IMG/VR virus record: IMGVR_UViG_3300033066_000386
Span: 1-64,000 of that record
Length of the DNA: 64,000 bases
Direction: 5' to 3' (one strand)
DNA from: a virus
Taxonomy: Duplodnaviria > Caudoviricetes
Shown here: positions 1 through 64,000 of the stretch, piece after piece
How positions within the stretch are numbered: position 1 is the first letter of the stretch
How the letters are laid out: each line of letters opens with the position of its first letter
Program-made: the position numbers and the translations under genes
Notes under the pieces: model-generated
Seen by the model: the letters and a program-made list of their open reading frames with translations, nothing else
Database searches by the model: none
Told to the model about the DNA's origin: nothing

Positions 1-683
1 TTGCCCTTGCCGTGCTTCTCCTTGGCTTCCTCGATTTCATCGATGCCGGTGTCTTGCATGAGTGCCGTCATGTAGACGTGAGTCTGTAGGTCGAACTTCA
101 ATTGCCGCTGCATTTGCACCAAGTCGATCTTGGTTTTGGTCTTGTTCTCCTTGAGCTGGATATGCCCCTTGACCAAATCGACGCTATCGAATTTCCCCTT
201 GAGGTACACCACCCGGCCTGATGGGAGTTCGTAGGGAATGTGAAATACCCTCTCCTGCAAGATGGGTTCGCGTTTCACCACGTCTGGGTGCGCGGACCAA
301 TAGCGGACGTATTCTGGGAACTGAGTACAAACGATGCTGGCCCACTTGTGAATCTCGCCACGCTCTAGCGGAAAGCATCTATCCAGCTTGGTCACGTATT
401 CCGTTAGTCTACGTTCACCTAAAGACCCGTCATGGCATTCTTTTTCGGACCCGGCAAACGCTTCTTCCAAGACATGCCACATGTTGCCGAATTCAATCGC
501 GCGATTGAATCGCGGTATGGGCTGCCATCCTTCCACGAACTGGACCCTAAACCGTTCACGGCAGGATAGGAAATGGTTAATCATCCCCTGCGTGATGCCA
601 CCAAGTCTAGTCGAGTCTTCCGGCCCCTTCCATAGTGCTTCCGGCTCGGAGGAGGTTTTCAATCGCTGTGCTAGTGAAGGCAT
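1..683 (-). CDS. PD-(D/E)XK nuclease, Cas4/RecB-like exonuclease (3' end truncated by window edge)
   Basis: Manual translation from ATG at 683: MPSLAQRL...GITQGMINHFLSCRERF...FGNMWH...E...LKGKFDSVD...IQLKENKT...LQTHVY. It shows the PDDEXK_1-type E..D..ExK and QxxxY motifs. Absent from the ORF track because it runs off the edge. Confidence 0.75.
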   Translation of the reverse strand, partial: MPSLAQRLKTSSEPEALWKGPEDSTRLGGITQGMINHFLSCRERFRVQFVEGWQPIPRFNRAIEFGNMWHVLEEAFAGSEKECHDGSLGERRLTEYVTKLDRCFPLERGEIHKWASIVCTQFPEYVRYWSAHPDVVKREPILQERVFHIPYELPSGRVVYLKGKFDSVDLVKGHIQLKENKTKTKIDLVQMQRQLKFDLQTHVYMTALMQDTGIDEIEEAKEKHGKG

Positions 684-760
684 GTTGCCCGTCCTTTCGG
701 CTGAGGTGTCTACGTCTATTTTACCGTGTCTGACTACGTTACTCGCGCGAGTAGAACTGT

Positions 761-967
761 CTATCCGTCGCATTGTCTTTCAAATTTCACTTCCGCCAAC
801 ACCACTTTGAACTGCTTACTGGTACAAAATTCTTGTTTATTACGGACGTTGTACGACTCTACTTGGTCACGATATTCATCGAACGCCGTAGCATAGTCTT
901 CTGCCTGAGCAATCAAGCGGATGTCCTTGAACGGATACTTGCCGCAATCAATGACCATGTACATCAC
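761..967 (-). CDS. hypothetical protein
   Basis: 68-aa ORF whose start overlaps the stop of the upstream minus-strand gene. Confidence 0.55.
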   Translation of the reverse strand: MMYMVIDCGKYPFKDIRLIAQAEDYATAFDEYRDQVESYNVRNKQEFCTSKQFKVVLAEVKFERQCDG

Positions 968-1368
968 GCACTCCTGATATCTGGTTCCAATGCCGCTGCC
1001 TTCTCCAACGCTTCGATCATGGGCAGTGGGTTGCTCTCTTCGACGAATGCTCCGTAAGAAGATTCTTTAAAAGAACAATTCTCTTCATCATCGCACTTTT
1101 TCGACAACACTTTGAATAGAGGGCATGCTACACACTCGTCATTAATAAAGTGGTAGCACAAGGCGCAGGTAGAGTCGTCAATACTTAGCGAAGGGTAGTC
1201 CCCATCATTTTCTTCAATGAAGAAATCTCCTTGGGACAGTGCGTGCTTCTCTAGGTTCTCTTTCGTCAGCCCCCTCCACTTTCGTAGCGAGTGCTGCACG
1301 GCGTCCTCAACAGGAACCTCGTGGGCTGGGATCGGGTAAAACTCCGCTTTCCATGTCTCTAGGCTCAT
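964..1368 (-). CDS. hypothetical protein with CxxC pairs
   Basis: 134-aa ORF with 4-bp overlaps on both sides; CALC and CVAC motifs. Confidence 0.65.
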   Translation of the reverse strand: MSLETWKAEFYPIPAHEVPVEDAVQHSLRKWRGLTKENLEKHALSQGDFFIEENDGDYPSLSIDDSTCALCYHFINDECVACPLFKVLSKKCDDEENCSFKESSYGAFVEESNPLPMIEALEKAAALEPDIRSA

Positions 1369-1580
1369 GATTCACCCCTGAAATAGATTGTGAGGAACAG
1401 TCCTAACGCTATGACGAGAGCAGCCCCTACTGTGTACATCACGTTTCTAAGATTATCCCACCCTGAGGTAGACAGATTTTTGCTCTGATCATGAGCCGCA
1501 CAAACAAACGCACAGACAACGAGAAGAGCTGGCACGCACAGAATCGCCAATCCTACCCAGAACAAGTCAATCGTTATCAC
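1365..1580 (-). CDS. small membrane protein (2 TM)
   Basis: Two long hydrophobic stretches; 4-bp overlaps with neighbours. Confidence 0.65.
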   Translation of the reverse strand: MITIDLFWVGLAILCVPALLVVCAFVCAAHDQSKNLSTSGWDNLRNVMYTVGAALVIALGLFLTIYFRGES

Positions 1581-2152
1581 GTTCCACCTCCAATTTTGTA
1601 CAGGGCGTTTTGAAGTACTGCTACCACCTTTTTTACCATCAATGGACGATTGGGAACCGGGGTTTGTAGGATCGCACTGGGGTGAGCGATGTGGACGATT
1701 TCATGGGCTTCGCTAGCCATATCCACGGATAGGTGCAGCCACTCCTTCGAGAGCGAACCCACGCACACGATGAGCTTGGGCCTGCACATCTCCACCATCT
1801 CTTTTACCCGTGGCGAGCATTCCTTGATTGCTTTCTTGGGTGGACGATGGTCCTCCGTTTCCTTGGCCTCTTTCGGGAAACACCCCACGATGTTCGTATA
1901 GCAACGGGTGTAATCGCATTCCATCGATTCCCATACCGATTCCACGATCTGGTCAAGCATCTTCCCAGCCGGACCCACGAGGGGCTTGCCTAGTAGGTTC
2001 TCGGATTTACCAGGGGCTTCCGCGACGAATAGCACATCACAAGGGATTTCTCCTCGCGCGAGTACAACTCTGTTTCTATGCTCGGCTAGGGGGCAGGCTT
2101 GGCAGTTGGACCACTTGGCTACGTGGGCCTTCCATGTGTCATTGAGGCTCAC
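1577..2152 (-). CDS. uracil-DNA glycosylase, family 4 (Fe-S)
   Basis: CQACPLAEHRNRVVLARG..DVLFVAEAPGKSENLLGKPLVGPAGKML...YTNIVGCFP...C...HPS motifs. Start moved to GTG at 2152, which gives a GTGA overlap with the upstream stop. Confidence 0.88.
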   Translation of the reverse strand: MSLNDTWKAHVAKWSNCQACPLAEHRNRVVLARGEIPCDVLFVAEAPGKSENLLGKPLVGPAGKMLDQIVESVWESMECDYTRCYTNIVGCFPKEAKETEDHRPPKKAIKECSPRVKEMVEMCRPKLIVCVGSLSKEWLHLSVDMASEAHEIVHIAHPSAILQTPVPNRPLMVKKVVAVLQNALYKIGGGT

Positions 2153-2712
2153 AACTCCCCCTCTCGTTTGCGTCGGCAATACTCGGCGATTAGTGCCGCA
2201 TCTGCCGTGGCCAAGGTTATGGTGTCGTTCGGAAATAGCTTCATTGCTTCCGCGCGGAGTCGATTCTTCCACTCGTTCGTTGCCTCACCACCCACCTTCT
2301 TCTTCACCCTCTTGCCCTTGTTCTTCCCCTTGGTGATGACGTGATCCACGGTTTTGGTGTGGGGCTTGCGTTTGGGGATTCCTAGAGCCTTTTGCCACAC
2401 CCCCGGCACGATCTCCTCGAATGGAATACCGGCAGCGACGAGGGCCATCCTGAGTGCCCCGTAGCTCCGTCCGAACGAGAACATGGATGCCCCAGTATTC
2501 CCGGCCCCTCCCACGTAGCCGCTAACCTTTTCGAGCGTGGCAAATGCTCCCCCGCTTTTGCAAGCGTCCTTACCCAAGCTCTTCATGAAATCCCATAGGG
2601 AGTGATCGGTGAACGATTGGTAGGACCGATCCATCTTCCCATTGCGAATCACCACGATGCCCCCGCTATTGCCGGGGTCCACCCCGATGTAATACTTACT
2701 CAGCGTCGGCAT
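2149..2712 (-). CDS. RuvC-like Holliday junction resolvase
   Basis: IGVDPG, LEKV, FSFGRSYG, P..WQK and ADAALIA motifs of phage RuvC-like resolvases. Confidence 0.82.
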   Translation of the reverse strand: MPTLSKYYIGVDPGNSGGIVVIRNGKMDRSYQSFTDHSLWDFMKSLGKDACKSGGAFATLEKVSGYVGGAGNTGASMFSFGRSYGALRMALVAAGIPFEEIVPGVWQKALGIPKRKPHTKTVDHVITKGKNKGKRVKKKVGGEATNEWKNRLRAEAMKLFPNDTITLATADAALIAEYCRRKREGEL

Positions 2713-2896
2713 TGGTTTTCTCCGTTACATGCACCGTGAAAGACTTCGACCCTTCTTTGATTCGTACCGACTTGCCGTGTCTGCAAGCGGCATTGCGTAT
2801 CTGTTGCGGCATGGAGGATCGTGGGCAGGTGTAATCAATGCCATGCCGCAGCTTAAACGACTCTTTGGCGAACAGCTCTTTCCACTTATGACGCAT
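2696..2896 (-). CDS. hypothetical protein
   Basis: 66-aa basic ORF in the operon. Confidence 0.55.
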   Translation of the reverse strand: MRHKWKELFAKESFKLRHGIDYTCPRSSMPQQIRNAACRHGKSVRIKEGSKSFTVHVTEKTNADAE

Positions 2897-3083
2897 GGCC
2901 CGTCTCCAAGCTATCGAGAACCGCGCGGGCGTGATAGCGTCGGTCCATGTTCTTGATGATGTTCTCCAAGCTGTTCACCGGCTCCGCTTCGAGCAGGCAC
3001 TCCACCGCCTCAACCAACCTGCCTTGATTGGTCTTGAGGGATTGGATTTTCAAATACAGAGCATAGCTATCGTGTTTACGCAT
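2886..3083 (-). CDS. hypothetical protein
   Basis: 65-aa ORF in the operon. Confidence 0.5.
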   Translation of the reverse strand: MRKHDSYALYLKIQSLKTNQGRLVEAVECLLEAEPVNSLENIIKNMDRRYHARAVLDSLETGHAS

Positions 3084-3459
3084 TTTCCCATTCCTTTCGT
3101 GGGCAGAACCATTCGTCTTTGAGGAAGTGACCGATGGCTACGATGCCACCGCCCAAGCCCTCGTGGAGAACCCGAATGGGTCGTCCTTCGATCTTTTCCC
3201 ATTCCTCAACTCCGCACACCTTGGCACACCGGACAATGAACTCCGCAGCGTACCCCTTTATGAACATCACATTGTTCTCGTCTCGTCTACCGAGCATGTA
3301 GCCACCGAATCCACAACCTCCGCTGCCGAACTCCGTGAACAACCACCCCGATAGGCATCCGTGATCGGCGATGCTTAGGGACACGCTCGTAACGATGGCG
3401 TTATCCACCGCAAGCTTTCTTCCGCTTCGGTCTGTTGTTGGCAATTCATCGAACTTCAT
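3076..3459 (-). CDS. phage hypothetical protein
   Basis: NAIVTSVSL...DHGCLSGWL...GGCGFGGY; start placed at ATG 3459. Confidence 0.65.
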   Translation of the reverse strand: MKFDELPTTDRSGRKLAVDNAIVTSVSLSIADHGCLSGWLFTEFGSGGCGFGGYMLGRRDENNVMFIKGYAAEFIVRCAKVCGVEEWEKIEGRPIRVLHEGLGGGIVAIGHFLKDEWFCPRKEWENA

Positions 3460-3681
3460 TTTCCACCTCCGTTTGTAGTCGCGCGAGTAGAATTGAGCAA
3501 TTCGTTTCCCATTTTGCATTCCTTTCCGTAAGTCGTTATTGTGCAATGGTTTGAGTTGGCATCCGTTTTAAGGCCCCTAGCGTGCGTTTCTAGGCACTCC
3601 AAGGTCAAGGCGTCCGATACCCCTACTTGCCCTCTCCGAATGCCTGGGGAGTGGCAAAATAGGGGGTAGAATGTGTGTTTT

Positions 3682-4125
3682 CTAGGTCAAGTTAGCGGCA
3701 GTGTCTTCGTCGTCCTGTCGTTGATTGGACTTGGTTTGTGCGTCGTTTTTCAACGTCCACAAGCCTCTTGAGATTCTACTAAACATGTCTTTTCTTCGGA
3801 ACAAGCAAGCGTAAACCGTATCGGCCAACAGGTGTATGCTTTTGTTTTTCGTCTTGTAACCACCCTCAGCTAAAATCTTGGCTATCTCCAAGGCTTTCAT
3901 TGGCCGATTTTGTTCCTTGAGAATTTCAATGGCGGCGTCCTGAATGTTGTGGAATATTTTGAATCGGTGGCACACCTCTGGGTCAGAGTTTTGTGGAGGC
4001 AGACTGCTTCTTAGATAGGCTATTAGCCTGCGTAAATTTTCGGTTTCAGCCTCGGCGGCAGACAGGTCTATCTCCGCTTGCTTTAGAATGCTGGCCTTAG
4101 TTTCGGCATCCATTTTCATCACCAT
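3682..4125 (-). CDS. coiled-coil plus winged-helix (HARE-HTH-like) DNA-binding protein
   Basis: N-terminal heptad helix, then AIEILKEQNRPMKALEIAKIL...VYACL...FSRISRGLWTL; visibly AT-richer than its neighbours. Confidence 0.6.
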   Translation of the reverse strand: MVMKMDAETKASILKQAEIDLSAAEAETENLRRLIAYLRSSLPPQNSDPEVCHRFKIFHNIQDAAIEILKEQNRPMKALEIAKILAEGGYKTKNKSIHLLADTVYACLFRRKDMFSRISRGLWTLKNDAQTKSNQRQDDEDTAANLT

Positions 4126-4152
4126 GTAAAGTCGCGCGAATCGTGTAATCGT

Positions 4153-6486
4153 TTAGACGACGTAGCAAAGCTCCTCAATGGCTCTGGTTATCATCACGTA
4201 CCGCAGGTTGTTGTTTTGCTCACGCTCCCAGTCCGCTTGCTTTTTGCGTTGGAAGCGTAGGGATATGGGGTCGAGAATAAATACCCGGCGTGCCTCAAGC
4301 CCCTTGGCCTTGTGACCGCTGGAGAATCGTACCCCCGGACTCTTGCGATCATCCGTGAATACCGAGTCGATCTTGGTGAGGATTTGCGTCGTGTTGGTCA
4401 CGCCGTCGGAGAAGGCAAGGATGCAGTCAGCCTTGTCTTGTAGACCGACGATGCGATTTTCGTTGGGGTGTTTTTTCGCTTGCTCCTTCTCAATCTCGGC
4501 ATGCAGCCAATCATCAAGCTTGCCCACGAACTCCGCTATCGGCATGGGCTTGTCGCCGCCATCGTATTCCTTGCCTGCCAACTTGCGGATGAGAGAGCTA
4601 AGCCCCTGCCCCACGTCTCGACCCTGAATGTTAGCTTTGATGCCACGCTTCAGGAATTTGAAGCATTGGGATACAAGCGGGGCATTGTGGCGGCATAGGA
4701 CCATATCACCGGCCTTGACCAATGGCCCGTAGGTTTTCTCCCACGGCAATTCTTCGAGTCCGTCAATGGTCTTTTGCAGCGTGTACAAAGCTTCGGTGAT
4801 GACGCCTTCGGGGTTGCTCTCGTGGGCCTCAAACGCTGGCACGTAGGCTTGAGCCTCTTTGACGATGGCCTTGCCGCACCTCCGAGTCACGGTTAGGGGG
4901 ATGACTTGTAATCCGCGCGGAGAGTTGCCCAACCGTTCATGTAGACTTTCCATTGATTTCGAGTCGCTGCCCGCAAAACTGTAAATGCTTTGCTTTTTGT
5001 CGCCCACAAAAATTAGACGCTTGCCGGAGCGTAGGGCTAGCTCTTGCTGGACCTTACTCAAATCCTGACACTCATCGACAAGCAACATGTCATATTGCTG
5101 CATCGGCAGGTCCAACGCTACCGGCAGCCAGACCATATCGTTGAAGTCGATGAGGCTATCCCTACTAACGTCCTTGCACCGTTCGATGACCTGTGGGATG
5201 AGGTCGAGAATCCGCTCCCTACTGCCGTTCACGTCGATGTCGTAGTATTCGATCAAGTCGTTTAGACTCGCGCGAGTAGAAATGCCTTCTTCATCCGTCT
5301 TGGGCAGCCCCATGCAAATCAAATTCATCTTGGCCAGGGCTACCAGCGTCTCCGTGGTGCGGACCAATGCAGATAGCTTGGGGTCCTTACGTACCGCTCG
5401 GCTATCGACCCCAAGGATATCGCATAGGAAGTTATTCACCCTCCACTTGCCACGATCCCCGGCGTCTACCCGTGGGAATGACTTTCGGATCGCGCGGAAC
5501 CCCAGCGAGTGCATGGTCAGGGCCTCCACCCCTTGTGGCACTCTAGATTGCAATTCGGTAGCGATGGCTTTGTTGAACGCGCACATGCCAACCGTTTTGG
5601 CAACTCCCCTGCTCAAAGCCATCGAATCCCACACTTGACGCTGTTGAGGAGAGGGAGTGAGTTTGCTTTCCCCGCCCATGACGTAATGCAGCCCCTCGAT
5701 CAGTGTGGTAGATTTTCCCACGCCCGCGAACGCTTCCACGATGACGTGGGGGGCGTTGTCTTCCTTCGTGGCTAGGCGTGATGCCAGCCCTGATTTAGAG
5801 GACGTTGGCGAGGATGTAACCGATGAAGGCGAGAGCGATTCCACCGATGGAACGGGGAAAGGGCGGCTTTGCTCACCCTCCGATTTCAACGCTTGCTTGA
5901 TTTCCTTTTCTTCCACCTGCTCGCAGATGGCAACCCGATGACCTTCCCGCAGCAACTTGTGCAGGTAGGTTTCGAGTTGGTGGTAGGGGAACCCCGACAT
6001 AGACAATTCCGCGCGGTTCGTTACCGTCAAGCCGAGAACCTTGCCTAGAATCTTGGCGTCTTCGTTGTAGGCTTCATAGAAGTCGCCCATGCGGAATAAG
6101 CAAATCATTTCTGGATGCTTAGCCTTCGCCTCTTCCCATTGCTTGAAGACGTTGGACTTGCTGAACGAGGTGTCAATCACCACGTCAGAGGGCTTTACGC
6201 TTTCTGTTGAGGGTTCGGAAGATGTGGATGGAGCGACAATAGAGGCAGGTTCCTTCTCCGTCGCAATCGCAGTGACCGTAGGGGTAGGGTTTGGGCAATT
6301 CTCACCCTCCAGCGAACGGAACTTTGCCGCCGACTTGAATACCGTCTTGCGATTGGTGGTTAGGTTGGTGACGTGGTAGCGTGTGCCGCTGGAGGTGTCG
6401 TCTATTGCATCGACTCGAACGGTGGTGAGCTTGTTGTTGACTTTGGCTTGATACGTGCCGCCGACTTGGATTTGATCTGCTTCCAT
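4153..6486 (-). CDS. SF1A (UvrD/Rep-like) helicase with N-terminal SH3/Tudor-like and MutS domain I modules
   Basis: MutS-I: KHPEMICLFRMGDFYEAY..GFPYHQLETYL..GHRVAICEQ. Helicase motifs: AFAGVGKST, AFNKAIA, VDECQD, VGDKKQSIYSFAG, TRRC, HKAKGLE, NLRYVMITRA. Confidence 0.88.
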   Translation of the reverse strand: MEADQIQVGGTYQAKVNNKLTTVRVDAIDDTSSGTRYHVTNLTTNRKTVFKSAAKFRSLEGENCPNPTPTVTAIATEKEPASIVAPSTSSEPSTESVKPSDVVIDTSFSKSNVFKQWEEAKAKHPEMICLFRMGDFYEAYNEDAKILGKVLGLTVTNRAELSMSGFPYHQLETYLHKLLREGHRVAICEQVEEKEIKQALKSEGEQSRPFPVPSVESLSPSSVTSSPTSSKSGLASRLATKEDNAPHVIVEAFAGVGKSTTLIEGLHYVMGGESKLTPSPQQRQVWDSMALSRGVAKTVGMCAFNKAIATELQSRVPQGVEALTMHSLGFRAIRKSFPRVDAGDRGKWRVNNFLCDILGVDSRAVRKDPKLSALVRTTETLVALAKMNLICMGLPKTDEEGISTRASLNDLIEYYDIDVNGSRERILDLIPQVIERCKDVSRDSLIDFNDMVWLPVALDLPMQQYDMLLVDECQDLSKVQQELALRSGKRLIFVGDKKQSIYSFAGSDSKSMESLHERLGNSPRGLQVIPLTVTRRCGKAIVKEAQAYVPAFEAHESNPEGVITEALYTLQKTIDGLEELPWEKTYGPLVKAGDMVLCRHNAPLVSQCFKFLKRGIKANIQGRDVGQGLSSLIRKLAGKEYDGGDKPMPIAEFVGKLDDWLHAEIEKEQAKKHPNENRIVGLQDKADCILAFSDGVTNTTQILTKIDSVFTDDRKSPGVRFSSGHKAKGLEARRVFILDPISLRFQRKKQADWEREQNNNLRYVMITRAIEELCYVV

Positions 6487-6637
6487 CTCTCGACTCCTTG
6501 TTTACCCCACTTGGCCCCTGCGAATAAGTTTCGCGTGGAACATCACCAAGTGGTGGTTAACTCGTCTCAAGTAGTATACCACTTCTTTCGAGAATAGGTA
6601 TACCTATTTTTCCGGAATTGCGAAATTAATTTTCGAT

Positions 6638-6708
6638 AGCGGGCAGAGGGAATCGAACCCTCGTCCTCGACTCAATAAAAGCCGACTCTACCATTGAGTT
6701 ATGCCCGC
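6638..6708 (-). tRNA. atypical tRNA or tRNA-like element (Gly-like body, apparent TAT anticodon)
   Basis: GCGGGCA/TGCCCGC acceptor stem; ACTC-AATGGTA-GAGT D arm; CGGCT-TTTATTG-AGTCG anticodon arm; GAGGG-TTCGATT-CCCTC T arm. No nt 26 and no encoded CCA. Confidence 0.65.
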
Positions 6709-6714
6709 TCGATG

Positions 6715-8259
6715 CTACTTTTTCCGTTCCTTGACCTTGATGGAATTGCTCACCTCATCCTGCGTGGCCAAGCCGATGCGTAGGCCCTTTTCCTTGAGGC
6801 GTGCGAAGTTCTCGTCGAGGTCTTTGATCGGGAACCGGAGCAGCATCATGCCGTTGTGCTTGTCCACCTCCGTGACCAATCCAAGTTCCAGGGCTGCGGT
6901 CTGGGCTTGGTCCTGCCAGATGGTAACGCGGTTGGGTCCGACATAGAACAAGAGCAGGTCGGGGTGTGCGGCTTGTAGCGTGGCCACGTCTTCCCGTGCC
7001 TGATCCGCCTTGCTCTTTTTCTTTTCCGGTTTTTCCTCGGTCGTATCGGGTTCGTCTTGGCTGTCCTCTTTCTTGCCGCCTAGGTCGATTCCACCAACTT
7101 TGGGGAACTCGATCAGCTTCTTGTGGCCGTCTTCATCGGGGTCGCTGTACTTGAGTTCCAAGCTCTCCACCTTGATTTTCTTACCGGCCTTGAAGTCATT
7201 CCATGCCTTGAGGACGATGCCGATCTTCTCGTTGGAGCTTGGGTTGCCCTCCCCGTTCTCGTTGTAGAGTCCGGCTAGCGCGGTTCGCACTCCATCCATC
7301 ACTTCGCTGCCGCCAGCCATCAAAGTCCAAAACTCTTGAGCTTTGTCCCAGTTGTCCATGTTGAGGGTTGATTCCTTGCGTCCCTTGGCTTCGTATTTCT
7401 TAGGGTCACTATCGCTAGCTGCCATGAGGTAAAGGAACGCGCTGGCGTAACCCGCTGGCATGCGTGCCGAGTTGATGGCCCAGTTAGAACTGTATTCGTC
7501 CCAAATGTGCTTGACCGCGTGCTTGAGCTTGGGATGACGTTCCACGAAGTCGCACGCTTCGGAGTTGGACAAGTGCGGGGTCAATTCATCGTCCTTGGCT
7601 CCGGTTCGTCCCCACAGCAAGCGAATGGCGTTGCCCATCATCTTGGTTAATACCTTGCGATCCGCTGAGGAAGCTTTGGCGAATAGTGTGGTGTCGGTGC
7701 AGAACACGTCGCCGAGATCGCGCGGACGAACATTGTCGAGCGTGCGGGTAACGTGGGGGTGTTCACCGATGCCGTAGACGAGTAGGCATTCCATCGTCGG
7801 CTCGGTCTCCCATTTCTTCTTCCAGTGATCGGCTTGCGGTCCTGCCCACGTCTCCGCAGCCTTGCACAAGGCAATCAATCGATGCTGGCCGGAGAGAACT
7901 TGCCCAGTCGTGCTGATGTTGACGGTTTCCCCGTTAATCGTCATGCCCTCACCGTTGCGGCTATCGGCCCAATTGCGGTTGAGGATGTCTTGGGCTAACT
8001 GTGCGGACCAGCTATCAGTATAGGGCCGATTGTGCTGGTTATTCTCGCATCGGACCTTCTTGCCGGTCAAGGTGGTCAACCCATCCGGTACGGATTCGGT
8101 AACGCCTTCCCCCTCTTGCCAGCCCAGCAACTCCTTGGCTTGGGCCACGGTGAGGGCGTTGTCGCCTAGACGTAGCTCGGTTCTCAATTCTGGGTGGATG
8201 ACGGCCCGGTCGCTCTTGCTAGCGTTGGACTTCTCGGTGGTCTTGTTTCGTGGCGGCAT
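6715..8259 (-). CDS. ParB-like N-terminal domain protein with C-terminal degenerate MutS-I-like domain
   Basis: HNRPY...INGETV...VLSGQHRLIA resembles ParB/Srx-like phage proteins. The C-terminus AAHPDLLLFYVG...RFP...LKEKGLRIGLA aligns by eye to MutS-I. Start placed at ATG 8259 (GGAG upstream). Confidence 0.6.
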   Translation of the reverse strand: MPPRNKTTEKSNASKSDRAVIHPELRTELRLGDNALTVAQAKELLGWQEGEGVTESVPDGLTTLTGKKVRCENNQHNRPYTDSWSAQLAQDILNRNWADSRNGEGMTINGETVNISTTGQVLSGQHRLIALCKAAETWAGPQADHWKKKWETEPTMECLLVYGIGEHPHVTRTLDNVRPRDLGDVFCTDTTLFAKASSADRKVLTKMMGNAIRLLWGRTGAKDDELTPHLSNSEACDFVERHPKLKHAVKHIWDEYSSNWAINSARMPAGYASAFLYLMAASDSDPKKYEAKGRKESTLNMDNWDKAQEFWTLMAGGSEVMDGVRTALAGLYNENGEGNPSSNEKIGIVLKAWNDFKAGKKIKVESLELKYSDPDEDGHKKLIEFPKVGGIDLGGKKEDSQDEPDTTEEKPEKKKSKADQAREDVATLQAAHPDLLLFYVGPNRVTIWQDQAQTAALELGLVTEVDKHNGMMLLRFPIKDLDENFARLKEKGLRIGLATQDEVSNSIKVKERKK

Positions 8260-8303
8260 AACTGATCTTGCTCCTAATTGGTTTTTACTCGCGCGAGTAG
8301 AAC

Positions 8304-8537
8304 TCACGAAAATAGTGATTCATTGGTGACGGTTACAGGCTTCTTCGGGCGATTCAGGATGGTCGGGTCGTCCACGATGGACTGCTTGCAATGGACGCAC
8401 ACGGGAATCTCCTTGGCTATTTCCGTGTGCGCGGTGGGCTTGCCGAAGATGTCCTTACGGTATCGCATGATCGTATGCTTGATCTGCAATTGCCCGTGCG
8501 GCACATGTCTTCGGCAAAGTTGGCATCGATAAGACAC
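8304..8537 (-). CDS. small Zn-finger protein
   Basis: CQLC...CVHC. Confidence 0.6.
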   Translation of the reverse strand: MSYRCQLCRRHVPHGQLQIKHTIMRYRKDIFGKPTAHTEIAKEIPVCVHCKQSIVDDPTILNRPKKPVTVTNESLFS

Positions 8538-8585
8538 TTATTCCCCCTCTCTAGGATTGTTTCTTTTCGAGTCTACCACACATGG

Positions 8586-8837
8586 CTAGACCTTCTTGCG
8601 CAGAATTCTTTTCCCGCCACCACAACGTTGGTACTTGATTCCGTCCTCTTCCGTGTCATGCTCGCGGCCCCACATCAGCATTGCTTGCAGGTTCTCGCGG
8701 TCGTCCTCGTCGTCGAATAGGGACGATTGACGCTGTTCGAGCAGGAGTTGACGGGCCTCACGAATCTCCTGAGAGGTGATTAACCCGAACAATCGGTTCT
8801 GTGCGCTGACGGTTTCTTTCTCTTTTTTCTTGAACAT
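8586..8837 (-). CDS. hypothetical protein
   Basis: 83-aa ORF with an AAGGA RBS upstream. Confidence 0.55.
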   Translation of the reverse strand: MFKKKEKETVSAQNRLFGLITSQEIREARQLLLEQRQSSLFDDEDDRENLQAMLMWGREHDTEEDGIKYQRCGGGKRILRKKV

Positions 8838-8895
8838 GGTAACGTCCTTTCTACTTAGGGTGGGGGGGCGAAAATACGTTTCTAGTCGCGCGAGT

Positions 8896-9408
8896 TCAAC
8901 TCAACTCGGCAATTTCCTTGTGTTCGTCTTCGGTCAGGTCACGCTCGCCATTCAGGCGGATCAGCTCGGCCAAGCGGTCTTGATTCACGGCCTTGATGCA
9001 CTCCGGGCCAAATCCTCGCTCGATTGATTCCGGCGTGGTCAGTTTCTTGCCGCAACGTCCGCACTTGCCTTCGTGATGCACGGCAAACCCCTTGCTCTCG
9101 AATGCGTCGTGGTCATTGCAGGCGATGCGGGCCATGACGCGATTGAATAGTCGTACCGGATAGGACGAGGCCGATAGCTGGCTCTTGGCGGTTGGCATGA
9201 CCTGGAACGTGTAGGTGTCCAGCTTGCCCACATAGCTATAGTCGCTGGTGTTGTCCGCACCCGTGAGCAGCTTCACGAAGTAGGCCGGTTTGGGATAGCG
9301 TTCGTTCGGTTCGGTTGCGGTAATCCGATAGGTGCGATGACCTTGATCGGGCGTCTGGATGGTGAAGGTTGCATCGCCTGCGAGAAGAAATTGCGAAGTG
9401 AGTTTCAT
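8896..9408 (-). CDS. DUF6011-like Zn-finger protein
   Basis: C-terminal GKCGRCGKKLTTPESIERGFGPEC. Confidence 0.75.
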   Translation of the reverse strand: MKLTSQFLLAGDATFTIQTPDQGHRTYRITATEPNERYPKPAYFVKLLTGADNTSDYSYVGKLDTYTFQVMPTAKSQLSASSYPVRLFNRVMARIACNDHDAFESKGFAVHHEGKCGRCGKKLTTPESIERGFGPECIKAVNQDRLAELIRLNGERDLTEDEHKEIAELS

Positions 9409-9477
9409 CTGACCGCATCGTTGATTTATTAGACCTACGATGCCCGTGTTGGTAAGCTGTCCTGTATCTTACTTGAA

Positions 9478-9507
9478 GTAGTATAACACTTGGCTGGCGA
9501 TTGGCAA
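9478..9507 (-). promoter_or_regulatory. sigma70-type promoter (TTGCCA-N16-TATACT, extended -10)
   Basis: Minus strand TTGCCAATCGCCAGCCAAGTGTTATACT upstream of the 9408 gene. The same AAGTG(G/T)TATACTACTT element recurs near 6570, upstream of the helicase. Confidence 0.5.
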
Positions 9508-9533
9508 CGGGATGGGCGAATATTTTTCGGAAA

Positions 9534-9809
9534 TTAATTGAGTCCCAACGCTTCGGCCAGCTTCTCTTCAGCAATCCGTTTGGCCGTCTCTCGTGCTTCC
9601 GGCCCCTTGCCACGTCCGCTTTTGGTCTTGGGGCGGTAGAGGTCTTGGCTACGCCAGAGGATTTTAACGCCGCGTTCGTTCATGTAGCCGTTCTGACCGA
9701 CTTCGCATTCGACAACTCGGTATTCCCATCGGCTATAGCCCTGAATGGAAGGGCGGCTGATCAAAACCGTCTTGATCGTGCGTTCGTTGCGAGAGATGCG
9801 ATTGCTCAT
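9534..9809 (-). CDS. hypothetical protein
   Basis: 91-aa ORF with AAGGA RBS, downstream of the promoter at 9853-9881. Confidence 0.6.
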   Translation of the reverse strand: MSNRISRNERTIKTVLISRPSIQGYSRWEYRVVECEVGQNGYMNERGVKILWRSQDLYRPKTKSGRGKGPEARETAKRIAEEKLAEALGLN

Positions 9810-9852
9810 GTCTACGTCCTTTTGTTAGATGTCTCGTTTGCCTTACGTAATC

Positions 9853-9881
9853 AATATACACTTATATTCGTCTAAGTGCAA
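9853..9881 (-). promoter_or_regulatory. sigma70-type promoter TTGCAC-N17-TATATT with CACTTA-N8-TAAGTG inverted repeat
   Basis: Read directly; same architecture as the sites at 39629, 51547 and 52970. Confidence 0.75.
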
Positions 9882-10090
9882 GGGGGGATTTGAGAATTTT
9901 CCGAAAATAATTTCGGTAACATGAATTGGTGAGTACACGAAAACTAACGACCCCCGACCCACCACCGGAGCAAGAGATGGACGGGAAGGGGGTCGCGTAT
10001 TTTCGCAAGCATCTTGCTTGCTGATTAGGGATCACCTCCTAGGAAATGGGTATCTAGCGTGAGCCGCATACACATCACCTCCCTTCCGCG

Positions 10091-10294
10091 TTAATGGTCC
10101 TCTCGGTCGAAAATCTCCTCGTAGCTGCCGCACCAGTCCGTGGGCAAGGTCAAGGGCCAAACTCCATCGCCGCATGAATCGCGCGAAGGAGATAGGACAC
10201 GGCATAGACCCTTGTCTGGTTCCGTATGGTACAGCAGCTTCCAGAACTTGCAGCTTTCGCATTGCTCCTTCATGGGCCGCTCCTTTACGCACAA
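10091..10294 (-). CDS. small Cys-rich protein
   Basis: CESCKFW...GLCR...WP...DWCGSY. Confidence 0.6.
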   Translation of the reverse strand: MCVKERPMKEQCESCKFWKLLYHTEPDKGLCRVLSPSRDSCGDGVWPLTLPTDWCGSYEEIFDREDH

Positions 10295-10635
10295 TATTCC
10301 TGTACCGATCCGATCAATTCAGGGCTACGTCCTGCCGTCGTGGTCAAGATCGCATGCTCGATGGCTGCCCCACCGAATCGCGCATATCCGAATAGTCCAT
10401 AGCGTTCTCGAAGTGCCTTGCGGGTTTGACCACTAACCGCCAATCGTGCCAGCATGGAACCGGCTTGGGCTTCCGTGTGAATCTCCTGGGGCGTCTTGTT
10501 GCACGCCTGCAAGATCATCGTGATGATCGTGATAAAGATGGTCGGGTCGAATCCCACCGGGGCAGCGGTCACCCCCGATTTTGCCAAGTAGGTTTCCAAA
10601 CACTCGTCACTAAATTTCTTCAAATCGTCGTTCAT
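10285..10635 (-). CDS. hypothetical protein
   Basis: Start MNDDLKK at 10635 with GGAG RBS. Confidence 0.6.
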   Translation of the reverse strand: MNDDLKKFSDECLETYLAKSGVTAAPVGFDPTIFITIITMILQACNKTPQEIHTEAQAGSMLARLAVSGQTRKALRERYGLFGYARFGGAAIEHAILTTTAGRSPELIGSVQEYCA

Positions 10636-10820
10636 GGTTGCTCCTAGGGTGAAAAAATATCGGAGTCGGATTACGGTAACACACCGCCGTAGGCACGAAC
10701 CAACATCCATGCTGGTTCCGACTCCGCCATTAACCCCATTTCACCAAGGGGAATGGTCGCTTCTAAATCGATGGTATAATAACGTATATGATTGAGTAAC
10801 ACTATACCCAAAGGTGTGGC

Positions 10821-11378
10821 ATGCCAATTCCAATCACATACGTTAATTGCTCTCATTGCGGATCGTCTTTCAGGCCTGAAAGACGATCTAGGTAAAGTCA
10901 GGACAAAGTATTCTGCGACAAAAATTGTCAAAAACAATACTTCAACCACGATGACCGAATTTGGGAGAACATCAATAAAACGGACGGGTGTTGGTACTGG
11001 ACTGGAGTTGTACACCCTACCGGCTACGGTATGTTTCGTAAACGACAAGCCCACAGGGTTGTTTACGAAAAGCTTGTATCCCCAATTGATGTCGGAAAAA
11101 TCCTTTGTCATTCCTGCGATACCCGGTCATGTGTTAACCCAAAACATTTAGTCGAAGGGTCTCACCAAGACAACATGGACGATATGGTGTCTAAGAAAAG
11201 ACAATCTAGGGGTGGTAGGGCAGGTAACACCAAACTCACCCCTGAGATAGTGGTTAAACTTAGATTCCTATACGCATTAGGCGGAGTAACCTATCCATCG
11301 TTGGCCAGACAGTTCGGCTACACAATTCAACTGGTTACTAGAGCTGTTACCCGAAGAACTTGGAAAAGCATACCCTAA
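10821..11378 (+). pseudogene. HNH homing endonuclease interrupted by an in-frame TAA
   Basis: The frame reads MPIPITYVNCSHCGSSFRPERRSR*(TAA 10893-10895)SQDKVFCDKNC...GCWYWTG...GYG...AHRVVY...CHSCDTRSCVNPKHL, with a C-terminal HTH. Confidence 0.75.
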
Positions 11379-11569
11379 TGCCACCAACTATAGCCTCCAC
11401 ATCGGTTGCACGTATGTGTATGGCTGCCTGCCGTTGGTCCACGTCCGCTAATGATGTACTGACTGGCTCCACATCGGGGGCAAGAATGGCTAGGATTGTA
11501 CGGGAGACCTCCCGTGCTTGCCCTACCTTCAGGTTGAGCAGTTTTGTACGCTTCTCGTTTGTTGGACAA
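11375..11569 (-). CDS. small Zn-ribbon protein
   Basis: CPRC...CNRC. Confidence 0.5.
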   Translation of the reverse strand: MSNKREAYKTAQPEGRASTGGLPYNPSHSCPRCGASQYIISGRGPTAGSHTHTCNRCGGYSWWH

Positions 11570-11912
11570 GTCGAAAGGGTTCTTGGCTAGACGCCCTCAC
11601 CTCCTTCTTTGAGAGAGACTTGATAATGTCGTCTCTACTCGCGCGACTAGAAATGGTTGCAACCCAATAGACGTTTCCATCCTTCTCCGGCCTGGATACC
11701 ACCGTACACTCCTTGGGATAGCCCTCCAAGGTTTTTGAGAAGGTGACGATGGCACAATCGATGGTTTGACCATCCTTGCCTACGTAAACCACTAAGGGCT
11801 TGGCGGTCCTTACACTCTCCGCCATTGCCTCTTGGTAGGAAAGCTTCATCGGTGGCACTTGAGGTGGGGGAGGAACCCCTTGGCTTAACATCAAGGCTAG
11901 TAAGAAAATCAT
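11529..11912 (-). CDS. putative exported protein
   Basis: N-terminal hydrophobic signal-like segment followed by a Pro-rich linker. Confidence 0.6.
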   Translation of the reverse strand: MIFLLALMLSQGVPPPPQVPPMKLSYQEAMAESVRTAKPLVVYVGKDGQTIDCAIVTFSKTLEGYPKECTVVSRPEKDGNVYWVATISSRASRDDIIKSLSKKEVRASSQEPFRLVQQTRSVQNCST

Positions 11913-11921
11913 GATGACCTC

Positions 11922-12740
11922 CTATGCGATGGATGCCGTGGTGGTACGCATGCCGATTGCCCCATTGGGGATTGCCTTGCTGCCTTGCAACACCCCTAGA
12001 CCGAACCTACCCCAATCCTTCCAACTGTTGAGGATGAGGACACCCCAGCTTCCTCTTTCGATTCGTACCCACCGGATCGCACATACACTGTGGCTCCAAT
12101 GGTTGTAATCGACCGCGCATGGTTGGTTGCGGAAGAGGGAGGTTGCCAGTTGAGCCTTGGTGAGATTCTGATCGTAGACCTGTCGGGTAAGGTCCGCCCA
12201 ATCCTCTACCGTCTTGTGCAAGGCACAATTGGCACGCATGGCTGGGGTATCGTTGCTCAAGCTGCGCGAATGAATGGGCCAAAAGTCCGTTGAGGGATAG
12301 CCTACATCTCGTGCGAATTTAGCCGATAGACCACACCATCCACCCTCATCCTTGCCTCCCTTGATGATTGCAGCCGGACCATGTGGATTGAGGCGTACCA
12401 TCGGTTGACCGCTGGCCAATCTGCTAATCATCATGGCGTGGCCGATGGAGTATGCCCAGCAATAGCCGTGGCCATTCTGATCAAGGTTGACGAATGCCGG
12501 TTGACCATTGGGAAGGAAGATGTGTTCCAAGCTCGATTGCTGAGCCTCTTGCTCGTCATACCAAGCATCCCAATCGGACTCGGCGATTAGCTTCATCTCC
12601 GTTGGTGGAGCGAACATTTCTTGGGGGTAGATGTTGTAATCGCGCTCTACGTAGCCATAGGTGGCCCCGGTTGGGAATTCGATATCCTTCGTGGATGGAT
12701 CGTCGTTGATGATGGGGATGACCCCTTTGTACATGTTCAT
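11922..12740 (-). CDS. papain-like (C1) cysteine peptidase
   Basis: LDQNGHGYCWAYS (Q and catalytic C), WSHSV (H), ILNSW (N). Confidence 0.8.
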   Translation of the reverse strand: MNMYKGVIPIINDDPSTKDIEFPTGATYGYVERDYNIYPQEMFAPPTEMKLIAESDWDAWYDEQEAQQSSLEHIFLPNGQPAFVNLDQNGHGYCWAYSIGHAMMISRLASGQPMVRLNPHGPAAIIKGGKDEGGWCGLSAKFARDVGYPSTDFWPIHSRSLSNDTPAMRANCALHKTVEDWADLTRQVYDQNLTKAQLATSLFRNQPCAVDYNHWSHSVCAIRWVRIERGSWGVLILNSWKDWGRFGLGVLQGSKAIPNGAIGMRTTTASIA

Positions 12741-13798
12741 TATTCACCTCCAAATTTCTTGAGTAGAGCGATTGTGTCCGCTACGCTATTGGGCAAGGCT
12801 TGCTCTACCCAGTTGGTTCCATTTCCTACGGCAATCCACGGGATGCTGGTACGGTTGCGTTTCATGGCGTTCTTCCACAATGCTGACTCTCCGTCCATCA
12901 ATGTGTTCACGTCGTAGATGCGTCGTTGTGGAGTGCCGTTGATCATGACGCATTTGGAATTGAGATAGTCTCGAACCGTCTTGCCGTATATGACCGAATA
13001 GTGTTCCTTGGTAATCTCTCCGTTGTCTTGAAACACGATGAGAACGTGCAGGCCGGTTGCTCCGTCGAATGGTCCCTTATCGGTTGGTACTGGAGGTTTG
13101 GGCTTGGGGTCTGGCTCTGGGCCGGGAGGGGGCATCGGTCCTTGACCGGCCACGATTCTCCAGTAAACCGGATCAATCAGCTTGCCATTTACCGTACATG
13201 CCGCTTCGATGAAGATATCGCTACTATCTTTCGCGCGGACTATTACCGTATCGCCAAACACCTTTACATAACTGGTTGTATTCGGGGAACCCCACACCTT
13301 GAGGTCTTTAGCTCCCTTGCCTAGCATCACCCTCACTTCTACTGGATCACCATTCACATCCGCCTTGGTAGCCCCCGTGAATTTGATTGGCGATAGCGGG
13401 TCGGCCTTGGGGTCTTTTGGATCAATTGGAACGATGACGGGCTTCTCATCGACTTTCTTGGACAGGGAGAGAATGTCTTCCCTCAATCCGACCATGCTCT
13501 TGTCCAGCTTCGTCAGTCCTTCCGTGATCGGCTTGAGGTCGATGACTACTTTCGGCTCCACTACCGGAACTACGGGAGGAGCTGGTGCTTCTGAGCTCTT
13601 GGTGGCTACATAGGTTCCACTACCGATGAGGGAACCCAGACCGATCAAGACGATGGTAATCTGAGGCCAGTACTCTTTGAGAGTAGGCCATAGCTTGCCA
13701 GCTGCGTCTCTAGCCTTGTCCCATTGTTCCCGTGTCACGGTGAACACAGGCTCATTAGGATCAGGTGGGGATACTGGGTTTAACGGGTCGGTACTCAT
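12740..13798 (-). CDS. membrane-anchored Pro-rich protein
   Basis: One TM near the N-terminus, PxP linkers, two globular domains. Confidence 0.7.
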   Translation of the reverse strand: MSTDPLNPVSPPDPNEPVFTVTREQWDKARDAAGKLWPTLKEYWPQITIVLIGLGSLIGSGTYVATKSSEAPAPPVVPVVEPKVVIDLKPITEGLTKLDKSMVGLREDILSLSKKVDEKPVIVPIDPKDPKADPLSPIKFTGATKADVNGDPVEVRVMLGKGAKDLKVWGSPNTTSYVKVFGDTVIVRAKDSSDIFIEAACTVNGKLIDPVYWRIVAGQGPMPPPGPEPDPKPKPPVPTDKGPFDGATGLHVLIVFQDNGEITKEHYSVIYGKTVRDYLNSKCVMINGTPQRRIYDVNTLMDGESALWKNAMKRNRTSIPWIAVGNGTNWVEQALPNSVADTIALLKKFGGE

Positions 13799-13812
13799 TT
13801 TTGCTCCTTGGG

Positions 13813-14079
13813 TTACTTACGTGACTTACCCTTCCACAGTTTCTCATCAGGTATCTTCAAGTCCGGGTTTAGTCGGATCAGCTCAATCAAGAAGTTCTCC
13901 GTGTCAGTTCCTGTCCATCGGTCAGATGATCTCTTACGCAGATCTTGTAGTTCCTTGATGAGTGTGGTGTTCTTCATGATGGTCTCATCTTGCAACCAAT
14001 TCTTTTGCTGCTGCCTTAGCCAAGCCGAACAAAGCAGGATTAGGATCAATGCCCATCCAATCACATTCCAATACTTCAT
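13813..14079 (-). CDS. single-TM protein
   Basis: N-terminal TM followed by a charged helix. Confidence 0.6.
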   Translation of the reverse strand: MKYWNVIGWALILILLCSAWLRQQQKNWLQDETIMKNTTLIKELQDLRKRSSDRWTGTDTENFLIELIRLNPDLKIPDEKLWKGKSRK

Positions 14080-14675
14080 GCTGCACCCTTATCATCCTTT
14101 TTCTTTTCCGATAGTTTGTCAAGGATCATTTGAATCTTGGCATCGGATGGGCACTTGAGTCCATGCTCTGTAATGTGACGCTTGGCTTCTTCGATCCGAC
14201 ATAGTCCCATTGGATCTGAGCCAAACTTTTTGAGGTACTCCGTGTTGGCTTCCGTGGCCTTGACGTTCTTGTCTAAGCTGGAAGCAACCTGACTCATCTT
14301 CTCTGCCGTATGGCTTAGAGCGTCGTTCATCGTACTTACTTGTTCGATGGCTTGCTTGTGCAACACCAAGGCGATTTGCTTGCTTTCATTGGTGGCATTC
14401 TCGTACTTGGAAAAGATTCGTAACAAGGCCCAAGCCAAAGCACACGCAGAGAAGATTGGAAAGCCTAGGGTGCTAATCCATTTGAGAGCTATGTCTTCCA
14501 TGGTATGCCGTATCTCAGGTAGTACCACGAACCCTTGGTATAAGATGCCGATGATGGGCATAAGAGTGGCCAGCATCTGGATGATCGCCAGTTTCCATGA
14601 GGGAATGAATTGGTTGGCCGGAGGATCGGTTGTTGGGTCATCATGCTTGTGCGGAAACTTGATTGAGTCGGACAT
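14076..14675 (-). CDS. 2-TM protein with coiled-coil tail (holin-like candidate)
   Basis: Two TM helices then a long helical region; start placed at ATG 14675. Confidence 0.55.
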   Translation of the reverse strand: MSDSIKFPHKHDDPTTDPPANQFIPSWKLAIIQMLATLMPIIGILYQGFVVLPEIRHTMEDIALKWISTLGFPIFSACALAWALLRIFSKYENATNESKQIALVLHKQAIEQVSTMNDALSHTAEKMSQVASSLDKNVKATEANTEYLKKFGSDPMGLCRIEEAKRHITEHGLKCPSDAKIQMILDKLSEKKKDDKGAA

Positions 14676-14899
14676 ATTGCACTCCCACCTTAAATGACCC
14701 ATAATGAGCAACGAATAAGCTTCCATCGCCCGTAATGAGGTACTCATGAAAAAGCTTGCTTCCTACGTTGCCTTGACCTTCGCTGTGGTCGCTACCGTCA
14801 TTGCTGCTGCCACGATTGCCGACTCCATAAAGTTCTTCCAACCCGGAGTACCTTATTCGGCATTTGTCCATCATGCCCTCATCTGTGGGGCCATTGTCT

Positions 14900-15217
14900 C
14901 TACGGCTGCGCTGATTGATCTTGGGGCTTTGCTAACTTTGATTTTTCTACGTGATACCGACACCCAGCACAATCCCCAAGAGTAACGACATCGGGAGTCA
15001 ACTCATGGCTGCACTTGAATGCTTGCCTTGCTTTGCCCCCACACGGCACGCAAGCCTTCTTTACGCACTGTCCCGCTTCGTCCTTGACTGGCTCGCCCAA
15101 GTACATGCAGACGCCCTTTGGTTTCGCCTTGGTTGCCGTTGGCCTTGCTCCTTTGTGAAGCAAGCGGCATTTAACGAACAAAGCATCAACCTCTTCTTTT
15201 GTCTTTGGAGTTGCCAT
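14900..15217 (-). CDS. Cys-rich hypothetical protein
   Basis: 105 aa with about 9 Cys; co-directional with the tail genes. Confidence 0.5.
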   Translation of the reverse strand: MATPKTKEEVDALFVKCRLLHKGARPTATKAKPKGVCMYLGEPVKDEAGQCVKKACVPCGGKARQAFKCSHELTPDVVTLGDCAGCRYHVEKSKLAKPQDQSAQP

Positions 15218-15596
15218 GTATCGATATCCCTCTTACGCCATTATCGTTTCGCTGTCCTTCACCGCCGCTTGGTATTACAGGCCTTCCCCACCGTTGGAGT
15301 TCGCTAGTGTCATGGAAGCCAAGCATCGTCTTGAGAAAGCGGGATTGCTATGTTCGTCCTTCTATGAAAGCGTTGCTCCCGTTGTCGTAGTGACCGAGAA
15401 GGAAATCAGTAGCGATGCCGCCTTCGAGTTCCAATCCAGCCATGTGGCCGTCAATAACACCGGCAAAGTCCTTTTGATGAAAGTCAAGGGCGACTACGAT
15501 GTACGTCCTCTCAACTGGAGAACATGGGGGCAAGTGTCGGCAACTGGCGATCCAGCATTACTTGACAAAATAGAGTCAACTATGAAATCCGAGTAA
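15216..15596 (+). CDS. hypothetical protein with N-terminal signal/TM (opposite strand)
   Basis: 126-aa ORF that exactly fills the gap between two minus-strand genes. Confidence 0.45.
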   Translation: MYRYPSYAIIVSLSFTAAWYYRPSPPLEFASVMEAKHRLEKAGLLCSSFYESVAPVVVVTEKEISSDAAFEFQSSHVAVNNTGKVLLMKVKGDYDVRPLNWRTWGQVSATGDPALLDKIESTMKSE

Positions 15597-16665
15597 TGAT
15601 TACTCTGCCAGCCGCACCAGCCGCCAATCCGCCAAGAATTCCGCCACCACCACCGCCGCCTCCTGGAGCGGTTCCAGCAACTCCATCTTCATTTGGATCG
15701 CCGCCCGTTCCACCACTTCCTTCTCCAGTACCTCCGGTTGTATTGACCGCATTTCCACCAACGGCAGCACTTGTTGCTGATCCGCCGCCTCCCCCTCCGT
15801 ATGTGTCGTCTACACCGTTTGCATTCGCTCCGTTGCCTCCGCTGTATTTTGTATCGCCGACCCCAGAGCCAGAAGCTCCTCCGGAACCGCCAGTTGCGCC
15901 GGAAGCGTCTGCTCCTGACTTGGCCAAAACTGTACCTGATGTAACGAAATAAGTATCTTCTGAATTGTCAGGAGCAACACTCACCGTATAAGGCGATCCA
16001 CTAGTCACTGCGTAAGTATTCTTCTTTGAATAAGCCCCGCCACCACCGCCACCTCCAGCAGTTGTAACTCCATCACCAGCAGTACCGTCGCCGCCTGCAC
16101 CCCAACACTCGACTTGGACGTTACCAGTGAAATCTGGAGTGAACGTAGCGTCGGCATCGTAGGTTACGGTGAATGGGGTGTAGTCGCATCCGATACGAAT
16201 CGTCAACGTTGCTGGTGATTCACACGCTGGACATTCCCCTGACAAACAATTGCCGCTGATATCGGCGAATTCAAGGCAGAATGGATCACACGTACTTGTT
16301 GATGAACTGCCACTGCATATGGCTTCCGGACCAAACACGATAGACCATGTAGCCCCTTCGCATAGAAGCACAACTTCCGTCGTGTAGCAATCAAGTACCA
16401 CAACCCCATACCAGATATCGGAAACGCCTGGGTCACTCGCTCCGCTGTAAGTAAGAACTCCGGTTCCCGTCGCGCATCCGCTGAATTCAATCGTCAAAGA
16501 GTCGGCAAGTGCATTGTCAGGACAACACGTTGTTGTATGCGTAGAACCGCTACCACATGCGACTTGACACTCGCCTAGCGTTATGTGTGGACCACTATTG
16601 AGCGTGTACCCTGCGGTAATCAACGCTGCTAATTCAGAAGCCGTTAGTAGATAGCAACTGCTCAT
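15580..16665 (-). CDS. tail fibre-associated protein, Cys-rich N-terminus plus Gly-rich domain
   Basis: VECWGAGG..GGGGGGGAY Gly-rich phage domain; position in the tail module. Confidence 0.7.
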   Translation of the reverse strand: MSSCYLLTASELAALITAGYTLNSGPHITLGECQVACGSGSTHTTTCCPDNALADSLTIEFSGCATGTGVLTYSGASDPGVSDIWYGVVVLDCYTTEVVLLCEGATWSIVFGPEAICSGSSSTSTCDPFCLEFADISGNCLSGECPACESPATLTIRIGCDYTPFTVTYDADATFTPDFTGNVQVECWGAGGDGTAGDGVTTAGGGGGGGAYSKKNTYAVTSGSPYTVSVAPDNSEDTYFVTSGTVLAKSGADASGATGGSGGASGSGVGDTKYSGGNGANANGVDDTYGGGGGGSATSAAVGGNAVNTTGGTGEGSGGTGGDPNEDGVAGTAPGGGGGGGGILGGLAAGAAGRVIITRIS

Positions 16666-18659
16666 TGTACGATGCTCACAACTCCACCAGTAGTTTCACC
16701 ACAGGACGTTAAATCGACGCCTGAGAAGATCGCGCTAAACGGCTCACATACTGACTGCAAAGAAGTATACGTCGTTCCATTAACATCGAGAATCCAATCC
16801 GTTCCATCACAAGAAAGATTCCAGTCTGCCATGTCGCATGTACCAAACATGCCCGTTCCAATCCATGTGCCGCTGCCACCATCGTATGTAAGTGTCGCCG
16901 TGTCTGTCACTGCTCCGACGATAACAGTCATCGTCAGTGTATCTGGCAACGGTTTCGGGCAACATGCTTTCGTTGGATATCCAGCAGGCTCATCCAAGCA
17001 ATACCAATACTTGGGAATATCAGGGCAGCAATTTGGGACGCACTTAATTCCGTATGGCTCTGTGCTGTCGAATACCAAAACGTATCCGTCTTTGCACGCT
17101 GGGAATGTCACCCATACCCCAAGGATAGGGTCCCATACGATGATCCCGAATCCATCCCCTGGCGGAAGACATTTGCACGGTCCCGCGTAGTTCACTTGGA
17201 GCGTATGAACCCCACCACCCGGATCGGCAATCGTTACTGATGCGTCCGGAGATGTTAAGGTCTGTGCTGCCGTCGTATCAGCGTTGATAGAGGTGACTGC
17301 TGACACCGTGAATGTGATTGTGCTTCCCGATGCAGATATCGCAATCTCTCCACCAGATTGGGCAAGCGTAAAGTTCGGAGTACCTGTAGCTGTGCCGCTC
17401 GGAGTTGCTATTTGCAGTCTCGGCACATTGATCGTGTTGATGCCGTCGCCGGTTGTTAGAACCCAATAGGTAGCATTTGGTGGAACGTTGTTCGTGCTTG
17501 CCAAGATGCAGCGATAGGTATTGCCACCACTAGTAACCAACCATCCAGGAAGGTAAGTCTGCGACGATGACCATGCTGCCGGAGTCGCACTGATGTTGAT
17601 ATCGGAACCAGAAACACCAAGTCCTATCGTCTGGCTAGCCGTCGTATCGTCATTGATCGACGTGATACCACTGACAGATGCCGGTATGTTGATAACATTG
17701 ATGCCGTTGTCGGTTATCTGTGCCCAGTAAGCTGTATTTGGAGGAACATTGTTCAGACTCGGAGTTATACAGTAGTAGTAGTTAGATAGGTATGAAACAA
17801 CCCATCCGATTTCATATTGCTGAGTGCTGCTCCACCCTGGCAATAACTCTGTAACGACTACCCATGTCCCAAGACTAGGTGGTGCGACATTGTAGTTCTC
17901 CAAGATGCAACGATACGTCACCAAACTCGATATAACAAAATCACCCTCCCGATACACTCTACCGCTTTTCCATTCCACAGGGGTCGTGGTTATGTTGAAG
18001 ACACTTCCGGTCCTATTGATCCCAACCGTTTGCCTTGGAGTCGTGTTGCTGTTGATGGATTGAACTGTATCGGGAATGTTGATGACATTCAGACCTTGAC
18101 CAGTAACGTCGATCCATTCAGCACTAGGAGGCTCGTTGATGCCGCCTACAGAAAGATTCTCCGTGATGCAGCGATATATGAGGCTGGTATGTTCAACAAT
18201 CTCGCCAACCCGATAAACGATCCCCGCTGCCCATGCAACCGCAGTGGTTGCTATGTTGATGTCAACTCCTTCTTTACCCAAGCCGATTGTCTGGTTCTGC
18301 TCTCCGTTGTCGTTGATGGTGAGGATGCCGGAACCGGTGTTACACACCACTACATACACATCGCCATAGGTTCCGTCGAAAAAAGCTCGTTGGATGGTTG
18401 CCACGGTCGGGACTTCAGCGATTACATCGTTGGCATCGAATACCGGACCTAACGTTTCCGTACCGCTTCTTCCACCTGGCCTATCGATCCATGCAACGGG
18501 GTTGACGGTATCGTAATCCAACTCGGTCCATGCGTAGAGGCCCGTAGAGGAATTAACCGATGTTAGTCTTGCCCAAAATGGTCGGTTCATGCCCATTACC
18601 GACTGATCGTCGGATAGGTAGAGTCCTCCAAATACTTCGGCAATCGGTTTGGGGTCCAT
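16662..18659 (-). CDS. tail fibre / receptor-binding protein with four CBM5/12-like repeats
   Basis: Four W...Y..G..V......Y.C repeats separated by SIN..TT..QT.G spacers; Cys-rich C-terminal module. Confidence 0.72.
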   Translation of the reverse strand: MDPKPIAEVFGGLYLSDDQSVMGMNRPFWARLTSVNSSTGLYAWTELDYDTVNPVAWIDRPGGRSGTETLGPVFDANDVIAEVPTVATIQRAFFDGTYGDVYVVVCNTGSGILTINDNGEQNQTIGLGKEGVDINIATTAVAWAAGIVYRVGEIVEHTSLIYRCITENLSVGGINEPPSAEWIDVTGQGLNVINIPDTVQSINSNTTPRQTVGINRTGSVFNITTTPVEWKSGRVYREGDFVISSLVTYRCILENYNVAPPSLGTWVVVTELLPGWSSTQQYEIGWVVSYLSNYYYCITPSLNNVPPNTAYWAQITDNGINVINIPASVSGITSINDDTTASQTIGLGVSGSDINISATPAAWSSSQTYLPGWLVTSGGNTYRCILASTNNVPPNATYWVLTTGDGINTINVPRLQIATPSGTATGTPNFTLAQSGGEIAISASGSTITFTVSAVTSINADTTAAQTLTSPDASVTIADPGGGVHTLQVNYAGPCKCLPPGDGFGIIVWDPILGVWVTFPACKDGYVLVFDSTEPYGIKCVPNCCPDIPKYWYCLDEPAGYPTKACCPKPLPDTLTMTVIVGAVTDTATLTYDGGSGTWIGTGMFGTCDMADWNLSCDGTDWILDVNGTTYTSLQSVCEPFSAIFSGVDLTSCGETTGGVVSIVQ

Positions 18660-18684
18660 ATTTACTCGCGCGACTAGAAACGCA

Positions 18685-20070
18685 TTAACGGATTTTGAAT
18701 AGGTCGTTGAACGTTACGAAATCAAAGGGTGTCGTGTAGGGTCCAAGCTCGGTGTTGTAAATATCCTTTTGAGATCGAACCGAATACCAGAGGCTATTAC
18801 CATTCCAGGGCATGAGATTATGTCCCCGGAATGTTTCCGATACCCCAACGGGCGGATTGAAGTAATCGAAATGGAACACCACGTCATACTGCTGTTGAGA
18901 GATAGCCTCATTATTTGAGAAGGTCGGGATATCCATCAAGTAAGGGGGTAGATGCAGCGGTATTGGAATTAGTTCAATACCAGTTAGTAATAACGTTCCG
19001 GTCGGGCATCCGAAGAATCGCTGTGCTGGATTCTCGAACATGACCGTTCTGGTCCCCGTAGCAGATAGCGTATTCGCGCTGGCCGTAACCTGTGTGCCAC
19101 TATCGATAGACAAGATGGTTGCGTCATTCCATCCGGTTCCGTAAACCGACCAACCAACCTGTAGGCTCGCCGTACTGGAGATTCCGGTAATAACCGCATT
19201 CCCATTCGTCACACCGGCTTGATAGACATAGTTGGTTGCATCGTTGGGAGAGTTGACACATCCCACAATCGGATTACCAGCGTAGTAAGTGTAATTGCCT
19301 CCGCTACCGATGTTCGCCGTAATCGGGTTGACCACGCTTGTAGTTGTTTTCACCAATCGAGTGGGCAAGCCGTTGGGAGTAGAGTCAACCAACGTGTCAA
19401 AAATGGCCGCTTGAGGGATTTGATACCACCGCTTCGTTAGCTTGGCATGAGCCAACTTCTGTCCAACCGAGCCTGGGAACCCAGGAAACACAGGAGACGT
19501 GTTTTGTCGCCACTCAAATACAGCCCCACCACGAGATAGCATCTGGGTTGACAATTCCCATCGGTTGTCCAAGTACCTTAGCCATTCTTGAGGGTTGCCG
19601 TTGGCGTCTAAGATGTCGGTATCGGAACGCACATAGTAAGGTGGTCTCCAGAACTGGATGGTGAGTTCCGCCAGGTTGAAGTTTGACCAAGGGCCGATAT
19701 TGATGAAATTTCCTAGCCCGACCCCGCCTTCTCCTGGCATGATGTCGAAGAATTCCGGATCGGCACTGCTATTGCCTTGGCTGCGTATGCCGACGATTCG
19801 AGTGATCGCTTTGGCAAATAGTTGATTGAAGTAGGGGTGTTGCCAAGGCAATTCCCTACGCAGTCTCGATACCGGCTTGGTTGTGTCTCTCCACGAATAC
19901 CCAAGTATTTCTTGCACCGCCGTCTGCAAGGAAGTCCACCGAATGAGCATGGTCATTCCGGCCTGAGTTCCATCGGGTGATAGATGGAAATCGGAACTCC
20001 CCTTCTCTGCCCAAGCAAAGCTAAGACCGCTCTGAGGGTATTCCTGTAAATCCGGGAATGGGTGTGCCAT
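18685..20070 (-). CDS. putative tail/baseplate structural protein
   Basis: 461 aa directly downstream of the tape measure. Confidence 0.55.
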   Translation of the reverse strand: MAHPFPDLQEYPQSGLSFAWAEKGSSDFHLSPDGTQAGMTMLIRWTSLQTAVQEILGYSWRDTTKPVSRLRRELPWQHPYFNQLFAKAITRIVGIRSQGNSSADPEFFDIMPGEGGVGLGNFINIGPWSNFNLAELTIQFWRPPYYVRSDTDILDANGNPQEWLRYLDNRWELSTQMLSRGGAVFEWRQNTSPVFPGFPGSVGQKLAHAKLTKRWYQIPQAAIFDTLVDSTPNGLPTRLVKTTTSVVNPITANIGSGGNYTYYAGNPIVGCVNSPNDATNYVYQAGVTNGNAVITGISSTASLQVGWSVYGTGWNDATILSIDSGTQVTASANTLSATGTRTVMFENPAQRFFGCPTGTLLLTGIELIPIPLHLPPYLMDIPTFSNNEAISQQQYDVVFHFDYFNPPVGVSETFRGHNLMPWNGNSLWYSVRSQKDIYNTELGPYTTPFDFVTFNDLFKIR

Positions 20071-21164
20071 TATCTATTTATCCACCTGTAAAGATCAGCT
20101 AACGCTCCAGCCCCCGGTACTAAGAGACTTACCGCAGAGGACTCGGATACCGCTGCTGCCGTTGATGCAGGACTGGTAGTAAATGTTCGAAGCACTCTTC
20201 CAACCGCATTAGCAATTTCTTGAGGGGTAAGTTGTTGTAACGAATCTCGAATCTGGTTTAGGGTGACGCTAATGCTAGATACCGTAGCGGGTACGTCGGC
20301 CATCGTTGGTCCGGATGGTTGCGATGCCGCCGCTTGCTGTAGCTGTAACTGATAGCTTTCAATGCCTTGAATCTGCGCGGGTCTAGCTGCCGCACCTACC
20401 GAACTGTTCGTGGTTCCAGGCAAACGAGGCAATCCCAATAAATCCCTTAGCTGATTTCCAAGGATGACAGCCGCCCTTGCCACTTCGATCATGACGGATG
20501 CCAATCCTCTTAGCCCGGTCAAGAGAACATCCTTGATGAGTGGTCCAAAATCCACGGCAAGCTGTCTGATTTCACCAATGATTTCGTTCAAGGGGCCACG
20601 GAATTCTTGCAGCACACTGGCCACTTCGGATGTGCTGGGGAGGATGGTTGCCATCACATCCCCGAATAGTCGTACCCCTTCGGTCATCAGTCTTAAGATT
20701 GGAAGGAACGTGCCTCCAATCACACCCTGCACATCCTCCAGTGCGTAAGAGAATTGTTCCATCAAAGCAGGGCTGGCCTTACCTGCCATGCTGGTTAGAG
20801 AGCCGACAATGCCGGAGACCACACCTGGGATCGCTCCCAGCACGTCAAAGAGAGGTTTGAATTCCGGGGCTACCGCTCCGGCAACCGCCCCCATCGTTCC
20901 CATCGTTTGGGAAACGAGATGCAAGCCCACGTCAATGGGTCCTAGCCTGCCCTGTAGGAGAAGTAGATTCTTGTCAATGTTCACTAAGCCATTGTTCACT
21001 GCACTAGCTGCCCCGGTGGAAATCCCGGCAGCCATGCTTCTACCCTTTTGGAGAACGGATTTGTAGCTGATCTTGTCTATCTCCTCCCCCAATTGGGTGA
21101 GGGCTTCCGTAACCAACTTCATGTCGGGAGTGATGGATACCACGTAGCTCATTGCGTCATCCAC
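20070..21164 (-). CDS. putative tape measure protein (short)
   Basis: Ala/Gly/Leu-rich helical sequence immediately after the frameshifted chaperone pair. Confidence 0.65.
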   Translation of the reverse strand: MDDAMSYVVSITPDMKLVTEALTQLGEEIDKISYKSVLQKGRSMAAGISTGAASAVNNGLVNIDKNLLLLQGRLGPIDVGLHLVSQTMGTMGAVAGAVAPEFKPLFDVLGAIPGVVSGIVGSLTSMAGKASPALMEQFSYALEDVQGVIGGTFLPILRLMTEGVRLFGDVMATILPSTSEVASVLQEFRGPLNEIIGEIRQLAVDFGPLIKDVLLTGLRGLASVMIEVARAAVILGNQLRDLLGLPRLPGTTNSSVGAAARPAQIQGIESYQLQLQQAAASQPSGPTMADVPATVSSISVTLNQIRDSLQQLTPQEIANAVGRVLRTFTTSPASTAAAVSESSAVSLLVPGAGALADLYRWINR

Positions 21165-21561
21165 GGCTCACCCCTTTCTTTTCAAATTGAGGATTCTTTT
21201 CCTTGAAAGAATTCCATGTCTCTTGAATCTTGTCCTTATCCAAGCCACGGTTTTCGTAGACTTGTCGGAACATCTCACCATAAGGCTTTGGGTTCGATAC
21301 GACCCGCATACCTCTAGAATCCGTTTCCACCCATTCAGGCAATTCCGGGTCTTTCCGCCTCAAGGCCCCGCTCTTATCGCGCGGTCGAAAGATGATTTGC
21401 TGCATCTGGTAATTGGTCAAGCGAGCGATTTCTTTTAGTGTCTTGCCCGCATACATTAGCTCACTCACGATTTCGGCCACGGTGTAGTGGTCTACCCGTT
21501 CAACGTCCTCGTCAACTTGCCGTTCTTTGCCGAGGACTGCGAGTTTTTTCCTACGGCCCAA
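21157..21561 (-). CDS. tail assembly chaperone, -1 frameshift extension (lambda GT-like)
   Basis: Overlaps the 3' end of 21492-21992 in the -1 frame; joined by the A AAA AAC heptamer. Confidence 0.65.
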   Translation of the reverse strand: MGRRKKLAVLGKERQVDEDVERVDHYTVAEIVSELMYAGKTLKEIARLTNYQMQQIIFRPRDKSGALRRKDPELPEWVETDSRGMRVVSNPKPYGEMFRQVYENRGLDKDKIQETWNSFKEKNPQFEKKGVSRG

Positions 21562-21992
21562 CTAATGGCCAAAATGCATTCTTTGGGACTGGATTGAAGA
21601 ATGCTCAAGACTTCCTCTTGAGTGATTTTGCTTTGGGAAGGAACCGGACGCATGAGCAGGTAGAGGAGGTAAGCGATGCCGTGAGGTTTGCTGCGGGCAT
21701 GGGCACAAGCACCGCCATCGTAGTTGTATTCGCGCGAAGAGAAATCACGGATATAGGATGTCCTCATCCGATCCGCTTCCTCACCACCCATCGTTGCTTC
21801 CACGTCGGCAATGGCTTGCTTGGCCCCCATTCGTACCCATTGCTCGAATTGGGCTTTGATGCCATTGTCGAGAGCGATGACGGTATAGGGGCTTCCCCCG
21901 GAAAAGAAGGTGTCTCCGCTCGAAATGGGAGGGGAATCGGCTTCACTTCCTAACGCTTCCGTCCATCCAACATTCGGTTCGGTTATCTCCAC
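21492..21992 (-). CDS. tail assembly chaperone (lambda G-like)
   Basis: GTG start at 21992 after GGAG; ends just after the slippery site. Confidence 0.6.
   Translation of the reverse strand: MEITEPNVGWTEALGSEADSPPISSGDTFFSGGSPYTVIALDNGIKAQFEQWVRMGAKQAIADVEATMGGEEADRMRTSYIRDFSSREYNYDGGACAHARSKPHGIAYLLYLLMRPVPSQSKITQEEVLSILQSSPKECILAISWAVGKNSQSSAKNGKLTRTLNG
21543..21549 (-). promoter_or_regulatory. programmed -1 frameshift slippery heptamer A AAA AAC
   Basis: Zero frame GGA AAA AAC TCG; -1 frame GGA AAA AAA CTC GCA (GKKLAVLG). Confidence 0.7.
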
Positions 21993-22000
21993 GTTTGCTC

Positions 22001-22618
22001 CTAGAATTGCGGGCGAACTACTTCGTCGTTTAGGTCTTTGATGATCTCGCCTTTGTCGTCCAATAGTCGTGGCGGTTGGTAACACCATGCACAGTAAAAC
22101 CTTCTCCCAACCGTACTCGCGCGACTATACATGACCTTGCCTACTTTGCCCCGAAATGCCCTTTGGGATACTTGAGGGGTTACATCCACCTCATCCGATA
22201 CCGCCCATGTCGCTACTCGGCTGCATTTCTCGCATTTGCAATCGAAAAGAGGCGTTGTAATGGGCTTGGCAACCATCTTGTTTTTCTGTCCCCGCTCTTT
22301 CGCTCTACAACGGACGCACAGGTCATCTCCGTACAAGGTTAGCTCACTACTGCATTTCGCACATTTGAGTGCCCCCATGACGATCCTGGGCGATTTTTGG
22401 GCCGGTGTAGGAAGGAACTTGAACCTCCCTTTGGCCCGATAGGTCATAATCTGCCCATCCACCACCTTTTTCTTGCCGTCCTTATCGGAATAGTAGGCTT
22501 CGAGCGTCCCAAAGTGCGTGGTGGGATCCACGTCCAACTCAATGACGTAAAGCACTTCCTCATTGGTATCGAGGTCGAATACCCTACCACGAACACCTTG
22601 ACACGCTCGCAAGATCAT
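22001..22618 (-). CDS. hypothetical protein with three CxxC pairs
   Basis: CAKC..CVRC..CEKC..CAWC. Confidence 0.65.
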   Translation of the reverse strand: MILRACQGVRGRVFDLDTNEEVLYVIELDVDPTTHFGTLEAYYSDKDGKKKVVDGQIMTYRAKGRFKFLPTPAQKSPRIVMGALKCAKCSSELTLYGDDLCVRCRAKERGQKNKMVAKPITTPLFDCKCEKCSRVATWAVSDEVDVTPQVSQRAFRGKVGKVMYSRASTVGRRFYCAWCYQPPRLLDDKGEIIKDLNDEVVRPQF

Positions 22619-23058
22619 TAAACGCTTCCGCTAGGCCAAGTAAATTCGCCTTGAGACTTGCCGGTAACGCTAAAAGTCACCTTGTCCTTCACCGCTGCCC
22701 CATTGGTAGCTCCGCGCACTCTTGAGTAGGGGAATGCCCAACTCGTGGCATCATTGATGTTCACCACAAAAGAGAGGCTGGCCAAGTCATCCCTTGGATA
22801 GAGTCCGGGAGGATCGTCTAAAGGGTTGGCTGCGGCATCCCAATCGCCGCCATATCGAAGCTCGCATCCGATGAATCCAAGGATGCCTTCCATATAGGCG
22901 TTGTCCGTTGCACTGTCGTAGCTCGTAAAGTTCTCGGTGGGCAAGTCATCGCCGTTCAATTGGGCTTCCCACGAAGCAAAGGATAGAGCGGTTTGGGCCA
23001 CTAATACCTGAGAAGCCTTGGCAGCCCGCTGATATCCGGTCGATAGAATCTGAGCCAT
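22618..23058 (-). CDS. putative tail tube protein
   Basis: Acidic 146-aa beta-rich protein ending VKDKVTFSVTGKSQGEFTWP; located after the terminator-like gene. Confidence 0.6.
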   Translation of the reverse strand: MAQILSTGYQRAAKASQVLVAQTALSFASWEAQLNGDDLPTENFTSYDSATDNAYMEGILGFIGCELRYGGDWDAAANPLDDPPGLYPRDDLASLSFVVNINDATSWAFPYSRVRGATNGAAVKDKVTFSVTGKSQGEFTWPSGSV

Positions 23059-23070
23059 GAATTTCTCCTA

Positions 23071-23880
23071 TCAGCTCGTGCAACCGAAAACCGTAATCTC
23101 GGCGGTCACGGCGTTGGTTGCATCGTTGTTGAGGATTTTGATGTTTTTGGTCAAGGCACTAATCGTCAAGAACCCGGTAGCCTTTGGGTCGAAATAGGCG
23201 TGTGCCCCACCGGTAAGGATCGTGTATTGACCCAATACCGAGGTGGGTACGTTGGAAGCATTGGAGTAGTTGGTTCCCGCCGCATTGGTAATGGATTGCA
23301 CCGATGTTGGAATGCCAGCCGCATTCGTTGCTACCACCAAGCCCCCACCCGATGCCGTGTTCTGGCAAGGCGTAACCATGAAGAACGAGGATTTCGGATA
23401 TCCGCTCCCAGCCGTGTTGATGGTGGGCACATTGATGGCCCCGGCCACTACGGTCAAGTCAACTGTCAATCCCGATCCGGCGTTGGTCATGTCGAAGGAC
23501 GATGGGGTTGCCACACTAATATTCGTGACCGTGACCGTGCTGTTCGCGTTGGGAGCCGGGGATATCGATGGGTCATCCGTGGCGGATAACAACCTTACCT
23601 GAATGCTTTTGGCACGCACGATTGCAACCGATGCTTGACCCAATTGGTTCGTCATCGTGGTCAAATCGACGGTAGCACTCGAACCCGCACTAATCGATTG
23701 CTGAAAACTAAACACCTCATCGCCGCCACCGGAAGTGGTGTTGGTCTCATCCGTGGTAAACCCTTGCGTCTTCCGGAGGGTTGTAGACGTTTGGATTGGG
23801 CTATACACGCCCGTCTGTTCATTCTGTAATTGCCAAGCGAACGTCGTTTGAGCACTGGCTTGGACATTGGAAATCCCCAT
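23071..23880 (-). CDS. putative virion structural protein
   Basis: Thr/Ser/Ala-rich beta composition; in the head-tail module. Confidence 0.55.
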   Translation of the reverse strand: MGISNVQASAQTTFAWQLQNEQTGVYSPIQTSTTLRKTQGFTTDETNTTSGGGDEVFSFQQSISAGSSATVDLTTMTNQLGQASVAIVRAKSIQVRLLSATDDPSISPAPNANSTVTVTNISVATPSSFDMTNAGSGLTVDLTVVAGAINVPTINTAGSGYPKSSFFMVTPCQNTASGGGLVVATNAAGIPTSVQSITNAAGTNYSNASNVPTSVLGQYTILTGGAHAYFDPKATGFLTISALTKNIKILNNDATNAVTAEITVFGCTS

Positions 23881-23902
23881 CTAAATACCTCCTAAAAGCG
23901 GG

Positions 23903-24268
23903 TTAAGCGTGGCAGGTGTCAGGCTCTTTCCCGTCGCTAATGGACACATTGTTTTCGTGCAAGGTCACTCCACCGTTATTGCTTTGAACGTCTAAGTTCA
24001 CCGTGCCGTCTTCGTTGACGGAAGTAACGACTGCATCCCATGTGCAATTCGGATGCATCAATACCGCGCGAACCGTGTTCCCTCTACGGCTGGCTGAAAG
24101 CATCGCTTCAAGGGCCTTGCCGGTTAGCTTCTCAACGCCTTCACTGACCTTGCCGCCCTCTCGGATGATGACTTTCTTGCCCATATCCCACGGATAGCCC
24201 CCATTGGGGTTACGGTTGAATGCGTAGCACTCTGCGGGAACGTATTTGACCTTATCGCCAACTTGCAT
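23903..24268 (-). CDS. hypothetical protein
   Basis: MQVGDKVKY...AVVTSVNEDGTVNL (SH3-like). Confidence 0.6.
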   Translation of the reverse strand: MQVGDKVKYVPAECYAFNRNPNGGYPWDMGKKVIIREGGKVSEGVEKLTGKALEAMLSASRRGNTVRAVLMHPNCTWDAVVTSVNEDGTVNLDVQSNNGGVTLHENNVSISDGKEPDTCHA

Positions 24269-24277
24269 GGATGCCTC

Positions 24278-24769
24278 CTAGTAGATTGCTATGGCCCCGT
24301 GGATTTGAACCATGTAGCTAAGGTCCGCTCGATAAAGAAGCGAACTGTCATCGATTCTCAATTCCTCTTCCTGTCCGATCCAATAGCTATCCAAGAGCAT
24401 TTGGATGATGTAATAAGGGTTAACCGACGGCCCCCCCAACAATGCACTAATGCCCAACCAAGATTGATTCGTTGCCAATAATTCTTCGATGTTGTCCATC
24501 GCCGTTTGCACGCTCGCCCTCGTCGTACTCCACACTTGCACCTTGACCGTCCCCGTATCGTCGTAGGCATCTCCAAATTGGTAAGCTCGATTGAACCCAG
24601 GCTCTTGAATCACCGCCCTCACCGCTGGCCATACCGAAGGCGTGACAATCGCATCTTTGTTGATCGCATTCCCGGAAGTATTCTGCCGTGGTATTTCTGC
24701 ATCCCAAACCACGATGTCCAATTCGGTTTGGATGTAAGTAACCAAGGCATAGGTAATGGGGGCCGTCAT
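24278..24769 (-). CDS. putative tail terminator/completion protein
   Basis: Position and the pattern VKVQVWSTTRASVQTAMDNIEELL...YRADLSY. Confidence 0.55.
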   Translation of the reverse strand: MTAPITYALVTYIQTELDIVVWDAEIPRQNTSGNAINKDAIVTPSVWPAVRAVIQEPGFNRAYQFGDAYDDTGTVKVQVWSTTRASVQTAMDNIEELLATNQSWLGISALLGGPSVNPYYIIQMLLDSYWIGQEEELRIDDSSLLYRADLSYMVQIHGAIAIY

Positions 24770-25212
24770 TTCGTTTTCACACCAATCTGAATAAGCGTCT
24801 TACGCCATTTGGCAATCGTTGGAGCAATGTAGGGATGCAAACCGCTATTCTTTCCATGACCTTTACGTTCGTGATAGAGACTGTAGTTGAACCCCTTGTC
24901 GCTCTTGGCTTTTGCTCCGATCACGAACGATACCGGGCTTAGCATTTTTGAGAAGACGCTCATTCGTAACTTGCCGCTTAGTTTCCTTGGGGGATGACCC
25001 TTGATTGCCTTCGTGGTTGCTCGATAGTATTTATTGCCCACCCGATCCGTCACGATTTTTCTAGGAGCCGGTATGCTTAGTTCCTCTTTTACTCGCGCGA
25101 CTAGAAACATCCTTGCTGCATTCACACCCTTGCCAAGGCTCTTCTCAATTTGGGCCTTGATCCTCTCGGCAAGAGCTTTGGCCCGCTGTTGGTTGCTCAT
25201 TTCATGCCGCAT
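24766..25212 (-). CDS. HK97 gp10-like tail completion protein
   Basis: Basic; PPRKLSGKLRMS...YSLYHE...HPYIAP. Confidence 0.6.
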   Translation of the reverse strand: MRHEMSNQQRAKALAERIKAQIEKSLGKGVNAARMFLVARVKEELSIPAPRKIVTDRVGNKYYRATTKAIKGHPPRKLSGKLRMSVFSKMLSPVSFVIGAKAKSDKGFNYSLYHERKGHGKNSGLHPYIAPTIAKWRKTLIQIGVKTK

Positions 25213-25561
25213 CCGTGGGCGTTTGCACTTGCGTTACTTGGGTTTGATAGAGTCGTCCCCTACCAACCGATTGCGTTTGCCCATCCACGTTGTAGTAAAT
25301 GGTGGTCCCGGTTCGATCCACCACCACAATTCGATCATTGGCCTCCGCTCCGATGTTGTCCGGTGTATAGAGGGTGCTGCCAATGGATGCCGACATTTGA
25401 GCGTAGAAAGCCATCCGGCTAGCCCCGCTCTGCTGCGAGCTACAAGGGAAGTTGCAAAGCAAATTCGTCCAAGTCGTCTGCGTCACCCCCTGTTGAGCAT
25501 CCCTTCCAATAACCGCCCTCTGTAGGGTTCCAGTTGACTCGCACATGCTTGTAACACTCAT
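25202..25561 (-). CDS. head-tail adaptor / head-closure protein
   Basis: Size and position; RAVIGRDAQQG..TW...NDRIVV..YYNV. Confidence 0.55.
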   Translation of the reverse strand: MSVTSMCESTGTLQRAVIGRDAQQGVTQTTWTNLLCNFPCSSQQSGASRMAFYAQMSASIGSTLYTPDNIGAEANDRIVVVDRTGTTIYYNVDGQTQSVGRGRLYQTQVTQVQTPTDAA

Positions 25562-25600
25562 ATGGTTTCCACTCGCGCGAGTAACGTAGTCACATATGCA

Positions 25601-25975
25601 CTAAGGATTAATCTGCTCGTACTTGAGCAGGTTTTCCGTGTTCTTAACCACATCGAATAGGACGGGCTCCCCCCATAGGTAGTCACCGGCACTATTGAGA
25701 CAATAGAACTGGTAGTCATAGCGTCCAATGGAGGTAAATTCGTAGCTGCCCACCTTGACCGTTCCACCCGCTGCACTGACAATCGTTCCGGCCACCACCT
25801 GGGTAACACCAGCATCCCACGTATCGCCAATCTTCTTGATTTGGCAATACACCGATACGGCCACGAAGTCGGTCAAGAGGTTGATGACTTCATCCGTGTT
25901 GTAGTCCATGAACGTGTAGATACCGATTACCACCGGCATGTTCACGCGAATCGGGTCTGAGTATTGGACTGACAT
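25601..25975 (-). CDS. putative structural protein (Ig-like)
   Basis: Beta-rich 124 aa; ATG at 25975. Confidence 0.5.
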   Translation of the reverse strand: MSVQYSDPIRVNMPVVIGIYTFMDYNTDEVINLLTDFVAVSVYCQIKKIGDTWDAGVTQVVAGTIVSAAGGTVKVGSYEFTSIGRYDYQFYCLNSAGDYLWGEPVLFDVVKNTENLLKYEQINP

Positions 25976-25977
25976 AG

Positions 25978-26148
25978 TTAGCAACTCGTGGAACTAGAAC
26001 CACCCACTGCCGGAATACTCAAGGCCGTGTAGCCCACGGCAGGGATGCTCATTGCCGTGTGCCCTACCGCTGGTATCTGAATAAAGGGCACGGGGGCCAC
26101 CGCCGATGACCCTCCCATCAATACCCCTGGAACCAATAGTGCGAGCAT
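25978..26148 (-). CDS. 56-aa protein with three IPAVG repeats (not in ORF track)
   Basis: Manual translation MLALLVPGVLMGGSSAVAPVPFIQIPAVGHTAMSIPAVGYTALSIPAVGGSSSTSC; AAGGTGA RBS; fills the gap exactly. Confidence 0.55.
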   Translation of the reverse strand: MLALLVPGVLMGGSSAVAPVPFIQIPAVGHTAMSIPAVGYTALSIPAVGGSSSTSC

Positions 26149-26178
26149 GATTCACCTTTAGCGAAGCATCATACAGCC

Positions 26179-27672
26179 TTAATCGGCTGCCGTAAAGCCT
26201 TGTAGGTTTACGAGAACCCCTTGCGTGGCCGTGTTGGTCACTTCGGCAATCACGATGGCCGTATTGGCCGTTCCTTGCAAGGGCCGAGCGAAGGATAAGG
26301 CATAGCCCCCACCGTTGGCTTGTGCCCATCCGCGATGGATGACCGTACCGCTAGGACCGTCTTTAATCACCACTTCCGTGCCGGTGGTGTTGTTTGAGTT
26401 AATCACTTGAAGGGCACTAATGTAATTCCGAATTCCTGCCCCTGATGCCGCCTTGGCAGTCACTTCGACGCTGTTGAGGATTCCACCTGCCGGGGCTGCA
26501 TATTGCCAGCTCAAGGAGCTTGGGGCATAGGGTTGAAAAACTTGTTTGCCCAAGGCATCGGCATAGCCATTGACCCGATCCGCATTAGCCACTGCTGTTG
26601 GGTCACTAGTCCTGGCTTGGTATCCAACCTTGACCGGATTGCCGGAGTCCGCTGTATCGCTGGCCACATCCCCTTGCGTGTTCACCGTATTGGTGATGGA
26701 GGTCAAGGTGGTGATATTCCAAGTGCCGGATTGAGTGGCTGCTACCGTACCCGTTACGGTAACGGTCGGCATGGTCAACACATCAATCTGTAGCTCACCG
26801 CTAGCATCCGTCTTGAACACCCTTGCATTGGTTCCATCCGTGCCCACCCCCACGAATCCCTTGGTTGGGATGGCCGCTCCCGTTGTTCCTACCGCATCGT
26901 CTAGCAATTGGAGGGAAGTGGTCTGGCTCTGTTGCTCGGCTAGAGTAGAGGCTCCCGTTGGGAGAGATACCGTGCCACTAATGTTGGTGACGTTCCACAC
27001 ACCGGACTGTGCGGCTTGAGTCGCAAAGGTTCCAGCGTTCGTAACCGCAATCGTCGTGTTAGAAAAGGCTACCGTTCCACTGACTGGTTGGGTAACGGCA
27101 CTGCCGTCTACCTTCAAGGCAGTCATGGATGCGATGCCCTGCACGGTGATTACGTCACTCGATGCGGTCCCAGCCGTTCCTAATGCTGGTTGCTTTGCAG
27201 CAGTTGAAGCCCCTGTTGGGAGGGATACCGTACCGCTAACATTGGTGATATTCCATGTACCGCTCTGGGTTGCTGCTACCGTCGATAGGGGCGTGAGCGT
27301 AGATATCTGTGCTGCCGTCAGCACCACCGGAACCGATGCCGCTGACAGGGCTTGACCCAAGGCTGGAGTCTTACCGTCGATAGAGGCCAGGGAAGCAATC
27401 TCCGTCGCTTGGTTGGCTGCTGTAGCCGGTCCAATGAAACTAGAGCCATCCGATATCCTTACGGCAACCGGAGTGCCTACGGGAGCGTCTACGGTGAGGC
27501 TGCCACCGGCATCGCTAATGGGCAATCCAGTGCTGGAGGTGACTTCCGTAAAGGTTCCGTTCGGACCAAACATGAGCTTGATCCACTGAACCTGCGCACC
27601 GCTGCCGTTTTCGTCAGAGGCAATCGTGGCCCCTGTTCCCACGGGGGCCGAAAGAACCACATTATCAGCCAA
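26179..27672 (-). CDS. putative virion fibre/structural protein with internal repeats
   Basis: Repeated ATQSGTWNITN(V/I)SGTVSLPTGAST units. Confidence 0.7.
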   Translation of the reverse strand: MADNVVLSAPVGTGATIASDENGSGAQVQWIKLMFGPNGTFTEVTSSTGLPISDAGGSLTVDAPVGTPVAVRISDGSSFIGPATAANQATEIASLASIDGKTPALGQALSAASVPVVLTAAQISTLTPLSTVAATQSGTWNITNVSGTVSLPTGASTAAKQPALGTAGTASSDVITVQGIASMTALKVDGSAVTQPVSGTVAFSNTTIAVTNAGTFATQAAQSGVWNVTNISGTVSLPTGASTLAEQQSQTTSLQLLDDAVGTTGAAIPTKGFVGVGTDGTNARVFKTDASGELQIDVLTMPTVTVTGTVAATQSGTWNITTLTSITNTVNTQGDVASDTADSGNPVKVGYQARTSDPTAVANADRVNGYADALGKQVFQPYAPSSLSWQYAAPAGGILNSVEVTAKAASGAGIRNYISALQVINSNNTTGTEVVIKDGPSGTVIHRGWAQANGGGYALSFARPLQGTANTAIVIAEVTNTATQGVLVNLQGFTAAD

Positions 27673-27673
27673 T

Positions 27674-27790
27674 TTATACCCCCACCCCTAGAAGGGAACG
27701 GAAAATCACATTGGGAGCCGTGAATGAGGTCTGATAGAAGAACGGTCCCGCACCGAACGGAATGTAGCCAAAGGGAGAATAACCGTACAT
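27674..27790 (-). CDS. 38-aa aromatic/Gly-rich peptide (not in ORF track)
   Basis: MYGYSPFGYIPFGAGPFFYQTSFTAPNVIFRSLLGVGV; fills the gap between two genes. Confidence 0.45.
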   Translation of the reverse strand: MYGYSPFGYIPFGAGPFFYQTSFTAPNVIFRSLLGVGV

Positions 27791-27793
27791 GAA

Positions 27794-28081
27794 TCACCCC
27801 ACCGTAATCGTCACAACTTCCGCCATTGCCGACACCTGTTCGGACGCTTTCTTGCGTTGATCAGCAATCGCCGATTCCAACTGCTTGTTGACCTTGGACC
27901 GCAAGTGATCCCCCAGCCATGCCAACAATTCGTTCTTGGCAAAATCTAGCTTCGATACAGGATTATCGATGACCTTGCCGTCGCCGCCGTTCATTTGCGA
28001 TTGATAACCCTTGTTCTCGCAGATGGCTTCCACGCACAGATCGAATTGCTCATCAGGAGCGGAAATCGTAATACTCTTCAT
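27794..28081 (-). CDS. hypothetical protein
   Basis: 95-aa ORF with GAGG RBS. Confidence 0.6.
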   Translation of the reverse strand: MKSITISAPDEQFDLCVEAICENKGYQSQMNGGDGKVIDNPVSKLDFAKNELLAWLGDHLRSKVNKQLESAIADQRKKASEQVSAMAEVVTITVG

Positions 28082-28089
28082 GTGTACCT

Positions 28090-28377
28090 CTAGGGAATGA
28101 TTCTTCCGTCACTCAGTTTGTACAGGTTGTCATCGTGATTGTTGTCCACGATGAACGTGTTGATCGCTGCCAGCGAACCCAAAGCATTGTCCATCTCTTC
28201 GTCCGTGATTCCCTGATTGTTTCCAGTAAAGTCGGCATCACCAATAGTCGTACCAGCGTCTATTTGCTGGGCCATCCTTCCTAATGAAACGGCACTCTCG
28301 ATGGTCCTCAATAGGTCCGTCGATACCTTGCGAACGTCGTTAATGAAGTTCGTCTTCTGATTCGCAGTAAGAGACAT
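28090..28377 (-). CDS. hypothetical protein
   Basis: 95-aa ORF with AGGAG RBS. Confidence 0.6.
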   Translation of the reverse strand: MSLTANQKTNFINDVRKVSTDLLRTIESAVSLGRMAQQIDAGTTIGDADFTGNNQGITDEEMDNALGSLAAINTFIVDNNHDDNLYKLSDGRIIP

Positions 28378-28445
28378 AGCACTTCTCCTGATTGAAGATT
28401 GTCAACCAAATGGGCGAGCCATGATTCATTTGCCGTTTCATCGCC

Positions 28446-29525
28446 TTACTTATCCACGGTGTCGTATAGTGCCAGCCATGAGCCAGCCCCAAGCGTCATC
28501 GTTCCGGTTGCCGTTGTATCCTCCGATGCTCGAAGAATAAACGTCCCACCGGCATTCACTTCCAAGTAGCCTTGCACGAAGATTCGTGTCGTCCCAGTTA
28601 CGCTCGTGTAGTTCAGGTCCGTGTCTAACGCCGTAGCCGCAATCGTCCCTGGAACCACCGTGCCGCCCACCGCGTTGAAGGCCACGTCGAACGTCGTCCG
28701 AGTTGCCGTACCACCGTCGAAGTCGAATTTGGCCCCTTCCCCCGCCACGCTGTTGCTGACGATGAGGTAGCCTGTGATTCGATAACTACGCCCTGCAATG
28801 ACCGTTATGCTAAGATTGGTACTGGTAAGTGTGGCATCGCTGCGAGTGAATGCGGATTCAAGTGCGGCTTCACCTGCGGAGTTCTGAATCCAGCCTGTGC
28901 CGGATGTACCGCCACTTCCCACACCCCACACGCCAGACGCCAGACGATATAAACTAATGTCGCACGCTACACCATTTGGGTCCCCTGGACTTACAGCAAA
29001 TGCACAATTATTTGTTTGTATAGCACCTGTTACGATCCGAAGGTAAGAATTCACAAAAAGTCTGTCATAAAAACAAAACTCTAATGCGCCAAGTCTCATT
29101 TTATTTGACCCAGAACTCTCAATATTCTGGATAAAAAATGTGGTTCCATCGTGGTAAAATAACACCTCATTGTTTCCAGGAGTGCCCCCTGGCTGACGCA
29201 CAACCAACGTGCCTTCGGTCAACGGGGAGCAAGCGATGTACCTTGTCCCCGCCGACCAGTTCACCGCAGCGTTGCTGTTGGAAGAAGTGTAGATTGTCGT
29301 GCGTGCCAGCGTCGTGCCTGATGCCGTATACGTGCCTAAACCGTTCTCCCATCCGCCGCTAGGATTGCCACTGGCGTCTACTTCCCATGCCGAGTATTGG
29401 ACCGTGTTGGCGTTGCCGACGATGGCGAAGGATTGGAAGCCCGTCACAGCACCGGCGAGCGTGTACGTGCCTACGCCAGTAGTTGTAGAGGACTCAAGTA
29501 CCCTGTCCTGATTTGATAAAGTCAT
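28446..29525 (-). CDS. putative tail fibre/structural protein
   Basis: N-terminus DRVLESSTTTGVGTYTLAGAVTGFQSF, typical of phage fibre N-terminal domains. Confidence 0.65.
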   Translation of the reverse strand: MTLSNQDRVLESSTTTGVGTYTLAGAVTGFQSFAIVGNANTVQYSAWEVDASGNPSGGWENGLGTYTASGTTLARTTIYTSSNSNAAVNWSAGTRYIACSPLTEGTLVVRQPGGTPGNNEVLFYHDGTTFFIQNIESSGSNKMRLGALEFCFYDRLFVNSYLRIVTGAIQTNNCAFAVSPGDPNGVACDISLYRLASGVWGVGSGGTSGTGWIQNSAGEAALESAFTRSDATLTSTNLSITVIAGRSYRITGYLIVSNSVAGEGAKFDFDGGTATRTTFDVAFNAVGGTVVPGTIAATALDTDLNYTSVTGTTRIFVQGYLEVNAGGTFILRASEDTTATGTMTLGAGSWLALYDTVDK

Positions 29526-29608
29526 AAAACATTCCGGTTCTTACGTTGCCATTGGTTCCATTTCGGCATACAATGCTTGTGTCTATGTTCTCATTTAAGG
29601 AGCAATCT

Positions 29609-30217
29609 ATGCCAGCCAAAAGCCACGGAATGACCAATACCAAGGAATACCGCACTTGGGAAAACATGAAAAAACGCTGCCATTGCGTTACTGACCCTCA
29701 TTACCCAAGGTGGGGAGGTCGAGGCATATTCGTTTGCGACGAATGGAAGAAATCCTTCATGGCGTTTTACAACGATATTGGCCCATGCCCTTCCAAAGAT
29801 CATCAAATAGAGAGAATAAACAACGACGGTCCGTATTGCAAGGATAATTGCCGCTGGGCACACAAAAGCGAACAAGCCGCCAACACGAGAAAGAACGTCT
29901 TTCTTGTCTACAAAGGAGAAAGGAAAACCGTCAGCGAATGGGCAAGGACAATCGGCATAGATGTGTCTGCCCTTAAGGGGAGGATTTATGGAGGATGGCC
30001 CGTAGAGAAAGCGATAGAGACTCCTTCTTACATTGGCAATCGGCTTCACGGAACCGCAATTGAATATCTCGGCCAAACGAAAAGTGTTGCCGCTTGGGCG
30101 CGACAATTCGGCGTCCCTTCTCTTCGCATAAGAAGAAGGCTTGCTTCTGGCATGAGTATCCACGATGCAATCCATACGCCACTTCAACAAGGAAGGAAAA
30201 GGAACACCCGATCTTGA
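29609..30217 (+). CDS. HNH-type homing endonuclease
   Basis: HGMTNTKEYRTWENMKKRC...GGRGIFVCDEW..SF..FY.D.G..P...IERINNDGPYCKDNCRWA, then two DNA-binding repeats; AAGGAG RBS before ATG 29609. Confidence 0.85.
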   Translation: MPAKSHGMTNTKEYRTWENMKKRCHCVTDPHYPRWGGRGIFVCDEWKKSFMAFYNDIGPCPSKDHQIERINNDGPYCKDNCRWAHKSEQAANTRKNVFLVYKGERKTVSEWARTIGIDVSALKGRIYGGWPVEKAIETPSYIGNRLHGTAIEYLGQTKSVAAWARQFGVPSLRIRRRLASGMSIHDAIHTPLQQGRKRNTRS

Positions 30218-30265
30218 TTCGATAATGCCATTTAATTAACCGTGTATACTCGCGCGACTAGAACT

Positions 30266-31225
30266 CTAGTTTGCCCAACTGACTTCTCGATACCGTGCCA
30301 AGATTCGTCTCACGCTCCCCAATTCTGGGTTCTCGGCATCGCTCAATAGTGAGTAAGAGTATGCACCTAGACTCTCGCTTTGTAGTAACGCTCCCATCGG
30401 TTGGGTGCGGATCATGACCGCCGTTAGTGCCTGGCAAGCGTAGGTCAAGTCCGGGGGGATTTGATCGGGGGCATAGCCTGCGGTGTAACACACCTTGATG
30501 TTGCCCATCCCTACCGGCCATCCCGCTAGCCTTGCTGCGGAGAGCTTGCCCAATTGGAAGGTCTGTTGTCCGTAACCGCCTCCGCCCCATCCCCACCATG
30601 CACCGATGTTGCCGCCGATTCTCCGTACCAATCCTCTGTGTGAAACCATCTCTCCATCCACCATCACGGCGTAGTTATTGCCTTGGGTTAGGAGGCTCGT
30701 GTCAGCGAATCCACCTTGACCTTGCCCGTAGTACCCTGCCGGGTTGAAGTAGATGGCTGGGCTACCCACTTGATAATCCGTTGCTAGCGTTCCCGTGCCG
30801 CCCGTGCAACCCGTGAAGGTGGTTGCCGTGGTTCCGGTGTAGGTGACAAGCGTTTGCGTTGTCGTCCCATTTTGGATCGATAGAGTCGGTGCAGGGACGT
30901 TGCTATCGCCGTTCTGTCCTGGATGGAAGCCAACCGTTGAGGCTACGTTGATGGTCCCTGTAGGCAGGGCTACTCCGTTGCTTCCTGCGGCTATCGTGGT
31001 GAGGCCCGACCATACCGGACGTTGCCGTAGAATCACGTCTACCTGGCCCGTGCCGTCGTAGAATTCCTGATAGGCTTCCATCTCCAGTCGTTGCTTGCAC
31101 CACTGTTTAATCGAGGTGTCGGCAGCGTGGACCAGATTGTAGAGCCATTCATCGGAGGCCAAGGCCGGGAGATTTAAGCCCGGAATCAGCCTCACATTGG
31201 CGACGGTTGTCAGCACGTTAAGCAC
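30266..31225 (-). CDS. head-tail connector (gp6-like) with inserted beta-rich domain
   Basis: EFYDGTG...VILRQRPV...NIKVCYTAGY..IPPDLTYAC...QSESLGAYSYS. Confidence 0.75.
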   Translation of the reverse strand: MLNVLTTVANVRLIPGLNLPALASDEWLYNLVHAADTSIKQWCKQRLEMEAYQEFYDGTGQVDVILRQRPVWSGLTTIAAGSNGVALPTGTINVASTVGFHPGQNGDSNVPAPTLSIQNGTTTQTLVTYTGTTATTFTGCTGGTGTLATDYQVGSPAIYFNPAGYYGQGQGGFADTSLLTQGNNYAVMVDGEMVSHRGLVRRIGGNIGAWWGWGGGGYGQQTFQLGKLSAARLAGWPVGMGNIKVCYTAGYAPDQIPPDLTYACQALTAVMIRTQPMGALLQSESLGAYSYSLLSDAENPELGSVRRILARYREVSWAN

Positions 31226-31601
31226 TCACCTTTTGCAGACGTTTCTTTTCTTCCTCGGCACGCTTCTTCTCTTCCTGTCTCGTCTCGTCGAGATCGCGCA
31301 TCCGCTGGATTGCCACGGCTTCCCCTAACGGGTAAATCCAGGCCACGGGCGGGATGACGGCTTGGCGAAGGGGTTCTTCACCGCCCATGCGGGTGGGAAG
31401 CTGGCGGATCAAGGTCTTGACGCTCTTTTGTGGAACCGCACCTTTGGGGTCTTCCCAAGTACTAAGCCCGCCCTCATCCTTGGCCAAGCATTTCCAATTG
31501 CGTGAGGTCAAGTACTCGTTGCATTCATCGATTACCGATTTGTTCTGTTGCAAGAGTCCCGGTGGGGGGGCTTGCGGTCGTTTGCCTACTTCGTTTGCCA
31601 T
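31218..31601 (-). CDS. hypothetical protein
   Basis: 127-aa ORF in the operon. Confidence 0.6.
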   Translation of the reverse strand: MANEVGKRPQAPPPGLLQQNKSVIDECNEYLTSRNWKCLAKDEGGLSTWEDPKGAVPQKSVKTLIRQLPTRMGGEEPLRQAVIPPVAWIYPLGEAVAIQRMRDLDETRQEEKKRAEEEKKRLQKVSA

Positions 31602-31603
31602 GA

Positions 31604-32470
31604 CTACTCTCCTACTTGAATGGTGATTCCGGCACTCGGCTTTTCCCCGATGGGAGAGCCAATGTGCTGGTTTTTGTGAACATGTTCCAAGGCTTTATCG
31701 GTTGGCCATTCTCCCCACGGATGCTCGTTGGAGAATGGGAAGTGACCCATATGCTTGAGCTTGACCTTGCGGGTGGCCATTACTTTGCCGCCCATTTTGG
31801 CGATCTCCCTTGAGATGTGCCAGTCGCTGGGGGCATGATGGGCCATCCATTTTCCGTCGTCGTTTCGTGCCACTCGGTCGTAGCCTGCGAAGTTGAGCTT
31901 GAGGATGCCGTTTTCGTCAACCTCGTTTCTCCACGCGCGACTAAAATTCATCAGAATGCAACTGGTGTTGACCAGCAATCTCCGATCCGGGTAGCCGCAA
32001 TCGACGTTATCGAAGGTCTCCGGTAGCCTATAGATTTCCTCCATCGTGATCCTACGGTGGACCAAGAAGGGGTTGTCATGACTGTCAATGGCCGTCGAGG
32101 ATAGCCCGTTGAAATCCTTGATGGGTGAGACTGCCCCTAACAAGTCGCAATCGGTGCGGATCATCTCTTCCAAGAGAATGTCGATCCACCCGTTCTCCGG
32201 CACTACGTCATTGTGCAAGAGAGCGATATGCGTGATGGGGATATCGTTGGCTTCGATGCTGTTAAGAGCCGCAGCCAAGAGGATGTTATGGCTACTAAAG
32301 CTGGTCTCGACCTGATCTTGGAATAGCTTGCCGTGCAGCTTGCTATCGGCACGCAATGACCCTTGCCAGAATGCGCGGCTAGAGGTTGGATAGGTTTGCC
32401 CGTAAGTGCAGTGAAGACTCAGGACTCGAATGTCCTTGTAGGGGTCTTCTGATTCTTTCTCGTTGTCCAT
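31604..32470 (-). CDS. GT-A fold glycosyltransferase-like protein
   Basis: THIALLHNDVVPENGWIDILL (DxD-like), NTSCILM, SDWHISRE..G.KV....VKLKHMG. Confidence 0.6.
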   Translation of the reverse strand: MDNEKESEDPYKDIRVLSLHCTYGQTYPTSSRAFWQGSLRADSKLHGKLFQDQVETSFSSHNILLAAALNSIEANDIPITHIALLHNDVVPENGWIDILLEEMIRTDCDLLGAVSPIKDFNGLSSTAIDSHDNPFLVHRRITMEEIYRLPETFDNVDCGYPDRRLLVNTSCILMNFSRAWRNEVDENGILKLNFAGYDRVARNDDGKWMAHHAPSDWHISREIAKMGGKVMATRKVKLKHMGHFPFSNEHPWGEWPTDKALEHVHKNQHIGSPIGEKPSAGITIQVGE

Positions 32471-32504
32471 CTTGCTTGCTCCTCAAGTAGACAAGGGGGT
32501 TGTT

Positions 32505-32546
32505 AAAAAGCTGAGAGGGGGAAAGGGTGCACACCCGCCTCTCAGC
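32505..32546 (-). terminator. rho-independent terminator after the capsid genes
   Basis: Minus strand GCTGAGAGG...CCTCTCAGC stem followed by TTTTT. Confidence 0.7.
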
Positions 32547-32563
32547 CGCGACTGGAAACACGC

Positions 32564-33043
32564 TTAGATATTGCTGGTGTTCTGGACAACATAGGTGCTG
32601 TTGGCGGTCGGCACGTTGTCCTTGGCGGGTTTATAGGCCGACACATCCCCTTCGAGAACGGCCCCGAAGAAGCTGGCACAGTTCGGATTGCAGAGGAGCA
32701 TCAGGTAGCGTTTGCCGCTTGGCAATTGATCCGCTCGAATCTCGATCTGGCCGCACATGTTGGCCGTCGGTGCAACCGTCGGGCCGTTGGTGACCGCCGA
32801 CCATAGTCCGGTGCAAAGCGTGTTGGAGGAGTTGCTGGCAAGGAACGTTGCCGTAACCGTGCAGCTCGCACCGACCGTTGCCCCGACGATGACCGTACCG
32901 CGCGCGCGACGAACGATGCTCATGTCGATTGCACCCGTAACCAACCCGGCAGCGTTGGATACCGAGTTGGCCGCATAGTTCGCCGTTGGCAACGGTTGAA
33001 CCACCGCGATTGATTGGATCATTGTTTCTGTCATGGAAGCCAT
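32564..33043 (-). CDS. putative capsid decoration/head fibre protein
   Basis: Directly follows the capsid genes; GAIDMS...IEIRADQL...RYL. Confidence 0.55.
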   Translation of the reverse strand: MASMTETMIQSIAVVQPLPTANYAANSVSNAAGLVTGAIDMSIVRRARGTVIVGATVGASCTVTATFLASNSSNTLCTGLWSAVTNGPTVAPTANMCGQIEIRADQLPSGKRYLMLLCNPNCASFFGAVLEGDVSAYKPAKDNVPTANSTYVVQNTSNI

Positions 33044-33067
33044 GATGATTCTCCTATTAAAAAATGG

Positions 33068-34174
33068 TCAATTGAGAACTACGTAAGGGCTGACGGTTGT
33101 CGAACCATCACCGGCCATCGTGATCGGGCCGCTAACTTCGGGCCGTCCATCCATGCGGAGCCAAGTGCGGAATTGCGATTGATTGTTGGCGAATAACTGC
33201 TCGGTACTGATGTCGATCATCACTTCGCTCCTCACCCCAATCGTGTAGAGCGAGGGATCGAACAGGATCAGGTCTCCTGCCGTGCCAAGGTTGGGCAGCT
33301 TATCCGTGACGAACAAAGGTCGGGATAGCAAGTAGCCCGCTTGTCCCGGTGCTGGATCGGCCCAGTTCGGGGTGTAGCCCGTGACCTTGGTGATTTGGCC
33401 TAGTGCCGGTGGGCTGCACACCCAGATCGAATTGGTCCAAGAGTAGGGCAGTAGTGCCGCTGCCATGTTCGAGATATCGGCGATGGCGATGGCGTTGCCA
33501 CCGGCCCTTGTCACCGATTTCTTGCCTGGGCAGTTGAGGATTCCCAAAGGCATGGACGTGGCCGCTCCTAGCCCTCGTAAGAAGGCGTATTCGGAGTACC
33601 ATGCGGCAGCCTTGCCGAACAGGTTGATGAGATAAGCATCCCCACCTGGTCCCAAGTCCATGAGGAAGTTGTTGGAGACGTTGCTATAGCCGATCAAATC
33701 CCAAGCGTTCAATTCGTTCTGCTTGAACGTGGGCTCGGTCTGAGATGGTGCTTGAGAGAACCCCCACGAGAAGGTCATGCCACCGAAATAGGGAGCAACC
33801 CCTGCGGATTGAATCGTCTCCACATTCAAGCGTGGTAATAGCGTCGTGGAGGAACCCATCGGAACTCTAGTCGCGCGAGGATAAACGATGCTATTCTCTT
33901 CAATGGTCCGCATAAGTTCCAAGCTGAACTCTTTCGGAACCAAGTAGCCGCCCACTTCTCCTGTCGTCTCTCCCATAACCGTCTTGGTGGTTTGCACTGG
34001 GCTGACGTTGTGGTGACTACCGTAGGACTTCTCCAAGGTCTCGATGGCCGCATGCCGACGGTAAGGGTCTTTATGCGTGGAGTCCTTGACCGCCTTGAGG
34101 AAGCCAACGAAAGAGCGGTCGGCGGGTTGCTCCACCTCCGTCTCTCTCATTCGTGTGTTCAATGCGGTTGCCAT
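33068..34174 (-). CDS. major capsid protein paralogue 2 (HK97 fold)
   Basis: GGYLVPKEFS...EPTFKQ...PLGILN...LLSRPLFVTDKLP.LGTAGDLILFD...R.DGRP. Confidence 0.85.
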   Translation of the reverse strand: MATALNTRMRETEVEQPADRSFVGFLKAVKDSTHKDPYRRHAAIETLEKSYGSHHNVSPVQTTKTVMGETTGEVGGYLVPKEFSLELMRTIEENSIVYPRATRVPMGSSTTLLPRLNVETIQSAGVAPYFGGMTFSWGFSQAPSQTEPTFKQNELNAWDLIGYSNVSNNFLMDLGPGGDAYLINLFGKAAAWYSEYAFLRGLGAATSMPLGILNCPGKKSVTRAGGNAIAIADISNMAAALLPYSWTNSIWVCSPPALGQITKVTGYTPNWADPAPGQAGYLLSRPLFVTDKLPNLGTAGDLILFDPSLYTIGVRSEVMIDISTEQLFANNQSQFRTWLRMDGRPEVSGPITMAGDGSTTVSPYVVLN

Positions 34175-34284
34175 ATTAACCTTGTGTTACAATGTACTTG
34201 GGTGAACCGACGGGTTCCGTAAGTGCTTCCTTGATGCATCCTGAGTCTTGGAAGCAGCCCCACTTTTTACTACAGGAGTCTCGT

Positions 34285-34869
34285 ATGTCACTGTTTCCGA
34301 TCCCAACGTTTATTTGCACGGCTTGCAAAGAGCCTAAGGAAATTCGTTTCTTCAATCTTCGTAGAGACGGTAGGCCAACTACGCAATGCAAACTTTGTCA
34401 GAGAAAACGGTGTCGAGAAGCTACCCAGAGATACCGCAAAGGCAAACGTCCTGAAATCGTCCCTGACCCTACTTCTCGAAAATTCACTTGCATACGCTGC
34501 AAGAAAACAATGGGCGAAGAATACTTCAACAAGAATGCCGCTCGTCATCGTGGCTGTGACAACCGCTGCAAAGAGTGTTCTTCCAAGGAGGTTTTCGATA
34601 GACGACTCAGATTCCAATTCGGCATCAGCGAAGATGACTACAATCGAATGCTGAAGAAACAGAAAAATCTGTGCTTCATTTGCCGAAAACCAGAATCAGC
34701 CGTTCATATGGGAAAGACTCCCAGGCTTAGCGTTGACCACTGCCACAAAACCAACAAGGTTCGTGGGCTACTCTGTTACGCTTGCAATCACTTAATTGGC
34801 TTTCTCGAACGTCACGGTAAGGTTCAGGTCGAGAAAGCTTGGAAGTATATTGCCGAGCATTCTAGTTAG
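34285..34869 (+). CDS. endonuclease VII-type homing endonuclease
   Basis: FGISEDDYNRMLKKQKNLCFIC...LSVDHCHKTNKVRGLLCYACNHLIG; two N-terminal CxxC repeats; CAGGAG RBS before ATG 34285. Confidence 0.88.
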   Translation: MSLFPIPTFICTACKEPKEIRFFNLRRDGRPTTQCKLCQRKRCREATQRYRKGKRPEIVPDPTSRKFTCIRCKKTMGEEYFNKNAARHRGCDNRCKECSSKEVFDRRLRFQFGISEDDYNRMLKKQKNLCFICRKPESAVHMGKTPRLSVDHCHKTNKVRGLLCYACNHLIGFLERHGKVQVEKAWKYIAEHSS

Positions 34870-36278
34870 TTCAGATAAACGAACGGGCTGACGGTCCATC
34901 CGTTGGCATCCTGGATCGAGTCATTGAGCCACGGGCGCCCATCGCAGCGGGTAATCACACGCCAGCACAACTGGTTGTTCTGGAACTTGTACTGATTGCT
35001 CACGTCGATCTGCATTTCCATGCGGTTGCCGATGACGTACTTGGACCAATCCACCAACATCACATCTCCCGCCGTTCCGAGCGTTGGCAATTTTTCCGTG
35101 AAGAAGATCGGCAAGCCATTCAAGAAGGCTTGCGGTAACTTCTGAGCCATCGGGCCATTGACGCCCTGTTGGTACATGTTGGTCCAAACCAACTGATTGC
35201 CTGGAATGAATGTGGTAGTAGCCGTGTTGGCTACCGCACCCGATGCCATCTGGATCAACTGAGGAATCACGCTTTGGTGCATGATCCAACAGGCGTCATC
35301 CCAAGAGCGAATCTGGAGATGGCTCAACATGGCTGCGGCGTCTGCCAAGGTGAAGCGGCTAGCCACGGTTCGGTTCTGAGCGATTGCTGCGGGGGCATTG
35401 AGAACACCGAGAGGCATGCTCGAACCCGCACCCAACCCACGAAGGAAGGCGTACTCTTTGTACCAGACGATGGCCTGGCCGAAGAGTTGAGTGAGGAGTG
35501 CATCCAAGCCCACACCGTTGTCCATCAATAGCTGATTGCTGGCAACCGTGAATAGCTGGAGGTTCCAGGCCGTCCACTCGCTTTGCTTGAAGGTCGGCTC
35601 CGTCTCGTTGATGAGTTGGGCTTCTGGTTGCCACGTGGCTTGCACGCCGCCGAAATAGGGGGACACACCGGATGCTTGAGCCGTGGTAATGTCCAACATC
35701 GGCCATTGTGCCGTGTAGGAGGTCATCGGAACCACTTTGGCCCGTTGTTCGATAAAGCCATCTTCCGCAGCGATGGTTAGAAGCTCGCTGATGAATTGAG
35801 GTGGCACGATGTAACCACCGGTGACACCGCTGCCTTCCGCTAAGGCTGCCTTGCGGATTTCACCAGTGGCCTTATCCCGAACTCCACCTTGCTTGATGGC
35901 CTTGTGAACCGAGCAGAACTCGTGTTCTTTCTCGAAGCTATCGTCGTTGTAGTTGTCGTTCCACAGCCCTTGGCTTTTGGCCACTTCCATTGCGTTGCGA
36001 TCACCGCTCAAGGCTGCGAGCTTGACCAAGGCGGGACCAGCACCGCATAGACGGGGCTTGCCGTTGTGCTTTTTCGCGAACATATCCGCCGCTGCCGCAC
36101 TGCCGTAGCTTTTGGCGATGCGCTGCAAGCGATCATAGGTGCGCTGATTGAAGTCGCCCTTTTGGTCCCATGCGTCCTTCTCGGCGAACACCATATCGGG
36201 GGCATGCCGTGATGCCGGAGTGCTGGCCGCTTTCTGGAGTGCGGCTTCGATTTTGTCGAGTTGAGCTTTTGCGGACAT
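34866..36278 (-). CDS. major capsid protein paralogue 1 (HK97 fold, with N-terminal delta-like region)
   Basis: KAALAEGSGVTGGYIVPP...EPTFKQ...PLGVLNAPA...LNGLPIFFTEKLPTLGTAGDVMLVD...RCDGRP. Confidence 0.9.
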   Translation of the reverse strand: MSAKAQLDKIEAALQKAASTPASRHAPDMVFAEKDAWDQKGDFNQRTYDRLQRIAKSYGSAAAADMFAKKHNGKPRLCGAGPALVKLAALSGDRNAMEVAKSQGLWNDNYNDDSFEKEHEFCSVHKAIKQGGVRDKATGEIRKAALAEGSGVTGGYIVPPQFISELLTIAAEDGFIEQRAKVVPMTSYTAQWPMLDITTAQASGVSPYFGGVQATWQPEAQLINETEPTFKQSEWTAWNLQLFTVASNQLLMDNGVGLDALLTQLFGQAIVWYKEYAFLRGLGAGSSMPLGVLNAPAAIAQNRTVASRFTLADAAAMLSHLQIRSWDDACWIMHQSVIPQLIQMASGAVANTATTTFIPGNQLVWTNMYQQGVNGPMAQKLPQAFLNGLPIFFTEKLPTLGTAGDVMLVDWSKYVIGNRMEMQIDVSNQYKFQNNQLCWRVITRCDGRPWLNDSIQDANGWTVSPFVYLN

Positions 36279-36370
36279 TGAAATATTCTCCTATTACAAA
36301 GAAGCTATGTAGTGAAGCGTTGTAGAGCGACATTCGCTCCACCGATGCTTCGATGTTTACTCGCGCGACC

Positions 36371-39300
36371 CTAAATGGCGAAACCGTAGTCCTTCAATCG
36401 ATTGGTCAGTACCTTGAGGCGTTCCATGTCTTCCGGTGACAAGTCGTCGTCCTCGTCTTTTTCTTTGGTACACTTGCAATCGGACGACTTCTTTTTGCCC
36501 TTTCCTACATTGGCGAACATGGCCCGACATTCATCGTCCTGATCTTCACCCTCGCAGTCCTCACCGTAGATAATTTTTTCCTCTACAACTTCGCTAGAGG
36601 AATCCTTGGTTTCTTCCTCTTCCTCAAGGAACTCGGCCTCCTTGACCAACACCAGTTTGTTGCCCACTCGTTTGGCCGTGCCGACCTTGCGGGTGTACCA
36701 CTTGAGGTTCTTCGGGTGCTGGTAGCGCTCCAGAATCTCCTCAGTGTCCTCATCGGGGTTGATGCCCACTTCCTCGTCGATGACATCTTCGTGTTCCGGC
36801 TCGGCTTCCTCTTGCTCCGCCCATTCCACGAGATCAAGGTCTTTGTCTTCGACCTCTTCGGAGATGTTGTCGTCTTCGAGGGATTTCTTTTCTTGGATGC
36901 CAGGATAGTTCTGTCTGAGCCAATGAAGAAGTTCGGTTACATTGGAGGCCCTTGCGGAGTCTATGATTTCCCCAGAGGCATCAAAGACTTCTACCAAAGG
37001 GGCTTTTGGGTCTTTCGTTAGCCTGAACTTCTCTCCCGATTTCCGCACCGACTTACGACGCTTGCTCACCACCTCGTCTTCGGGTGGGATTTCACCGGCT
37101 TGAACCATGCCTTCCTCGCCGGGATCGGTCTCTGATCCACCCGTGCCGTCCGTCTCCATGCCCTTCATGCACTTGTCAAGGAACTCATCGGGGTCGCCCT
37201 CACCCTTGGCGTGGTGGGTGTGCAACATGCCCTTGAGGTGTTCCATGCGGGGATCGACGTACTTGGCCTTGTATTTGGTCAACCCCTCTTCAATGCCGGG
37301 GTGGTCGAGTTTGGAAATCTCGTCTTCGAGGAACTCCGCTTCGGCCTTGGCGTGCTGATAGGTCTTGACGATGGATGCCGCCGATGGCTTGACCGTGAAC
37401 GGCTCCTCCATCTCGATATCCTCGGCGATGAGATCGTGTGCATCGTCCTTCATGACCTGATCCTCTTCGTCCATGTCGGCTTTGCGTACCGGCTTGCTCT
37501 TGGCCACTGGTTGCTTGACCGGAGTTTTCTTTTTCATTGATTTGCCCCTTAGTTCAGAAGCAACCTTGTTGGCTTCCTGTAAAGTGTCGTAAAGCAACCC
37601 GTCTTTCGACGAAGCCACTCCCCCACCGTCCACAATTACCCTTCCGTCTGGTAGAACGTTTTCCACGGTCTTGACCAGACCTCTCGTATCAACAATGAAT
37701 TTCCCGTAGCCAGGTAGCTTGGGCTTGTCCATGAAATTGACGGCGACGACTTTCGTGGCTGGCTTAACGCTGTCAATGGAGATTGATTTCTTCTTTTTGT
37801 TGCCGCACGGACAATCGGGCTTGCCACCGCACTCGCAGGGGGGAACGGTGTAGCCACCGCTGGCTCCGGAGGACTCGGCCAGGGATTTTTCGGCTCGTGA
37901 AAGGATCGCCTGCTGTAACTTAAGAGCTGCCCTGGAGGCTAGAGTACTTCCGTCGTCTGGGTCTCGACCCCTTACCCAAGATTGGTCAAAATAAATAGGT
38001 ATAGTAACTACATCTCGTGAACCAACCGCTGCCCCAATCTCCATGTTTATTCCGGATGGAACCCCACCAGCTCTTTGAACAGCCTTGTCTGCGATGTCAT
38101 CCAAATCAGCATCAGTTAGTCTTCTTCCTTTGTAATTTGAGGGGATGGGTATGACTGCAACGATCCTACCCCCTAAAGATTTGTTAATCGACTTCCACAC
38201 TTTTGGGTCATCCAGCCTATCCTTTGGCTCGGCCAGGGATTTTAGTTGTCTGTAGTTGTCGTTCTCGAAAAACCCTTTCGGGTCAACCATGAGCAGTATT
38301 CTTTCGCGAGTTGAATTACCCAACTTGATTGGTGTGTCCAACTGCACCGTTGCTTGCCCAAAGTTTCCACCGGCTGTATCGTTGTGAATCCCGGTGATAC
38401 GTCCTTTGAAATCACTCTCCCCCAATCCTGGGACTGAGTAATGCCCTTCAACGTGCATTCCTACTGACAACTTTTTCCCTTTAGTCACGGCTTTCGACTT
38501 GCACCCACAGTCCTTCTTGGCGGCTTTTGCTACTTCAATTTCGTCGCCATCGTATCTCTGAATTTCTCCGTCGTCCATTTCCACGATATATTGAGCCAAT
38601 CTGCCTGAGCCGCGAACTTCCTCTATCTTTCCTTTGCCATGGCGACTCTGCACCCGATCCCCGACCTTAAAGGAATAACCCCGGTCAAGACGAGAGTCCC
38701 CGCGAGGAGCGTTGTTTCTTAGTGAAGATTTCTTCACGGTGCAATCTCCGTTCGGACACCACCCCGACCACACAATTCCTTGTTCCTTGCGGCTCTTGGC
38801 GGCATAGGGCTTCAAGGCTTTTTGCAGTCTGGGAGTGATGAAGGATTTCTCTTTGTCGAGGCTGTCACGGATGGCCCCGGCGTTGGCGGGGACTCCGACG
38901 ATGCTCGTTTCGGTGTGATCCCATGAATCGAATCGCCACCCCGAAGGACGGGTATCGCGTGGATTCGACTTGTACATCTCTTCCCGGCGTTGAGCGATGA
39001 GCGGGACGAATGCAATGCTCGTGGCGTTGAGAATTCCGCGCTGAACCTTCCCGAATACGAACATCGCGTCGGGGTCGGCACGGTCGGGGTAGAAATTGGA
39101 GATGCACTTATCCCGCTGGGAAACCACCGCTATCGATCCATCAGGTGCGCGGCTCGTTCCAATGGGGATTTCCCATTCCTGATGGCCGAAGAACCACACG
39201 GGATTATTCGCGTAGTTTTTGCCTACTCGACCCATCGGCACGACGATATCTCCATCCCGATCCTCTTCCAGGGTGGTGATGATGAATTGGATATAGTCGT

Positions 39301-39499
39301 TGGTGGACCCGCTCAAGTTGGCCGATCCGCTCCGGCCCATGCCCAAAGCGGAGTTGCCCGAATGGTCCTTGTAGACGAATGCGTATTGTTCTTGCAATGA
39401 CATGAAGTCCTTGACGGACACGTTGCCGTCCCTAATCGCTTTGGCGACTAGCGACTTTCGCGTCTCTACGTCTTTCAGGACTTTTAGGGTGTTACGCAT
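36371..39499 (-). CDS. HK97-type prohead protease fused to a long modular/acidic scaffold-like region
   Basis: EEDRDGDIV...NPVWFFGH...PIG...SIAFVP...ETSIVGVPAN; start placed at ATG 39499. Confidence 0.85.
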   Translation of the reverse strand: MRNTLKVLKDVETRKSLVAKAIRDGNVSVKDFMSLQEQYAFVYKDHSGNSALGMGRSGSANLSGSTNDYIQFIITTLEEDRDGDIVVPMGRVGKNYANNPVWFFGHQEWEIPIGTSRAPDGSIAVVSQRDKCISNFYPDRADPDAMFVFGKVQRGILNATSIAFVPLIAQRREEMYKSNPRDTRPSGWRFDSWDHTETSIVGVPANAGAIRDSLDKEKSFITPRLQKALKPYAAKSRKEQGIVWSGWCPNGDCTVKKSSLRNNAPRGDSRLDRGYSFKVGDRVQSRHGKGKIEEVRGSGRLAQYIVEMDDGEIQRYDGDEIEVAKAAKKDCGCKSKAVTKGKKLSVGMHVEGHYSVPGLGESDFKGRITGIHNDTAGGNFGQATVQLDTPIKLGNSTRERILLMVDPKGFFENDNYRQLKSLAEPKDRLDDPKVWKSINKSLGGRIVAVIPIPSNYKGRRLTDADLDDIADKAVQRAGGVPSGINMEIGAAVGSRDVVTIPIYFDQSWVRGRDPDDGSTLASRAALKLQQAILSRAEKSLAESSGASGGYTVPPCECGGKPDCPCGNKKKKSISIDSVKPATKVVAVNFMDKPKLPGYGKFIVDTRGLVKTVENVLPDGRVIVDGGGVASSKDGLLYDTLQEANKVASELRGKSMKKKTPVKQPVAKSKPVRKADMDEEDQVMKDDAHDLIAEDIEMEEPFTVKPSAASIVKTYQHAKAEAEFLEDEISKLDHPGIEEGLTKYKAKYVDPRMEHLKGMLHTHHAKGEGDPDEFLDKCMKGMETDGTGGSETDPGEEGMVQAGEIPPEDEVVSKRRKSVRKSGEKFRLTKDPKAPLVEVFDASGEIIDSARASNVTELLHWLRQNYPGIQEKKSLEDDNISEEVEDKDLDLVEWAEQEEAEPEHEDVIDEEVGINPDEDTEEILERYQHPKNLKWYTRKVGTAKRVGNKLVLVKEAEFLEEEEETKDSSSEVVEEKIIYGEDCEGEDQDDECRAMFANVGKGKKKSSDCKCTKEKDEDDDLSPEDMERLKVLTNRLKDYGFAI

Positions 39500-39628
39500 A
39501 CCCCTAAAGCTAGCTAGGGGTACGGAGATAGTAAATCGGAAATGACTTAGGGGTGTGTAAGTGTAACTACTGGTTATCCACAAAACGAACGGCACGGAAA
39601 ATATTTTGGAAAAATCTTTCGCTAGGGC

Positions 39629-39657
39629 TTGCACTTGGTGAATCAGGGGTGTATATT
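39629..39657 (+). promoter_or_regulatory. sigma70-type promoter TTGCAC-N17-TATATT
   Basis: Read directly; AT-rich upstream element; precedes the plus-strand island. Confidence 0.7.
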
Positions 39658-39700
39658 GATAGTGTAGTCAGCAATGGTAACACTTAACCGGAGAAAGCTC

Positions 39701-40018
39701 ATGTCCTTCAATCGCAATCTCGACAAAGTCACCATCAACGGCACGGAATACAGTCTTAATGGCCGCTCGGAGTGCGAGATCATTGGCCAATGCCAGTATG
39801 TTGTCGCGGTTGACCCTGATGGCATTGACGGCGAAGTTCAGACGCAAATTTACATCGAGTCCGTTGACGCCGAATATGGCGACGATGAAACGACGATGTA
39901 TCGATGGGTCGAAAACGATGACAATGGAAGTCATGAAAGCGGCGACTGGACGCTATCCCGCGAAGAGGCGGTTGAGGCAGGCCGCAAATTCGCCGCGAGC
40001 AATCAGGAGTCGCTGTAA
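39701..40018 (+). CDS. acidic hypothetical protein
   Basis: GGAG RBS; downstream of the promoter. Confidence 0.65.
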   Translation: MSFNRNLDKVTINGTEYSLNGRSECEIIGQCQYVVAVDPDGIDGEVQTQIYIESVDAEYGDDETTMYRWVENDDNGSHESGDWTLSREEAVEAGRKFAASNQESL

Positions 40019-40064
40019 CAGCCATGACACCCTGAGCCATGCCGTTATATAGCGGTGTGGCGTC

Positions 40065-40361
40065 TTGGAGCAACAAGCCATGTCTACTTACACCCACGTC
40101 GGTTTCAAGCGATTCACCGGCTACATTCATCGCGCAAAACTGTACGGCCACCGTGATTATCATGGGGTCATTCACGCGATCAACGGTGAGTCCGCTGGCT
40201 CTCTACATGAAGGCAAGCCTTATGTGTCGCTGTGCGGAAAGTCGGTCATCGCCGACACTGATTTTGATGGTCGATACAATCTCTGGCACGCGAGCGAAGG
40301 CCCGAAAGTGACCTGCAAACGATGCGCGAAAATCATAAAGGAGGCGGTCAGTGAGGCCTAA
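40065..40361 (+). CDS. hypothetical protein (Zn-binding-like SLCG...VTCKRC)
   Basis: ORF in the island. Confidence 0.6.
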   Translation: MEQQAMSTYTHVGFKRFTGYIHRAKLYGHRDYHGVIHAINGESAGSLHEGKPYVSLCGKSVIADTDFDGRYNLWHASEGPKVTCKRCAKIIKEAVSEA

Positions 40362-40551
40362 ACCCAAACCCAAACGCCCAGGCGGCGCGGCCCAACTCCG
40401 CGCCCTCGGCAAGATCCCGATCCAGGTCACGTTGACCGCCGAACAGTTGGAATTAATCGACCGTGCACGTACCAAGGATGGACGCTCGCGGGCCGGGTTC
40501 TTCGCACATTACACGATGGAAGCCGCGAATAAGTTGCTCAAAGAAAACTGA
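40351..40551 (+). CDS. ribbon-helix-helix-like DNA-binding protein
   Basis: IQVTLTAEQLELIDRA...GRSRAGF; similar to 52719-52937. Confidence 0.65.
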   Translation: MRPKPKPKRPGGAAQLRALGKIPIQVTLTAEQLELIDRARTKDGRSRAGFFAHYTMEAANKLLKEN

Positions 40552-40552
40552 C

Positions 40553-40801
40553 TTACTTGGAAATGGTGCGGATTAGACGGAAGTAGAGTTTGCCCTTAAT
40601 GAACTGACAGAGGATGTCTTGCCGCTTGGATTTGACGTACTTGCGAATCTCGAAAATGTGTCTGCGCACCGCCGTGATGCCGCTTAGATCGTCCGGTAGG
40701 CATAGGTGCAATTCTTGCCGATGATGGGGCAATCCGTCCGATAGAACCTTGAGAATCTTCTTCTGAGTCACCGTCAAAGGCTTTAGCTGCTGAGTCTCCA
40801 T
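40553..40801 (-). CDS. winged-helix DNA-binding protein
   Basis: LTVTQKKILKVLSDGLPH...AVRRHIFEIRK. Confidence 0.65.
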   Translation of the reverse strand: METQQLKPLTVTQKKILKVLSDGLPHHRQELHLCLPDDLSGITAVRRHIFEIRKYVKSKRQDILCQFIKGKLYFRLIRTISK

Positions 40802-40810
40802 TCGTTCTCC

Positions 40811-41122
40811 TTAAGAAACCCACATTCCCAAGATGTGCCGCTCAACTATTTGACCGTTGCGGATTAAATCAATGCCGCCAGACCCGCTAAGGCCGTTCAT
40901 GGTTACTCCGTGGGTGACGAAGACACCATCTTGACCCTGCATTTGCTCCAGCTTAATCCTCAGCGATTCCACCTGCCCTTTCGGTATATCTTCTTCACGC
41001 CAGCCTTTGAAATGCCTGTTGATAATCCGGTCAATGGATATCGGGTAGGCGTGCTGGAATATGGCTTCGTTGACAACTGGGTAAAGATGCTTTACCGACT
41101 CGTCGATTACTATGTTTGACAT
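40811..41122 (-). CDS. hypothetical protein
   Basis: 103-aa ORF. Confidence 0.55.
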   Translation of the reverse strand: MSNIVIDESVKHLYPVVNEAIFQHAYPISIDRIINRHFKGWREEDIPKGQVESLRIKLEQMQGQDGVFVTHGVTMNGLSGSGGIDLIRNGQIVERHILGMWVS

Positions 41123-41344
41123 TCACAACCCCTTCTTGACCATGTGGACTGCCGTGCCGCTTGGATGAACGCCCTTGGATCGTGCCTTGCAGGTTGGGCA
41201 TTCGGCGATGAGGATTTCTTCTCCCATCGCCTTGCCTAGCTTGCACTCGTAGCGAAAACACTCCATGAGCGTATCGCACGATAGGCACTTCCCACGCATC
41301 ACGTCATGAGGATTGGTGGGGAGATTTGTCTTCTTAATCAACAT
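41123..41344 (-). CDS. small Zn-finger protein
   Basis: CLSC...CPTC. Confidence 0.55.
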   Translation of the reverse strand: MLIKKTNLPTNPHDVMRGKCLSCDTLMECFRYECKLGKAMGEEILIAECPTCKARSKGVHPSGTAVHMVKKGL

Positions 41345-41473
41345 GCAACTTCTCCCCTAGTGCGGAACAGAGGATGATTTCAAGAGCAAATAGCAAATTG
41401 CCGGGTAGGTCCGAGGCATGCTCTTTTGCATAACCCATATAGACTCGCGCGACTAGATATACCTGATTCATGA

Positions 41474-41812
41474 TTACACCAATCCGTTAACGCCTTGAAT
41501 TCCACACGCTTCATTGAACATCTGCCGTAGCCTGCCCTTGATGAGCATCTCATCCCCATCACGGCATCGCCCCTCATTGGCAGCCCATACACATATCCGT
41601 AGTTGATCTTGAGAGAAGGGGATATCGAGCGGTTCCCTCATGTTGGGAGCGATGGTGGAATCGATCATCTCGTCGAATCGGGAGATGAGTGCCATTCGTG
41701 TGGCCGTCTCTCCGGCACTGCGCGTCTGCACATTCCTCACGGCGAACACGAACCATCGCAGATCGTTGAGGGTGATACGCAGCGTGGTGACTGATTGAAC
41801 TTCTTCACTCAT
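41474..41812 (-). CDS. hypothetical protein
   Basis: 112-aa ORF with GAGG RBS. Confidence 0.55.
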   Translation of the reverse strand: MSEEVQSVTTLRITLNDLRWFVFAVRNVQTRSAGETATRMALISRFDEMIDSTIAPNMREPLDIPFSQDQLRICVWAANEGRCRDGDEMLIKGRLRQMFNEACGIQGVNGLV

Positions 41813-41821
41813 TCCATTTCC

Positions 41822-42124
41822 TCACGAATTGTCGGGAACGTTGGTAGGTTCCACCATCTCAACAGTTTGCCCAGACAGACTATGTTGGCAGTCTCCGCAA
41901 TATTCGATTTTACCTCCACGAACGTGGTAGTGGCAGATCGTTTCTTCCGCGCGGTTTTCCCCTGCCGGGATGTAGTGCCTAACAGACGGCGACAACGTTG
42001 GGGATTCCTCATCACCATTCCAATGCCATCGCTCGGCAGGTACTCCGTGAAGATGTTTACAGCCTGGGCAGTGATACCAAACGTGCTGAACACCTTGATA
42101 ATTTCTGACGGCTACCTTATTCAT
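41822..42124 (-). CDS. DUF6527-like Zn-binding protein
   Basis: HCPGCKHLH...WHWNGD..SPTLSPSV...CHYHVRGGKIEYCGDCQH. Confidence 0.75.
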   Translation of the reverse strand: MNKVAVRNYQGVQHVWYHCPGCKHLHGVPAERWHWNGDEESPTLSPSVRHYIPAGENRAEETICHYHVRGGKIEYCGDCQHSLSGQTVEMVEPTNVPDNS

Positions 42125-42897
42125 TCCATTTCCTCCGTCATCGAGCAGCTACAGTGAGGATGCCTCGGCGGACACATTACCCGTGCATAGGGGCCGGTTC
42201 CATCTACGACAAAAGGTTCGTTCAACCTCACCAATTTGCCCTCTAGTTCCGCGCACTTGGGGCAGCAGTCCCAACTACTAAGCCACCGCTTGTGCGTTGC
42301 CCCCGCCTCTTGTGCAGCATCGATTTGGCCCAGGTGGGTGAATCGGCTCGACTCCGTTTGTGCTATTGTAAACGCTCGGTTGGGGTTGGAGAATATCTCC
42401 CGTATCTTTTTTGCCAGGAGCTTGTGGGCTGCACCGGCTTCTAGACCCTCCCGCATCAGTTGGCGTAGGTTGACCATTGCCGTCTTGAGGTCCGTGGTTG
42501 CCGTCTCTAGCGTGGACCTAGCGAAGATGAAGGTGTGGTTGTCCACGGCGTCTAGTATCTTCGGGTTGAATAGCTCGAAGTCCTCTTCGATGGTTGCTGC
42601 CTTGAAGATGGCACGTTGGAGCCGTTTCTTGGTTCCGAATGCCCTATCGGTGGGTAGGGTGTGGCTTGCGATACCCGTTTGTAGTCGCGCGAGTCTACTT
42701 GCTGCCTGCATGATGCCAGTCTGGTACTGATCCGTCATCACGGGCTTGATCGCTTCCACAGTCACGCTCACCCACGGGGTCAAGTCGGGGACCGTCATCT
42801 TGTCCATGTCGATCCTCGACGCAACCTCTCTGGCCTGCAACGTGAATATGCGCTGAAGGATTCTTTGGAGCGTCAAGGCGTTGTTGCTTTTCTTCAT
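42121..42897 (-). CDS. minor head protein, Mu gpF / SPP1 gp7 family
   Basis: RAFTIAQTESSR...KRWLSSWDCCPKCAELEG...PPRHPHCSCS. Confidence 0.85.
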   Translation of the reverse strand: MKKSNNALTLQRILQRIFTLQAREVASRIDMDKMTVPDLTPWVSVTVEAIKPVMTDQYQTGIMQAASRLARLQTGIASHTLPTDRAFGTKKRLQRAIFKAATIEEDFELFNPKILDAVDNHTFIFARSTLETATTDLKTAMVNLRQLMREGLEAGAAHKLLAKKIREIFSNPNRAFTIAQTESSRFTHLGQIDAAQEAGATHKRWLSSWDCCPKCAELEGKLVRLNEPFVVDGTGPYARVMCPPRHPHCSCSMTEEME

Positions 42898-42919
42898 TCT
42901 TGATCCGGCTGAACATAAT

Positions 42920-43390
42920 CTACGATTGCATTGCCACGATCATTTCCGATAGGGTGCGCACCTTCTCTTCGGCGTCCTCATCGTTCGGGTCGATGTTGTC
43001 GGCAATCAATTGAGCCACGGTGTCATCCAGTTTGGCTTGACGCTCTTCGGCATCCTTGCGAATGAGGCTTTTGTAGATCGGGGAGGACAATAGCCGCTTG
43101 TTCTTGGGAGGGGGCACTTCTTCATTCGGCTTGCCCACACCATAATAGGGCTTGTCCGTTTCCGGGTTTAGCTCGATCTCTCCACCCATCTTTTCTTTGA
43201 CCAAGTTGGCTGCCAACCATCCCGGTCTGCCGTCCGATTCGCCGTATTCATACGCAGGGTAACTGGCCACTAAATTGGCCTCAACTGCTAACAGATTACC
43301 CAAGTCGCTTTCCTCATAAACAGTCCAAGTATTGTCGTCACCCAAAACGAGGGTGTCGTCACCTATTTCCACTTTGGCTAGCCATTTCAT
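42920..43390 (-). CDS. hypothetical head-region protein
   Basis: ATG 43390 overlaps the upstream TAA; contains SSPIYKS. Confidence 0.6.
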   Translation of the reverse strand: MKWLAKVEIGDDTLVLGDDNTWTVYEESDLGNLLAVEANLVASYPAYEYGESDGRPGWLAANLVKEKMGGEIELNPETDKPYYGVGKPNEEVPPPKNKRLLSSPIYKSLIRKDAEERQAKLDDTVAQLIADNIDPNDEDAEEKVRTLSEMIVAMQS

Positions 43391-45819
43391 TACTTGATCT
43401 CCTGATTTTTGAGAAGAGAGCCGTCCAAAACCCCTAGCACGAACGAGCAATATTCAGGGTCTCGTTTGGCGAATCCCGATGGGTCTTTGTAAAGAAGCTC
43501 TACTCCCATAGAGAGTATCTCCGTCGCTGGAGCTTCAATCAGACCTGGTACACCGTAATCTTTGCCGACGTAATAAGCTCTGATTTCGGCCTTCTTGTCG
43601 TTTGGATCGTCTGAAAACGCTTTGGCAAAATCATCTTTAGAGCCAATTTCGTTTTCAGAATATCCTCCACCAAACTTTTTCTTGAGAGATGTGGGTTCTT
43701 CGTCTTTTATGCGGTACTTCAGGAATTCCATACAGGCATCGTGTGCCCCCGGCATATTGAACTCCACCCCATGAGACATTTCGTGGACAAATATATCAGT
43801 ACCATCTTCTGGAGTGCAGTACACAGACTTAATTCCGTCCTTGTAATAAGCTCTGCCGTCGAACTCTGCGAATCTAATTTGAGGCATGTCCTTACCGCCA
43901 AGCCCTTTGGCCAGTACGTTGCTGAGGAACTCGTGTGCCTTGTTTGCTTTCTCCTTGTAGACCGGGCTAACAACGGTCTGACTAAACTTGATCGGTATCT
44001 TGGCTGGGTTATCAACCTTCAAGGTTTTTATCAACGCATCATGGTTGTCAGAATCCTGAGCCCTACTAGCCTTGACAGTCTCATCGTACAAGTTCTGAGA
44101 CATTGAGGTAATCTCGTTAAGAATCTTCACACGCTTTGGATGACCGAACTTCAACTTATCCGCTTCGGCCTTGGCACTAGATATTTTGTTCTTCAACTCC
44201 TCAATCTTTTTCTTTATGGCTTGCTTGCCGCTGCTAATTGACTCCAAGGATTTCAACTTCTTCTTCAAAGACTCATTGCCAGCAATGCGCTCACCTATCG
44301 GGATAGGTTTGGCAAAAGCGTCTCGGATGTCTTCTTTTGTTATGTCATCAAATTGCGTAACATGGGGTTTTATGTCAGCAACTTCTCCCGTAGAACTGTA
44401 ACTTCTGGTACTCAGCTTGCCCATCGATACCAGCTTATTGACGGCACGTTTCGCATCTTCAGCCGATATGCCTTTGGGCATTTTGGCAAGCAAGTCGTCC
44501 AGGGAGGTTTCTTTACCCTTTAAGTCGAATACCTCTGGATTAGGTAAGTCGTCGATTATTGGTTCCGGTTCTACCTTCGGTTCAGGGTTTGGAGTTGGCT
44601 GCACCGGATCGGGCTTAACTTCAGGTTCCGGCTCTTCCTTGCCTTTCATCAACGTCAGTGCACCTTGAGCAATGGCATCCGCCCTCTTGGCCTTGGCGGG
44701 GTTGCCCTTAATGCTCAATCCCAGCTCGGCCTGAATCTTCTTGAGTTCTGGGATGGTGTGGCCGGATATTAGCCCTAGCAGCTTCTCCGGTGTGCCTTGG
44801 CCGGACTCCACCAAGTCCCTAATTTCCTTTACCGATTGCTCTACGGGCTTCTTGGCTGGCTTTTTGGACGCTGGCTTCTTTTTGCCCTCACCGAGAGCAT
44901 TGCAGGGAACTCTCTTGCCATTCTGATAGCAGATGTTGTATCCGCGTGCATCGGTCTTCTTGCCGGTGAATCCGCCCTTGACCACGGTCTTGACTTGCTT
45001 GTAAATGGGGCTGGACCCTAATCCTTCGTCCTCCTCTTCGGGTGGAGCGTAGGGGGAGACGTCGTGTGCCCTTTTTAGGAATTTCTCGGATGCCTTCACG
45101 GTCGCTATACGAAAGTCGTCGTTTGCCGTCATCTTCATGTTGCGGACGGCATCGTTAAGGGCTTTCTCCAAATCCTTTGGGTCATCATCATTGGTAGTTG
45201 TGCGGGTGATGATGTAGTCGTCGAGAGCGTCTTTCACGATTTGGCACTTATCGACGAAATCGGAATATGCTTGATTCACCGATTCTTTAAACTCCTCTTC
45301 CGCCTCTCCAAACTCGGCATCGAAGCTTTCTATTTCCTCATCGCCATAAACGTCCTCTTCGGGCCGGAAGGATTCAATGAGGTGTTCCGTAACGTTCTCG
45401 ACCATCGTGTTAGCGTAGAACTCGGCTTCTTCCGTGGCTTTCTGAACCAAGTCATTGGCGTCTGATTGGATGCTGGCTATGGCACTAGAGTCAAACGTTC
45501 CTTCATCATCGTCTACGGCATTCTCAACCTCACCCATGAGGTCCGCCAATCCATCCACGCAATCAAACCCAGTTTGCTCAATTCCTTCGGCAGCTTTGTC
45601 GATTGACTTGGTTGCCGCTTCCGTTAGATGATCGCCCTGCGAGTTCTCCCCAACGACGTGTTCGGAATCACTCTTGTCGTCATCTGGCTTGGCGGACTCC
45701 CCACCCTGACCGCTGGGCTTGCAATGGCCCTTGTCGTCCCTATCGCATTCCTCAAAAAAGGAACCCTTTTGGACGTACTTTTTGTCCCGGTAAATGGGGC
45801 TGGTCCAGAGCATTGTCAT
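43390..45819 (-). CDS. modular head-region protein with C-terminal HExxH zincin-like domain
   Basis: RDDKGHCKP motif, acidic helical block, GFTG..D..G..ICYQNGKRVPC motif, FVHEMSHG...EILSMG. Confidence 0.7.
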   Translation of the reverse strand: MTMLWTSPIYRDKKYVQKGSFFEECDRDDKGHCKPSGQGGESAKPDDDKSDSEHVVGENSQGDHLTEAATKSIDKAAEGIEQTGFDCVDGLADLMGEVENAVDDDEGTFDSSAIASIQSDANDLVQKATEEAEFYANTMVENVTEHLIESFRPEEDVYGDEEIESFDAEFGEAEEEFKESVNQAYSDFVDKCQIVKDALDDYIITRTTTNDDDPKDLEKALNDAVRNMKMTANDDFRIATVKASEKFLKRAHDVSPYAPPEEEDEGLGSSPIYKQVKTVVKGGFTGKKTDARGYNICYQNGKRVPCNALGEGKKKPASKKPAKKPVEQSVKEIRDLVESGQGTPEKLLGLISGHTIPELKKIQAELGLSIKGNPAKAKRADAIAQGALTLMKGKEEPEPEVKPDPVQPTPNPEPKVEPEPIIDDLPNPEVFDLKGKETSLDDLLAKMPKGISAEDAKRAVNKLVSMGKLSTRSYSSTGEVADIKPHVTQFDDITKEDIRDAFAKPIPIGERIAGNESLKKKLKSLESISSGKQAIKKKIEELKNKISSAKAEADKLKFGHPKRVKILNEITSMSQNLYDETVKASRAQDSDNHDALIKTLKVDNPAKIPIKFSQTVVSPVYKEKANKAHEFLSNVLAKGLGGKDMPQIRFAEFDGRAYYKDGIKSVYCTPEDGTDIFVHEMSHGVEFNMPGAHDACMEFLKYRIKDEEPTSLKKKFGGGYSENEIGSKDDFAKAFSDDPNDKKAEIRAYYVGKDYGVPGLIEAPATEILSMGVELLYKDPSGFAKRDPEYCSFVLGVLDGSLLKNQEIK

Positions 45820-45846
45820 TCTCCAAACTGAGTTGTACTCGCGCGA

Positions 45847-46071
45847 CTAGATACCGTCGAAGGCTAAAGCATCCTCTTCCGTCAAGTCCTCGTTGGTCCA
45901 ATCCGGTGCGGTGGGTTGCTCGGCAAAGGCTTTATCGGCCTTGTCTAGCGCCTCTTGGCGGCTATGGGTCTCGTCGAGTGCCACGGCGAGCAACGCCATA
46001 TACCAATCGGCATTGTCCCCGGCCTTCTGGACCCTAGCGCACACCTCTCGTGCATATTCTTTGCTTGTCAT
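45847..46071 (-). CDS. hypothetical protein
   Basis: 74-aa ORF with 4-bp overlap. Confidence 0.55.
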   Translation of the reverse strand: MTSKEYAREVCARVQKAGDNADWYMALLAVALDETHSRQEALDKADKAFAEQPTAPDWTNEDLTEEDALAFDGI

Positions 46072-49000
46072 TTCTTGACCTTCTTTTTAGCGGGTTTACG
46101 TGCCGTCTTCCTTGATTTCTTGGGTTCTTCCTTCTTACCGGAGATCATCTTCTTGGCCGCTCGGATCGTTGCCATTGGGTTCCTTACCGTACTGTAGGCG
46201 ATGTAGCCCAATGAGCAGGCTGGAATCCATGTCCCCACCTTAGCTGCGGCTACGTTGCCTCCCGTAGCGAGCAAGATGGCCGGGGCTTGGATCGTCCAGC
46301 CAACGGCTAGATCGGCGATTCCAACGGCCTTGCCAACCATCTTAGCATGCTCCTCGCCTAGCCCACGCTCAATGGCCACGGTCTCGGCCATCTCACGGGA
46401 TTTGTTATAGCCGGTCATGAGCTTGTGTTCAACGAATCTTACCGCTCCGTAGGTTTTGACTAGCGCGGTTTGAACCGATTCGGGCAGCACGCTTCCACCG
46501 ATCTCCCCAATGGTCAACATCGTTTCCTTCACATCGCTAAACTTCTCCGCTGCCGCCTTGAAGTTATCGACGATGGCCGTCTTGACCTTGGAGGAGCTGC
46601 CTGCACTCGTCTCCGTCGTCTTGGCCCCACCCTCTCCCGATAGGGGCGTGCATCCAGTCAAGTCTGCCCGCTCACCTGGCTTGCACGAACCTTCCGATTT
46701 AGTTTTTTGAGAAGACATGCTTGGTTCCCGCAAGATACCAATACCTTTCCCACCCTGACTTGATTCTCGTACTTCTGGTAATCCCATGTGTTGTAGTCGC
46801 CCATCGACTGTGCGTGTGCCGCCACCACCGCTTGATAGGGTGTTAGAAGGTATTCCCTTTCTTTTAGCGTTGCTAGGTCGATTACTTTTACCAACATTGT
46901 TTCTCTCCCTCAATTTCTTGGACCAATCTTCGATCACGTTGAAAATCTCTGGGCTATACGATTTTAACTCATCTGGGGCCGTCACGTATGCCGCCGCTGC
47001 TTCCATGAGATTTTCTAGCTTACCGGCAATCCCCCCGTATACAGAGACGCTTTTTTTCAGCCCGGAGAGCTTTTCAGCATAGGATTTAGCTAAATCAGGA
47101 TCGCTGCTGTAGGCGTGGTGAGCTACCTCATGGGCGGCAAAGTGCATTCCTTGGGTTACGTTAGGTGATTTGAATAGGAATGCCGCTGGTGAATCTTTGT
47201 GTGCGTTTACCACGAACACTCCATCATGAGATGCGTCTCCACCGATGCCAAAGGAGGATTTGCGCGAACCAAACTTCAGCTTTGGCATACCGATCCCAAA
47301 CGTCTCCGCTGTTTTTTCGGCTGATTTTTTCGCGGACGCCACCAATTCCTCTCCACCATCTTTCGGAACCCAAGCAGATATCTTTGAGTCTTCTGGGGGA
47401 TTTTCTCGAATATTTTTGTCAACATCCTGAACCCACTTGGCTATATCGTCCTTCGTGCCAGACACCACTCCTTCGCTGCCGTCCCTACCCGTGTAGAACA
47501 TATACCCGTCAATAAGTTGATACGATTGCACGGCTGGCGGAAATGAGTAGTCTGAATCTACCGGTTCTACTTCGTATTTCCCCCCATTGACCATTACCGA
47601 ACTACCAACTTTGGGTAGTTTCTGAATGTCCTTTCCTAGGGCTAAGTGAACTGCCTTACCGCCGCTGCCGTTGATTGGGGTACATCCGGTGAGGTCCGCG
47701 CGTTCCCCAGGCTTGCATGATCCGCCATCGGCCTTACGGACGGCATACTTGGCAATGTACTTGAGGGAATTGCTGACCTTGAACGATTTGGTTTGGGTTG
47801 CACGTTGCAGGTGTTCCAAGTCGTCCAATAGTTCTGGACGAAGATTGTGGTTGTCGAAGTCCTTGGGTGATACCCACGCAACCACCTCAAATACGTCACC
47901 GTCCGGGTTCGTGTCCAATCGGCGGTTGACGATATCGACCGTATCCTCTGCCGCCACTTGGTAGACGAATCCTTCGTACTTCCCATTCGTGCCACGCCAG
48001 TTATCGACAATCTTCCCATCCGGTAATTCGATACCCGTTTCCTCAAACCACTCTCGCTTGGCAGATTCAAGTGGATCGCCGTTGCCCTCAATCTTGCCTC
48101 CAGGGAATTCCCATGTGCCGCCCCGATGATCGTCGATATGGCGTTGGAGCATCAACACCCTACCGGTATCCCTAGCGATGACTGCCAGCCCCGATGCAAC
48201 CACGCTCTTGCGAACCAAGTTGTTTTTCTTGAGGTAGGCGTTGAGTTCCTTTTCCGTTGAGAATTCAATCGACTTATCGTACTTGTTGGGGAACACCTGT
48301 TGCCATTCCGGTCCTGGCTTGCCGCCCTCGTTTTGAACGATGACCCGCTGTTCATCTCCGGTCCACTTGGAAGCTTGGCTCTTGATGGCTAACTCAGTTT
48401 CTACGCCACCATCGAACCAATCCATGAAGTCAACGATGGCCAGTTTAGGAGGGCCTTGATTGACCCAAACGTAAAGCCCTTCCTTGTGTTCTTCGGGAAG
48501 AGCGTCTAGGTAGTTGCTGAGGTCTCCTACTGCTGCATCTGCCGTCGATTTAACAATCGTCTTGGCGTCCTTGATCTTTTGATTTAGGCGATTCATTTCG
48601 ATTATGTGTGCCCAACCTAGCAATTCGTTATCAGTCTTGCATACCGACTTGGCAGCATTCCATTCCTTTGTATGGCTGATCGTCTTGAACCATTCATCCC
48701 AATGCTTGACCGATTTCGTAGGTTCTCCATTTGGTTCCTCTACTCCGGCGTCCATATCCAGTGGCTTGGATTCGATGGCTAGCGGGTTGTCCGGTGCGGA
48801 TTCTTCCCCACCTTCGGGCAGCTCCAAGGGTCCACCCTCCATAGCTTGCTGCTCGGCCTGTTCGGGTTGGGTGAACGGCTTGAGCAAATCGGCCAAGTCC
48901 TGTTGATCTTCTCCCGTGTTGAGTGGTAGCGGGACCATACCGCCTGGACCCGAAACCAATGGATCATCCCCACCATGCTCGTACCTAGGCCGACCTCTTA

Positions 49001-51416
49001 ACGCGCGGACTTCGTTCGGAGTCACTGAATGGCATTGCATGTCGGTCGCCAAATCCGCGTTAACTTGGGCTGGATCGGCTGGAGTGCAATTGCCGGTGAT
49101 GTGAACCTTGCCCCCACGCCGAACAACAAACTTCCCTGTCGGTACTTCAACGCACCATACAAGCCCGCTATAGGGAATCGTGGAACGATGTTCCGGCTCC
49201 ACCACGGCGTGCATTCTGGCACACAAGTTGACGGAGTAAATGTCGGAATGCCCTTTCTTGACCCCTACCTTTTTTACGATTGCCGCCGCTATACCGCACT
49301 TGATGGCAATTTCTTGAACATCGTCCGCGAGTTGTTTGCTGATCGTGAAGTATTTTGAATTCCACACTCCGGTGTTTTTGTTGATCTTGGGTTTGATGCC
49401 ATCTCCAGCAATGAGGGCGTCTAACAATATGCGTAGGTATTCCGCTGGCCACGCCTTGACGTAGCTGGGGATTCGCATGTTTACCGACCCCTTGCCGCAA
49501 TGCTCCTCAAGATGTTCGTACATGCCACGGTTGTTGCAAACAAATTGCATGGCCTTTTCGGTCTTTTGCCGCTTCTTCCAATTGCCCGGCATCCTGTCAA
49601 TGCAAGCTTCCATCTTTGGGTAGCTAAGATTGTCGTTGTTTTGACTGATGTAAATCAGCCACGATCCGCCATATGGCTTGTTTCTTTGCAAGCATCCTTC
49701 GCTCAAGTAATAACCCATAAACTCTAGCCATAGCTTTGGCTCCATTTGCATCGGGTTGAGTAGGGTTTGTTGGTGTCCTCCACCATACTCTTTGACGGTT
49801 ATATTGGTTGGGGTCTCGCATGCCGCTGGAGCAGCTTTGAGAATGTGATACGTGAGGCTTTCGGCCAAATCTTCGGCTAGCCGGAAACCCCATTGAGGAA
49901 TTGCTCGACCCGATTTCGGCCTATCCTGCACCCACACGCGATGCCTAGGCGTCATTGCCACATTGATGCGACCACTTTCCCAGACATGGAGAACCCCTTC
50001 GTGTTGACGGCGGATGATTCGCTTCGGCTGGTGGTAAGAAAGCGTGTTTGTCACTTCGTCATAACAGGCGATTTCCGTACCGTAGGTGATGTCTTCTTGA
50101 CGCTTCCACCCATCGGACGTTAGGCATTCTGTTTCTAGGTCCAAGCAGTCATCCCACCACAATTTCGCCCTTTTTCCAGGTTGCGACCAGCGCGAAGCTA
50201 GATGTTTAGTCAACGTTTGACCGCGCATTTGTAAGCGAGGGTTAATACATTGGCTGCACATGGATGCCAAAGTCGCCAACACGCTCCCAAACGTAAGGCC
50301 ATCTGATATGCCTACGGCAGCCTTAGGAACTTGGAACAGCGACAAGATCATATCCCTAATTTGTTCCTCTGAGGAAAAATACGCCATCTCGGTAGGGGAA
50401 AAGCTTAACGGCGTGATCTTGGCTCCTGGCGGGGTGATGACGGGTTTGCCGTAGTTGCCCTCGCCCTGCATCCTGGACATGAACTTCGATTCGATACGGG
50501 CAATCATGTTGTCGTCAGGGTCTTCATAGCCTTGGGCTAGTTCCAGCCAAAACTCAGGGCGGGCTTGATTGATGAACTGTGCCCATCGTGAACGGCTGAT
50601 GCTCTCTTCCGTATCAATCCATTGGCTACCCGCCGTTAGCTTGCTCCATCCGCCGATCTTGTTCTGAGGACTCTTCCACCGCTCCATGATGATTTCATTG
50701 GGTGGGAACTTGAGTAGTCCCGATGCACCCGCTCCACCCCACGGACGCACTTCGTAATATTCGATCAACTCCCCGGCATGGGGATGATCCGCGCTGACGT
50801 GCAATCCCCCACCCGTCCGTGGCCATACCCAGTGCGTGGGGATCACCCATAGCTCACAGGGGGTTCCGTTGAGGGAATTGGGGACTGCCCAGATATAGCT
50901 GACTCCGCATAGCTCTTGGAACATCTGGCTTTCGTAGAGGATGTCAAAGGTGGTATCGACTGGGTTGGGGTTCTCTAGCAATCGGCGTAGAGGGTGATCG
51001 TTGCCCATCGGCTCAAGGTCGTCATGAGGCTTGATGACACTGAGGGCCTTGCTCCTCCACTCCCCCATCGTCAAATAGGAATGGCCTGCCCAATCCATCG
51101 TGCAACTACCGCCAAACCCCCTGCCCTTGGAGTTGAGCAGCCCTCGGTGCATCCCCTTCACGGTTAACCCCGGCTTCTCGGCGTCCACCACGTAGGCCAA
51201 ATTCGGGAATAGGCCACCCATGCGGCAACATATGGCATTGACCGCCACGTAAGTCCAATTGCGGAAGTGGGCCACCTGCTCGGCAACGTTCTGATCCCAC
51301 CCATACGATGTGGTACGGTTGGGGAATAGGCTGGATATGACGCGCTCCCCAGGCGTGGCAACTTTTTGTATCGAATTGAATCGCTTGAGCTGGGGGAGGT
51401 ACTTGGCACTTCTCAT
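46068..51416 (-). CDS. portal protein (HK97 family) with intein, NUDIX hydrolase and HExxH modules
   Basis: WTYVAVNAIC...ELWVIP...NEII...GWSKL...LSFSPTEMAY...TPNEVRAL (portal); GGKIEGNGDPLESAKREWFEETG (Nudix box); HEVAHH. Confidence 0.85.
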   Translation of the reverse strand: MRSAKYLPQLKRFNSIQKVATPGERVISSLFPNRTTSYGWDQNVAEQVAHFRNWTYVAVNAICCRMGGLFPNLAYVVDAEKPGLTVKGMHRGLLNSKGRGFGGSCTMDWAGHSYLTMGEWRSKALSVIKPHDDLEPMGNDHPLRRLLENPNPVDTTFDILYESQMFQELCGVSYIWAVPNSLNGTPCELWVIPTHWVWPRTGGGLHVSADHPHAGELIEYYEVRPWGGAGASGLLKFPPNEIIMERWKSPQNKIGGWSKLTAGSQWIDTEESISRSRWAQFINQARPEFWLELAQGYEDPDDNMIARIESKFMSRMQGEGNYGKPVITPPGAKITPLSFSPTEMAYFSSEEQIRDMILSLFQVPKAAVGISDGLTFGSVLATLASMCSQCINPRLQMRGQTLTKHLASRWSQPGKRAKLWWDDCLDLETECLTSDGWKRQEDITYGTEIACYDEVTNTLSYHQPKRIIRRQHEGVLHVWESGRINVAMTPRHRVWVQDRPKSGRAIPQWGFRLAEDLAESLTYHILKAAPAACETPTNITVKEYGGGHQQTLLNPMQMEPKLWLEFMGYYLSEGCLQRNKPYGGSWLIYISQNNDNLSYPKMEACIDRMPGNWKKRQKTEKAMQFVCNNRGMYEHLEEHCGKGSVNMRIPSYVKAWPAEYLRILLDALIAGDGIKPKINKNTGVWNSKYFTISKQLADDVQEIAIKCGIAAAIVKKVGVKKGHSDIYSVNLCARMHAVVEPEHRSTIPYSGLVWCVEVPTGKFVVRRGGKVHITGNCTPADPAQVNADLATDMQCHSVTPNEVRALRGRPRYEHGGDDPLVSGPGGMVPLPLNTGEDQQDLADLLKPFTQPEQAEQQAMEGGPLELPEGGEESAPDNPLAIESKPLDMDAGVEEPNGEPTKSVKHWDEWFKTISHTKEWNAAKSVCKTDNELLGWAHIIEMNRLNQKIKDAKTIVKSTADAAVGDLSNYLDALPEEHKEGLYVWVNQGPPKLAIVDFMDWFDGGVETELAIKSQASKWTGDEQRVIVQNEGGKPGPEWQQVFPNKYDKSIEFSTEKELNAYLKKNNLVRKSVVASGLAVIARDTGRVLMLQRHIDDHRGGTWEFPGGKIEGNGDPLESAKREWFEETGIELPDGKIVDNWRGTNGKYEGFVYQVAAEDTVDIVNRRLDTNPDGDVFEVVAWVSPKDFDNHNLRPELLDDLEHLQRATQTKSFKVSNSLKYIAKYAVRKADGGSCKPGERADLTGCTPINGSGGKAVHLALGKDIQKLPKVGSSVMVNGGKYEVEPVDSDYSFPPAVQSYQLIDGYMFYTGRDGSEGVVSGTKDDIAKWVQDVDKNIRENPPEDSKISAWVPKDGGEELVASAKKSAEKTAETFGIGMPKLKFGSRKSSFGIGGDASHDGVFVVNAHKDSPAAFLFKSPNVTQGMHFAAHEVAHHAYSSDPDLAKSYAEKLSGLKKSVSVYGGIAGKLENLMEAAAAYVTAPDELKSYSPEIFNVIEDWSKKLRERNNVGKSNRPSNAKRKGIPSNTLSSGGGGTRTVDGRLQHMGLPEVRESSQGGKGIGILREPSMSSQKTKSEGSCKPGERADLTGCTPLSGEGGAKTTETSAGSSSKVKTAIVDNFKAAAEKFSDVKETMLTIGEIGGSVLPESVQTALVKTYGAVRFVEHKLMTGYNKSREMAETVAIERGLGEEHAKMVGKAVGIADLAVGWTIQAPAILLATGGNVAAAKVGTWIPACSLGYIAYSTVRNPMATIRAAKKMISGKKEEPKKSRKTARKPAKKKVKK
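46658..46897 (-). CDS. small gene nested out-of-frame inside the portal ORF
   Basis: GAGGGAG RBS 7 nt before the ATG; protein-like MLVKVIDLATLKEREY..AVVAAHAQ..DYNTWDY..VSCG, while the portal frame here is low-complexity. Confidence 0.55.
   Translation of the reverse strand: MLVKVIDLATLKEREYLLTPYQAVVAAHAQSMGDYNTWDYQKYENQVRVGKVLVSCGNQACLLKKLNRKVRASQVSGQT
49089..50147 (-). mobile_element. intein (353 aa) with LAGLIDADG-type homing endonuclease, inserted in the portal
   Basis: WWDD|CLDLETECLT...TPRHRV (block B)...MGYYLSEG...LLDALIAGDG...VWCVEVPTGKFVVRRGGKVHITGN|C. Confidence 0.92.
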
Positions 51417-51546
51417 ATCTTCTATCCTTTTGGGAAGTCAATTTCCGAATTATTGTAACTACCCACTCGGCAAAGGGATAGCCCACTTTTTGGCCATGTA
51501 TAGTCGCGCGACTAAAAACTATTTTCAACTTTTTCTAAAATCCCCC

Positions 51547-51575
51547 TTGCACTTATCCGATTCTAAGTGTATATT
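51547..51575 (+). promoter_or_regulatory. sigma70-type promoter TTGCAC-N17-TATATT with CACTTA-N8-TAAGTG
   Basis: Read directly; its upstream 26-bp A/T tract is nearly identical to the one before 52970. Confidence 0.8.
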
Positions 51576-51618
51576 GAGTGTGTAGGGATAACCGAACACG
51601 AAATGAAAGGGTAGAACA

Positions 51619-51879
51619 ATGGCAGCTATCATGGAAATCAGGATTGAAGGCGAAGTGAAGGGCGTAAGCTGTGCAGTTGCTCATTTCAGCATTGACGGCA
51701 AGGAATACCTAATCACCGGAACGAAGTCTTTTGTTTCTGTGTACGCTGGGCGTTGGATCAATGACCGTCGTGGGCTTGGCAAGACGTTTTGGAACGTCGC
51801 TGAAATTTCCAAGCACTACAAGAAGAACGCGGATATCTTGACCGAATACGCCAACCGCGTAATGAACATGGCAAGCTAA
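51619..51879 (+). CDS. hypothetical protein
   Basis: 86-aa ORF after the promoter, with RBS. Confidence 0.65.
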   Translation: MAAIMEIRIEGEVKGVSCAVAHFSIDGKEYLITGTKSFVSVYAGRWINDRRGLGKTFWNVAEISKHYKKNADILTEYANRVMNMAS

Positions 51880-51951
51880 CTGCTTTTCTCATCGGGTCGG
51901 TCATCAATGGGACCGACCCCAACTTGGTTTCCATTTTCAACGGAGAATAAC

Positions 51952-52203
51952 ATGAAATGCTCGCACTGGGCCGACGATAGCCGCACGGAACGAACGGAAA
52001 GCGGTCGCATTGTCGTTATTGAAGATTCGCAACGATGTACCAACGCCGCAACAGTTTGGCTCCATGCCCCGGACGGTCGCAAAGTACCCGGTTGCTGGTA
52101 TTGCCAACAGCACGCCAATGCAATCGTTACCGAATACCGTGAAAAACTTAACGAAGTCTGGACCGCGCGGAAGATTGACAATCTTGGGGGCCTTATCAAA
52201 TGA
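51952..52203 (+). CDS. small Cys-containing protein
   Basis: GGAG RBS before ATG 51952; CSH...C..CWYC. Confidence 0.6.
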   Translation: MKCSHWADDSRTERTESGRIVVIEDSQRCTNAATVWLHAPDGRKVPGCWYCQQHANAIVTEYREKLNEVWTARKIDNLGGLIK

Positions 52204-52709
52204 CAACCGAAACCAAACATTCCGCGATGTTCTACTTCGACCTTGCCGTTGGCCTGATGCGTCAGCATGGGCTGGAATCGTGGGCCTTCGTGTTCGACAA
52301 TGCCAAGCGTAGGGCAGGGGTATGCCGGTATCGATGCAAGGTCATCTCGCTATCCCGCCACTACGTCCGGCTCAATGCCGACAACTACGAGGACATACGC
52401 GACACCATCCTCCACGAGATTGCCCATGCCCTTGCCGGTCACAAAGCCGGGCATGGTCCGGCATGGAAAGCGGTATGCCGTCGCATCGGGGCCAAACCGG
52501 AGCGATGCTACGATCCGAGCAAGGTAGTCATGCCCAAGGGTTCCTTGCAAGCCACTTGCGGTGGATGCCTCAAGGTGTTCACCCGTCACAAGGCTGTACG
52601 CAAGGGTTCGTGGCGGTATTGCGTCAAGTGCGGCAAGGACAAGGGTCGATTGACCTTCGCCAAACGTGTAGAGTCGCGCGAGTACAAACCCTCATCACTG
52701 TTTCAATGA
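52200..52709 (+). CDS. SprT-like zinc metalloprotease domain protein
   Basis: AKRRAGVC...ISLS...DTILHEIAHAL...GHGPAWKAVCRRIGAKP; C-terminal CxxC pairs. Confidence 0.85.
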   Translation: MTTETKHSAMFYFDLAVGLMRQHGLESWAFVFDNAKRRAGVCRYRCKVISLSRHYVRLNADNYEDIRDTILHEIAHALAGHKAGHGPAWKAVCRRIGAKPERCYDPSKVVMPKGSLQATCGGCLKVFTRHKAVRKGSWRYCVKCGKDKGRLTFAKRVESREYKPSSLFQ

Positions 52710-52718
52710 GGAACCGAC

Positions 52719-52937
52719 ATGAAAGCCAAACCAACGAAATCTACCGCCAAGAAGAAGCGGCCTAGCGGATATGCCCAAGCCAAAGCTTCCGGCAAGGTGG
52801 TGGTGATGCTCCAGCTCACTCCCGATCAAGCCGCCGTCATCGACCTTGCCGCTACCCTTGAGGGCAGGTCACGAACCAACTACATCGCCCATCACGCTTA
52901 CCTAACCGCTTCCCAACACAAGGAGAAGACGACGTAG
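52719..52937 (+). CDS. ribbon-helix-helix-like (DUF1778-like) DNA-binding protein
   Basis: VMLQLTPDQAAVIDLAATLEGRSRTNYI. Confidence 0.65.
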   Translation: MKAKPTKSTAKKKRPSGYAQAKASGKVVVMLQLTPDQAAVIDLAATLEGRSRTNYIAHHAYLTASQHKEKTT

Positions 52938-52969
52938 AAAACTATTTTCCACTTTTTCTAAAAATCGTG

Positions 52970-52998
52970 TTGCACTTAAACGAATTTAAGCGTATACT
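52970..52998 (+). promoter_or_regulatory. sigma70-type promoter TTGCAC-N17-TATACT with CACTTA-N8-TAAGCG
   Basis: Read directly. Confidence 0.8.
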
Positions 52999-53037
52999 AA
53001 GTGTGTAGAGACGAGCGACAACCAAACGCAAAGGAGA

Positions 53038-53331
53038 ATGACGATGGCAACCGAACTGATCACCAGGACGTGCAAATGCCTCGCGTGCGGGCGACGACCC
53101 GCCGCAACGACGCCGGAATGGCCGGCGCTTTGTGCATCGTGCCTCGACCGCACCGGCGAACGCATCAGGCCCGGTGTCCGCGTGATCTGCGAAGTCGATG
53201 ATGGATGCAGCGGTACGGTCAATCGAATCGAAGATGGCCTGGCGGTTGTGACGACCAGCGATGGCAAGGAAGCGTGGATACCCATCCCCGAATTGGTTGC
53301 CATCACGAAAAGCATGAGATCCAAGTCCTAG
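53038..53331 (+). CDS. Zn-finger plus SH3-like small protein
   Basis: CLAC..CASC then IRPGVRV...GTVNRIEDGLAVV; AAGGAG RBS. Confidence 0.6.
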   Translation: MTMATELITRTCKCLACGRRPAATTPEWPALCASCLDRTGERIRPGVRVICEVDDGCSGTVNRIEDGLAVVTTSDGKEAWIPIPELVAITKSMRSKS

Positions 53332-53353
53332 CCCCAACATCGGTACAGCGTCC

Positions 53354-53650
53354 TCAATCGCCCAACCATTTTCGGTAGTACGTTTCGGAAGCAGTCGGTT
53401 CATCGCCAAATGTCTGGCCTGATTGCTTGAACTGCTTCCACAAAGCTTCTTCCATCGCTTCCGCAGCATCCAACCAATAGAAGCATCGGTACAAAACCGA
53501 TGTCCTAATTTCCATCGTTGGTGGTAGGTCAGCCGTGGGTGGGGTGGAGCAGAATTCACATCCGCAATCCCCCCGTAGCCCATCGTGCTGGCATGTGGCA
53601 CACAAGCTCTCCACCAAGTCTTGACCGCAATTCGGGCAATTACCGTTCAT
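53354..53650 (-). CDS. Cys-rich hypothetical protein
   Basis: CPNC..CATC..CGCEFC. Confidence 0.5.
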   Translation of the reverse strand: MNGNCPNCGQDLVESLCATCQHDGLRGDCGCEFCSTPPTADLPPTMEIRTSVLYRCFYWLDAAEAMEEALWKQFKQSGQTFGDEPTASETYYRKWLGD

Positions 53651-53843
53651 TGGATTTCTCCGGTTCGTACCGTTGGCAAACTCTCACTCGTCGCATCATC
53701 ACTCTATAGGTGTGGCAGTCATGTGCCTCAAAGAATCTATCGCATAGACCGTTAATGACTGATAAATGCAACAACATTCTTCTTGTCTCGATATCATCGC
53801 ATTCCAACAAATCCATGTAGTTTTGCATGTAGTAATCGAGCAT
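53640..53843 (-). CDS. hypothetical protein
   Basis: ATG 53843 overlaps the TAA of the ThDP-enzyme gene. Confidence 0.45.
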   Translation of the reverse strand: MLDYYMQNYMDLLECDDIETRRMLLHLSVINGLCDRFFEAHDCHTYRVMMRRVRVCQRYEPEKSNER

Positions 53844-55477
53844 TACACTTCCTTCGGCAATAGGATTTGTTGGTCGTGCTTGCATTCGATTTCGATGACG
53901 GCGGGGTCGGTATATTTAAGTACTCGTTCAAGTTCAGATATGTTTTCTCTGGTTAAGCGACTGTGTATGACAATTCCCATTGCTTCGGCTACGTCTGAAA
54001 TGTCTGGTATGGCCACATCATCGCCGCTACCTATCCTCCTGCCCTCACAGTATCGGTCTTGGGTATTACGAATGGACGCATAGCCACCGTTGCTGATGAC
54101 GATGATCTTGACGTTGAGTTCTAGTCGCGCGAGTACGCTTAGCTCCTGCACGTTGGTCATGAAGCTACCATCCCCGATAACGGCAACCACCGGCACATTC
54201 GGATTGGCCAGGGCTGCTCCGATGGACGCTGGCAATGCCCACCCCATTTGGGCCAATGATCCAGGGCAGATGAATCTTCGGTTGCCCATCATCTGCATGA
54301 CCTGAGGAATGGCGTAGTAGGGCTGCCCGGCATCGTAAAGGATAATGGCGTCTTGGGATATCTCGTCGTTCAAAGCGGATAAGGCTTCGTACAGGTCTAG
54401 CGGTCCATCTTCGTTGTCTACGATATACTCTTGGCTATGTTGGTGGTAGGCGTCTCCACATGCCCTATGCCAATCGCTTCCCTCATGGGTAAATTCCAGC
54501 TTGAGCTTAACCAGCTTTCTAAGGAACTCGCCCACGTCGCACTCGAACTTCAAGCCGCCGTGATCCACCTTGTCCAGTACGGCGCGGTCCGGGTCCACAT
54601 GGATGATCGTGGCGTTCTTGGGCAGGTACTCGCCATCCCATCCGATGGTTTGGTTGTGTAGGCTACAGCCCATGACGAGGACCACATCGGCATTCTTGAG
54701 CATCCAGTTCGCTGCGGTATGACCCTTCACTCCTGGGTGGCCATAGCTGTATCGGATGGCATCTTTGGCGAATTGGGTGGTGATGATCGGGATGGTGCAG
54801 GACTCGTCTAGCTGGCGTGCCGCCTCAATCGCTCCAGAACAGCGTATGCCGTGTCCAAATAGGATCAACGGGCGTCTAGCCTCCTTGAGCAGTTTGGATG
54901 CCTGCAAGGGCCATTCTGGATTGATTTTAACCCGTTCTAGGGCCGGATTTAGTGGCTCTTTAGGAATCGGCAGCTTGTCTTGGCTGATTTCGCTGCTTTG
55001 AAAGTCGAGGGGGACTTCCAAATAGACCGGCCCCGGCCTTCCCGACACGCATTCCATCCATGAGCCTTCGATGCAGATAATGCCGTGATCCTTGGTGAAG
55101 GCCGAGACGATGGGGAACGTATCTACTTCAAGAAACCCCGTTTGTCTCAATCTAGTTCCATTATTGCAATCCTTGACCTTGCTTTGACCCACGATGTAGA
55201 TGACGGGGATGGAGTCTTGGTACGCGCTGACGATTCCCGTAATGAGGTTGGGTCCACCTGGTCCACCCGTGGCAAGGCATAGGCTGGGTCTGCCCGTTAT
55301 CCGAGCGTAGGCATCGGCAGCATAGGCTGCGGCTTGCTCATGGTGGAAGCAGGTGTACCCCATGCCGCTCTTCTTAACCGCGTCCATCAAGTACATCATC
55401 TGCCCACCCGATACCAGGAAGGCGTGGTCAATGCCCTGGGCTTGCAGGAATTGGATGAGGTAGTCAGCTACGATCAT
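53843..55477 (-). CDS. ThDP-dependent enzyme, acetolactate-synthase-like (YerE-like candidate)
   Basis: HHEQAAAYAADAYAR..TGGPGGPNLITG (catalytic Glu); GDGSFMTN...ISNGGY (ThDP motif); AAGGAG RBS before ATG 55477. Confidence 0.88.
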   Translation of the reverse strand: MIVADYLIQFLQAQGIDHAFLVSGGQMMYLMDAVKKSGMGYTCFHHEQAAAYAADAYARITGRPSLCLATGGPGGPNLITGIVSAYQDSIPVIYIVGQSKVKDCNNGTRLRQTGFLEVDTFPIVSAFTKDHGIICIEGSWMECVSGRPGPVYLEVPLDFQSSEISQDKLPIPKEPLNPALERVKINPEWPLQASKLLKEARRPLILFGHGIRCSGAIEAARQLDESCTIPIITTQFAKDAIRYSYGHPGVKGHTAANWMLKNADVVLVMGCSLHNQTIGWDGEYLPKNATIIHVDPDRAVLDKVDHGGLKFECDVGEFLRKLVKLKLEFTHEGSDWHRACGDAYHQHSQEYIVDNEDGPLDLYEALSALNDEISQDAIILYDAGQPYYAIPQVMQMMGNRRFICPGSLAQMGWALPASIGAALANPNVPVVAVIGDGSFMTNVQELSVLARLELNVKIIVISNGGYASIRNTQDRYCEGRRIGSGDDVAIPDISDVAEAMGIVIHSRLTRENISELERVLKYTDPAVIEIECKHDQQILLPKEV

Positions 55478-55626
55478 GGTTGCTCCTTTTCGTATTTGAG
55501 GGAGAACGCTAGCAACTCTTCGAGCGTGGGGGCCGCGATCTTCGTCATAACGATTGCCGCACCTCTCACACACGTCATCCTCAAGGTGATATCCACATTC
55601 ACATGTAAGCATTGAATTACTCCTAG

Positions 55627-55872
55627 CTATCGCACGCTGGACAACGCATTGGATACTCGAAGCTCCACTTGGTCAACTGCTAACTCAAACGCATGTTCCA
55701 ACCCGTCTGCCCTATCTCCCATATAGGTCTGCCATCTCCATCCGTAATCCTTCTCACCCACCCCTTCCGTGAAGTACACGTCTGCAACCTTACGGACCAA
55801 TCCGCGCACCTTTGGGCCGAAGTTCCATGTGTCGTCACCGATGTATTGCCACTCCATTTCGTCAATGCTCAT
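55627..55872 (-). CDS. hypothetical protein
   Basis: AGGAG RBS. Confidence 0.55.
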   Translation of the reverse strand: MSIDEMEWQYIGDDTWNFGPKVRGLVRKVADVYFTEGVGEKDYGWRWQTYMGDRADGLEHAFELAVDQVELRVSNALSSVR

Positions 55873-55880
55873 GGTTGCTC

Positions 55881-56108
55881 CTAGCAGCGAATAATCGGAT
55901 TGTTGTCGGAATGGATTTTGTTCAGCGCGTCCTGCATTTCCTTATCCCCAAACGAGGGATCAATCTCGTGCTTGAACACCAGATCGAGATGCTTCCTAAT
56001 CATCGTTGTTGCCTCTGGGTCAATGCCTTCGTCCAAGATGCTGCCCCTTCCCTTACCGCTAATCTCAAAATACCCTTGTAACCAGTAACAGAAATCTCGA
56101 CTTGTCAT
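55881..56108 (-). CDS. hypothetical protein
   Basis: MTSRDFCYWLQGYFE..HLDLVFKHEIDP. Confidence 0.7.
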   Translation of the reverse strand: MTSRDFCYWLQGYFEISGKGRGSILDEGIDPEATTMIRKHLDLVFKHEIDPSFGDKEMQDALNKIHSDNNPIIRC

Positions 56109-56275
56109 GACGTTCTCCCATAAAAGTGAAAGCGGGTTCCGTGGCTTCGATTGCTACACCCGCCACATAGCACGGTCTGTGGGTTGGGGCCTTGTTATCG
56201 GCCTGCTTGCGTGGGAACTGGCGAAGACGTAGGCCACGCAAGCCCCGGAGAGCCACGGCTGCTCCTATGAAACTC

Positions 56276-57133
56276 CTACGTCTTCCTGAGTCCTTCGAGT
56301 ACGTAATAGTTCATGGTCCGCTTGAGGGCATCTTCGAGCGGAATGGTGGGCTCGTAATTACCAAGAATGAAGTCCTTTTCTGGTTCATCGTCTCCGAGAA
56401 CCACGTTGTCCGTTAGTAGTCGCGCGACCCTGACTAGGCTAACAGCATCGAGACTTCCTAGTTCACACAACAGATTCTCTACAGTTGCTCGCAACAATTC
56501 AATTACCATATCGCAAGCGTGGAGATAACCCCTAACGGTGTTGGGAGAGCGTACCAAGACCGGCTCACCGGCAAGGGCTTGCTTGATGAAGTTGCCCACC
56601 GCGAATCGCTCTAGGTCCATCATGGGGCCGACGAAGCTGTAACCACGAACAATGCTGGCTTCCAATCCGTCTTCTTCACACGCTCGGTGCAACATCGTTT
56701 CACATAGACGCTTGGTCTCGGCTATCACCCTGCGCGAATCGTTCCACCCATAATCCATGTGGACCGCTTGGCTGGAGGTGAATAACAGCTTCTTTACGCC
56801 TTGCACCTTGCAGAATTCCAAGACACGTTCCATGCCCACAATGTTGTTGGCGATGCTCTTGTGGTCGTAGGCAAAGTGCATGACGTAATCGTGGCCGTCA
56901 GCATGGTCCAAGCCCAATAGCGGGTCCAAGTTCTGAATTCGGTAAGCGTCGTGGTAGCTCCAGAACGTGGTGATGCCTAGCAATTCATCCGCGCGATCCA
57001 ACGTCATCGTCATCCACCTACCAAAGAACCCAGCGGCTCCCGTGATGAAGATGCGTTTGCCGTCAAGCTGCCTCAGATACGGCTCCGCATGCTTGACGAT
57101 GTGGTCCAAGTCGGCTTGTAGTTGTGGGTTCAT
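56276..57133 (-). CDS. NAD-dependent epimerase/dehydratase (extended SDR)
   Basis: IFITGAAGFFGRW Rossmann motif; LLFTSS; R.FSFVGP-like; TVRGYLH. The YxxxK position reads IAETK. Confidence 0.8.
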   Translation of the reverse strand: MNPQLQADLDHIVKHAEPYLRQLDGKRIFITGAAGFFGRWMTMTLDRADELLGITTFWSYHDAYRIQNLDPLLGLDHADGHDYVMHFAYDHKSIANNIVGMERVLEFCKVQGVKKLLFTSSQAVHMDYGWNDSRRVIAETKRLCETMLHRACEEDGLEASIVRGYSFVGPMMDLERFAVGNFIKQALAGEPVLVRSPNTVRGYLHACDMVIELLRATVENLLCELGSLDAVSLVRVARLLTDNVVLGDDEPEKDFILGNYEPTIPLEDALKRTMNYYVLEGLRKT

Positions 57134-57281
57134 CGCATGATCCTTTCGATGATAGCAGAGGCGGCGAATGGAATTAGGGTGCAGACAAATCCGATGATCG
57201 ACCCCACCACCATCCCTGTTCGCCAAGCCCTACCGTAAGCCCTGATCTCCCCTTCGGTCTTGTAGTCGTCTATGTCGAAAA

Positions 57282-57473
57282 TCATTCCTTGCCTCCCAGC
57301 CCTGCGGCTTTACAGACTTCCTCAACCGCTTGATCCAATACGTCGATCTTATCCTCAGCCTTCCTCAAGCGGTGATAGAGGAAGGGGACAATGGAGGCCA
57401 ATGCGACCGCGGCCACGGACAGGCACGCACACACAATGCCAAGACACACGCAGACCGTTTCTAGAGTATTCAC
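57282..57473 (-). CDS. small membrane protein
   Basis: N-terminal TM. Confidence 0.5.
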   Translation of the reverse strand: MNTLETVCVCLGIVCACLSVAAVALASIVPFLYHRLRKAEDKIDVLDQAVEEVCKAAGLGGKE

Positions 57474-57664
57474 TCGGTTACTCCGTTGTCTTGGTAGGTC
57501 GTCGCAACGAACTGTGCGTGCGAATCGTCTATGGCCAGTTCTTCCTCGTAGCAGTCGTTACAGATTGGCTCATAAAGGTCAGCAGGATGCCCAGGGAAGT
57601 TGTCTGAAGCAACCTTTATTGGGAATGACTTCTCACACTTCCAGCACACGAATTCTCCGCTCAT
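57470..57664 (-). CDS. small Zn-finger protein
   Basis: CWKC...CNDC. Confidence 0.55.
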   Translation of the reverse strand: MSGEFVCWKCEKSFPIKVASDNFPGHPADLYEPICNDCYEEELAIDDSHAQFVATTYQDNGVTE

Positions 57665-57858
57665 TTCGCACCACCTTTCTCCACCAGCTTGGGGGGCTGT
57701 TCCTGGCCGTTGGCAATTTCATGAGTGAGTGAGTCGATGTACTTGAGCAATTCGCCCACATGCTCGGCGTAGGTTTGGTTGCTGGCGGCATTGTAGCCCA
57801 GGCTTGCTTCCGCATGCCGCTTACGAATCACTTCCAATCGTTCCTTAGTCATCATCAT
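57661..57858 (-). CDS. hypothetical protein
   Basis: 4-bp overlap with neighbour. Confidence 0.5.
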   Translation of the reverse strand: MMMTKERLEVIRKRHAEASLGYNAASNQTYAEHVGELLKYIDSLTHEIANGQEQPPKLVEKGGAK

Positions 57859-58366
57859 TCTCCCTTGGTTGCATTAAACCATTTCGTTTCTTGTTGGGAC
57901 CGAATCCTAGACGCCTTCGACGGGCGGCAAAGCTGGGGGGCTTGATTCCCAACTCGGATGCGGCTTCCTTGTCCGTGTATCCGGCGTCCATCAGTCGTAT
58001 CGTTTGTTCTCGCACTTCCCAATCCACATTCTTGACGTACCAGTCTTCGTCGCCTACCTTGCAATTGGGCTTTAATCCGCGCGCCTTGCGCCATTGGCGG
58101 ATGTTGCTGGACGTGCATCCGATTCTATCCGCAATGTCCCGATCCGATAGACCTGAACCATAAAGCTCTTGCCCCATCTCGGACAGCTTCCGGCTATGGC
58201 GGAACGTGGGTATCGCCGGTATCCCCCGCTTGGCCCTCCATTGCTGGACCAACCATTTCGTGCAACCCACCTTTTGGGCAATGACGGAATCACGCAGCCC
58301 CATCTCGACCATGCCCCTACCGATCTGGTCTAGTACCTTGGTTGCCCCGGTATGTATGTGCGACAT
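57845..58366 (-). CDS. protein with three tandem HTH repeats
   Basis: GLRDSVIAQKVGCTKWLVQQWR / GLSDRDIADRIGCTSSNIRQWR / GYTDKEAASELG. Confidence 0.75.
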   Translation of the reverse strand: MSHIHTGATKVLDQIGRGMVEMGLRDSVIAQKVGCTKWLVQQWRAKRGIPAIPTFRHSRKLSEMGQELYGSGLSDRDIADRIGCTSSNIRQWRKARGLKPNCKVGDEDWYVKNVDWEVREQTIRLMDAGYTDKEAASELGIKPPSFAARRRRLGFGPNKKRNGLMQPRENDDD

Positions 58367-58376
58367 GAACCCTCCG

Positions 58377-58640
58377 TCATTTCTTTTTCAAGTGCTTTCC
58401 CGCAATGATCGTTTCCAGGTGTTCCACACGCACCCGTAACTCCGATAACTCGTCTTCCAAGGTAAGCTGCTCGCCACCACCCCCACCTTCCCCGTCGTCT
58501 TCGTCCTCATCTGGTGGTCCAAGGCCAATGATTACATCCACGAGGGCTTCTACGTGATCGGTGGTTAGCTGATCCGTCTCGACCATTTGAGAGAAGGAAC
58601 CCCTGTCAGGACGATTGCTAACGCTATGGTACTTAAACAT
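58377..58640 (-). CDS. hypothetical protein
   Basis: Acidic linker plus coiled coil. Confidence 0.5.
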   Translation of the reverse strand: MFKYHSVSNRPDRGSFSQMVETDQLTTDHVEALVDVIIGLGPPDEDEDDGEGGGGGEQLTLEDELSELRVRVEHLETIIAGKHLKKK

Positions 58641-59008
58641 GCTGCCCCTCCCTCATCCGTAGTTTCTTCCGTGCCTCTCGATACGCCACTTGCTGTTGAG
58701 CGACGGTGAACCTTTTCTTGAACGTCAACCTGCTATGGATGACCGCCGTCTCATAGTTGACCATGATTTCCCAATTCTTCCGCGCGGATTCCACGATGGC
58801 ATCGCGTAGCACATCGATTGCCTTCATGTACTCTTCCGGTGTATCCATCATCCTTGCACCCCCCTTTCTTTCTTGGGCTTCGGGCTGCCCTTGCCGCACA
58901 TCGAATGCTTCAACCCATCTCGGTACTTGGAATTGGATTGAGAGCATTTCTTGCAAACGCGCTGCCCGTCGAATTGTTGAGGCTTTTCCTCTCGGCACTT
59001 AAGGCAAA

Positions 59009-59296
59009 TCATGTCATCACTCCGTGACCAGGGTTCTTCAAATCCCCTCCATCCAATGCCAGCCCCTCTTTGGCCAGCTTGGATAGACGCTTGATGGCAT
59101 ATTCCATTTGTAGGGCTTCCGACTTGCTCTCGCATTTTAGCATCCATACCAGCGATACGGGCAGTCTTGATCGGGTGTATTTGGCCCCCTTGCCGCTATT
59201 GTGTTTCTTCTCGCGCGAGTACACATCATTGGACACGCCGCAATAGAGGCTGCCATCGGAGCATCGCAAGATGTAAGTGTGCCACGTTAGTACCAT
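59009..59296 (-). CDS. GIY-YIG nuclease family protein
   Basis: WHTYILRCSDGSLYCGVSND...HNSGKGAKYTRSRLPV...ALQMEYAIK. Confidence 0.9.
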   Translation of the reverse strand: MVLTWHTYILRCSDGSLYCGVSNDVYSREKKHNSGKGAKYTRSRLPVSLVWMLKCESKSEALQMEYAIKRLSKLAKEGLALDGGDLKNPGHGVMT

Positions 59297-59529
59297 GTCG
59301 GAACGCTCGGCTGGGTCAGGACGTTGAACCGCTTCTGAACGGCTGCCATGACCCTATCGTAGACCCAATCCGGTAGCTGCTCGGTTGGCGTTGTGAGGAT
59401 GATGTCTTTCGGTATCTCGGCTAGGAATGTCATCCTATCCGCCGTCCCAAGCAGCTTCCGTGCCCGCATCATGAGGATGAAGGCATTGGGTTCCTTGAGG
59501 TCCGTGATGTCGATTTGCTTACGCTCCAC
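59287..59529 (-). CDS. hypothetical protein
   Basis: GGAGG RBS region; 80 aa. Confidence 0.5.
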   Translation of the reverse strand: MERKQIDITDLKEPNAFILMMRARKLLGTADRMTFLAEIPKDIILTTPTEQLPDWVYDRVMAAVQKRFNVLTQPSVPTWY

Positions 59530-59733
59530 TAGTAATCCTCCAATTTAGTTAGTCGCACCCGTTGTCCGACATGCCGTCAATCCAATTTGTTTCGATGACC
59601 TGCCTCTTCTCTTCTACGGCGTCAATAGCCCATTGGCATCCTTTGAGAGCGAATGCCAACATCCACTCGTCTCCGGTTGGGTAATAGGTGGAACCGTCTT
59701 TACAGACTATACCTGGGCGTATTGGCTCTAACA

Positions 59734-59964
59734 TCAGTAATCCTCCGTTAGAAACTCCACGTCTTTGCACCACACGCACTCGAACTTGGTTTCGACCCGA
59801 ATCTTGCCATCCTTGGTGTATCGCCCATGCCCCTTGTAGGCGTAGCTCCCACCGCAATAGGAATGTCTACAGGGCTTGCCGTGGCCCTTGTCATGGAGTC
59901 GGTCGATGAACTCCGATAGCCCCGGCTTGGCTGGCGTTACCTTCCGTGTCGGTTTCATGGTCAA
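59734..59964 (-). CDS. small Zn-ribbon-like protein
   Basis: CRHSYC...CVWC. Confidence 0.5.
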   Translation of the reverse strand: MTMKPTRKVTPAKPGLSEFIDRLHDKGHGKPCRHSYCGGSYAYKGHGRYTKDGKIRVETKFECVWCKDVEFLTEDY

Positions 59965-60200
59965 CCCTTGTCTATCTGCTCGGCAAATTCCATAGCGGCT
60001 TTAACGGTATTAAACCTCTTATGCCACGGTGTGCCGTTGCTCTTTTTGTGTACGTTGGAAATCAGTAGTGCCGCCGATCCTCGACGTAAAATCTCAAATT
60101 TCCCATCTTCCGAATCGTACCCTGCGATTGCATTATCTTTACGAATCCACAATCGGAAATCGCTACCCAAGGTAATGTGTTTAGGAAATGCCGGTCTCAT
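59961..60200 (-). CDS. hypothetical protein
   Basis: ATG 60200 overlaps the rfbH TGA (ATGA). Confidence 0.5.
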   Translation of the reverse strand: MRPAFPKHITLGSDFRLWIRKDNAIAGYDSEDGKFEILRRGSAALLISNVHKKSNGTPWHKRFNTVKAAMEFAEQIDKG

Positions 60201-61522
60201 CGCTCCACCACCTTTTCGTGAAAAATCTCTAGAACGTAATCCAGCATAGCAGTCGTTAGCCCCGGCCAACAACCTACCCAGAATGTATTGTGCATCACAT
60301 AATCAGTGTTGGCAAGTTGGCCCACCACTCGCTTCTCCACGTCCTTGTAGGCCGGTTGCTTGGTGAGATTGCCCCCGAATAACAATCGGGTCTGGATGCC
60401 ATGATCGTTTAACTTGGCTACTACGTAGTTGCGATTAAAGAATGCAGAGGATGTTGGACGTATCGACAAGGCGAACCCGAACCATGAGGGGTTGCTGTTG
60501 GGTGTAGGCTCCGGCAGGATGAAGTATTCTTCCAAGTCTTTGAGGCCATCGTAGAGGTACTTCCAGTTGAATCTGCGCGATTCGATGAACGACGGCAGCT
60601 TCTTGAGTTGAGCCAACCCCAAGGCGGCTTGCATCTCGGTTGCTTTCAAGTTGTAGCCAATCTCCGAGAAGGCGTACTTATGATCCCATCCATCCGGCAA
60701 TTCGCCTAGCACGCTCTTGGGCTGATTGAACCGCTTACCACAAGAGTTGTCCACCCCTGGCGGACACCAGCAAGAACGCCCCCAGTCCCGTAGCGAGTTG
60801 ACGATAGAGTTTAGCTTGGCGTTGCTCGTCACCACCATGCCTCCCTCGCCGGTTGTCATGTGGTGGGCTGGATAGAAGCTGTAGGTGGAAAAATGACCGG
60901 CCACGCCCACATGGTCGCCAATTATCTCATCCCCATACCTTGAGCCTAGCGCGTCGCACGAATCTTCGATCAGGTAGAGGTCGTGCTTGTGAACGAACTC
61001 GTAGACTTCCGTCATGTTGAAGGGGTTGCCCAGCGTATGGGCGATCATAACCGCGCGGGTCTTGTCGCTCCTTGCGGCTTCCAACTGGGTCACGTCGATG
61101 TTGTAGGTCGGCAAGGTCACGTCCACGAATACAGGAACTAAACCATTCTGAATGATCGGGTTGACCGTGGTGGGGAACCCTGCGGCTACGGTGATTACCT
61201 CATCCACCTTCCTGAGAGGGTTGTCCAATCGCTTCGAGGTGAGGGCGGTGAGGGCTAGTAGATTCGCACTACTCCCGCTATTGGCGAAGGATGCGAACCG
61301 TTGCTCCACCGTATCCGCAAATGCCTTCTCGAATGCCGGTACACGATGCCCACCCGTTAGGTCGAAGTCCAGGGCGGATTCCACCAAGGCCACCATCTCC
61401 TCATGATCGTAGACCTTGCCGCTCACGGGGACTTTGTTCTTGCCTGGGATGAACGGCGTGGGCTTGTGGAACAAGTCGCAATATCGCTTGACGGAATCGA
61501 GAATGGAGGCTTTGTCGTTCAC
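60197..61522 (-). CDS. rfbH: CDP-4-keto-6-deoxyglucose 3-dehydrase (E1, RfbH/DdhC)
   Basis: DegT-family fold with His in place of the Schiff-base Lys (SFYPAHHMTTGEGG) and Fe-S Cys motifs EDSCDALG and RSCWCPPGVDNSCGKRF. Confidence 0.92.
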   Translation of the reverse strand: MNDKASILDSVKRYCDLFHKPTPFIPGKNKVPVSGKVYDHEEMVALVESALDFDLTGGHRVPAFEKAFADTVEQRFASFANSGSSANLLALTALTSKRLDNPLRKVDEVITVAAGFPTTVNPIIQNGLVPVFVDVTLPTYNIDVTQLEAARSDKTRAVMIAHTLGNPFNMTEVYEFVHKHDLYLIEDSCDALGSRYGDEIIGDHVGVAGHFSTYSFYPAHHMTTGEGGMVVTSNAKLNSIVNSLRDWGRSCWCPPGVDNSCGKRFNQPKSVLGELPDGWDHKYAFSEIGYNLKATEMQAALGLAQLKKLPSFIESRRFNWKYLYDGLKDLEEYFILPEPTPNSNPSWFGFALSIRPTSSAFFNRNYVVAKLNDHGIQTRLLFGGNLTKQPAYKDVEKRVVGQLANTDYVMHNTFWVGCWPGLTTAMLDYVLEIFHEKVVER

Positions 61523-61830
61523 TTTGATAACTCCGCGTTGAGCATATCGGTCAGGTCGGAAAGGAATAGGTTCATGCAGACGGATTTACAGGGGTCTTTT
61601 TCGGACAAGCTGTAATGATTAAAGACAACCATTTCGAGCGGTCTTAGATTAAAGTATCTTTGAGACACCTCCCTAATCATCTCCACCGTTAGTAGTCGCT
61701 TGGGCTTGTCATCCCGTTTGTACTCGTGCGACTCCAACTCGCTTAGCCGATCATTCACTTCGGCCAACGTATCGTAGCCAACCTCCCGTGTCATATCCCC
61801 TAGCGTCTCACGAACGTAATACCTACTCAT
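61519..61830 (-). CDS. hypothetical protein
   Basis: Overlaps the rfbH start by 4 bp; start approximate (MSRYYV). Confidence 0.45.
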   Translation of the reverse strand: MSRYYVRETLGDMTREVGYDTLAEVNDRLSELESHEYKRDDKPKRLLTVEMIREVSQRYFNLRPLEMVVFNHYSLSEKDPCKSVCMNLFLSDLTDMLNAELSK

Positions 61831-62197
61831 GGCGTTGCTCCTTCGGCCACCCCGACCACGACTCTCCGTGCATGGGATGGAACATTGATAAAGCATCCAG
61901 TATTGAGTTTATTTTTTGAGACAGTTCCCATGACCACGAACTACTACCAACGTTCCTAGTTAGGTCAGCTATTAACTGAATGGCTTCCTGATGCTTCTCT
62001 AAGATACAATCACGGTTAGCCTCAATTAAGCCAGCCATAGGATCGTACCTAGCGGATAACTCCTTTTCCAATTCATCAATCACTGCTGCCCTACGAAGCA
62101 ACTGCCTGCTTAAGATGCGTAGATCATCATCAGGATCACAATTAGGCTCGTTGAGTAATTTGTTGGCCAGCACTATAGAGTCAGATTTCTCGCTCAC
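61823..62197 (-). CDS. hypothetical protein
   Basis: GTG start overlapping the rfbG stop; helical. Confidence 0.5.
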   Translation of the reverse strand: MSEKSDSIVLANKLLNEPNCDPDDDLRILSRQLLRRAAVIDELEKELSARYDPMAGLIEANRDCILEKHQEAIQLIADLTRNVGSSSWSWELSQKINSILDALSMFHPMHGESWSGWPKEQRHE

Positions 62198-63147
62198 GGC
62201 TTGTTCTCCCCAAAGTATTTGCGATACCACTTAACCGTCTCTTTCAACCCATCCGCTAGCGTCCAATTGGGAACCCAGCCCAGCTTGGCACGGGCTTTTT
62301 GAGAGGAGAGATGCTGGGCCTGAATCTCGTTCGTGGCCTCGTTGCGGATATCGATTTTACAATACCTAGCGTCGGACATGAACAAGCCATGCATCTCAGC
62401 TAGAACGTTGACCACCATTTCTTTAGCGTCAATCGGCTCATCGTTGCTGAAGTTGAATGCCTCACCGTTCTGCACCATGCCGAATGCCAGGCCCTCCGCT
62501 AAAGCAATGTAGGCGTTGACGGCATCCTCTACGTAGAAGTAGTCGCGGATTGGTGTACCATCGCTACGAATAACGGGATTCTGACCTTGGAGTACACTAC
62601 GAATGGTCCCTGGTACGATACGGTTCCAGTTGAGGTCCCCTCCCCCGTAGATATTACCCATGCGTGCAATGGCAATGGGGAGGTCATAGGTTTTGGCGTA
62701 GCACTGGGAGATGAGGTCGGCACAGGCTTTGGAGCAATCATAGGGGTAGAGTCCTCGTAAGGGCGTGTTCTCGGTGTAGGGCAGGATGGGGGATTCGCCA
62801 TACGCCTTGTCGGACGACACGGTAATTATCTGCTCAACTTTTCCGTGTCTTCGGCAGGCGTCGAGAACGTTCACCGTTCCCATTACGTTGGTGTCCATTG
62901 TCGATTTTGGATTTTTGATTGCCTCACCTACCTGCGACTGCGCGGCCAAATGAAAGACTGTCTTGCTAATTTCGGTCAAGCGGTAAACGGCTTGGAGGAT
63001 CGTTACGTCCATCTCTTCGTGGAGGCACAAATCAAGTCTCCAAACGAATGCCCCCATCTCCTCCAGCTTCCTTACCAGCCATGATCCAACGAATCCGCTG
63101 GAGCCGGTGACGAGGACGGATCGATCTTTCCAGAATTCGGGTTTCAT
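62194..63147 (-). CDS. rfbG: CDP-glucose 4,6-dehydratase-like (RfbG/DdhB)
   Basis: FWKDRSVLVTGSSGFVGSWL, VFHLAAQ, SSDKAY, PYDCSK, NIYGGGDLNWNRIVP. Confidence 0.85.
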   Translation of the reverse strand: MKPEFWKDRSVLVTGSSGFVGSWLVRKLEEMGAFVWRLDLCLHEEMDVTILQAVYRLTEISKTVFHLAAQSQVGEAIKNPKSTMDTNVMGTVNVLDACRRHGKVEQIITVSSDKAYGESPILPYTENTPLRGLYPYDCSKACADLISQCYAKTYDLPIAIARMGNIYGGGDLNWNRIVPGTIRSVLQGQNPVIRSDGTPIRDYFYVEDAVNAYIALAEGLAFGMVQNGEAFNFSNDEPIDAKEMVVNVLAEMHGLFMSDARYCKIDIRNEATNEIQAQHLSSQKARAKLGWVPNWTLADGLKETVKWYRKYFGENKP

Positions 63148-63423
63148 TGCTTTGCTCCAATCGAGTTAGGCTCGCGCGAGTAAATACGGGTAATTACCCC
63201 TCCACTTTCTTCATCGGGCAAGATGGATGATGCCCGCAAGCGCCTGGGTCATTGCTGGCCCCGCAATCACACTTCGGGGAGTTGTCGTCTACCGGCTGTA
63301 ACGCTTCTCTGGCAAGCTTCAAAGCATCGTAGAGAACGTCGTGGTCATTGCTTGTCAGCATGTAGCCGATGGTCCAATCTAGCTGAACCAACCTCTCACA
63401 AGCTTGCTGACACAAATCCAAGT

Positions 63424-64000
63424 TTACTTTATCCACGGTGCATTCCCTTCCTTCCACATTTGGTTGAGTTCTGCCAAATCCTTCGAGGTATCGCACGATG
63501 CGAAGAACCCCTTGTGACGATACGCCATGAGGTCGCTCGTCTCGGCCATGTCCTTGAGAGTGTCTTCGAGTGGACCCTTGCTTAATCGATCCAGGATGCC
63601 CCTATTGAACACGAAGAACCCCGCATTGACCCATTCATCGGTTTGGGGCTTTTCCTTGAAGGAGAGGACCGTATCGGCAGCTAGGATGTAGCCTTGGGCA
63701 TCGGTATAGGTTCGGTCGTTGATGTCCAAGACCCCGTACTTGGATCGGGGCTGGACGGCTACCAGGGTTGCCATGCGTCCGTGAGTGCGATGGAAATCCA
63801 CCACCTCTTGAATGTCCACATTGGATAGTCCATCCCCGTAGGTGCAAAGGAAGGTGGGTTCGGTGATGTAGTCGCGCAGTCTTAACAGCCTCTCACCCGT
63901 TTGGGATTCCATGCCGGTGTCCACCATCGTGACCTTGAACGAGTCCTTTTCGTCCATTGGGTCGCCGTGGTACTTCATGGCCCCGATGTTGGAGATGGTG
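63424..64000 (-). CDS. rfbF: glucose-1-phosphate cytidylyltransferase (RfbF/DdhA), 5' end beyond the window
   Basis: VTMVDTG..SQTGERL...TFLCTYGDGLSNVDI...FHRTHGRMATLVAV...FKEKP..WVNAGFFVF...GFFASCDT..D..ELNQMW; frame open to the window edge. Confidence 0.9.
   Translation of the reverse strand, partial: TISNIGAMKYHGDPMDEKDSFKVTMVDTGMESQTGERLLRLRDYITEPTFLCTYGDGLSNVDIQEVVDFHRTHGRMATLVAVQPRSKYGVLDINDRTYTDAQGYILAADTVLSFKEKPQTDEWVNAGFFVFNRGILDRLSKGPLEDTLKDMAETSDLMAYRHKGFFASCDTSKDLAELNQMWKEGNAPWIK

Follow-up and report, generated by a model that had tools for sequence, protein, structure and literature searches.

A genome-wide array of 26-bp symmetric sites in an uncultured phage: candidate docking sites for a phage-encoded DNA-binding protein

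The window, a 64,000-nt stretch from the ~90-kb genome of an uncultured phage, contains 27 exact copies of the palindrome TCGCGCGA, each where the first-pass annotation had placed it, and the whole genome of 89,757 bp contains 39. The copies in the window are listed in Table 1 by their gene context, together with two one-mismatch cores and the two genes considered as encoding a reader of the sites. A GIY-YIG protein is present in the gene batch that we scanned; its match to the gene at 59009-59296 is a call of the first-pass annotation.

Table 1. Sites carrying the core palindrome, and candidate reader genes, in the window
Feature	Coordinates	Core	Strand	Context
PD-(D/E)XK nuclease gene site	488-513	497-504		arms atypical (TTCAA..TTGAA); 20-bp perfect palindrome 491-510; position kept in R62
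Class I site	734-759	743-750		11 nt past upstream stop codon, 59 nt ahead of SD+ATG; single good arm
Class I site	2045-2070	2054-2061		within UDG gene
Class I site	3470-3495	3479-3486		19 nt upstream of SD+ATG of 127-aa gene
Candidate reader, 147-aa protein	3682-4125		-	N-terminal helix, then HARE-HTH winged helix; symmetric homodimer predicted
Poor-flank site (total score -2.3)	4123-4148	4132-4139		14 nt past helicase stop codon, 6-18 nt before HARE-HTH gene start
Class I site	5259-5284	5268-5275		mid-gene, MutS_I-UvrD helicase
514-aa protein, "ParB-like" in first-pass annotation	6715-8259		-	no ParB domain found; weak C-terminal MutS_I match
Class I site	8280-8305	8289-8296		29 nt upstream of SD+ATG of 514-aa gene
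Class I site	8877-8902	8886-8893		3 nt past stop codon, 48 nt ahead of next start
Lone core without conserved arms		10179-10186		flank score -13.2; within small ORF
Class I site	11630-11655	11639-11646		within 127-aa gene; top flank score (18.6)
Class I site	18657-18682	18666-18673		12 nt past stop codon, 6 nt ahead of ATG of 665-aa CBM_5_12 protein gene
Weak-arm site	21721-21746	21730-21737		within 198-aa gene
Class I site	22108-22133	22117-22124		3' end of one gene; next start 28 nt downstream
Class I site	25084-25109	25093-25100		within 148-aa gene; arose by synonymous and conservative changes; R62 has CGCGCG site at same position
Class I site	25564-25589	25573-25580		21 nt past stop codon, 11 nt ahead of ATG; one variant arm GTAACGTAG
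Class I site	30241-30266	30250-30257		9 nt past stop codon
One-mismatch core ACGCGCGA		31933-31940		arms good, flank score 14.2
Class I site	33862-33887	33871-33878		within second capsid-like gene; ungapped conserved block YPRATRVP
Class I site	36352-36377	36361-36368		3 nt past stop codon of 1087-aa gene, 83 nt ahead of major capsid gene start
Class I site	41436-41461	41445-41452		22 nt past stop codon
Class I site	42676-42701	42685-42692		within MuF-like head morphogenesis gene
Class I site	45830-45855	45839-45846		1 nt past stop codon, 25 nt ahead of SD+ATG of 807-aa gene
Class I site	51495-51520	51504-51511		divergent intergenic region: portal gene (minus strand) / plus-strand gene cluster
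Class I site	52665-52690	52674-52681		3' end of SprT-like gene (plus strand); TacA-like RHH gene 37 nt downstream
Class I site	54116-54141	54125-54132		within ThDP-enzyme gene
Single-good-arm site	56411-56436	56420-56427		within epimerase/SDR-like gene
Class I site	59202-59227	59211-59218		within small gene 59009-59296, GIY-YIG per first-pass annotation
One-mismatch core TCGTGCGA		61724-61731		arms good, flank score 14.6
Class I site	63163-63188	63172-63179		24 nt upstream of SD+ATG of nucleotide-sugar epimerase gene

An excess over chance had been claimed for at least 27 copies, and both the count and the excess held. Dinucleotide-preserving shuffles of the window contained a mean of 1.32 copies (maximum 4), compared with the 27 observed, and an order-3 Markov model predicted 0.57 for the whole genome, in which TCGCGCGA is the top-ranking 8-mer by frequency. 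The enrichment also persisted when synonymous codons were shuffled in the called genes, which gave 1.67 +/- 1.18 copies (maximum 6) versus 24 observed, and the coding copies use all three reading frames (10, 7 and 7).

Alignment of the 39 cores of the genome revealed a symmetric site of 26 bp, SRTTTnTAS-TCGCGCGA-STAnAAAYS, with flank conservation reaching +/-9. Good flanks accompany 34 of the 39 cores, and a T at -5, as previously reported, is found in 23 of the 27 window copies. The core itself is near-invariant: just three one-mismatch cores in the genome carry good arms. The perfect 20-bp palindrome described earlier at 491-510 is real, but its arms are atypical for the array. We found no covariation between the two halves of the site, because positions +/-1 were complementary in 17 of 39 sites (16.2 expected) and positions +/-4 in only 3 of 39 (10.2 expected, P=0.003), a depletion; palindromy is confined to the 8-bp core in 22 of 39 sites. 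The site is therefore not a hairpin. From symmetric half-sites that do not covary, we infer a fit to a dimeric protein on duplex DNA, which supports the dimeric binder proposed in the first-pass annotation.

Called genes cover 90.8% of the genome (non-coding, 9.2%), and 16 of the 39 cores lie outside them. A core is present in 7 of 13 intergenic gaps of 25-60 nt, seven sites lie 19-29 nt upstream of a Shine-Dalgarno sequence and start codon, and about 20 precede a coding-strand start codon by 6-62 nt; about 14-16 are deep within genes. This mapping agrees with the gene-junction copies listed before. In comparisons with orthologues, the intragenic copies sit in ungapped conserved protein blocks and thus arose by substitution, not insertion. 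The site-bearing genes differ from their orthologues in codon choice and conservative replacements that leave similar peptides. Given the use of three frames, the codon shuffle, and the different codons with which orthologues specify similar peptides, we infer that the selection maintaining the sites acts on DNA, as had been argued.

A relative that is 62% identical in one shared protein (R62) carries a less pronounced array, in which the CGCGCG centre is the same and the arms differ (AWY-CGCGCG-RWT), amounting to 22 CGCGCG in 41 kb versus 6-10 expected. Two classes of site coexist in the genome studied here, the 26-bp class I sites and 31 further CGCGCG with R62-like arms (about 30 sites). 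Of 19 CGCGCG positions that could be mapped between the two genomes, only 3 are common to both. A third contig (L194) has four of the R62 positions, at ~80% nucleotide identity. Because so few positions are shared with R62 and 19 of the 22 R62 sites are intragenic by called genes, gene-specific regulation is not required, and a density-dependent genome mark would fit equally well. The extended site was not found in the IMG/VR, metagenome and genome collections except in one contig that is 92-97% identical, nor was the array found in more distant relatives or in candidate host genomes. The site is not a host repeat: its 14-bp form is missing from the remainder of a metagenome bin containing a near-identical phage contig and occurs once or twice in five Planctomycetota genomes of 3.8-9.2 Mb.

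Among the proteins of the phage, the best candidate reader is a lineage-specific 147-aa protein, which is offered as a lead only. Its match to HARE-HTH is above Pfam's cutoff, so the winged helix-turn-helix assigned earlier to this gene is genuine. A homodimer model scored 0.34 (best control, 0.00) with an interface formed by residues 7-43, contact agreement of at least 54% and partner pLDDT of at least 69 across runs; in calibration, 21 of 30 proteins solved as same-chain pairs, but 0 of the 23 single-chain structures, came up to the mark for this score. The model lends support to binding, as a prediction, and the protein is a plausible candidate reader of the sites. A word-based search of the protein collection returned only the query itself, the traceable relatives from an exhaustive search come from cellular contexts rather than phages, and no orthologue was found in the fetched syntenic stretch of R62. 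The other proposed reader, the 514-aa protein, did not hold up as ParB-like: Pfam's ParB domain was not found even at E<=1, no PDB relative was found, and its family is also present in phages without any such motif. Pfam scans of the ORFs detected no ParB_N or ParB-HTH protein, the genome has no ParA, and the ORF scans found neither an integrase nor an immunity repressor.

Our preferred explanation, to which we give about an even chance, is that a putative reader encoded by the phage, sequence-specific and with two-fold symmetry, docks on double-stranded DNA at the 26-bp sites. Each half-site (5'-SRTTTnTAS-TCGC) would be read independently by one subunit. The array may consist of two layers, a YCGCGCGR centre with A/T-rich arms that is common to one related lineage, and a lineage-specific refinement (TAS-T..A-STA with TTTn arms) that would now be the dominant class here, with 34-39 sites. 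Selection at the DNA level would keep sites wherever the sequence tolerates them: some in permissive parts of genes, others in short inter-cistron spacers, where they typically follow a stop by 1-22 nt and precede the next start by 6-60 nt. As the likeliest consequence, transcription would be controlled across the genome, with occupancy at cistron junctions and within genes acting as an operator or roadblock in the manner of Cluster A stoperators or KorB OB sites. Among the points against this explanation are the small number of positions shared with R62, the mostly intragenic placement of the R62 sites, and the core at 86076, which precedes a strong terminator-like hairpin instead of following it.

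We considered whether the site could instead be what a DNA enzyme of the phage recognises (for example a methyltransferase, a nickase or a nuclease of restriction type), an enzyme that marks its own DNA or makes nicks or breaks for replication, recombination or packaging, with enrichment raising the density of the mark. The strictly invariant 8-bp palindromic centre, with R/Y degeneracy in the relative (YCGCGCGR), resembles an enzyme recognition sequence and is a caution on the docking explanation; such degeneracy is typical of type II specificities. The genome also encodes three N6_N4 methyltransferases, a Mom-family protein, GIY-YIG, Endonuclease VII and PD-(D/E)XK nucleases, and the turnover of site positions is expected of a density-type function. 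However, none of these enzymes is linked to the site, R62 also has three such methyltransferases yet another arm consensus, conservation over 26 bp with degenerate A/T-rich arms exceeds the usual length of an enzyme site, and nicking a palindrome on both strands would sever the genome. We consider an enzyme site unlikely.

The positions of sites ahead of coding-strand starts could also be explained if the site were a phage-specific promoter, or part of one. Host RNA polymerase aided by a dimeric activator from the phage, or else a phage polymerase that has escaped recognition, would then start transcripts just upstream of many cistrons. Consistent with this, sigma-70-like promoters are below chance in 36-56 kb (8 vs 15.5), and the right arm, TAnAAA, could be read as loosely like a -10 element. 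Such a role is rather improbable in our judgement, given a symmetric site in a genome with nearly unidirectional transcription, the copies deep within genes, and the nearly complete confinement of R62 sites to genes. In addition, scans of about 130 ORFs turned up no RNA polymerase or sigma family, and at 86076 the core lies upstream, not downstream, of a strong terminator-like hairpin.

A structural role seems still more doubtful. The (CG)3 centre, with A/T pairs on either side, could flip to left-handed Z-DNA, or the palindrome could extrude as a cruciform, and the structure itself would be what is recognised, for example by a winged helix of the Z-alpha type or a protein with a MutS_I domain. 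In favour of this, (CG)3 is known as the classical Z-forming hexamer, what the clade shares is precisely CGCGCG, bounded by Y and R so that the purine-pyrimidine alternation ends at 6 bp, and the phage encodes a winged-helix protein and two MutS_I-domain proteins. However, 6 bp is little for a supercoil-driven B-Z transition, and the base-specific arms (TAS, TTTn) point to sequence readout of B-form DNA. No Pfam scan gave a Z-alpha family match, and the lack of complementarity between the arms disfavours a cruciform.

Many sites are intercistronic and near Shine-Dalgarno sequences, as would be expected of an RNA hairpin for processing, stability or translational control of polycistronic transcripts, but this is very improbable: variable positions show no compensatory pairing, the 22 sites that pair over the core alone would form at most a 2-bp stem with a 4-nt loop, no T-run follows the site, and no Rfam family match was found. 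Apart from the high count itself, nothing favours an artefact of composition or codon use, a repeat common in the host or a miniature mobile element, which we regard as scarcely credible given the excess over all three null models, the absence of the extended site from the rest of the co-binned genome and its near-absence from Planctomycetota genomes, its placement in ungapped blocks, an exact core with degenerate arms (the opposite of copy-and-paste), and ORF scans that found no Y1 or RAYT transposase.

Returning to docking by a dimeric reader, we compared the array with known systems. Cluster A stoperators (L5 gp71, Bxb1 gp69) are 13 bp, asymmetric, oriented with transcription and bound by the monomeric immunity repressor of a temperate phage. 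Like them, the sites here number in the tens, are near-identical and lie genome-wide, mostly at gene junctions with some in genes, and in both systems site and reader would diverge together between lineages; unlike them, the sites here are symmetric, in a phage with no repressor or integrase found. The array also resembles KorB-OB (12 sites of TTTAGCSGCTAAA on plasmid RK2), ParB-parS and Noc-NBS, in which a dimeric HTH protein reads dispersed palindromes that have A/T arms around a G+C centre and lie partly at promoters and partly far from them. In contrast to KorB-OB and ParB-parS, no ParB-type reader or ParA partner was found, and the sequence matches neither parS nor OB.

Arrays of this type are already known from other phages, and among published analogues the closest is the 17-bp dyad repeat TGTTCGGNNNCCGAACA of Cluster O mycobacteriophages, present in 34 copies in about 70 kb, from which its authors inferred a dimeric DNA-binding protein and for which the function was unknown (Cresawn et al. 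2015, PMC4351075). The copy number is similar (39 in 90 kb here), both arrays have an invariant symmetric part and three additional one-mismatch sites, the copies fall in rough thirds into intergenic positions, positions near 5' ends and intragenic positions, the repeat is found in neither the host nor other phages, and the phage is not obviously temperate (PMC4351075). The differences are an unrelated sequence, with a G+C centre and A/T arms here and two 7-bp arms with a 3-bp spacer there, a longer site (26 bp) with degenerate arms, two coexisting site classes, and an unrelated phage lineage with an uncultured host.

The candidate reader itself recalls Rok, a xenogeneic silencer of the winged-helix type from Bacillus subtilis. 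Unlike Rok, which targets loosely defined A/T-rich DNA, it would be a candidate for a 26-bp site whose G+C core is invariant, and its WH_Rok match is weak, scoring 20.6 against a Pfam cutoff of 27.6. Both proteins have an N-terminal self-association helix, predicted in the candidate, followed by a C-terminal winged helix, and the pentamers preferred by Rok, AACTA and TACTA and then ATCTA and TTCTA, resemble the arms here (TTCTA, TACTC) (PMC6212790).

We counted 27 copies of the 8-bp word TCGCGCGA in the window and 39 in the whole record (G000), in which no other 8-mer is as frequent. Dinucleotide shuffles predicted 1.3 copies and an order-3 Markov model 0.57, and the first-pass annotation, which had counted at least 27 copies and judged them far above chance, was therefore correct. 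The enrichment also persisted against a codon-preserving background: when synonymous codons were shuffled within each called gene, 1.67 ± 1.18 coding copies were expected and 24 were observed, spread over all three reading frames. Among the full-text literature matches listed for TCGCGCGA, we found only primers and unrelated uses. We conclude that the array is a real, strongly selected genomic feature, and we disfavor reading it as an artefact.

Aligning the copies revealed symmetric conservation to ±9, with the consensus SRTTTnTAS-TCGCGCGA-STAnAAAYS (class I sites). The core holds ~15.6 bits of information and each arm a further ~6-7.5 bits. Good arms flank 34 of the 39 cores, and only three sites (31933, 61724 and 68858) combine good arms with a one-base change in the core. 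Left and right arms were symmetric at every position, within noise. When the two halves of the same site were compared, the arms were complementary at ±1 in 17 of 39 sites (16.2 expected) and at ±4 in 3 of 39 (10.2 expected; P=0.003, uncorrected). The depletion at ±4 gives the impression that sites avoid perfect symmetry; in 22/39 sites the perfect palindrome is limited to the 8-bp core. At the variable positions, complementarity between the arms does not exceed that of independently drawn bases, and we therefore read each site as two independently recognized half-sites on duplex DNA and not as a folded strand. A hairpin or cruciform was rejected, since covariation is absent and complementarity at ±4 is depleted. 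The reading of the sites as RNA hairpins is likewise disfavored: no T-run follows the sites, and an Rfam scan returned tRNA only, with no family at the sites. A terminator scan placed a strong hairpin beside one site only.

Although coding sequence makes up 90.8% of the genome, 16 of the 39 cores lie outside called genes. About 7 more fall within the first or last 60 nt of genes, and about 14-16 are deep inside them. Thirteen intergenic gaps measure 25-60 nt, and 7 of them hold a core. Fourteen sites start 1-22 nt past a stop codon, and seven precede a start codon with an SD by 19-29 nt, against an expectation of ~1. The positions show no global periodicity (P=0.6). Distances between neighbors cluster at 1.1-1.5 kb, with 12 of 38 inside a 1.3-fold window (P=0.002), and the minimum distance between two sites is 246 bp (P=0.014).

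Intragenic copies fall in conserved, ungapped blocks of orthologous proteins, at which the orthologues use other codons for the same or similar residues. In one example, G000 reads TTT CTA GTC GCG CGA GTA where one relative has TTC CTT ACG TCT CGT ATT and a second has TTC CTT GTC TCC AGA ATC. From these comparisons, the sites were created through synonymous and conservative changes, with the DNA as the probable target of selection. This agrees with the earlier claim that selection acts on the DNA rather than the protein, as does the use of three frames, and a synonymous gain of sites relative to orthologues was indeed seen. An insertion or mobile element was rejected because the sites lie within ungapped conserved blocks, and a REP/RAYT element because covariation is absent, many copies are intragenic and no Y1 transposase family was found; the mobile-element reading is thus disfavored. 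We also rejected a common host repeat, a possibility that the first-pass annotation had raised. No copy of the 14-bp form lies elsewhere in the metagenome bin that holds contig L185, a 9.6-kb relative described below, and five Planctomycetota genomes have 1-2 copies each. Among the 120 matches in the genome collection and the 42 in metagenomes, most resemble chance or coding-sequence matches in GC-rich DNA; the peptide YSREY of one conserved gene accounts for many.

When IMG/VR and the metagenome and genome collections were scanned for exact patterns, the only other array was that of L185. This contig matches window 18.4-25.9 kb at 92-97% identity and has retained all five sites, but core conservation was not significant because divergence between the two genomes is too low. 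In the capsid relatives G001-G003 (capsid proteins 58-63% identical), zero copies and no analogous motif were found; the hexamers AGCGCT, GGCGCC and GAATTC are enriched there, and the flanks of these hexamers are not conserved. In one of these relatives, G002 (IMGVR_UViG_3300039002_000011), the 8-mer GACCCGGA is distributed 13 vs 1 by strand over 44 kb (2.1 expected), with no conserved flanks around it.

A related array was found in R62, an 89.8-kb contig (run SRR29492079) reached through homologues of the 514-aa protein, in which it shares 62% identity; its gene order is syntenic with that of G000. In the ~41 kb (46%) of its metagenome record covered by the counts, CGCGCG occurs 22 times, against 6-8 under Markov models and 9.9 ± 3.1 under codon shuffling. 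The arms form the symmetric pattern AWY-CGCGCG-RWT, only 4/22 sites contain TCGCGCGA, and 19/22 lie inside genes. A third contig, L194, is ~80% identical to R62 in nucleotides and carries 6 sites of this kind within 4.5 kb, of which four coincide with R62 positions. Its core columns differ from those of R62 at 3 of 30 places, where ~6 changes were expected, which is only suggestive of core conservation. G000 itself has 31 further CGCGCG words with R62-like arms, a weaker class of the form WWY-CGCGCG-RWW and often AATC-CGCGCG-GATT, and its atypical site at 497 has an orthologous counterpart in R62. Taken together, the R62 and L194 arrays, the R62-like words in G000 and the orthologous site argue for a two-layered picture. 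One layer is a YCGCGCGR centre with A/T arms, common to two sister lineages, and the other a lineage-specific and much stronger class with TAS-T..A-STA arms. G000 and R62 coincide at only 3 of 19 mappable positions; positions turn over, so density counts at least as much as location.

G000 is 89,757 bp long with 52.5% G+C, the window being its first 64 kb, and its minus strand carries nearly all genes. Its main features are collected in the table. The PD-(D/E)XK nuclease gene is divided between the record ends and is intact as a single 373-385-aa gene in the relatives L186 and L187. It follows that the record is circularly permuted and does not stop at a true linear end. Among the ~130 ORFs scanned, with large uncharacterised ORFs remaining, we found no match to RNA polymerase, sigma factor, integrase, recombinase or ParB_N families.

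Features of G000 and related contigs, with positions and strand where available
Feature	Position	Strand	Remark
PD-(D/E)XK nuclease gene	window 3-773 and G000 89289-89750		two parts
HARE-HTH protein gene	window 3682-4125	-	147 aa
UvrD-type helicase gene	window 4153-6486	-	MutS domain I N-terminal to helicase
tRNA-Ile, anticodon TAT	window 6637-6709	-	sole tRNA in G000; between 514-aa gene and helicase gene
514-aa protein gene	window 6715-8259	-	MutS domain I at C-terminus
Portal gene, 1782 aa	window 46068-51416	-	LAGLIDADG intein-like insert and NUDIX domain
HK97-type capsid gene and second capsid-like gene			head/packaging
MuF-like gene			head/packaging
Large terminase, split into Terminase_6N ATPase and Terminase_6C nuclease genes	L005:8012-9007 (G000 72012-73007) and L005:4107-4847 (G000 68107-68847)		~3 kb apart
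Family A polymerase, primase, RecD-like and UvrD-like helicases, UDG			DNA metabolism
PD-(D/E)XK, Endonuclease VII, GIY-YIG			DNA metabolism (nucleases)
Three N6_N4 methyltransferases and one Mom-family protein			DNA modification
Nucleotide-sugar pathway genes
CsrA homologue, phage-encoded	G000 89101-89295; L186:18130-18339		conserved in G000 and R62
Second-class sites (examples)	window 4914, 6010, 58078, 58781		class common to R62 and L194
ParB_N gene of L187	L187 11548-12174		between 514-aa-gene homologue and helicase gene

The gene for the 514-aa protein had been called ParB-like in the first-pass annotation and proposed to encode a binder. This assignment was not supported, as Pfam at E<=1 gave only a weak C-terminal MutS_I match, no PDB relative was found, and no ORF batch of G000 contained a ParB_N match. 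The 514-aa family has >100 members, many on contigs of 40-90 kb, and is common in 65-90-kb phages without the motif. A link between this MutS_I-bearing family and the palindromes was rejected, because no array is present in L187, L190, L191 and L195, which are more distantly related. MutS domain I is found in two G000 proteins, and the R62 helicase is without that part. The motif-free L187 has a genuine ParB_N gene, whose slot holds the tRNA in G000 and a 91-aa gene in R62.

The remaining main candidate is the 147-aa protein, in which a HARE-HTH winged helix follows an N-terminal helix; the protein scored 28.2 bits for HARE-HTH (cutoff 25.9) and 20.6 bits for WH_Rok (cutoff 27.6). It is specific to the G000 lineage, and related loci in IMG/VR were found neither for it nor for the 514-aa protein. 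A homodimer model scored 0.34 against 0.00 for the best control, a mark reached by 21/30 proteins solved as one-chain pairs and by 0/23 solved as single chains. At least 54% of contacts agreed between runs, partner pLDDT was at least 69, and the predicted interface is an antiparallel pairing of residues 7-43. The modelling thus supports a predicted self-association of the protein; a single-sequence AlphaFold model was all-helical and of low confidence. The only ties of this candidate to the sites are a core directly upstream of its gene, the symmetry, and its restriction to the lineage with class I arms. Further DNA-binding candidates are two TacA-like RHH proteins, encoded on the plus strand at 52719-52937 and 40351-40551, and one 173-aa multi-HTH protein encoded at 57845-58366. 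Remote HARE-HTH relatives lie in cellular contexts typical of Planctomycetota-like genomes, beside DUF1559/SBP_bac_10 and ECF sigma/FecR genes (L192, L193), and one homologue of the 514-aa protein (P0023) is labelled Fimbriiglobus. These contexts and the label are hints about the host; they conflict with another hint, the Saccharibacteria label of the bin in which the phage contig L185 sits.

Phages have been known to carry dispersed dyad repeats since the 2015 description of Cluster O mycobacteriophages (PMC4351075). The Cluster O repeat comprises 34 invariant copies of a 17-bp dyad and three one-mismatch sites, is about one third each intergenic, 5'-proximal and intragenic, and is absent from the host; its authors inferred a dimeric binder and left the function open (PMC4351075). 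This repeat is the closest published case. Both genomes have >30 copies of one dyad word (39 in G000 against 0.6-1.3 expected), both have an invariant symmetric part (only 3 one-mismatch cores with good arms in G000), and both mix intergenic, 5'-proximal and intragenic positions. However, the G000 consensus is unrelated to the Cluster O word TGTTCGGNNNCCGAACA, which makes it an analogue and not a homologue. Stoperators differ in being asymmetric, oriented with transcription and tied to lysogeny in temperate phages with an immunity repressor and integrase, whereas the G000 arms are symmetric and its ~130 ORFs gave no integrase or recombinase. ParB/parS and KorB/OB systems need a ParB-family reader (ParB_N plus HTH), which the G000 ORFs did not yield, and to our knowledge the consensus matches neither parS nor OB, in line with the earlier claim that the palindrome is unlike known consensi. 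We also know of no established reader protein or function for the Cluster O array. The G000 array thus joins a group of dispersed phage dyad repeats that is already known but mechanistically unsolved.

The best-supported explanation is that the array provides docking sites on double-stranded DNA for a symmetric, sequence-specific protein, with which the sites would co-evolve. We favor the view that occupancy would exert genome-wide transcriptional control at cistron junctions, with intragenic sites acting as roadblocks. Two alternatives are that the sites form a density-type self-mark, or that they are the recognition sequence of an enzyme. A more elaborate proposal, which we consider improbable, is a two-layer marking of the genome. 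The clade-wide, Y/R-bounded (CG)3 would be read by a conserved factor or would adopt a non-B structure, and the G000 lineage would have gained A/T arms as the target of a recently acquired, Rok-like homodimer of the HARE-HTH type, itself descended from a host nucleoid protein. With an antiparallel helix pair of ~55 A, the winged helices could stand ~16 bp apart, a distance equal to that between the TTCTA arms. When infecting a Planctomycetota-type host, the phage might thereby tell its own DNA from the host's, or silence or organise phage DNA. With regard to Z-DNA, the (CG)3 centre is present, no z-alpha Pfam match was found and the single-sequence model of the winged helix is poor; with regard to Rok, the WH_Rok score is below its cutoff and the homodimer model passes. 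A phage RNA-polymerase promoter, T7-like or N4-like, is disfavored, since no RNAP family was found (large uncharacterised ORFs remain) and the site is symmetric and not a hairpin.

The G000 array offers a clean and unusually informative case: a strict 8-bp core has graded arms, two coexisting site classes record a specificity shift between sister lineages, and the candidate readers are few and testable. Naming the reader could give a handle on the whole class of dyad arrays and could reveal whether they control transcription, serve as marks of self DNA or shape genome organisation.

A longer variant arm on one side, GACTMCGTTAC-TCGCGCGA, is common to the sites at window 743 and 25573 and at G000 76318 and 64435. 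The 5.3-kb portal gene contains zero class I sites. Sigma-70-type promoter matches in window 36000-55900 number 8, about half of the 15.5 ± 3.9 found in shuffled sequence.

Follow-up and report, generated by a model that had tools for sequence, protein, structure and literature searches.

The synthesis of yersiniose A in Yersinia pseudotuberculosis reportedly goes back to the work of Chen et al. in 1998. The enzymes of this pathway are DdhA, DdhB, DdhC and DdhD (equivalent to RfbF, RfbG, RfbH and RfbI), followed by YerE and YerF (PMC9306805, PMC12247030). In the erwiniose, caryophyllose and gastriose clusters (ErwE/F/I/J, MMAR_2332, MyGE; PMC9306805), CDP-4-keto-3,6-dideoxyglucose is likewise branched by a ThDP enzyme and then handled by an NAD(P)H reductase, and aldolases encoded in these clusters make hydroxylated 2-oxoacid donors of greater length. 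A further YerE-like carboligase, JanthE of Janthinobacterium sp. HH01, has been solved by structure determination (8rph, 8rpi, 8rpj; PMC12188165). In the Janthinobacterium cluster there are also aldolases of the HpaI and DmpG types, together with an acetaldehyde dehydrogenase. Viruses may bring their own path to an activated sugar as well, as in the case of chlorovirus GDP-fucose/rhamnose, mimivirus UDP-viosamine and the sugar genes of cyanophages. In virome surveys, rfbH/ddhC is listed among the viral auxiliary genes (PMC10653327, PMC11295528).

In this study we have analysed five sugar genes of an uncultured phage with an 89,757-bp record, of which the first 64 kb form the window, that is, the whole stretch of DNA that was analysed. 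As in the yersiniose A pathway, the set comprises a cytidylyltransferase, a 4,6-dehydratase, an E1 with the His and Fe-S motif, a ThDP carboligase that is of the FAD family and belongs to the same clade, and then an SDR. It differs from that pathway in having neither E3 (DdhD) nor a transferase nor O-antigen genes, in its SDR, which comes from a different family than the 311-aa protein encoded after the ThDP gene in that pathway, and in the dispersal of its genes across a phage genome. In contrast to the other viral routes, the phage path would be CDP-linked, starting from glucose-1-phosphate and combining Fe-S/PMP deoxygenation with ThDP-dependent C-C branching, with no transferase of its own. 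The pathway is already known in bacteria, while its phage setting is undescribed in the literature searched.

Genomic setting

All five genes were recovered by family or PDB matches on the minus strand, where the preliminary description had placed them, in the transcription order rfbF, CDP-glucose 4,6-dehydratase-like gene, rfbH/E1, extended SDR and ThDP enzyme. The features of the locus are the following.

53843 to 55477, minus strand: YerE-like ThDP-dependent carboligase, 544 aa when counted from the likely start ATG 55477, the ORF reaching 55612
54125 to 54132, no strand: copy of the palindrome TCGCGCGA inside the ThDP gene
55478 to 56275, minus strand: two or three small ORFs separating the ThDP gene from the SDR
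56276 to 57133, minus strand: extended SDR, 285 aa; likely start ATG 57133, the ORF spanning 56276 to 57226
57134 to 60196, minus strand: about 11 small phage ORFs separating the SDR from rfbH, many with 4-nt start/stop overlaps
57470 to 57664, minus strand: double-CxxC protein, in the SDR-rfbH spacer block
57845 to 58366, minus strand: tandem-HTH DNA-binding protein, in the same block, matching phage DNA-binding and regulator PHROGs
59009 to 59296, minus strand: GIY-YIG protein (6.7e-18), in the same block
60197 to 61522, minus strand: RfbH/DdhC/AscC (E1), PMP- and [2Fe-2S]-dependent CDP-4-keto-6-deoxyglucose 3-dehydrase, by NF011936 and 3bcx
61523 to 62193, minus strand: one or two small ORFs separating rfbH from the dehydratase gene
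62194 to 63147, minus strand: CDP-glucose 4,6-dehydratase-like SDR of a divergent subfamily common to bacterial cassettes (TIGR02622 below cut-off; 1wvg/1rkx)
63424 to 64000 in the window, minus strand: rfbF, glucose-1-phosphate cytidylyltransferase, running on to 64221 (likely GTG start) or 64275

The whole set fits in 10.4 kb of the phage genome, with gaps of 801, 3063, 671 and 276 nt, and the genes are parted by some 15-17 small ORFs rather than the roughly 20 first counted. The spacers do contain the types of protein described earlier, namely Zn-finger-like (double-CxxC), HTH and GIY-YIG ORFs; the SDR-rfbH block also holds two tiny membrane ORFs, and for most other spacer ORFs between the sugar genes no family match was obtained.

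Since the five genes are all of bacterial type and the record, assembled from a metagenome, is classed as 'linear', the sugar arm might be host DNA that a misassembly or a recent transduction has linked to the phage. However, the sugar genes alternate with small ORFs that include the phage-PHROG tandem-HTH protein, and the arm has portal and head genes as neighbours on one side and, on its other flank, terminase, DNA polymerase and methylases. The palindrome TCGCGCGA, specific to the phage, has 27 copies in the window, where 1.3 would be expected, with the same density in the arm as in the rest; within the arm it is found at 54125, 56420, 59211 and 63172, the last two lying between others of the five genes, so that the copies previously noted inside the ThDP gene (54125) and the SDR (56420) are indeed there. 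The GC content, 52.5-54.3%, of the arm is in line with the rest of the phage, the compared bacterial cassettes having 55-60%, and its codon use correlates with that of the remaining phage at 0.951, equal to the control mean. Related ThDP genes were found on 179 IMG/VR contigs. The SDR and ThDP homologues (47-88% identity) are listed with the same lengths for the longest contig (89,794, 6,380 and 4,400 bp), which suggests that the pair is linked in at least three relatives. Composition, codon use, palindrome and the linkage of SDR and ThDP genes in relatives all speak against a chimera, a reading to which we give almost no credence: the sugar arm is compositionally native phage DNA.

The ThDP enzyme

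The phage protein contains three ThDP domains (PF02776, PF00205 and PF02775), all scoring above the cut-off. Its relatives begin about 46 aa into the ORF, where ATG 55477 is preceded by a Shine-Dalgarno sequence, AAGGAG. In an alignment of 22 sequences (A1), the catalytic Glu (E92) is invariant, as are G480, G482 and N508 of the GDG...N cofactor motif, and D481 is present in at least 90%; the phage clade carries a GDG motif where JanthE has the ThDP motif CDG (PMC12188165).

According to the top NCBIfam names (acetolactate synthase large subunit), and to a single-sequence search whose best PDB match is AHAS I of E. coli (224 bits, with PpYerE no closer at 214), the protein could be taken for an ordinary acetolactate/acetohydroxyacid synthase (AHAS), carried as an auxiliary gene for branched-chain amino acids that has no relation to the sugar genes. 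Against this, every AHAS model falls far below its cut-off (TIGR00118, 291 vs 538 bits), and the clade profile, when compared with the PDB, finds JanthE best (8rph, 544 bits), followed by PpYerE (406) and AHAS I (404). In the tree, where two classic-order enterobacterial loci and a Janthinobacterium lividum MAG locus stand in for the characterised YpYerE, ErwE and JanthE, the true AHAS sequences split off with a support of 99, and the YerE-like sequences form a clade of 60 rows (98) in which two enterobacterial loci are arranged as E3-rfbF-rfbG-rfbH-ThDP-SDR. The phage lineage (100) sits within a 24-row clade (99) that also holds the J. lividum cassette copy (L008), L013 and L203; it belongs to another subgroup than the enterobacterial enzymes, with which the phage protein shares 25-28% identity. 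An approximately unbiased (AU) test rejects the grouping of phage and AHAS (delta lnL 157, p = 3.3e-5). The homologues, moreover, adjoin rfbF/G/H in dozens of bacterial loci, and of the Pfam families that two sweeps of the phage detected (16 and 19), none corresponds to an AHAS small subunit or another ilv enzyme. An AHAS function is therefore hardly credible. Tree, AU test and profile search agree with the original assignment: judged by its sequence, the phage protein is a member of the YerE-like sugar-branching clade and not an acetolactate synthase.

The kind of branch is another matter. JanthE, the best structure match of the clade profile, accepts C3 to C6 2-oxoacid donors (PMC12188165), so the two-carbon, yersiniose-type branch that had been put forward along with the enzyme's identity is just one possibility for the phage.

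The cytidylyltransferase, dehydratase and E1 genes

In the rfbH protein, the curated equivalog model NF011936 is matched at 644 bits (cut-off 423) and the Yersinia E1 3bcx at 7e-144. E1 is said, after Agnihotri et al. in 2004, to carry a His at the position of the PLP-binding Lys, as well as a C-X57-C-X1-C-X7-C motif for its [2Fe-2S] cluster. The alignment to 3bcx bears out the E1-specific His and Fe-S cysteines that had been read from the phage gene, with equivalents of H220, C193, C251, C253 and C261 all present and Val at the position of C257.

The dehydratase scores below the cut-off of TIGR02622 (217 bits vs 278), as does the dehydratase of the bacterial cassette L008 (209.5 bits). Its best PDB matches are CDP-glucose 4,6-dehydratases (1wvg, 1e-41; 1rkx, 1e-39), its SDK and YxxxK motifs align to 1wvg, and it is 48-52% identical to the copies in bacterial cassettes. 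In the case of rfbF, the part in the window reaches 158 bits with TIGR02623 (cut-off 300); the full-length protein is an NTP_transferase that matches 1tzf over the whole chain (1.4e-56).

The extended SDR

The phage SDR keeps the Rossmann GxxGxxG, the Ser and the Lys, and the catalytic Tyr of YxxxK is replaced by Ile. This position is occupied by Ile, Val or Leu in all nine SDRs of the phage lineage, and deletions make the phage protein about 60 aa shorter than its bacterial homologues. Nor is the protein of the YerF type: tblastn with three 311-aa SDRs from classic-order enterobacterial loci against the phage genome left the phage SDR unmatched. Its own family (about 345 aa) takes the place of the YerF type in other cassettes, being found in 29 loci against 10 with the YerF type and none with both.

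Genes missing from the phage

The E3 reductase (RfbI/DdhD), with its domains Fer2, FAD_binding_6 and NAD_binding_1, is absent not only from the window, as first reported, but from the entire 89,757-bp record, where six-frame scans with PF00175 and PF00111 gave no match at E <= 1 and tblastn with two enterobacterial E3 proteins returned only noise. Nor did any glycosyltransferase turn up in Pfam sweeps of all genome ORFs of at least 70 aa, in six-frame scans for three glycosyltransferase families or in a relaxed scan that covered ten ORFs of the tail region.

The lost Tyr and the deletion of about 60 aa in the SDR, together with the lack of E3 and of a glycosyltransferase, could mean that the cassette is a decaying remnant from which the finished sugar is no longer made. 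We regard this as improbable. The reading frames are intact in all five genes and catalytic residues are kept in four of the enzymes. The Tyr-less SDR is conserved across nine members of the lineage, down to 41% identity, with invariant nucleotide-binding Gly motif, Ser and Lys, and is predicted with confidence (pLDDT 86) to adopt the extended-SDR fold, which points to selection rather than decay. As for E3, it is not nearby in 63 of the 69 bacterial loci that contain both a ThDP gene and rfbH. We therefore favour a functional set: it is likely that the phage has a complete, probably working cassette for a CDP-activated, C4-carbon-branched 3,6-dideoxyhexose.

Proposed pathway and use of the sugar

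Gene identities, catalytic motifs, clade, synteny and native composition are results of this analysis; every chemical step, the donor and the target are inferred. RfbF would convert glucose-1-phosphate and CTP to CDP-glucose, from which the 4,6-dehydratase would form CDP-4-keto-6-deoxyglucose. E1 (RfbH) would then take off the 3-hydroxyl and, as no E3 is encoded, the electrons would come from a host reductase. The YerE-like enzyme would decarboxylate a common 2-oxoacid and place the acyl group on C4. Aldolase genes such as those that supply longer donors in the Janthinobacterium, erwiniose, caryophyllose and gastriose clusters were not found in the phage, so a short donor, probably pyruvate or another central metabolite, is more likely. 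A reduction of the side-chain carbonyl by the SDR would be the last step; this is doubtful because the catalytic Tyr is missing, and the end product may instead stay a 4-C-acyl keto sugar, or the SDR may act in another way.

Glycosylation of the virion, the DNA or the host surface had been proposed as the purpose of the sugar, a proposal left without sequence support by the lack of any glycosyltransferase in the genome searches. In the case of DNA, the sugar would serve hypermodification through a glycosylated modified base, and the genome is rich in DNA-modification genes, which encode a Mom-like protein, three N6/N4 methylases and a UDG-family protein. Yet no dCMP/dUMP hydroxymethylase, thymidylate-synthase or DNA glycosyltransferase family was present in either Pfam sweep, and transfer of a CDP-linked sugar to DNA is not known to us from any system. 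As neither hydroxymethylase nor transferase was found, DNA glycosylation is the least likely use, and a very improbable one.

As no transferase is encoded, the sugar would be passed on to a host glycosyltransferase or to an unrecognised phage protein. We lean towards a transferase of the host, which would have a surface glycan of the host or virion proteins as its target; an unrecognised phage transferase is possible and distinctly less likely, and it is unlikely that the sugar has no productive use. More tentatively than for a phage transferase as such, one may think of a phage that makes a rare C4-acyl-branched CDP-dideoxyhexose and attaches it to the virion or another chosen target by an unrecognised type of transferase, with the Tyr-less SDR in a new role, non-redox or by another mechanism. 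Such a combination, if true, would amount to a phage glycosylation system of a new kind.

Relation to bacterial cassettes

Only the five sugar enzymes among the phage proteins have homologues in the bacterial cassette loci. Thirteen of the 69 loci with both ThDP gene and rfbH are colinear with the phage (F-G-H-SDR-ThDP). The same order is found in a locus of Janthinobacterium lividum (L008), in which the products of rfbF, rfbG, rfbH, SDR and ThDP gene are 58, 50, 42, 27 and 39% identical to the phage proteins. On this comparison the phage set is, in content and order, a bacterial CDP-branched-sugar cassette. The conserved order suggests that it was most likely acquired as a single block, which would then have been split by insertions of small phage genes. 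A gap between the SDR and ThDP genes, of about 570 nt, is also seen in a related metagenome fragment (L165).

Five dispersed sugar genes

The phage arm between positions 53843 and 64000 carries five genes which, in our judgement, probably enable the phage to make a C4-branched CDP-3,6-dideoxy sugar. All of them lie on the minus strand, as do nearly all genes of this phage, and at the positions given in the preliminary description. Besides an SDR and a ThDP-dependent enzyme, they comprise:

likely start 64221, beyond the window edge, minus strand: rfbF; the full protein matches the Salmonella glucose-1-phosphate cytidylyltransferase 1tzf full-length (1.4e-56)
62194-63147, minus strand: rfbG-like dehydratase; 217 bits with TIGR02622, under the cut-off of 278, its best solved relatives being two CDP-glucose 4,6-dehydratases
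60197-61522, minus strand: rfbH (the 3-dehydrase E1); 644 bits with the curated RfbH equivalog, cut-off 423, and an end-to-end match to 3bcx (7e-144)

Alignment of the rfbH product with 3bcx, the Yersinia E1, confirms the E1-specific residues that had been reported. The equivalent of H220, the histidine replacing the PLP lysine, is conserved, as are those of C193, C251, C253 and C261 (spacing C-X57-C-X1-C-X7-C), the Fe-S cysteines; the fifth cysteine of 3bcx, C257, is Val in the phage protein. In the dehydratase, the SDK and YxxxK motifs align with those of the solved CDP-glucose 4,6-dehydratases. The protein is 48-52% identical to the bacterial cassette copies, of which that of Janthinobacterium lividum (L008) scores 209.5 bits with TIGR02622, and the subfamily that misses this cut-off is the one used in the bacterial cassettes.

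Taking the likely starts with a good Shine-Dalgarno sequence at 55477 (ThDP), 57133 (SDR) and 64221 (rfbF), the gaps between the five genes measure 801, 3063, 671 and 276 nt. They hold small ORFs, many overlapping by 4 nt, so that the described separation of the sugar genes stands, although the ORFs number about 15-17 rather than 20. One of them codes for a DNA-binding protein with tandem HTH, another for a GIY-YIG protein (6.7e-18) and a third for a protein with a double CxxC; tiny membrane proteins are encoded by two. Next to the SDR start, at 57130-57473, is a pair of tiny ORFs (51 and 63 aa) that share 4 nt and each encode one hydrophobic helix.

Relation to bacterial cassettes

The five phage proteins were compared by tblastn with loci fetched with a ThDP profile. 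Bacterial ThDP homologues very often adjoin rfbF, rfbG and rfbH. A Planctomycetaceae MAG supplies the closest one of cellular origin (43-44% identity), and the loci around it and its relatives show the same neighbourhood; the closest cellular homologues as a whole are scattered among Planctomycetota, Verrucomicrobiota, Acidobacteriota, Armatimonadota and Janthinobacterium. The phage order F-G-H-SDR-ThDP is found in 13 of 69 non-redundant bacterial loci holding both the ThDP gene and rfbH, and two loci, L245 (Verrucomicrobiia) and L076 (Armatimonadales), pack the starts of all five into about 4.3-4.4 kb, leaving no room for genes between them. A tblastn search with every phage ORF over some 250 sugar loci from bacteria and viruses found homologues only for the five sugar genes. 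The phage lacks the aldolase, acetaldehyde dehydrogenase, aminotransferase and GT2 genes that accompany many bacterial cassettes. The simplest history is that all five genes were captured at once as a block and that small phage genes later moved in between them, the arm being a bacterial operon split by phage genes with its order kept.

A cassette of rfbF, divergent rfbG, rfbH, 345-aa SDR and ThDP gene recurs in L008, L076, L226, L236, L245, L254 and other loci, from Acidobacteriota, Verrucomicrobiota, Planctomycetota, Armatimonadota, Bacteroidota and Janthinobacterium.

The ThDP enzyme and the SDR

Compared as a single sequence, the ThDP protein is ambiguous, scoring 224 bits with acetohydroxyacid synthase (AHAS) I, 215 with JanthE and 214 with PpYerE, JanthE being the characterised YerE-like Janthinobacterium carboligase that takes ketones (PMC12188165, PMC12247030). 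A profile built from the protein and its nearest relatives gives 544 bits to JanthE (8rph) versus 406 to PpYerE and 404 to AHAS I, and the protein falls far under the cut-off of every NCBIfam AHAS model. In a tree of 69 ThDP proteins, from which the characterised YpYerE, ErwE and JanthE were left out, seven true AHAS (each over the TIGR00118 cut-off) split off with a support of 99, and the cluster-linked enzymes all fall into one clade of 60 (support 98), which takes in two enterobacterial loci ordered E3-rfbF-rfbG-rfbH-ThDP-SDR. The phage lineage is monophyletic (100) and nested in a subgroup of 24 (99) with loci L008, L013 and L203. A clade of phage and AHAS proteins is rejected by the AU test (delta lnL 157, p = 3.3e-5), and thus the grouping with true acetolactate synthases, named beforehand as the outcome that would speak against a sugar enzyme, is not observed. 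That the ThDP protein is itself an AHAS, as the highest single-sequence score might suggest, is extremely unlikely.

The SDR is not the YerF-type reductase that had been proposed: in classic-order loci the ThDP gene is followed by a 311-aa SDR, and tblastn with this SDR gave no match in the phage. The family of the phage SDR (about 345 aa) occurs in 29 of the 69 bacterial loci and the YerF type in 10; no locus has both, which hints that the two may have equivalent roles. The phage protein is about 60 aa shorter than its family and has Ile at the position of the catalytic Tyr, and a decaying remnant might look so. In the phage lineage this position is Ile, Val or Leu in all nine SDRs, with identities as low as 41%, whereas no member departs from the Rossmann glycines, Ser and Lys. 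Bacterial homologues such as the L245 and L008 copies bear the Tyr. The predicted model is confident (pLDDT 86) and has an extended-SDR fold, with structural neighbours including UDP-xylose synthase and the C. jejuni CDP-glucitol-forming reductase. The SDR is under selection, a natural compact variant devoid of the canonical Tyr, and that the cassette is a decaying remnant we consider unlikely.

Residence in the phage genome

The sugar genes have a GC content of 52.5-54.3% and a GC3 of 64-72%, inside the range of other long phage genes, and the correlation of their codon use with the remainder of the genome is 0.951, equal to the mean of random six-gene phage sets; the bacterial cassettes compared have 55-60% GC. 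GC is even over the whole window (50-56%). The window holds 27 copies of the 8-bp palindrome TCGCGCGA (1.3 expected), at sites spanning 497-63179; its extended form TAGTCGCGCGA occurs 15 times (0.03 expected), and many copies are located at gene junctions. The palindrome is as dense in the arm as in the rest of the window, and the arm copies include the two intragenic ones noted previously:

54125: TCGCGCGA, inside the ThDP gene
56420: TCGCGCGA, inside the SDR gene
59211: TCGCGCGA
63172: TCGCGCGA

In Pfam and PHROG sweeps over every phage ORF of at least 70 aa, one flank of the arm shows capsid, portal, a Mu-F-like protein and protease, and the other terminase, DNA polymerase A, helicases, three N6/N4 methylases and a Mom-like protein. 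SDR and ThDP homologues (47-88% identity) recur with equal largest-contig sizes of 89,794, 6,380 and 4,400 bp, which suggests that the two genes are linked in these relatives, and the 1.4-kb metagenome fragment L165 has the same SDR-gap-ThDP layout. A chimeric origin of the arm, joining foreign DNA to the phage, has hardly any probability.

Proposed pathway and missing functions

What the analysis establishes is gene identities, motifs, clade membership, synteny and composition; the chemical steps and the target of the pathway are proposals. CDP-4-keto-3,6-dideoxyglucose would be formed by RfbF, the dehydratase and an E1 that draws electrons from a host donor. On its C4 the ThDP enzyme would put an acyl branch, and the SDR might then reduce this branch or leave it as it is. 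The product could then be used by a host transferase or an unrecognised phage protein. JanthE accepts C3 to C6 donors (PMC12188165), and the absence of aldolase genes from the phage points to a simple central 2-oxoacid as the putative donor.

Six-frame NAD_binding_1 and Fer2 scans of the whole phage genome found no E3, the reductase partner of E1, and two enterobacterial E3 proteins used as tblastn queries brought up nothing above noise, which extends its reported absence from the window past 64 kb. E3 is likewise missing within 10 kb in 63 of the 69 bacterial loci (nearby in six), and this argues that the cassette would normally rely on another cellular reductase. SpnQ offers a precedent, being served by general ferredoxin or flavodoxin reductase pairs.

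The further glycosyltransferases to be looked for beyond 64 kb did not appear: none is recognisable anywhere in the phage genome, and ten tail-region ORFs scanned with relaxed Pfam settings gave no transferase signal. Use of the sugar for DNA modification, which the methylases and Mom-like protein of the genome might bring to mind, is very unlikely. The cassette poses two sharp questions, namely which protein supplies electrons to E1 and which transfers the sugar.

A minus-strand ORF just downstream of the ThDP gene (52942-53601, 219 aa), considered as a transferase, has no family, no atlas match and a pLDDT of 35, and is probably not a gene; 51.6-53.3 kb is taken up by plus-strand ORFs.

Occurrence in other viruses and genome setting

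Among the determinants of bacterial surface antigens, carbon-branched 3,6-dideoxy sugars are rare, and the YerE-like enzymes that form them are wanted as biocatalysts for tertiary alcohols. The bacterial pathway is already known, in silico work having turned up more than 200 YerE-like clusters (cited in PMC12247030), and rfbH/ddhC is among the viral auxiliary genes of virome surveys (PMC10653327, PMC11295528). Full-text literature searches found no phage-borne YerE-like enzyme and no complete phage CDP-branched-sugar route from glucose-1-phosphate. The deposited phage genomes searched hold no close match: by megablast the arm matched none of 50,697 phage records, and tblastn with RfbH and ThDP gave only ColD-like cyanophage genes (32% identity) and records resembling host contamination. 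IMG/VR and JGI metagenomes, scanned with single proteins for close relatives, yielded none, or one 1.4-kb fragment.

Related YerE-like enzymes lie on at least 179 IMG/VR contigs, where they are mostly accompanied by SDRs and an RfbH-like dehydratase, often by PanB too, and where rfbF is lacking. Among the IMG/VR loci L085-L164, the 66 examined that also have an RfbH-like gene carry an RmlD-like SDR (60/66), ketopantoate hydroxymethyltransferase PanB (47/66) and distant 4,6-dehydratase-like SDRs, and no rfbF; this gene content suggests that these loci may make a different, possibly longer-branched sugar. The theme is therefore not unique to this genome and, given its spread over these contigs, phages may commonly make exotic sugars, to coat themselves or to remodel hosts. 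Particular to the present phage is a self-contained CDP route of five genes starting at a central metabolite, glucose-1-phosphate, dispersed yet ordered, without a transferase and with a Tyr-less SDR.

The phage record totals 89,757 bp, the window being its first 64 kb, and is rated complete by CheckV. The part at 64-90 kb (loci L003 and L004) is dense in DNA-modification genes (the Mom-like protein and the three N6/N4 methylases) and homing genes, its nucleases being several HNH, endonuclease VII and LAGLIDADG. The terminase sought past 64 kb is also found there, its large subunit being two separate ORFs about 3.2 kb apart with unrelated ORFs in between:

genome 72012-73007 (L003:10013-11008): Terminase_6N, N-terminal ATPase part
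genome 68107-68847 (L003:6108-6848): Terminase_6C, C-terminal nuclease part
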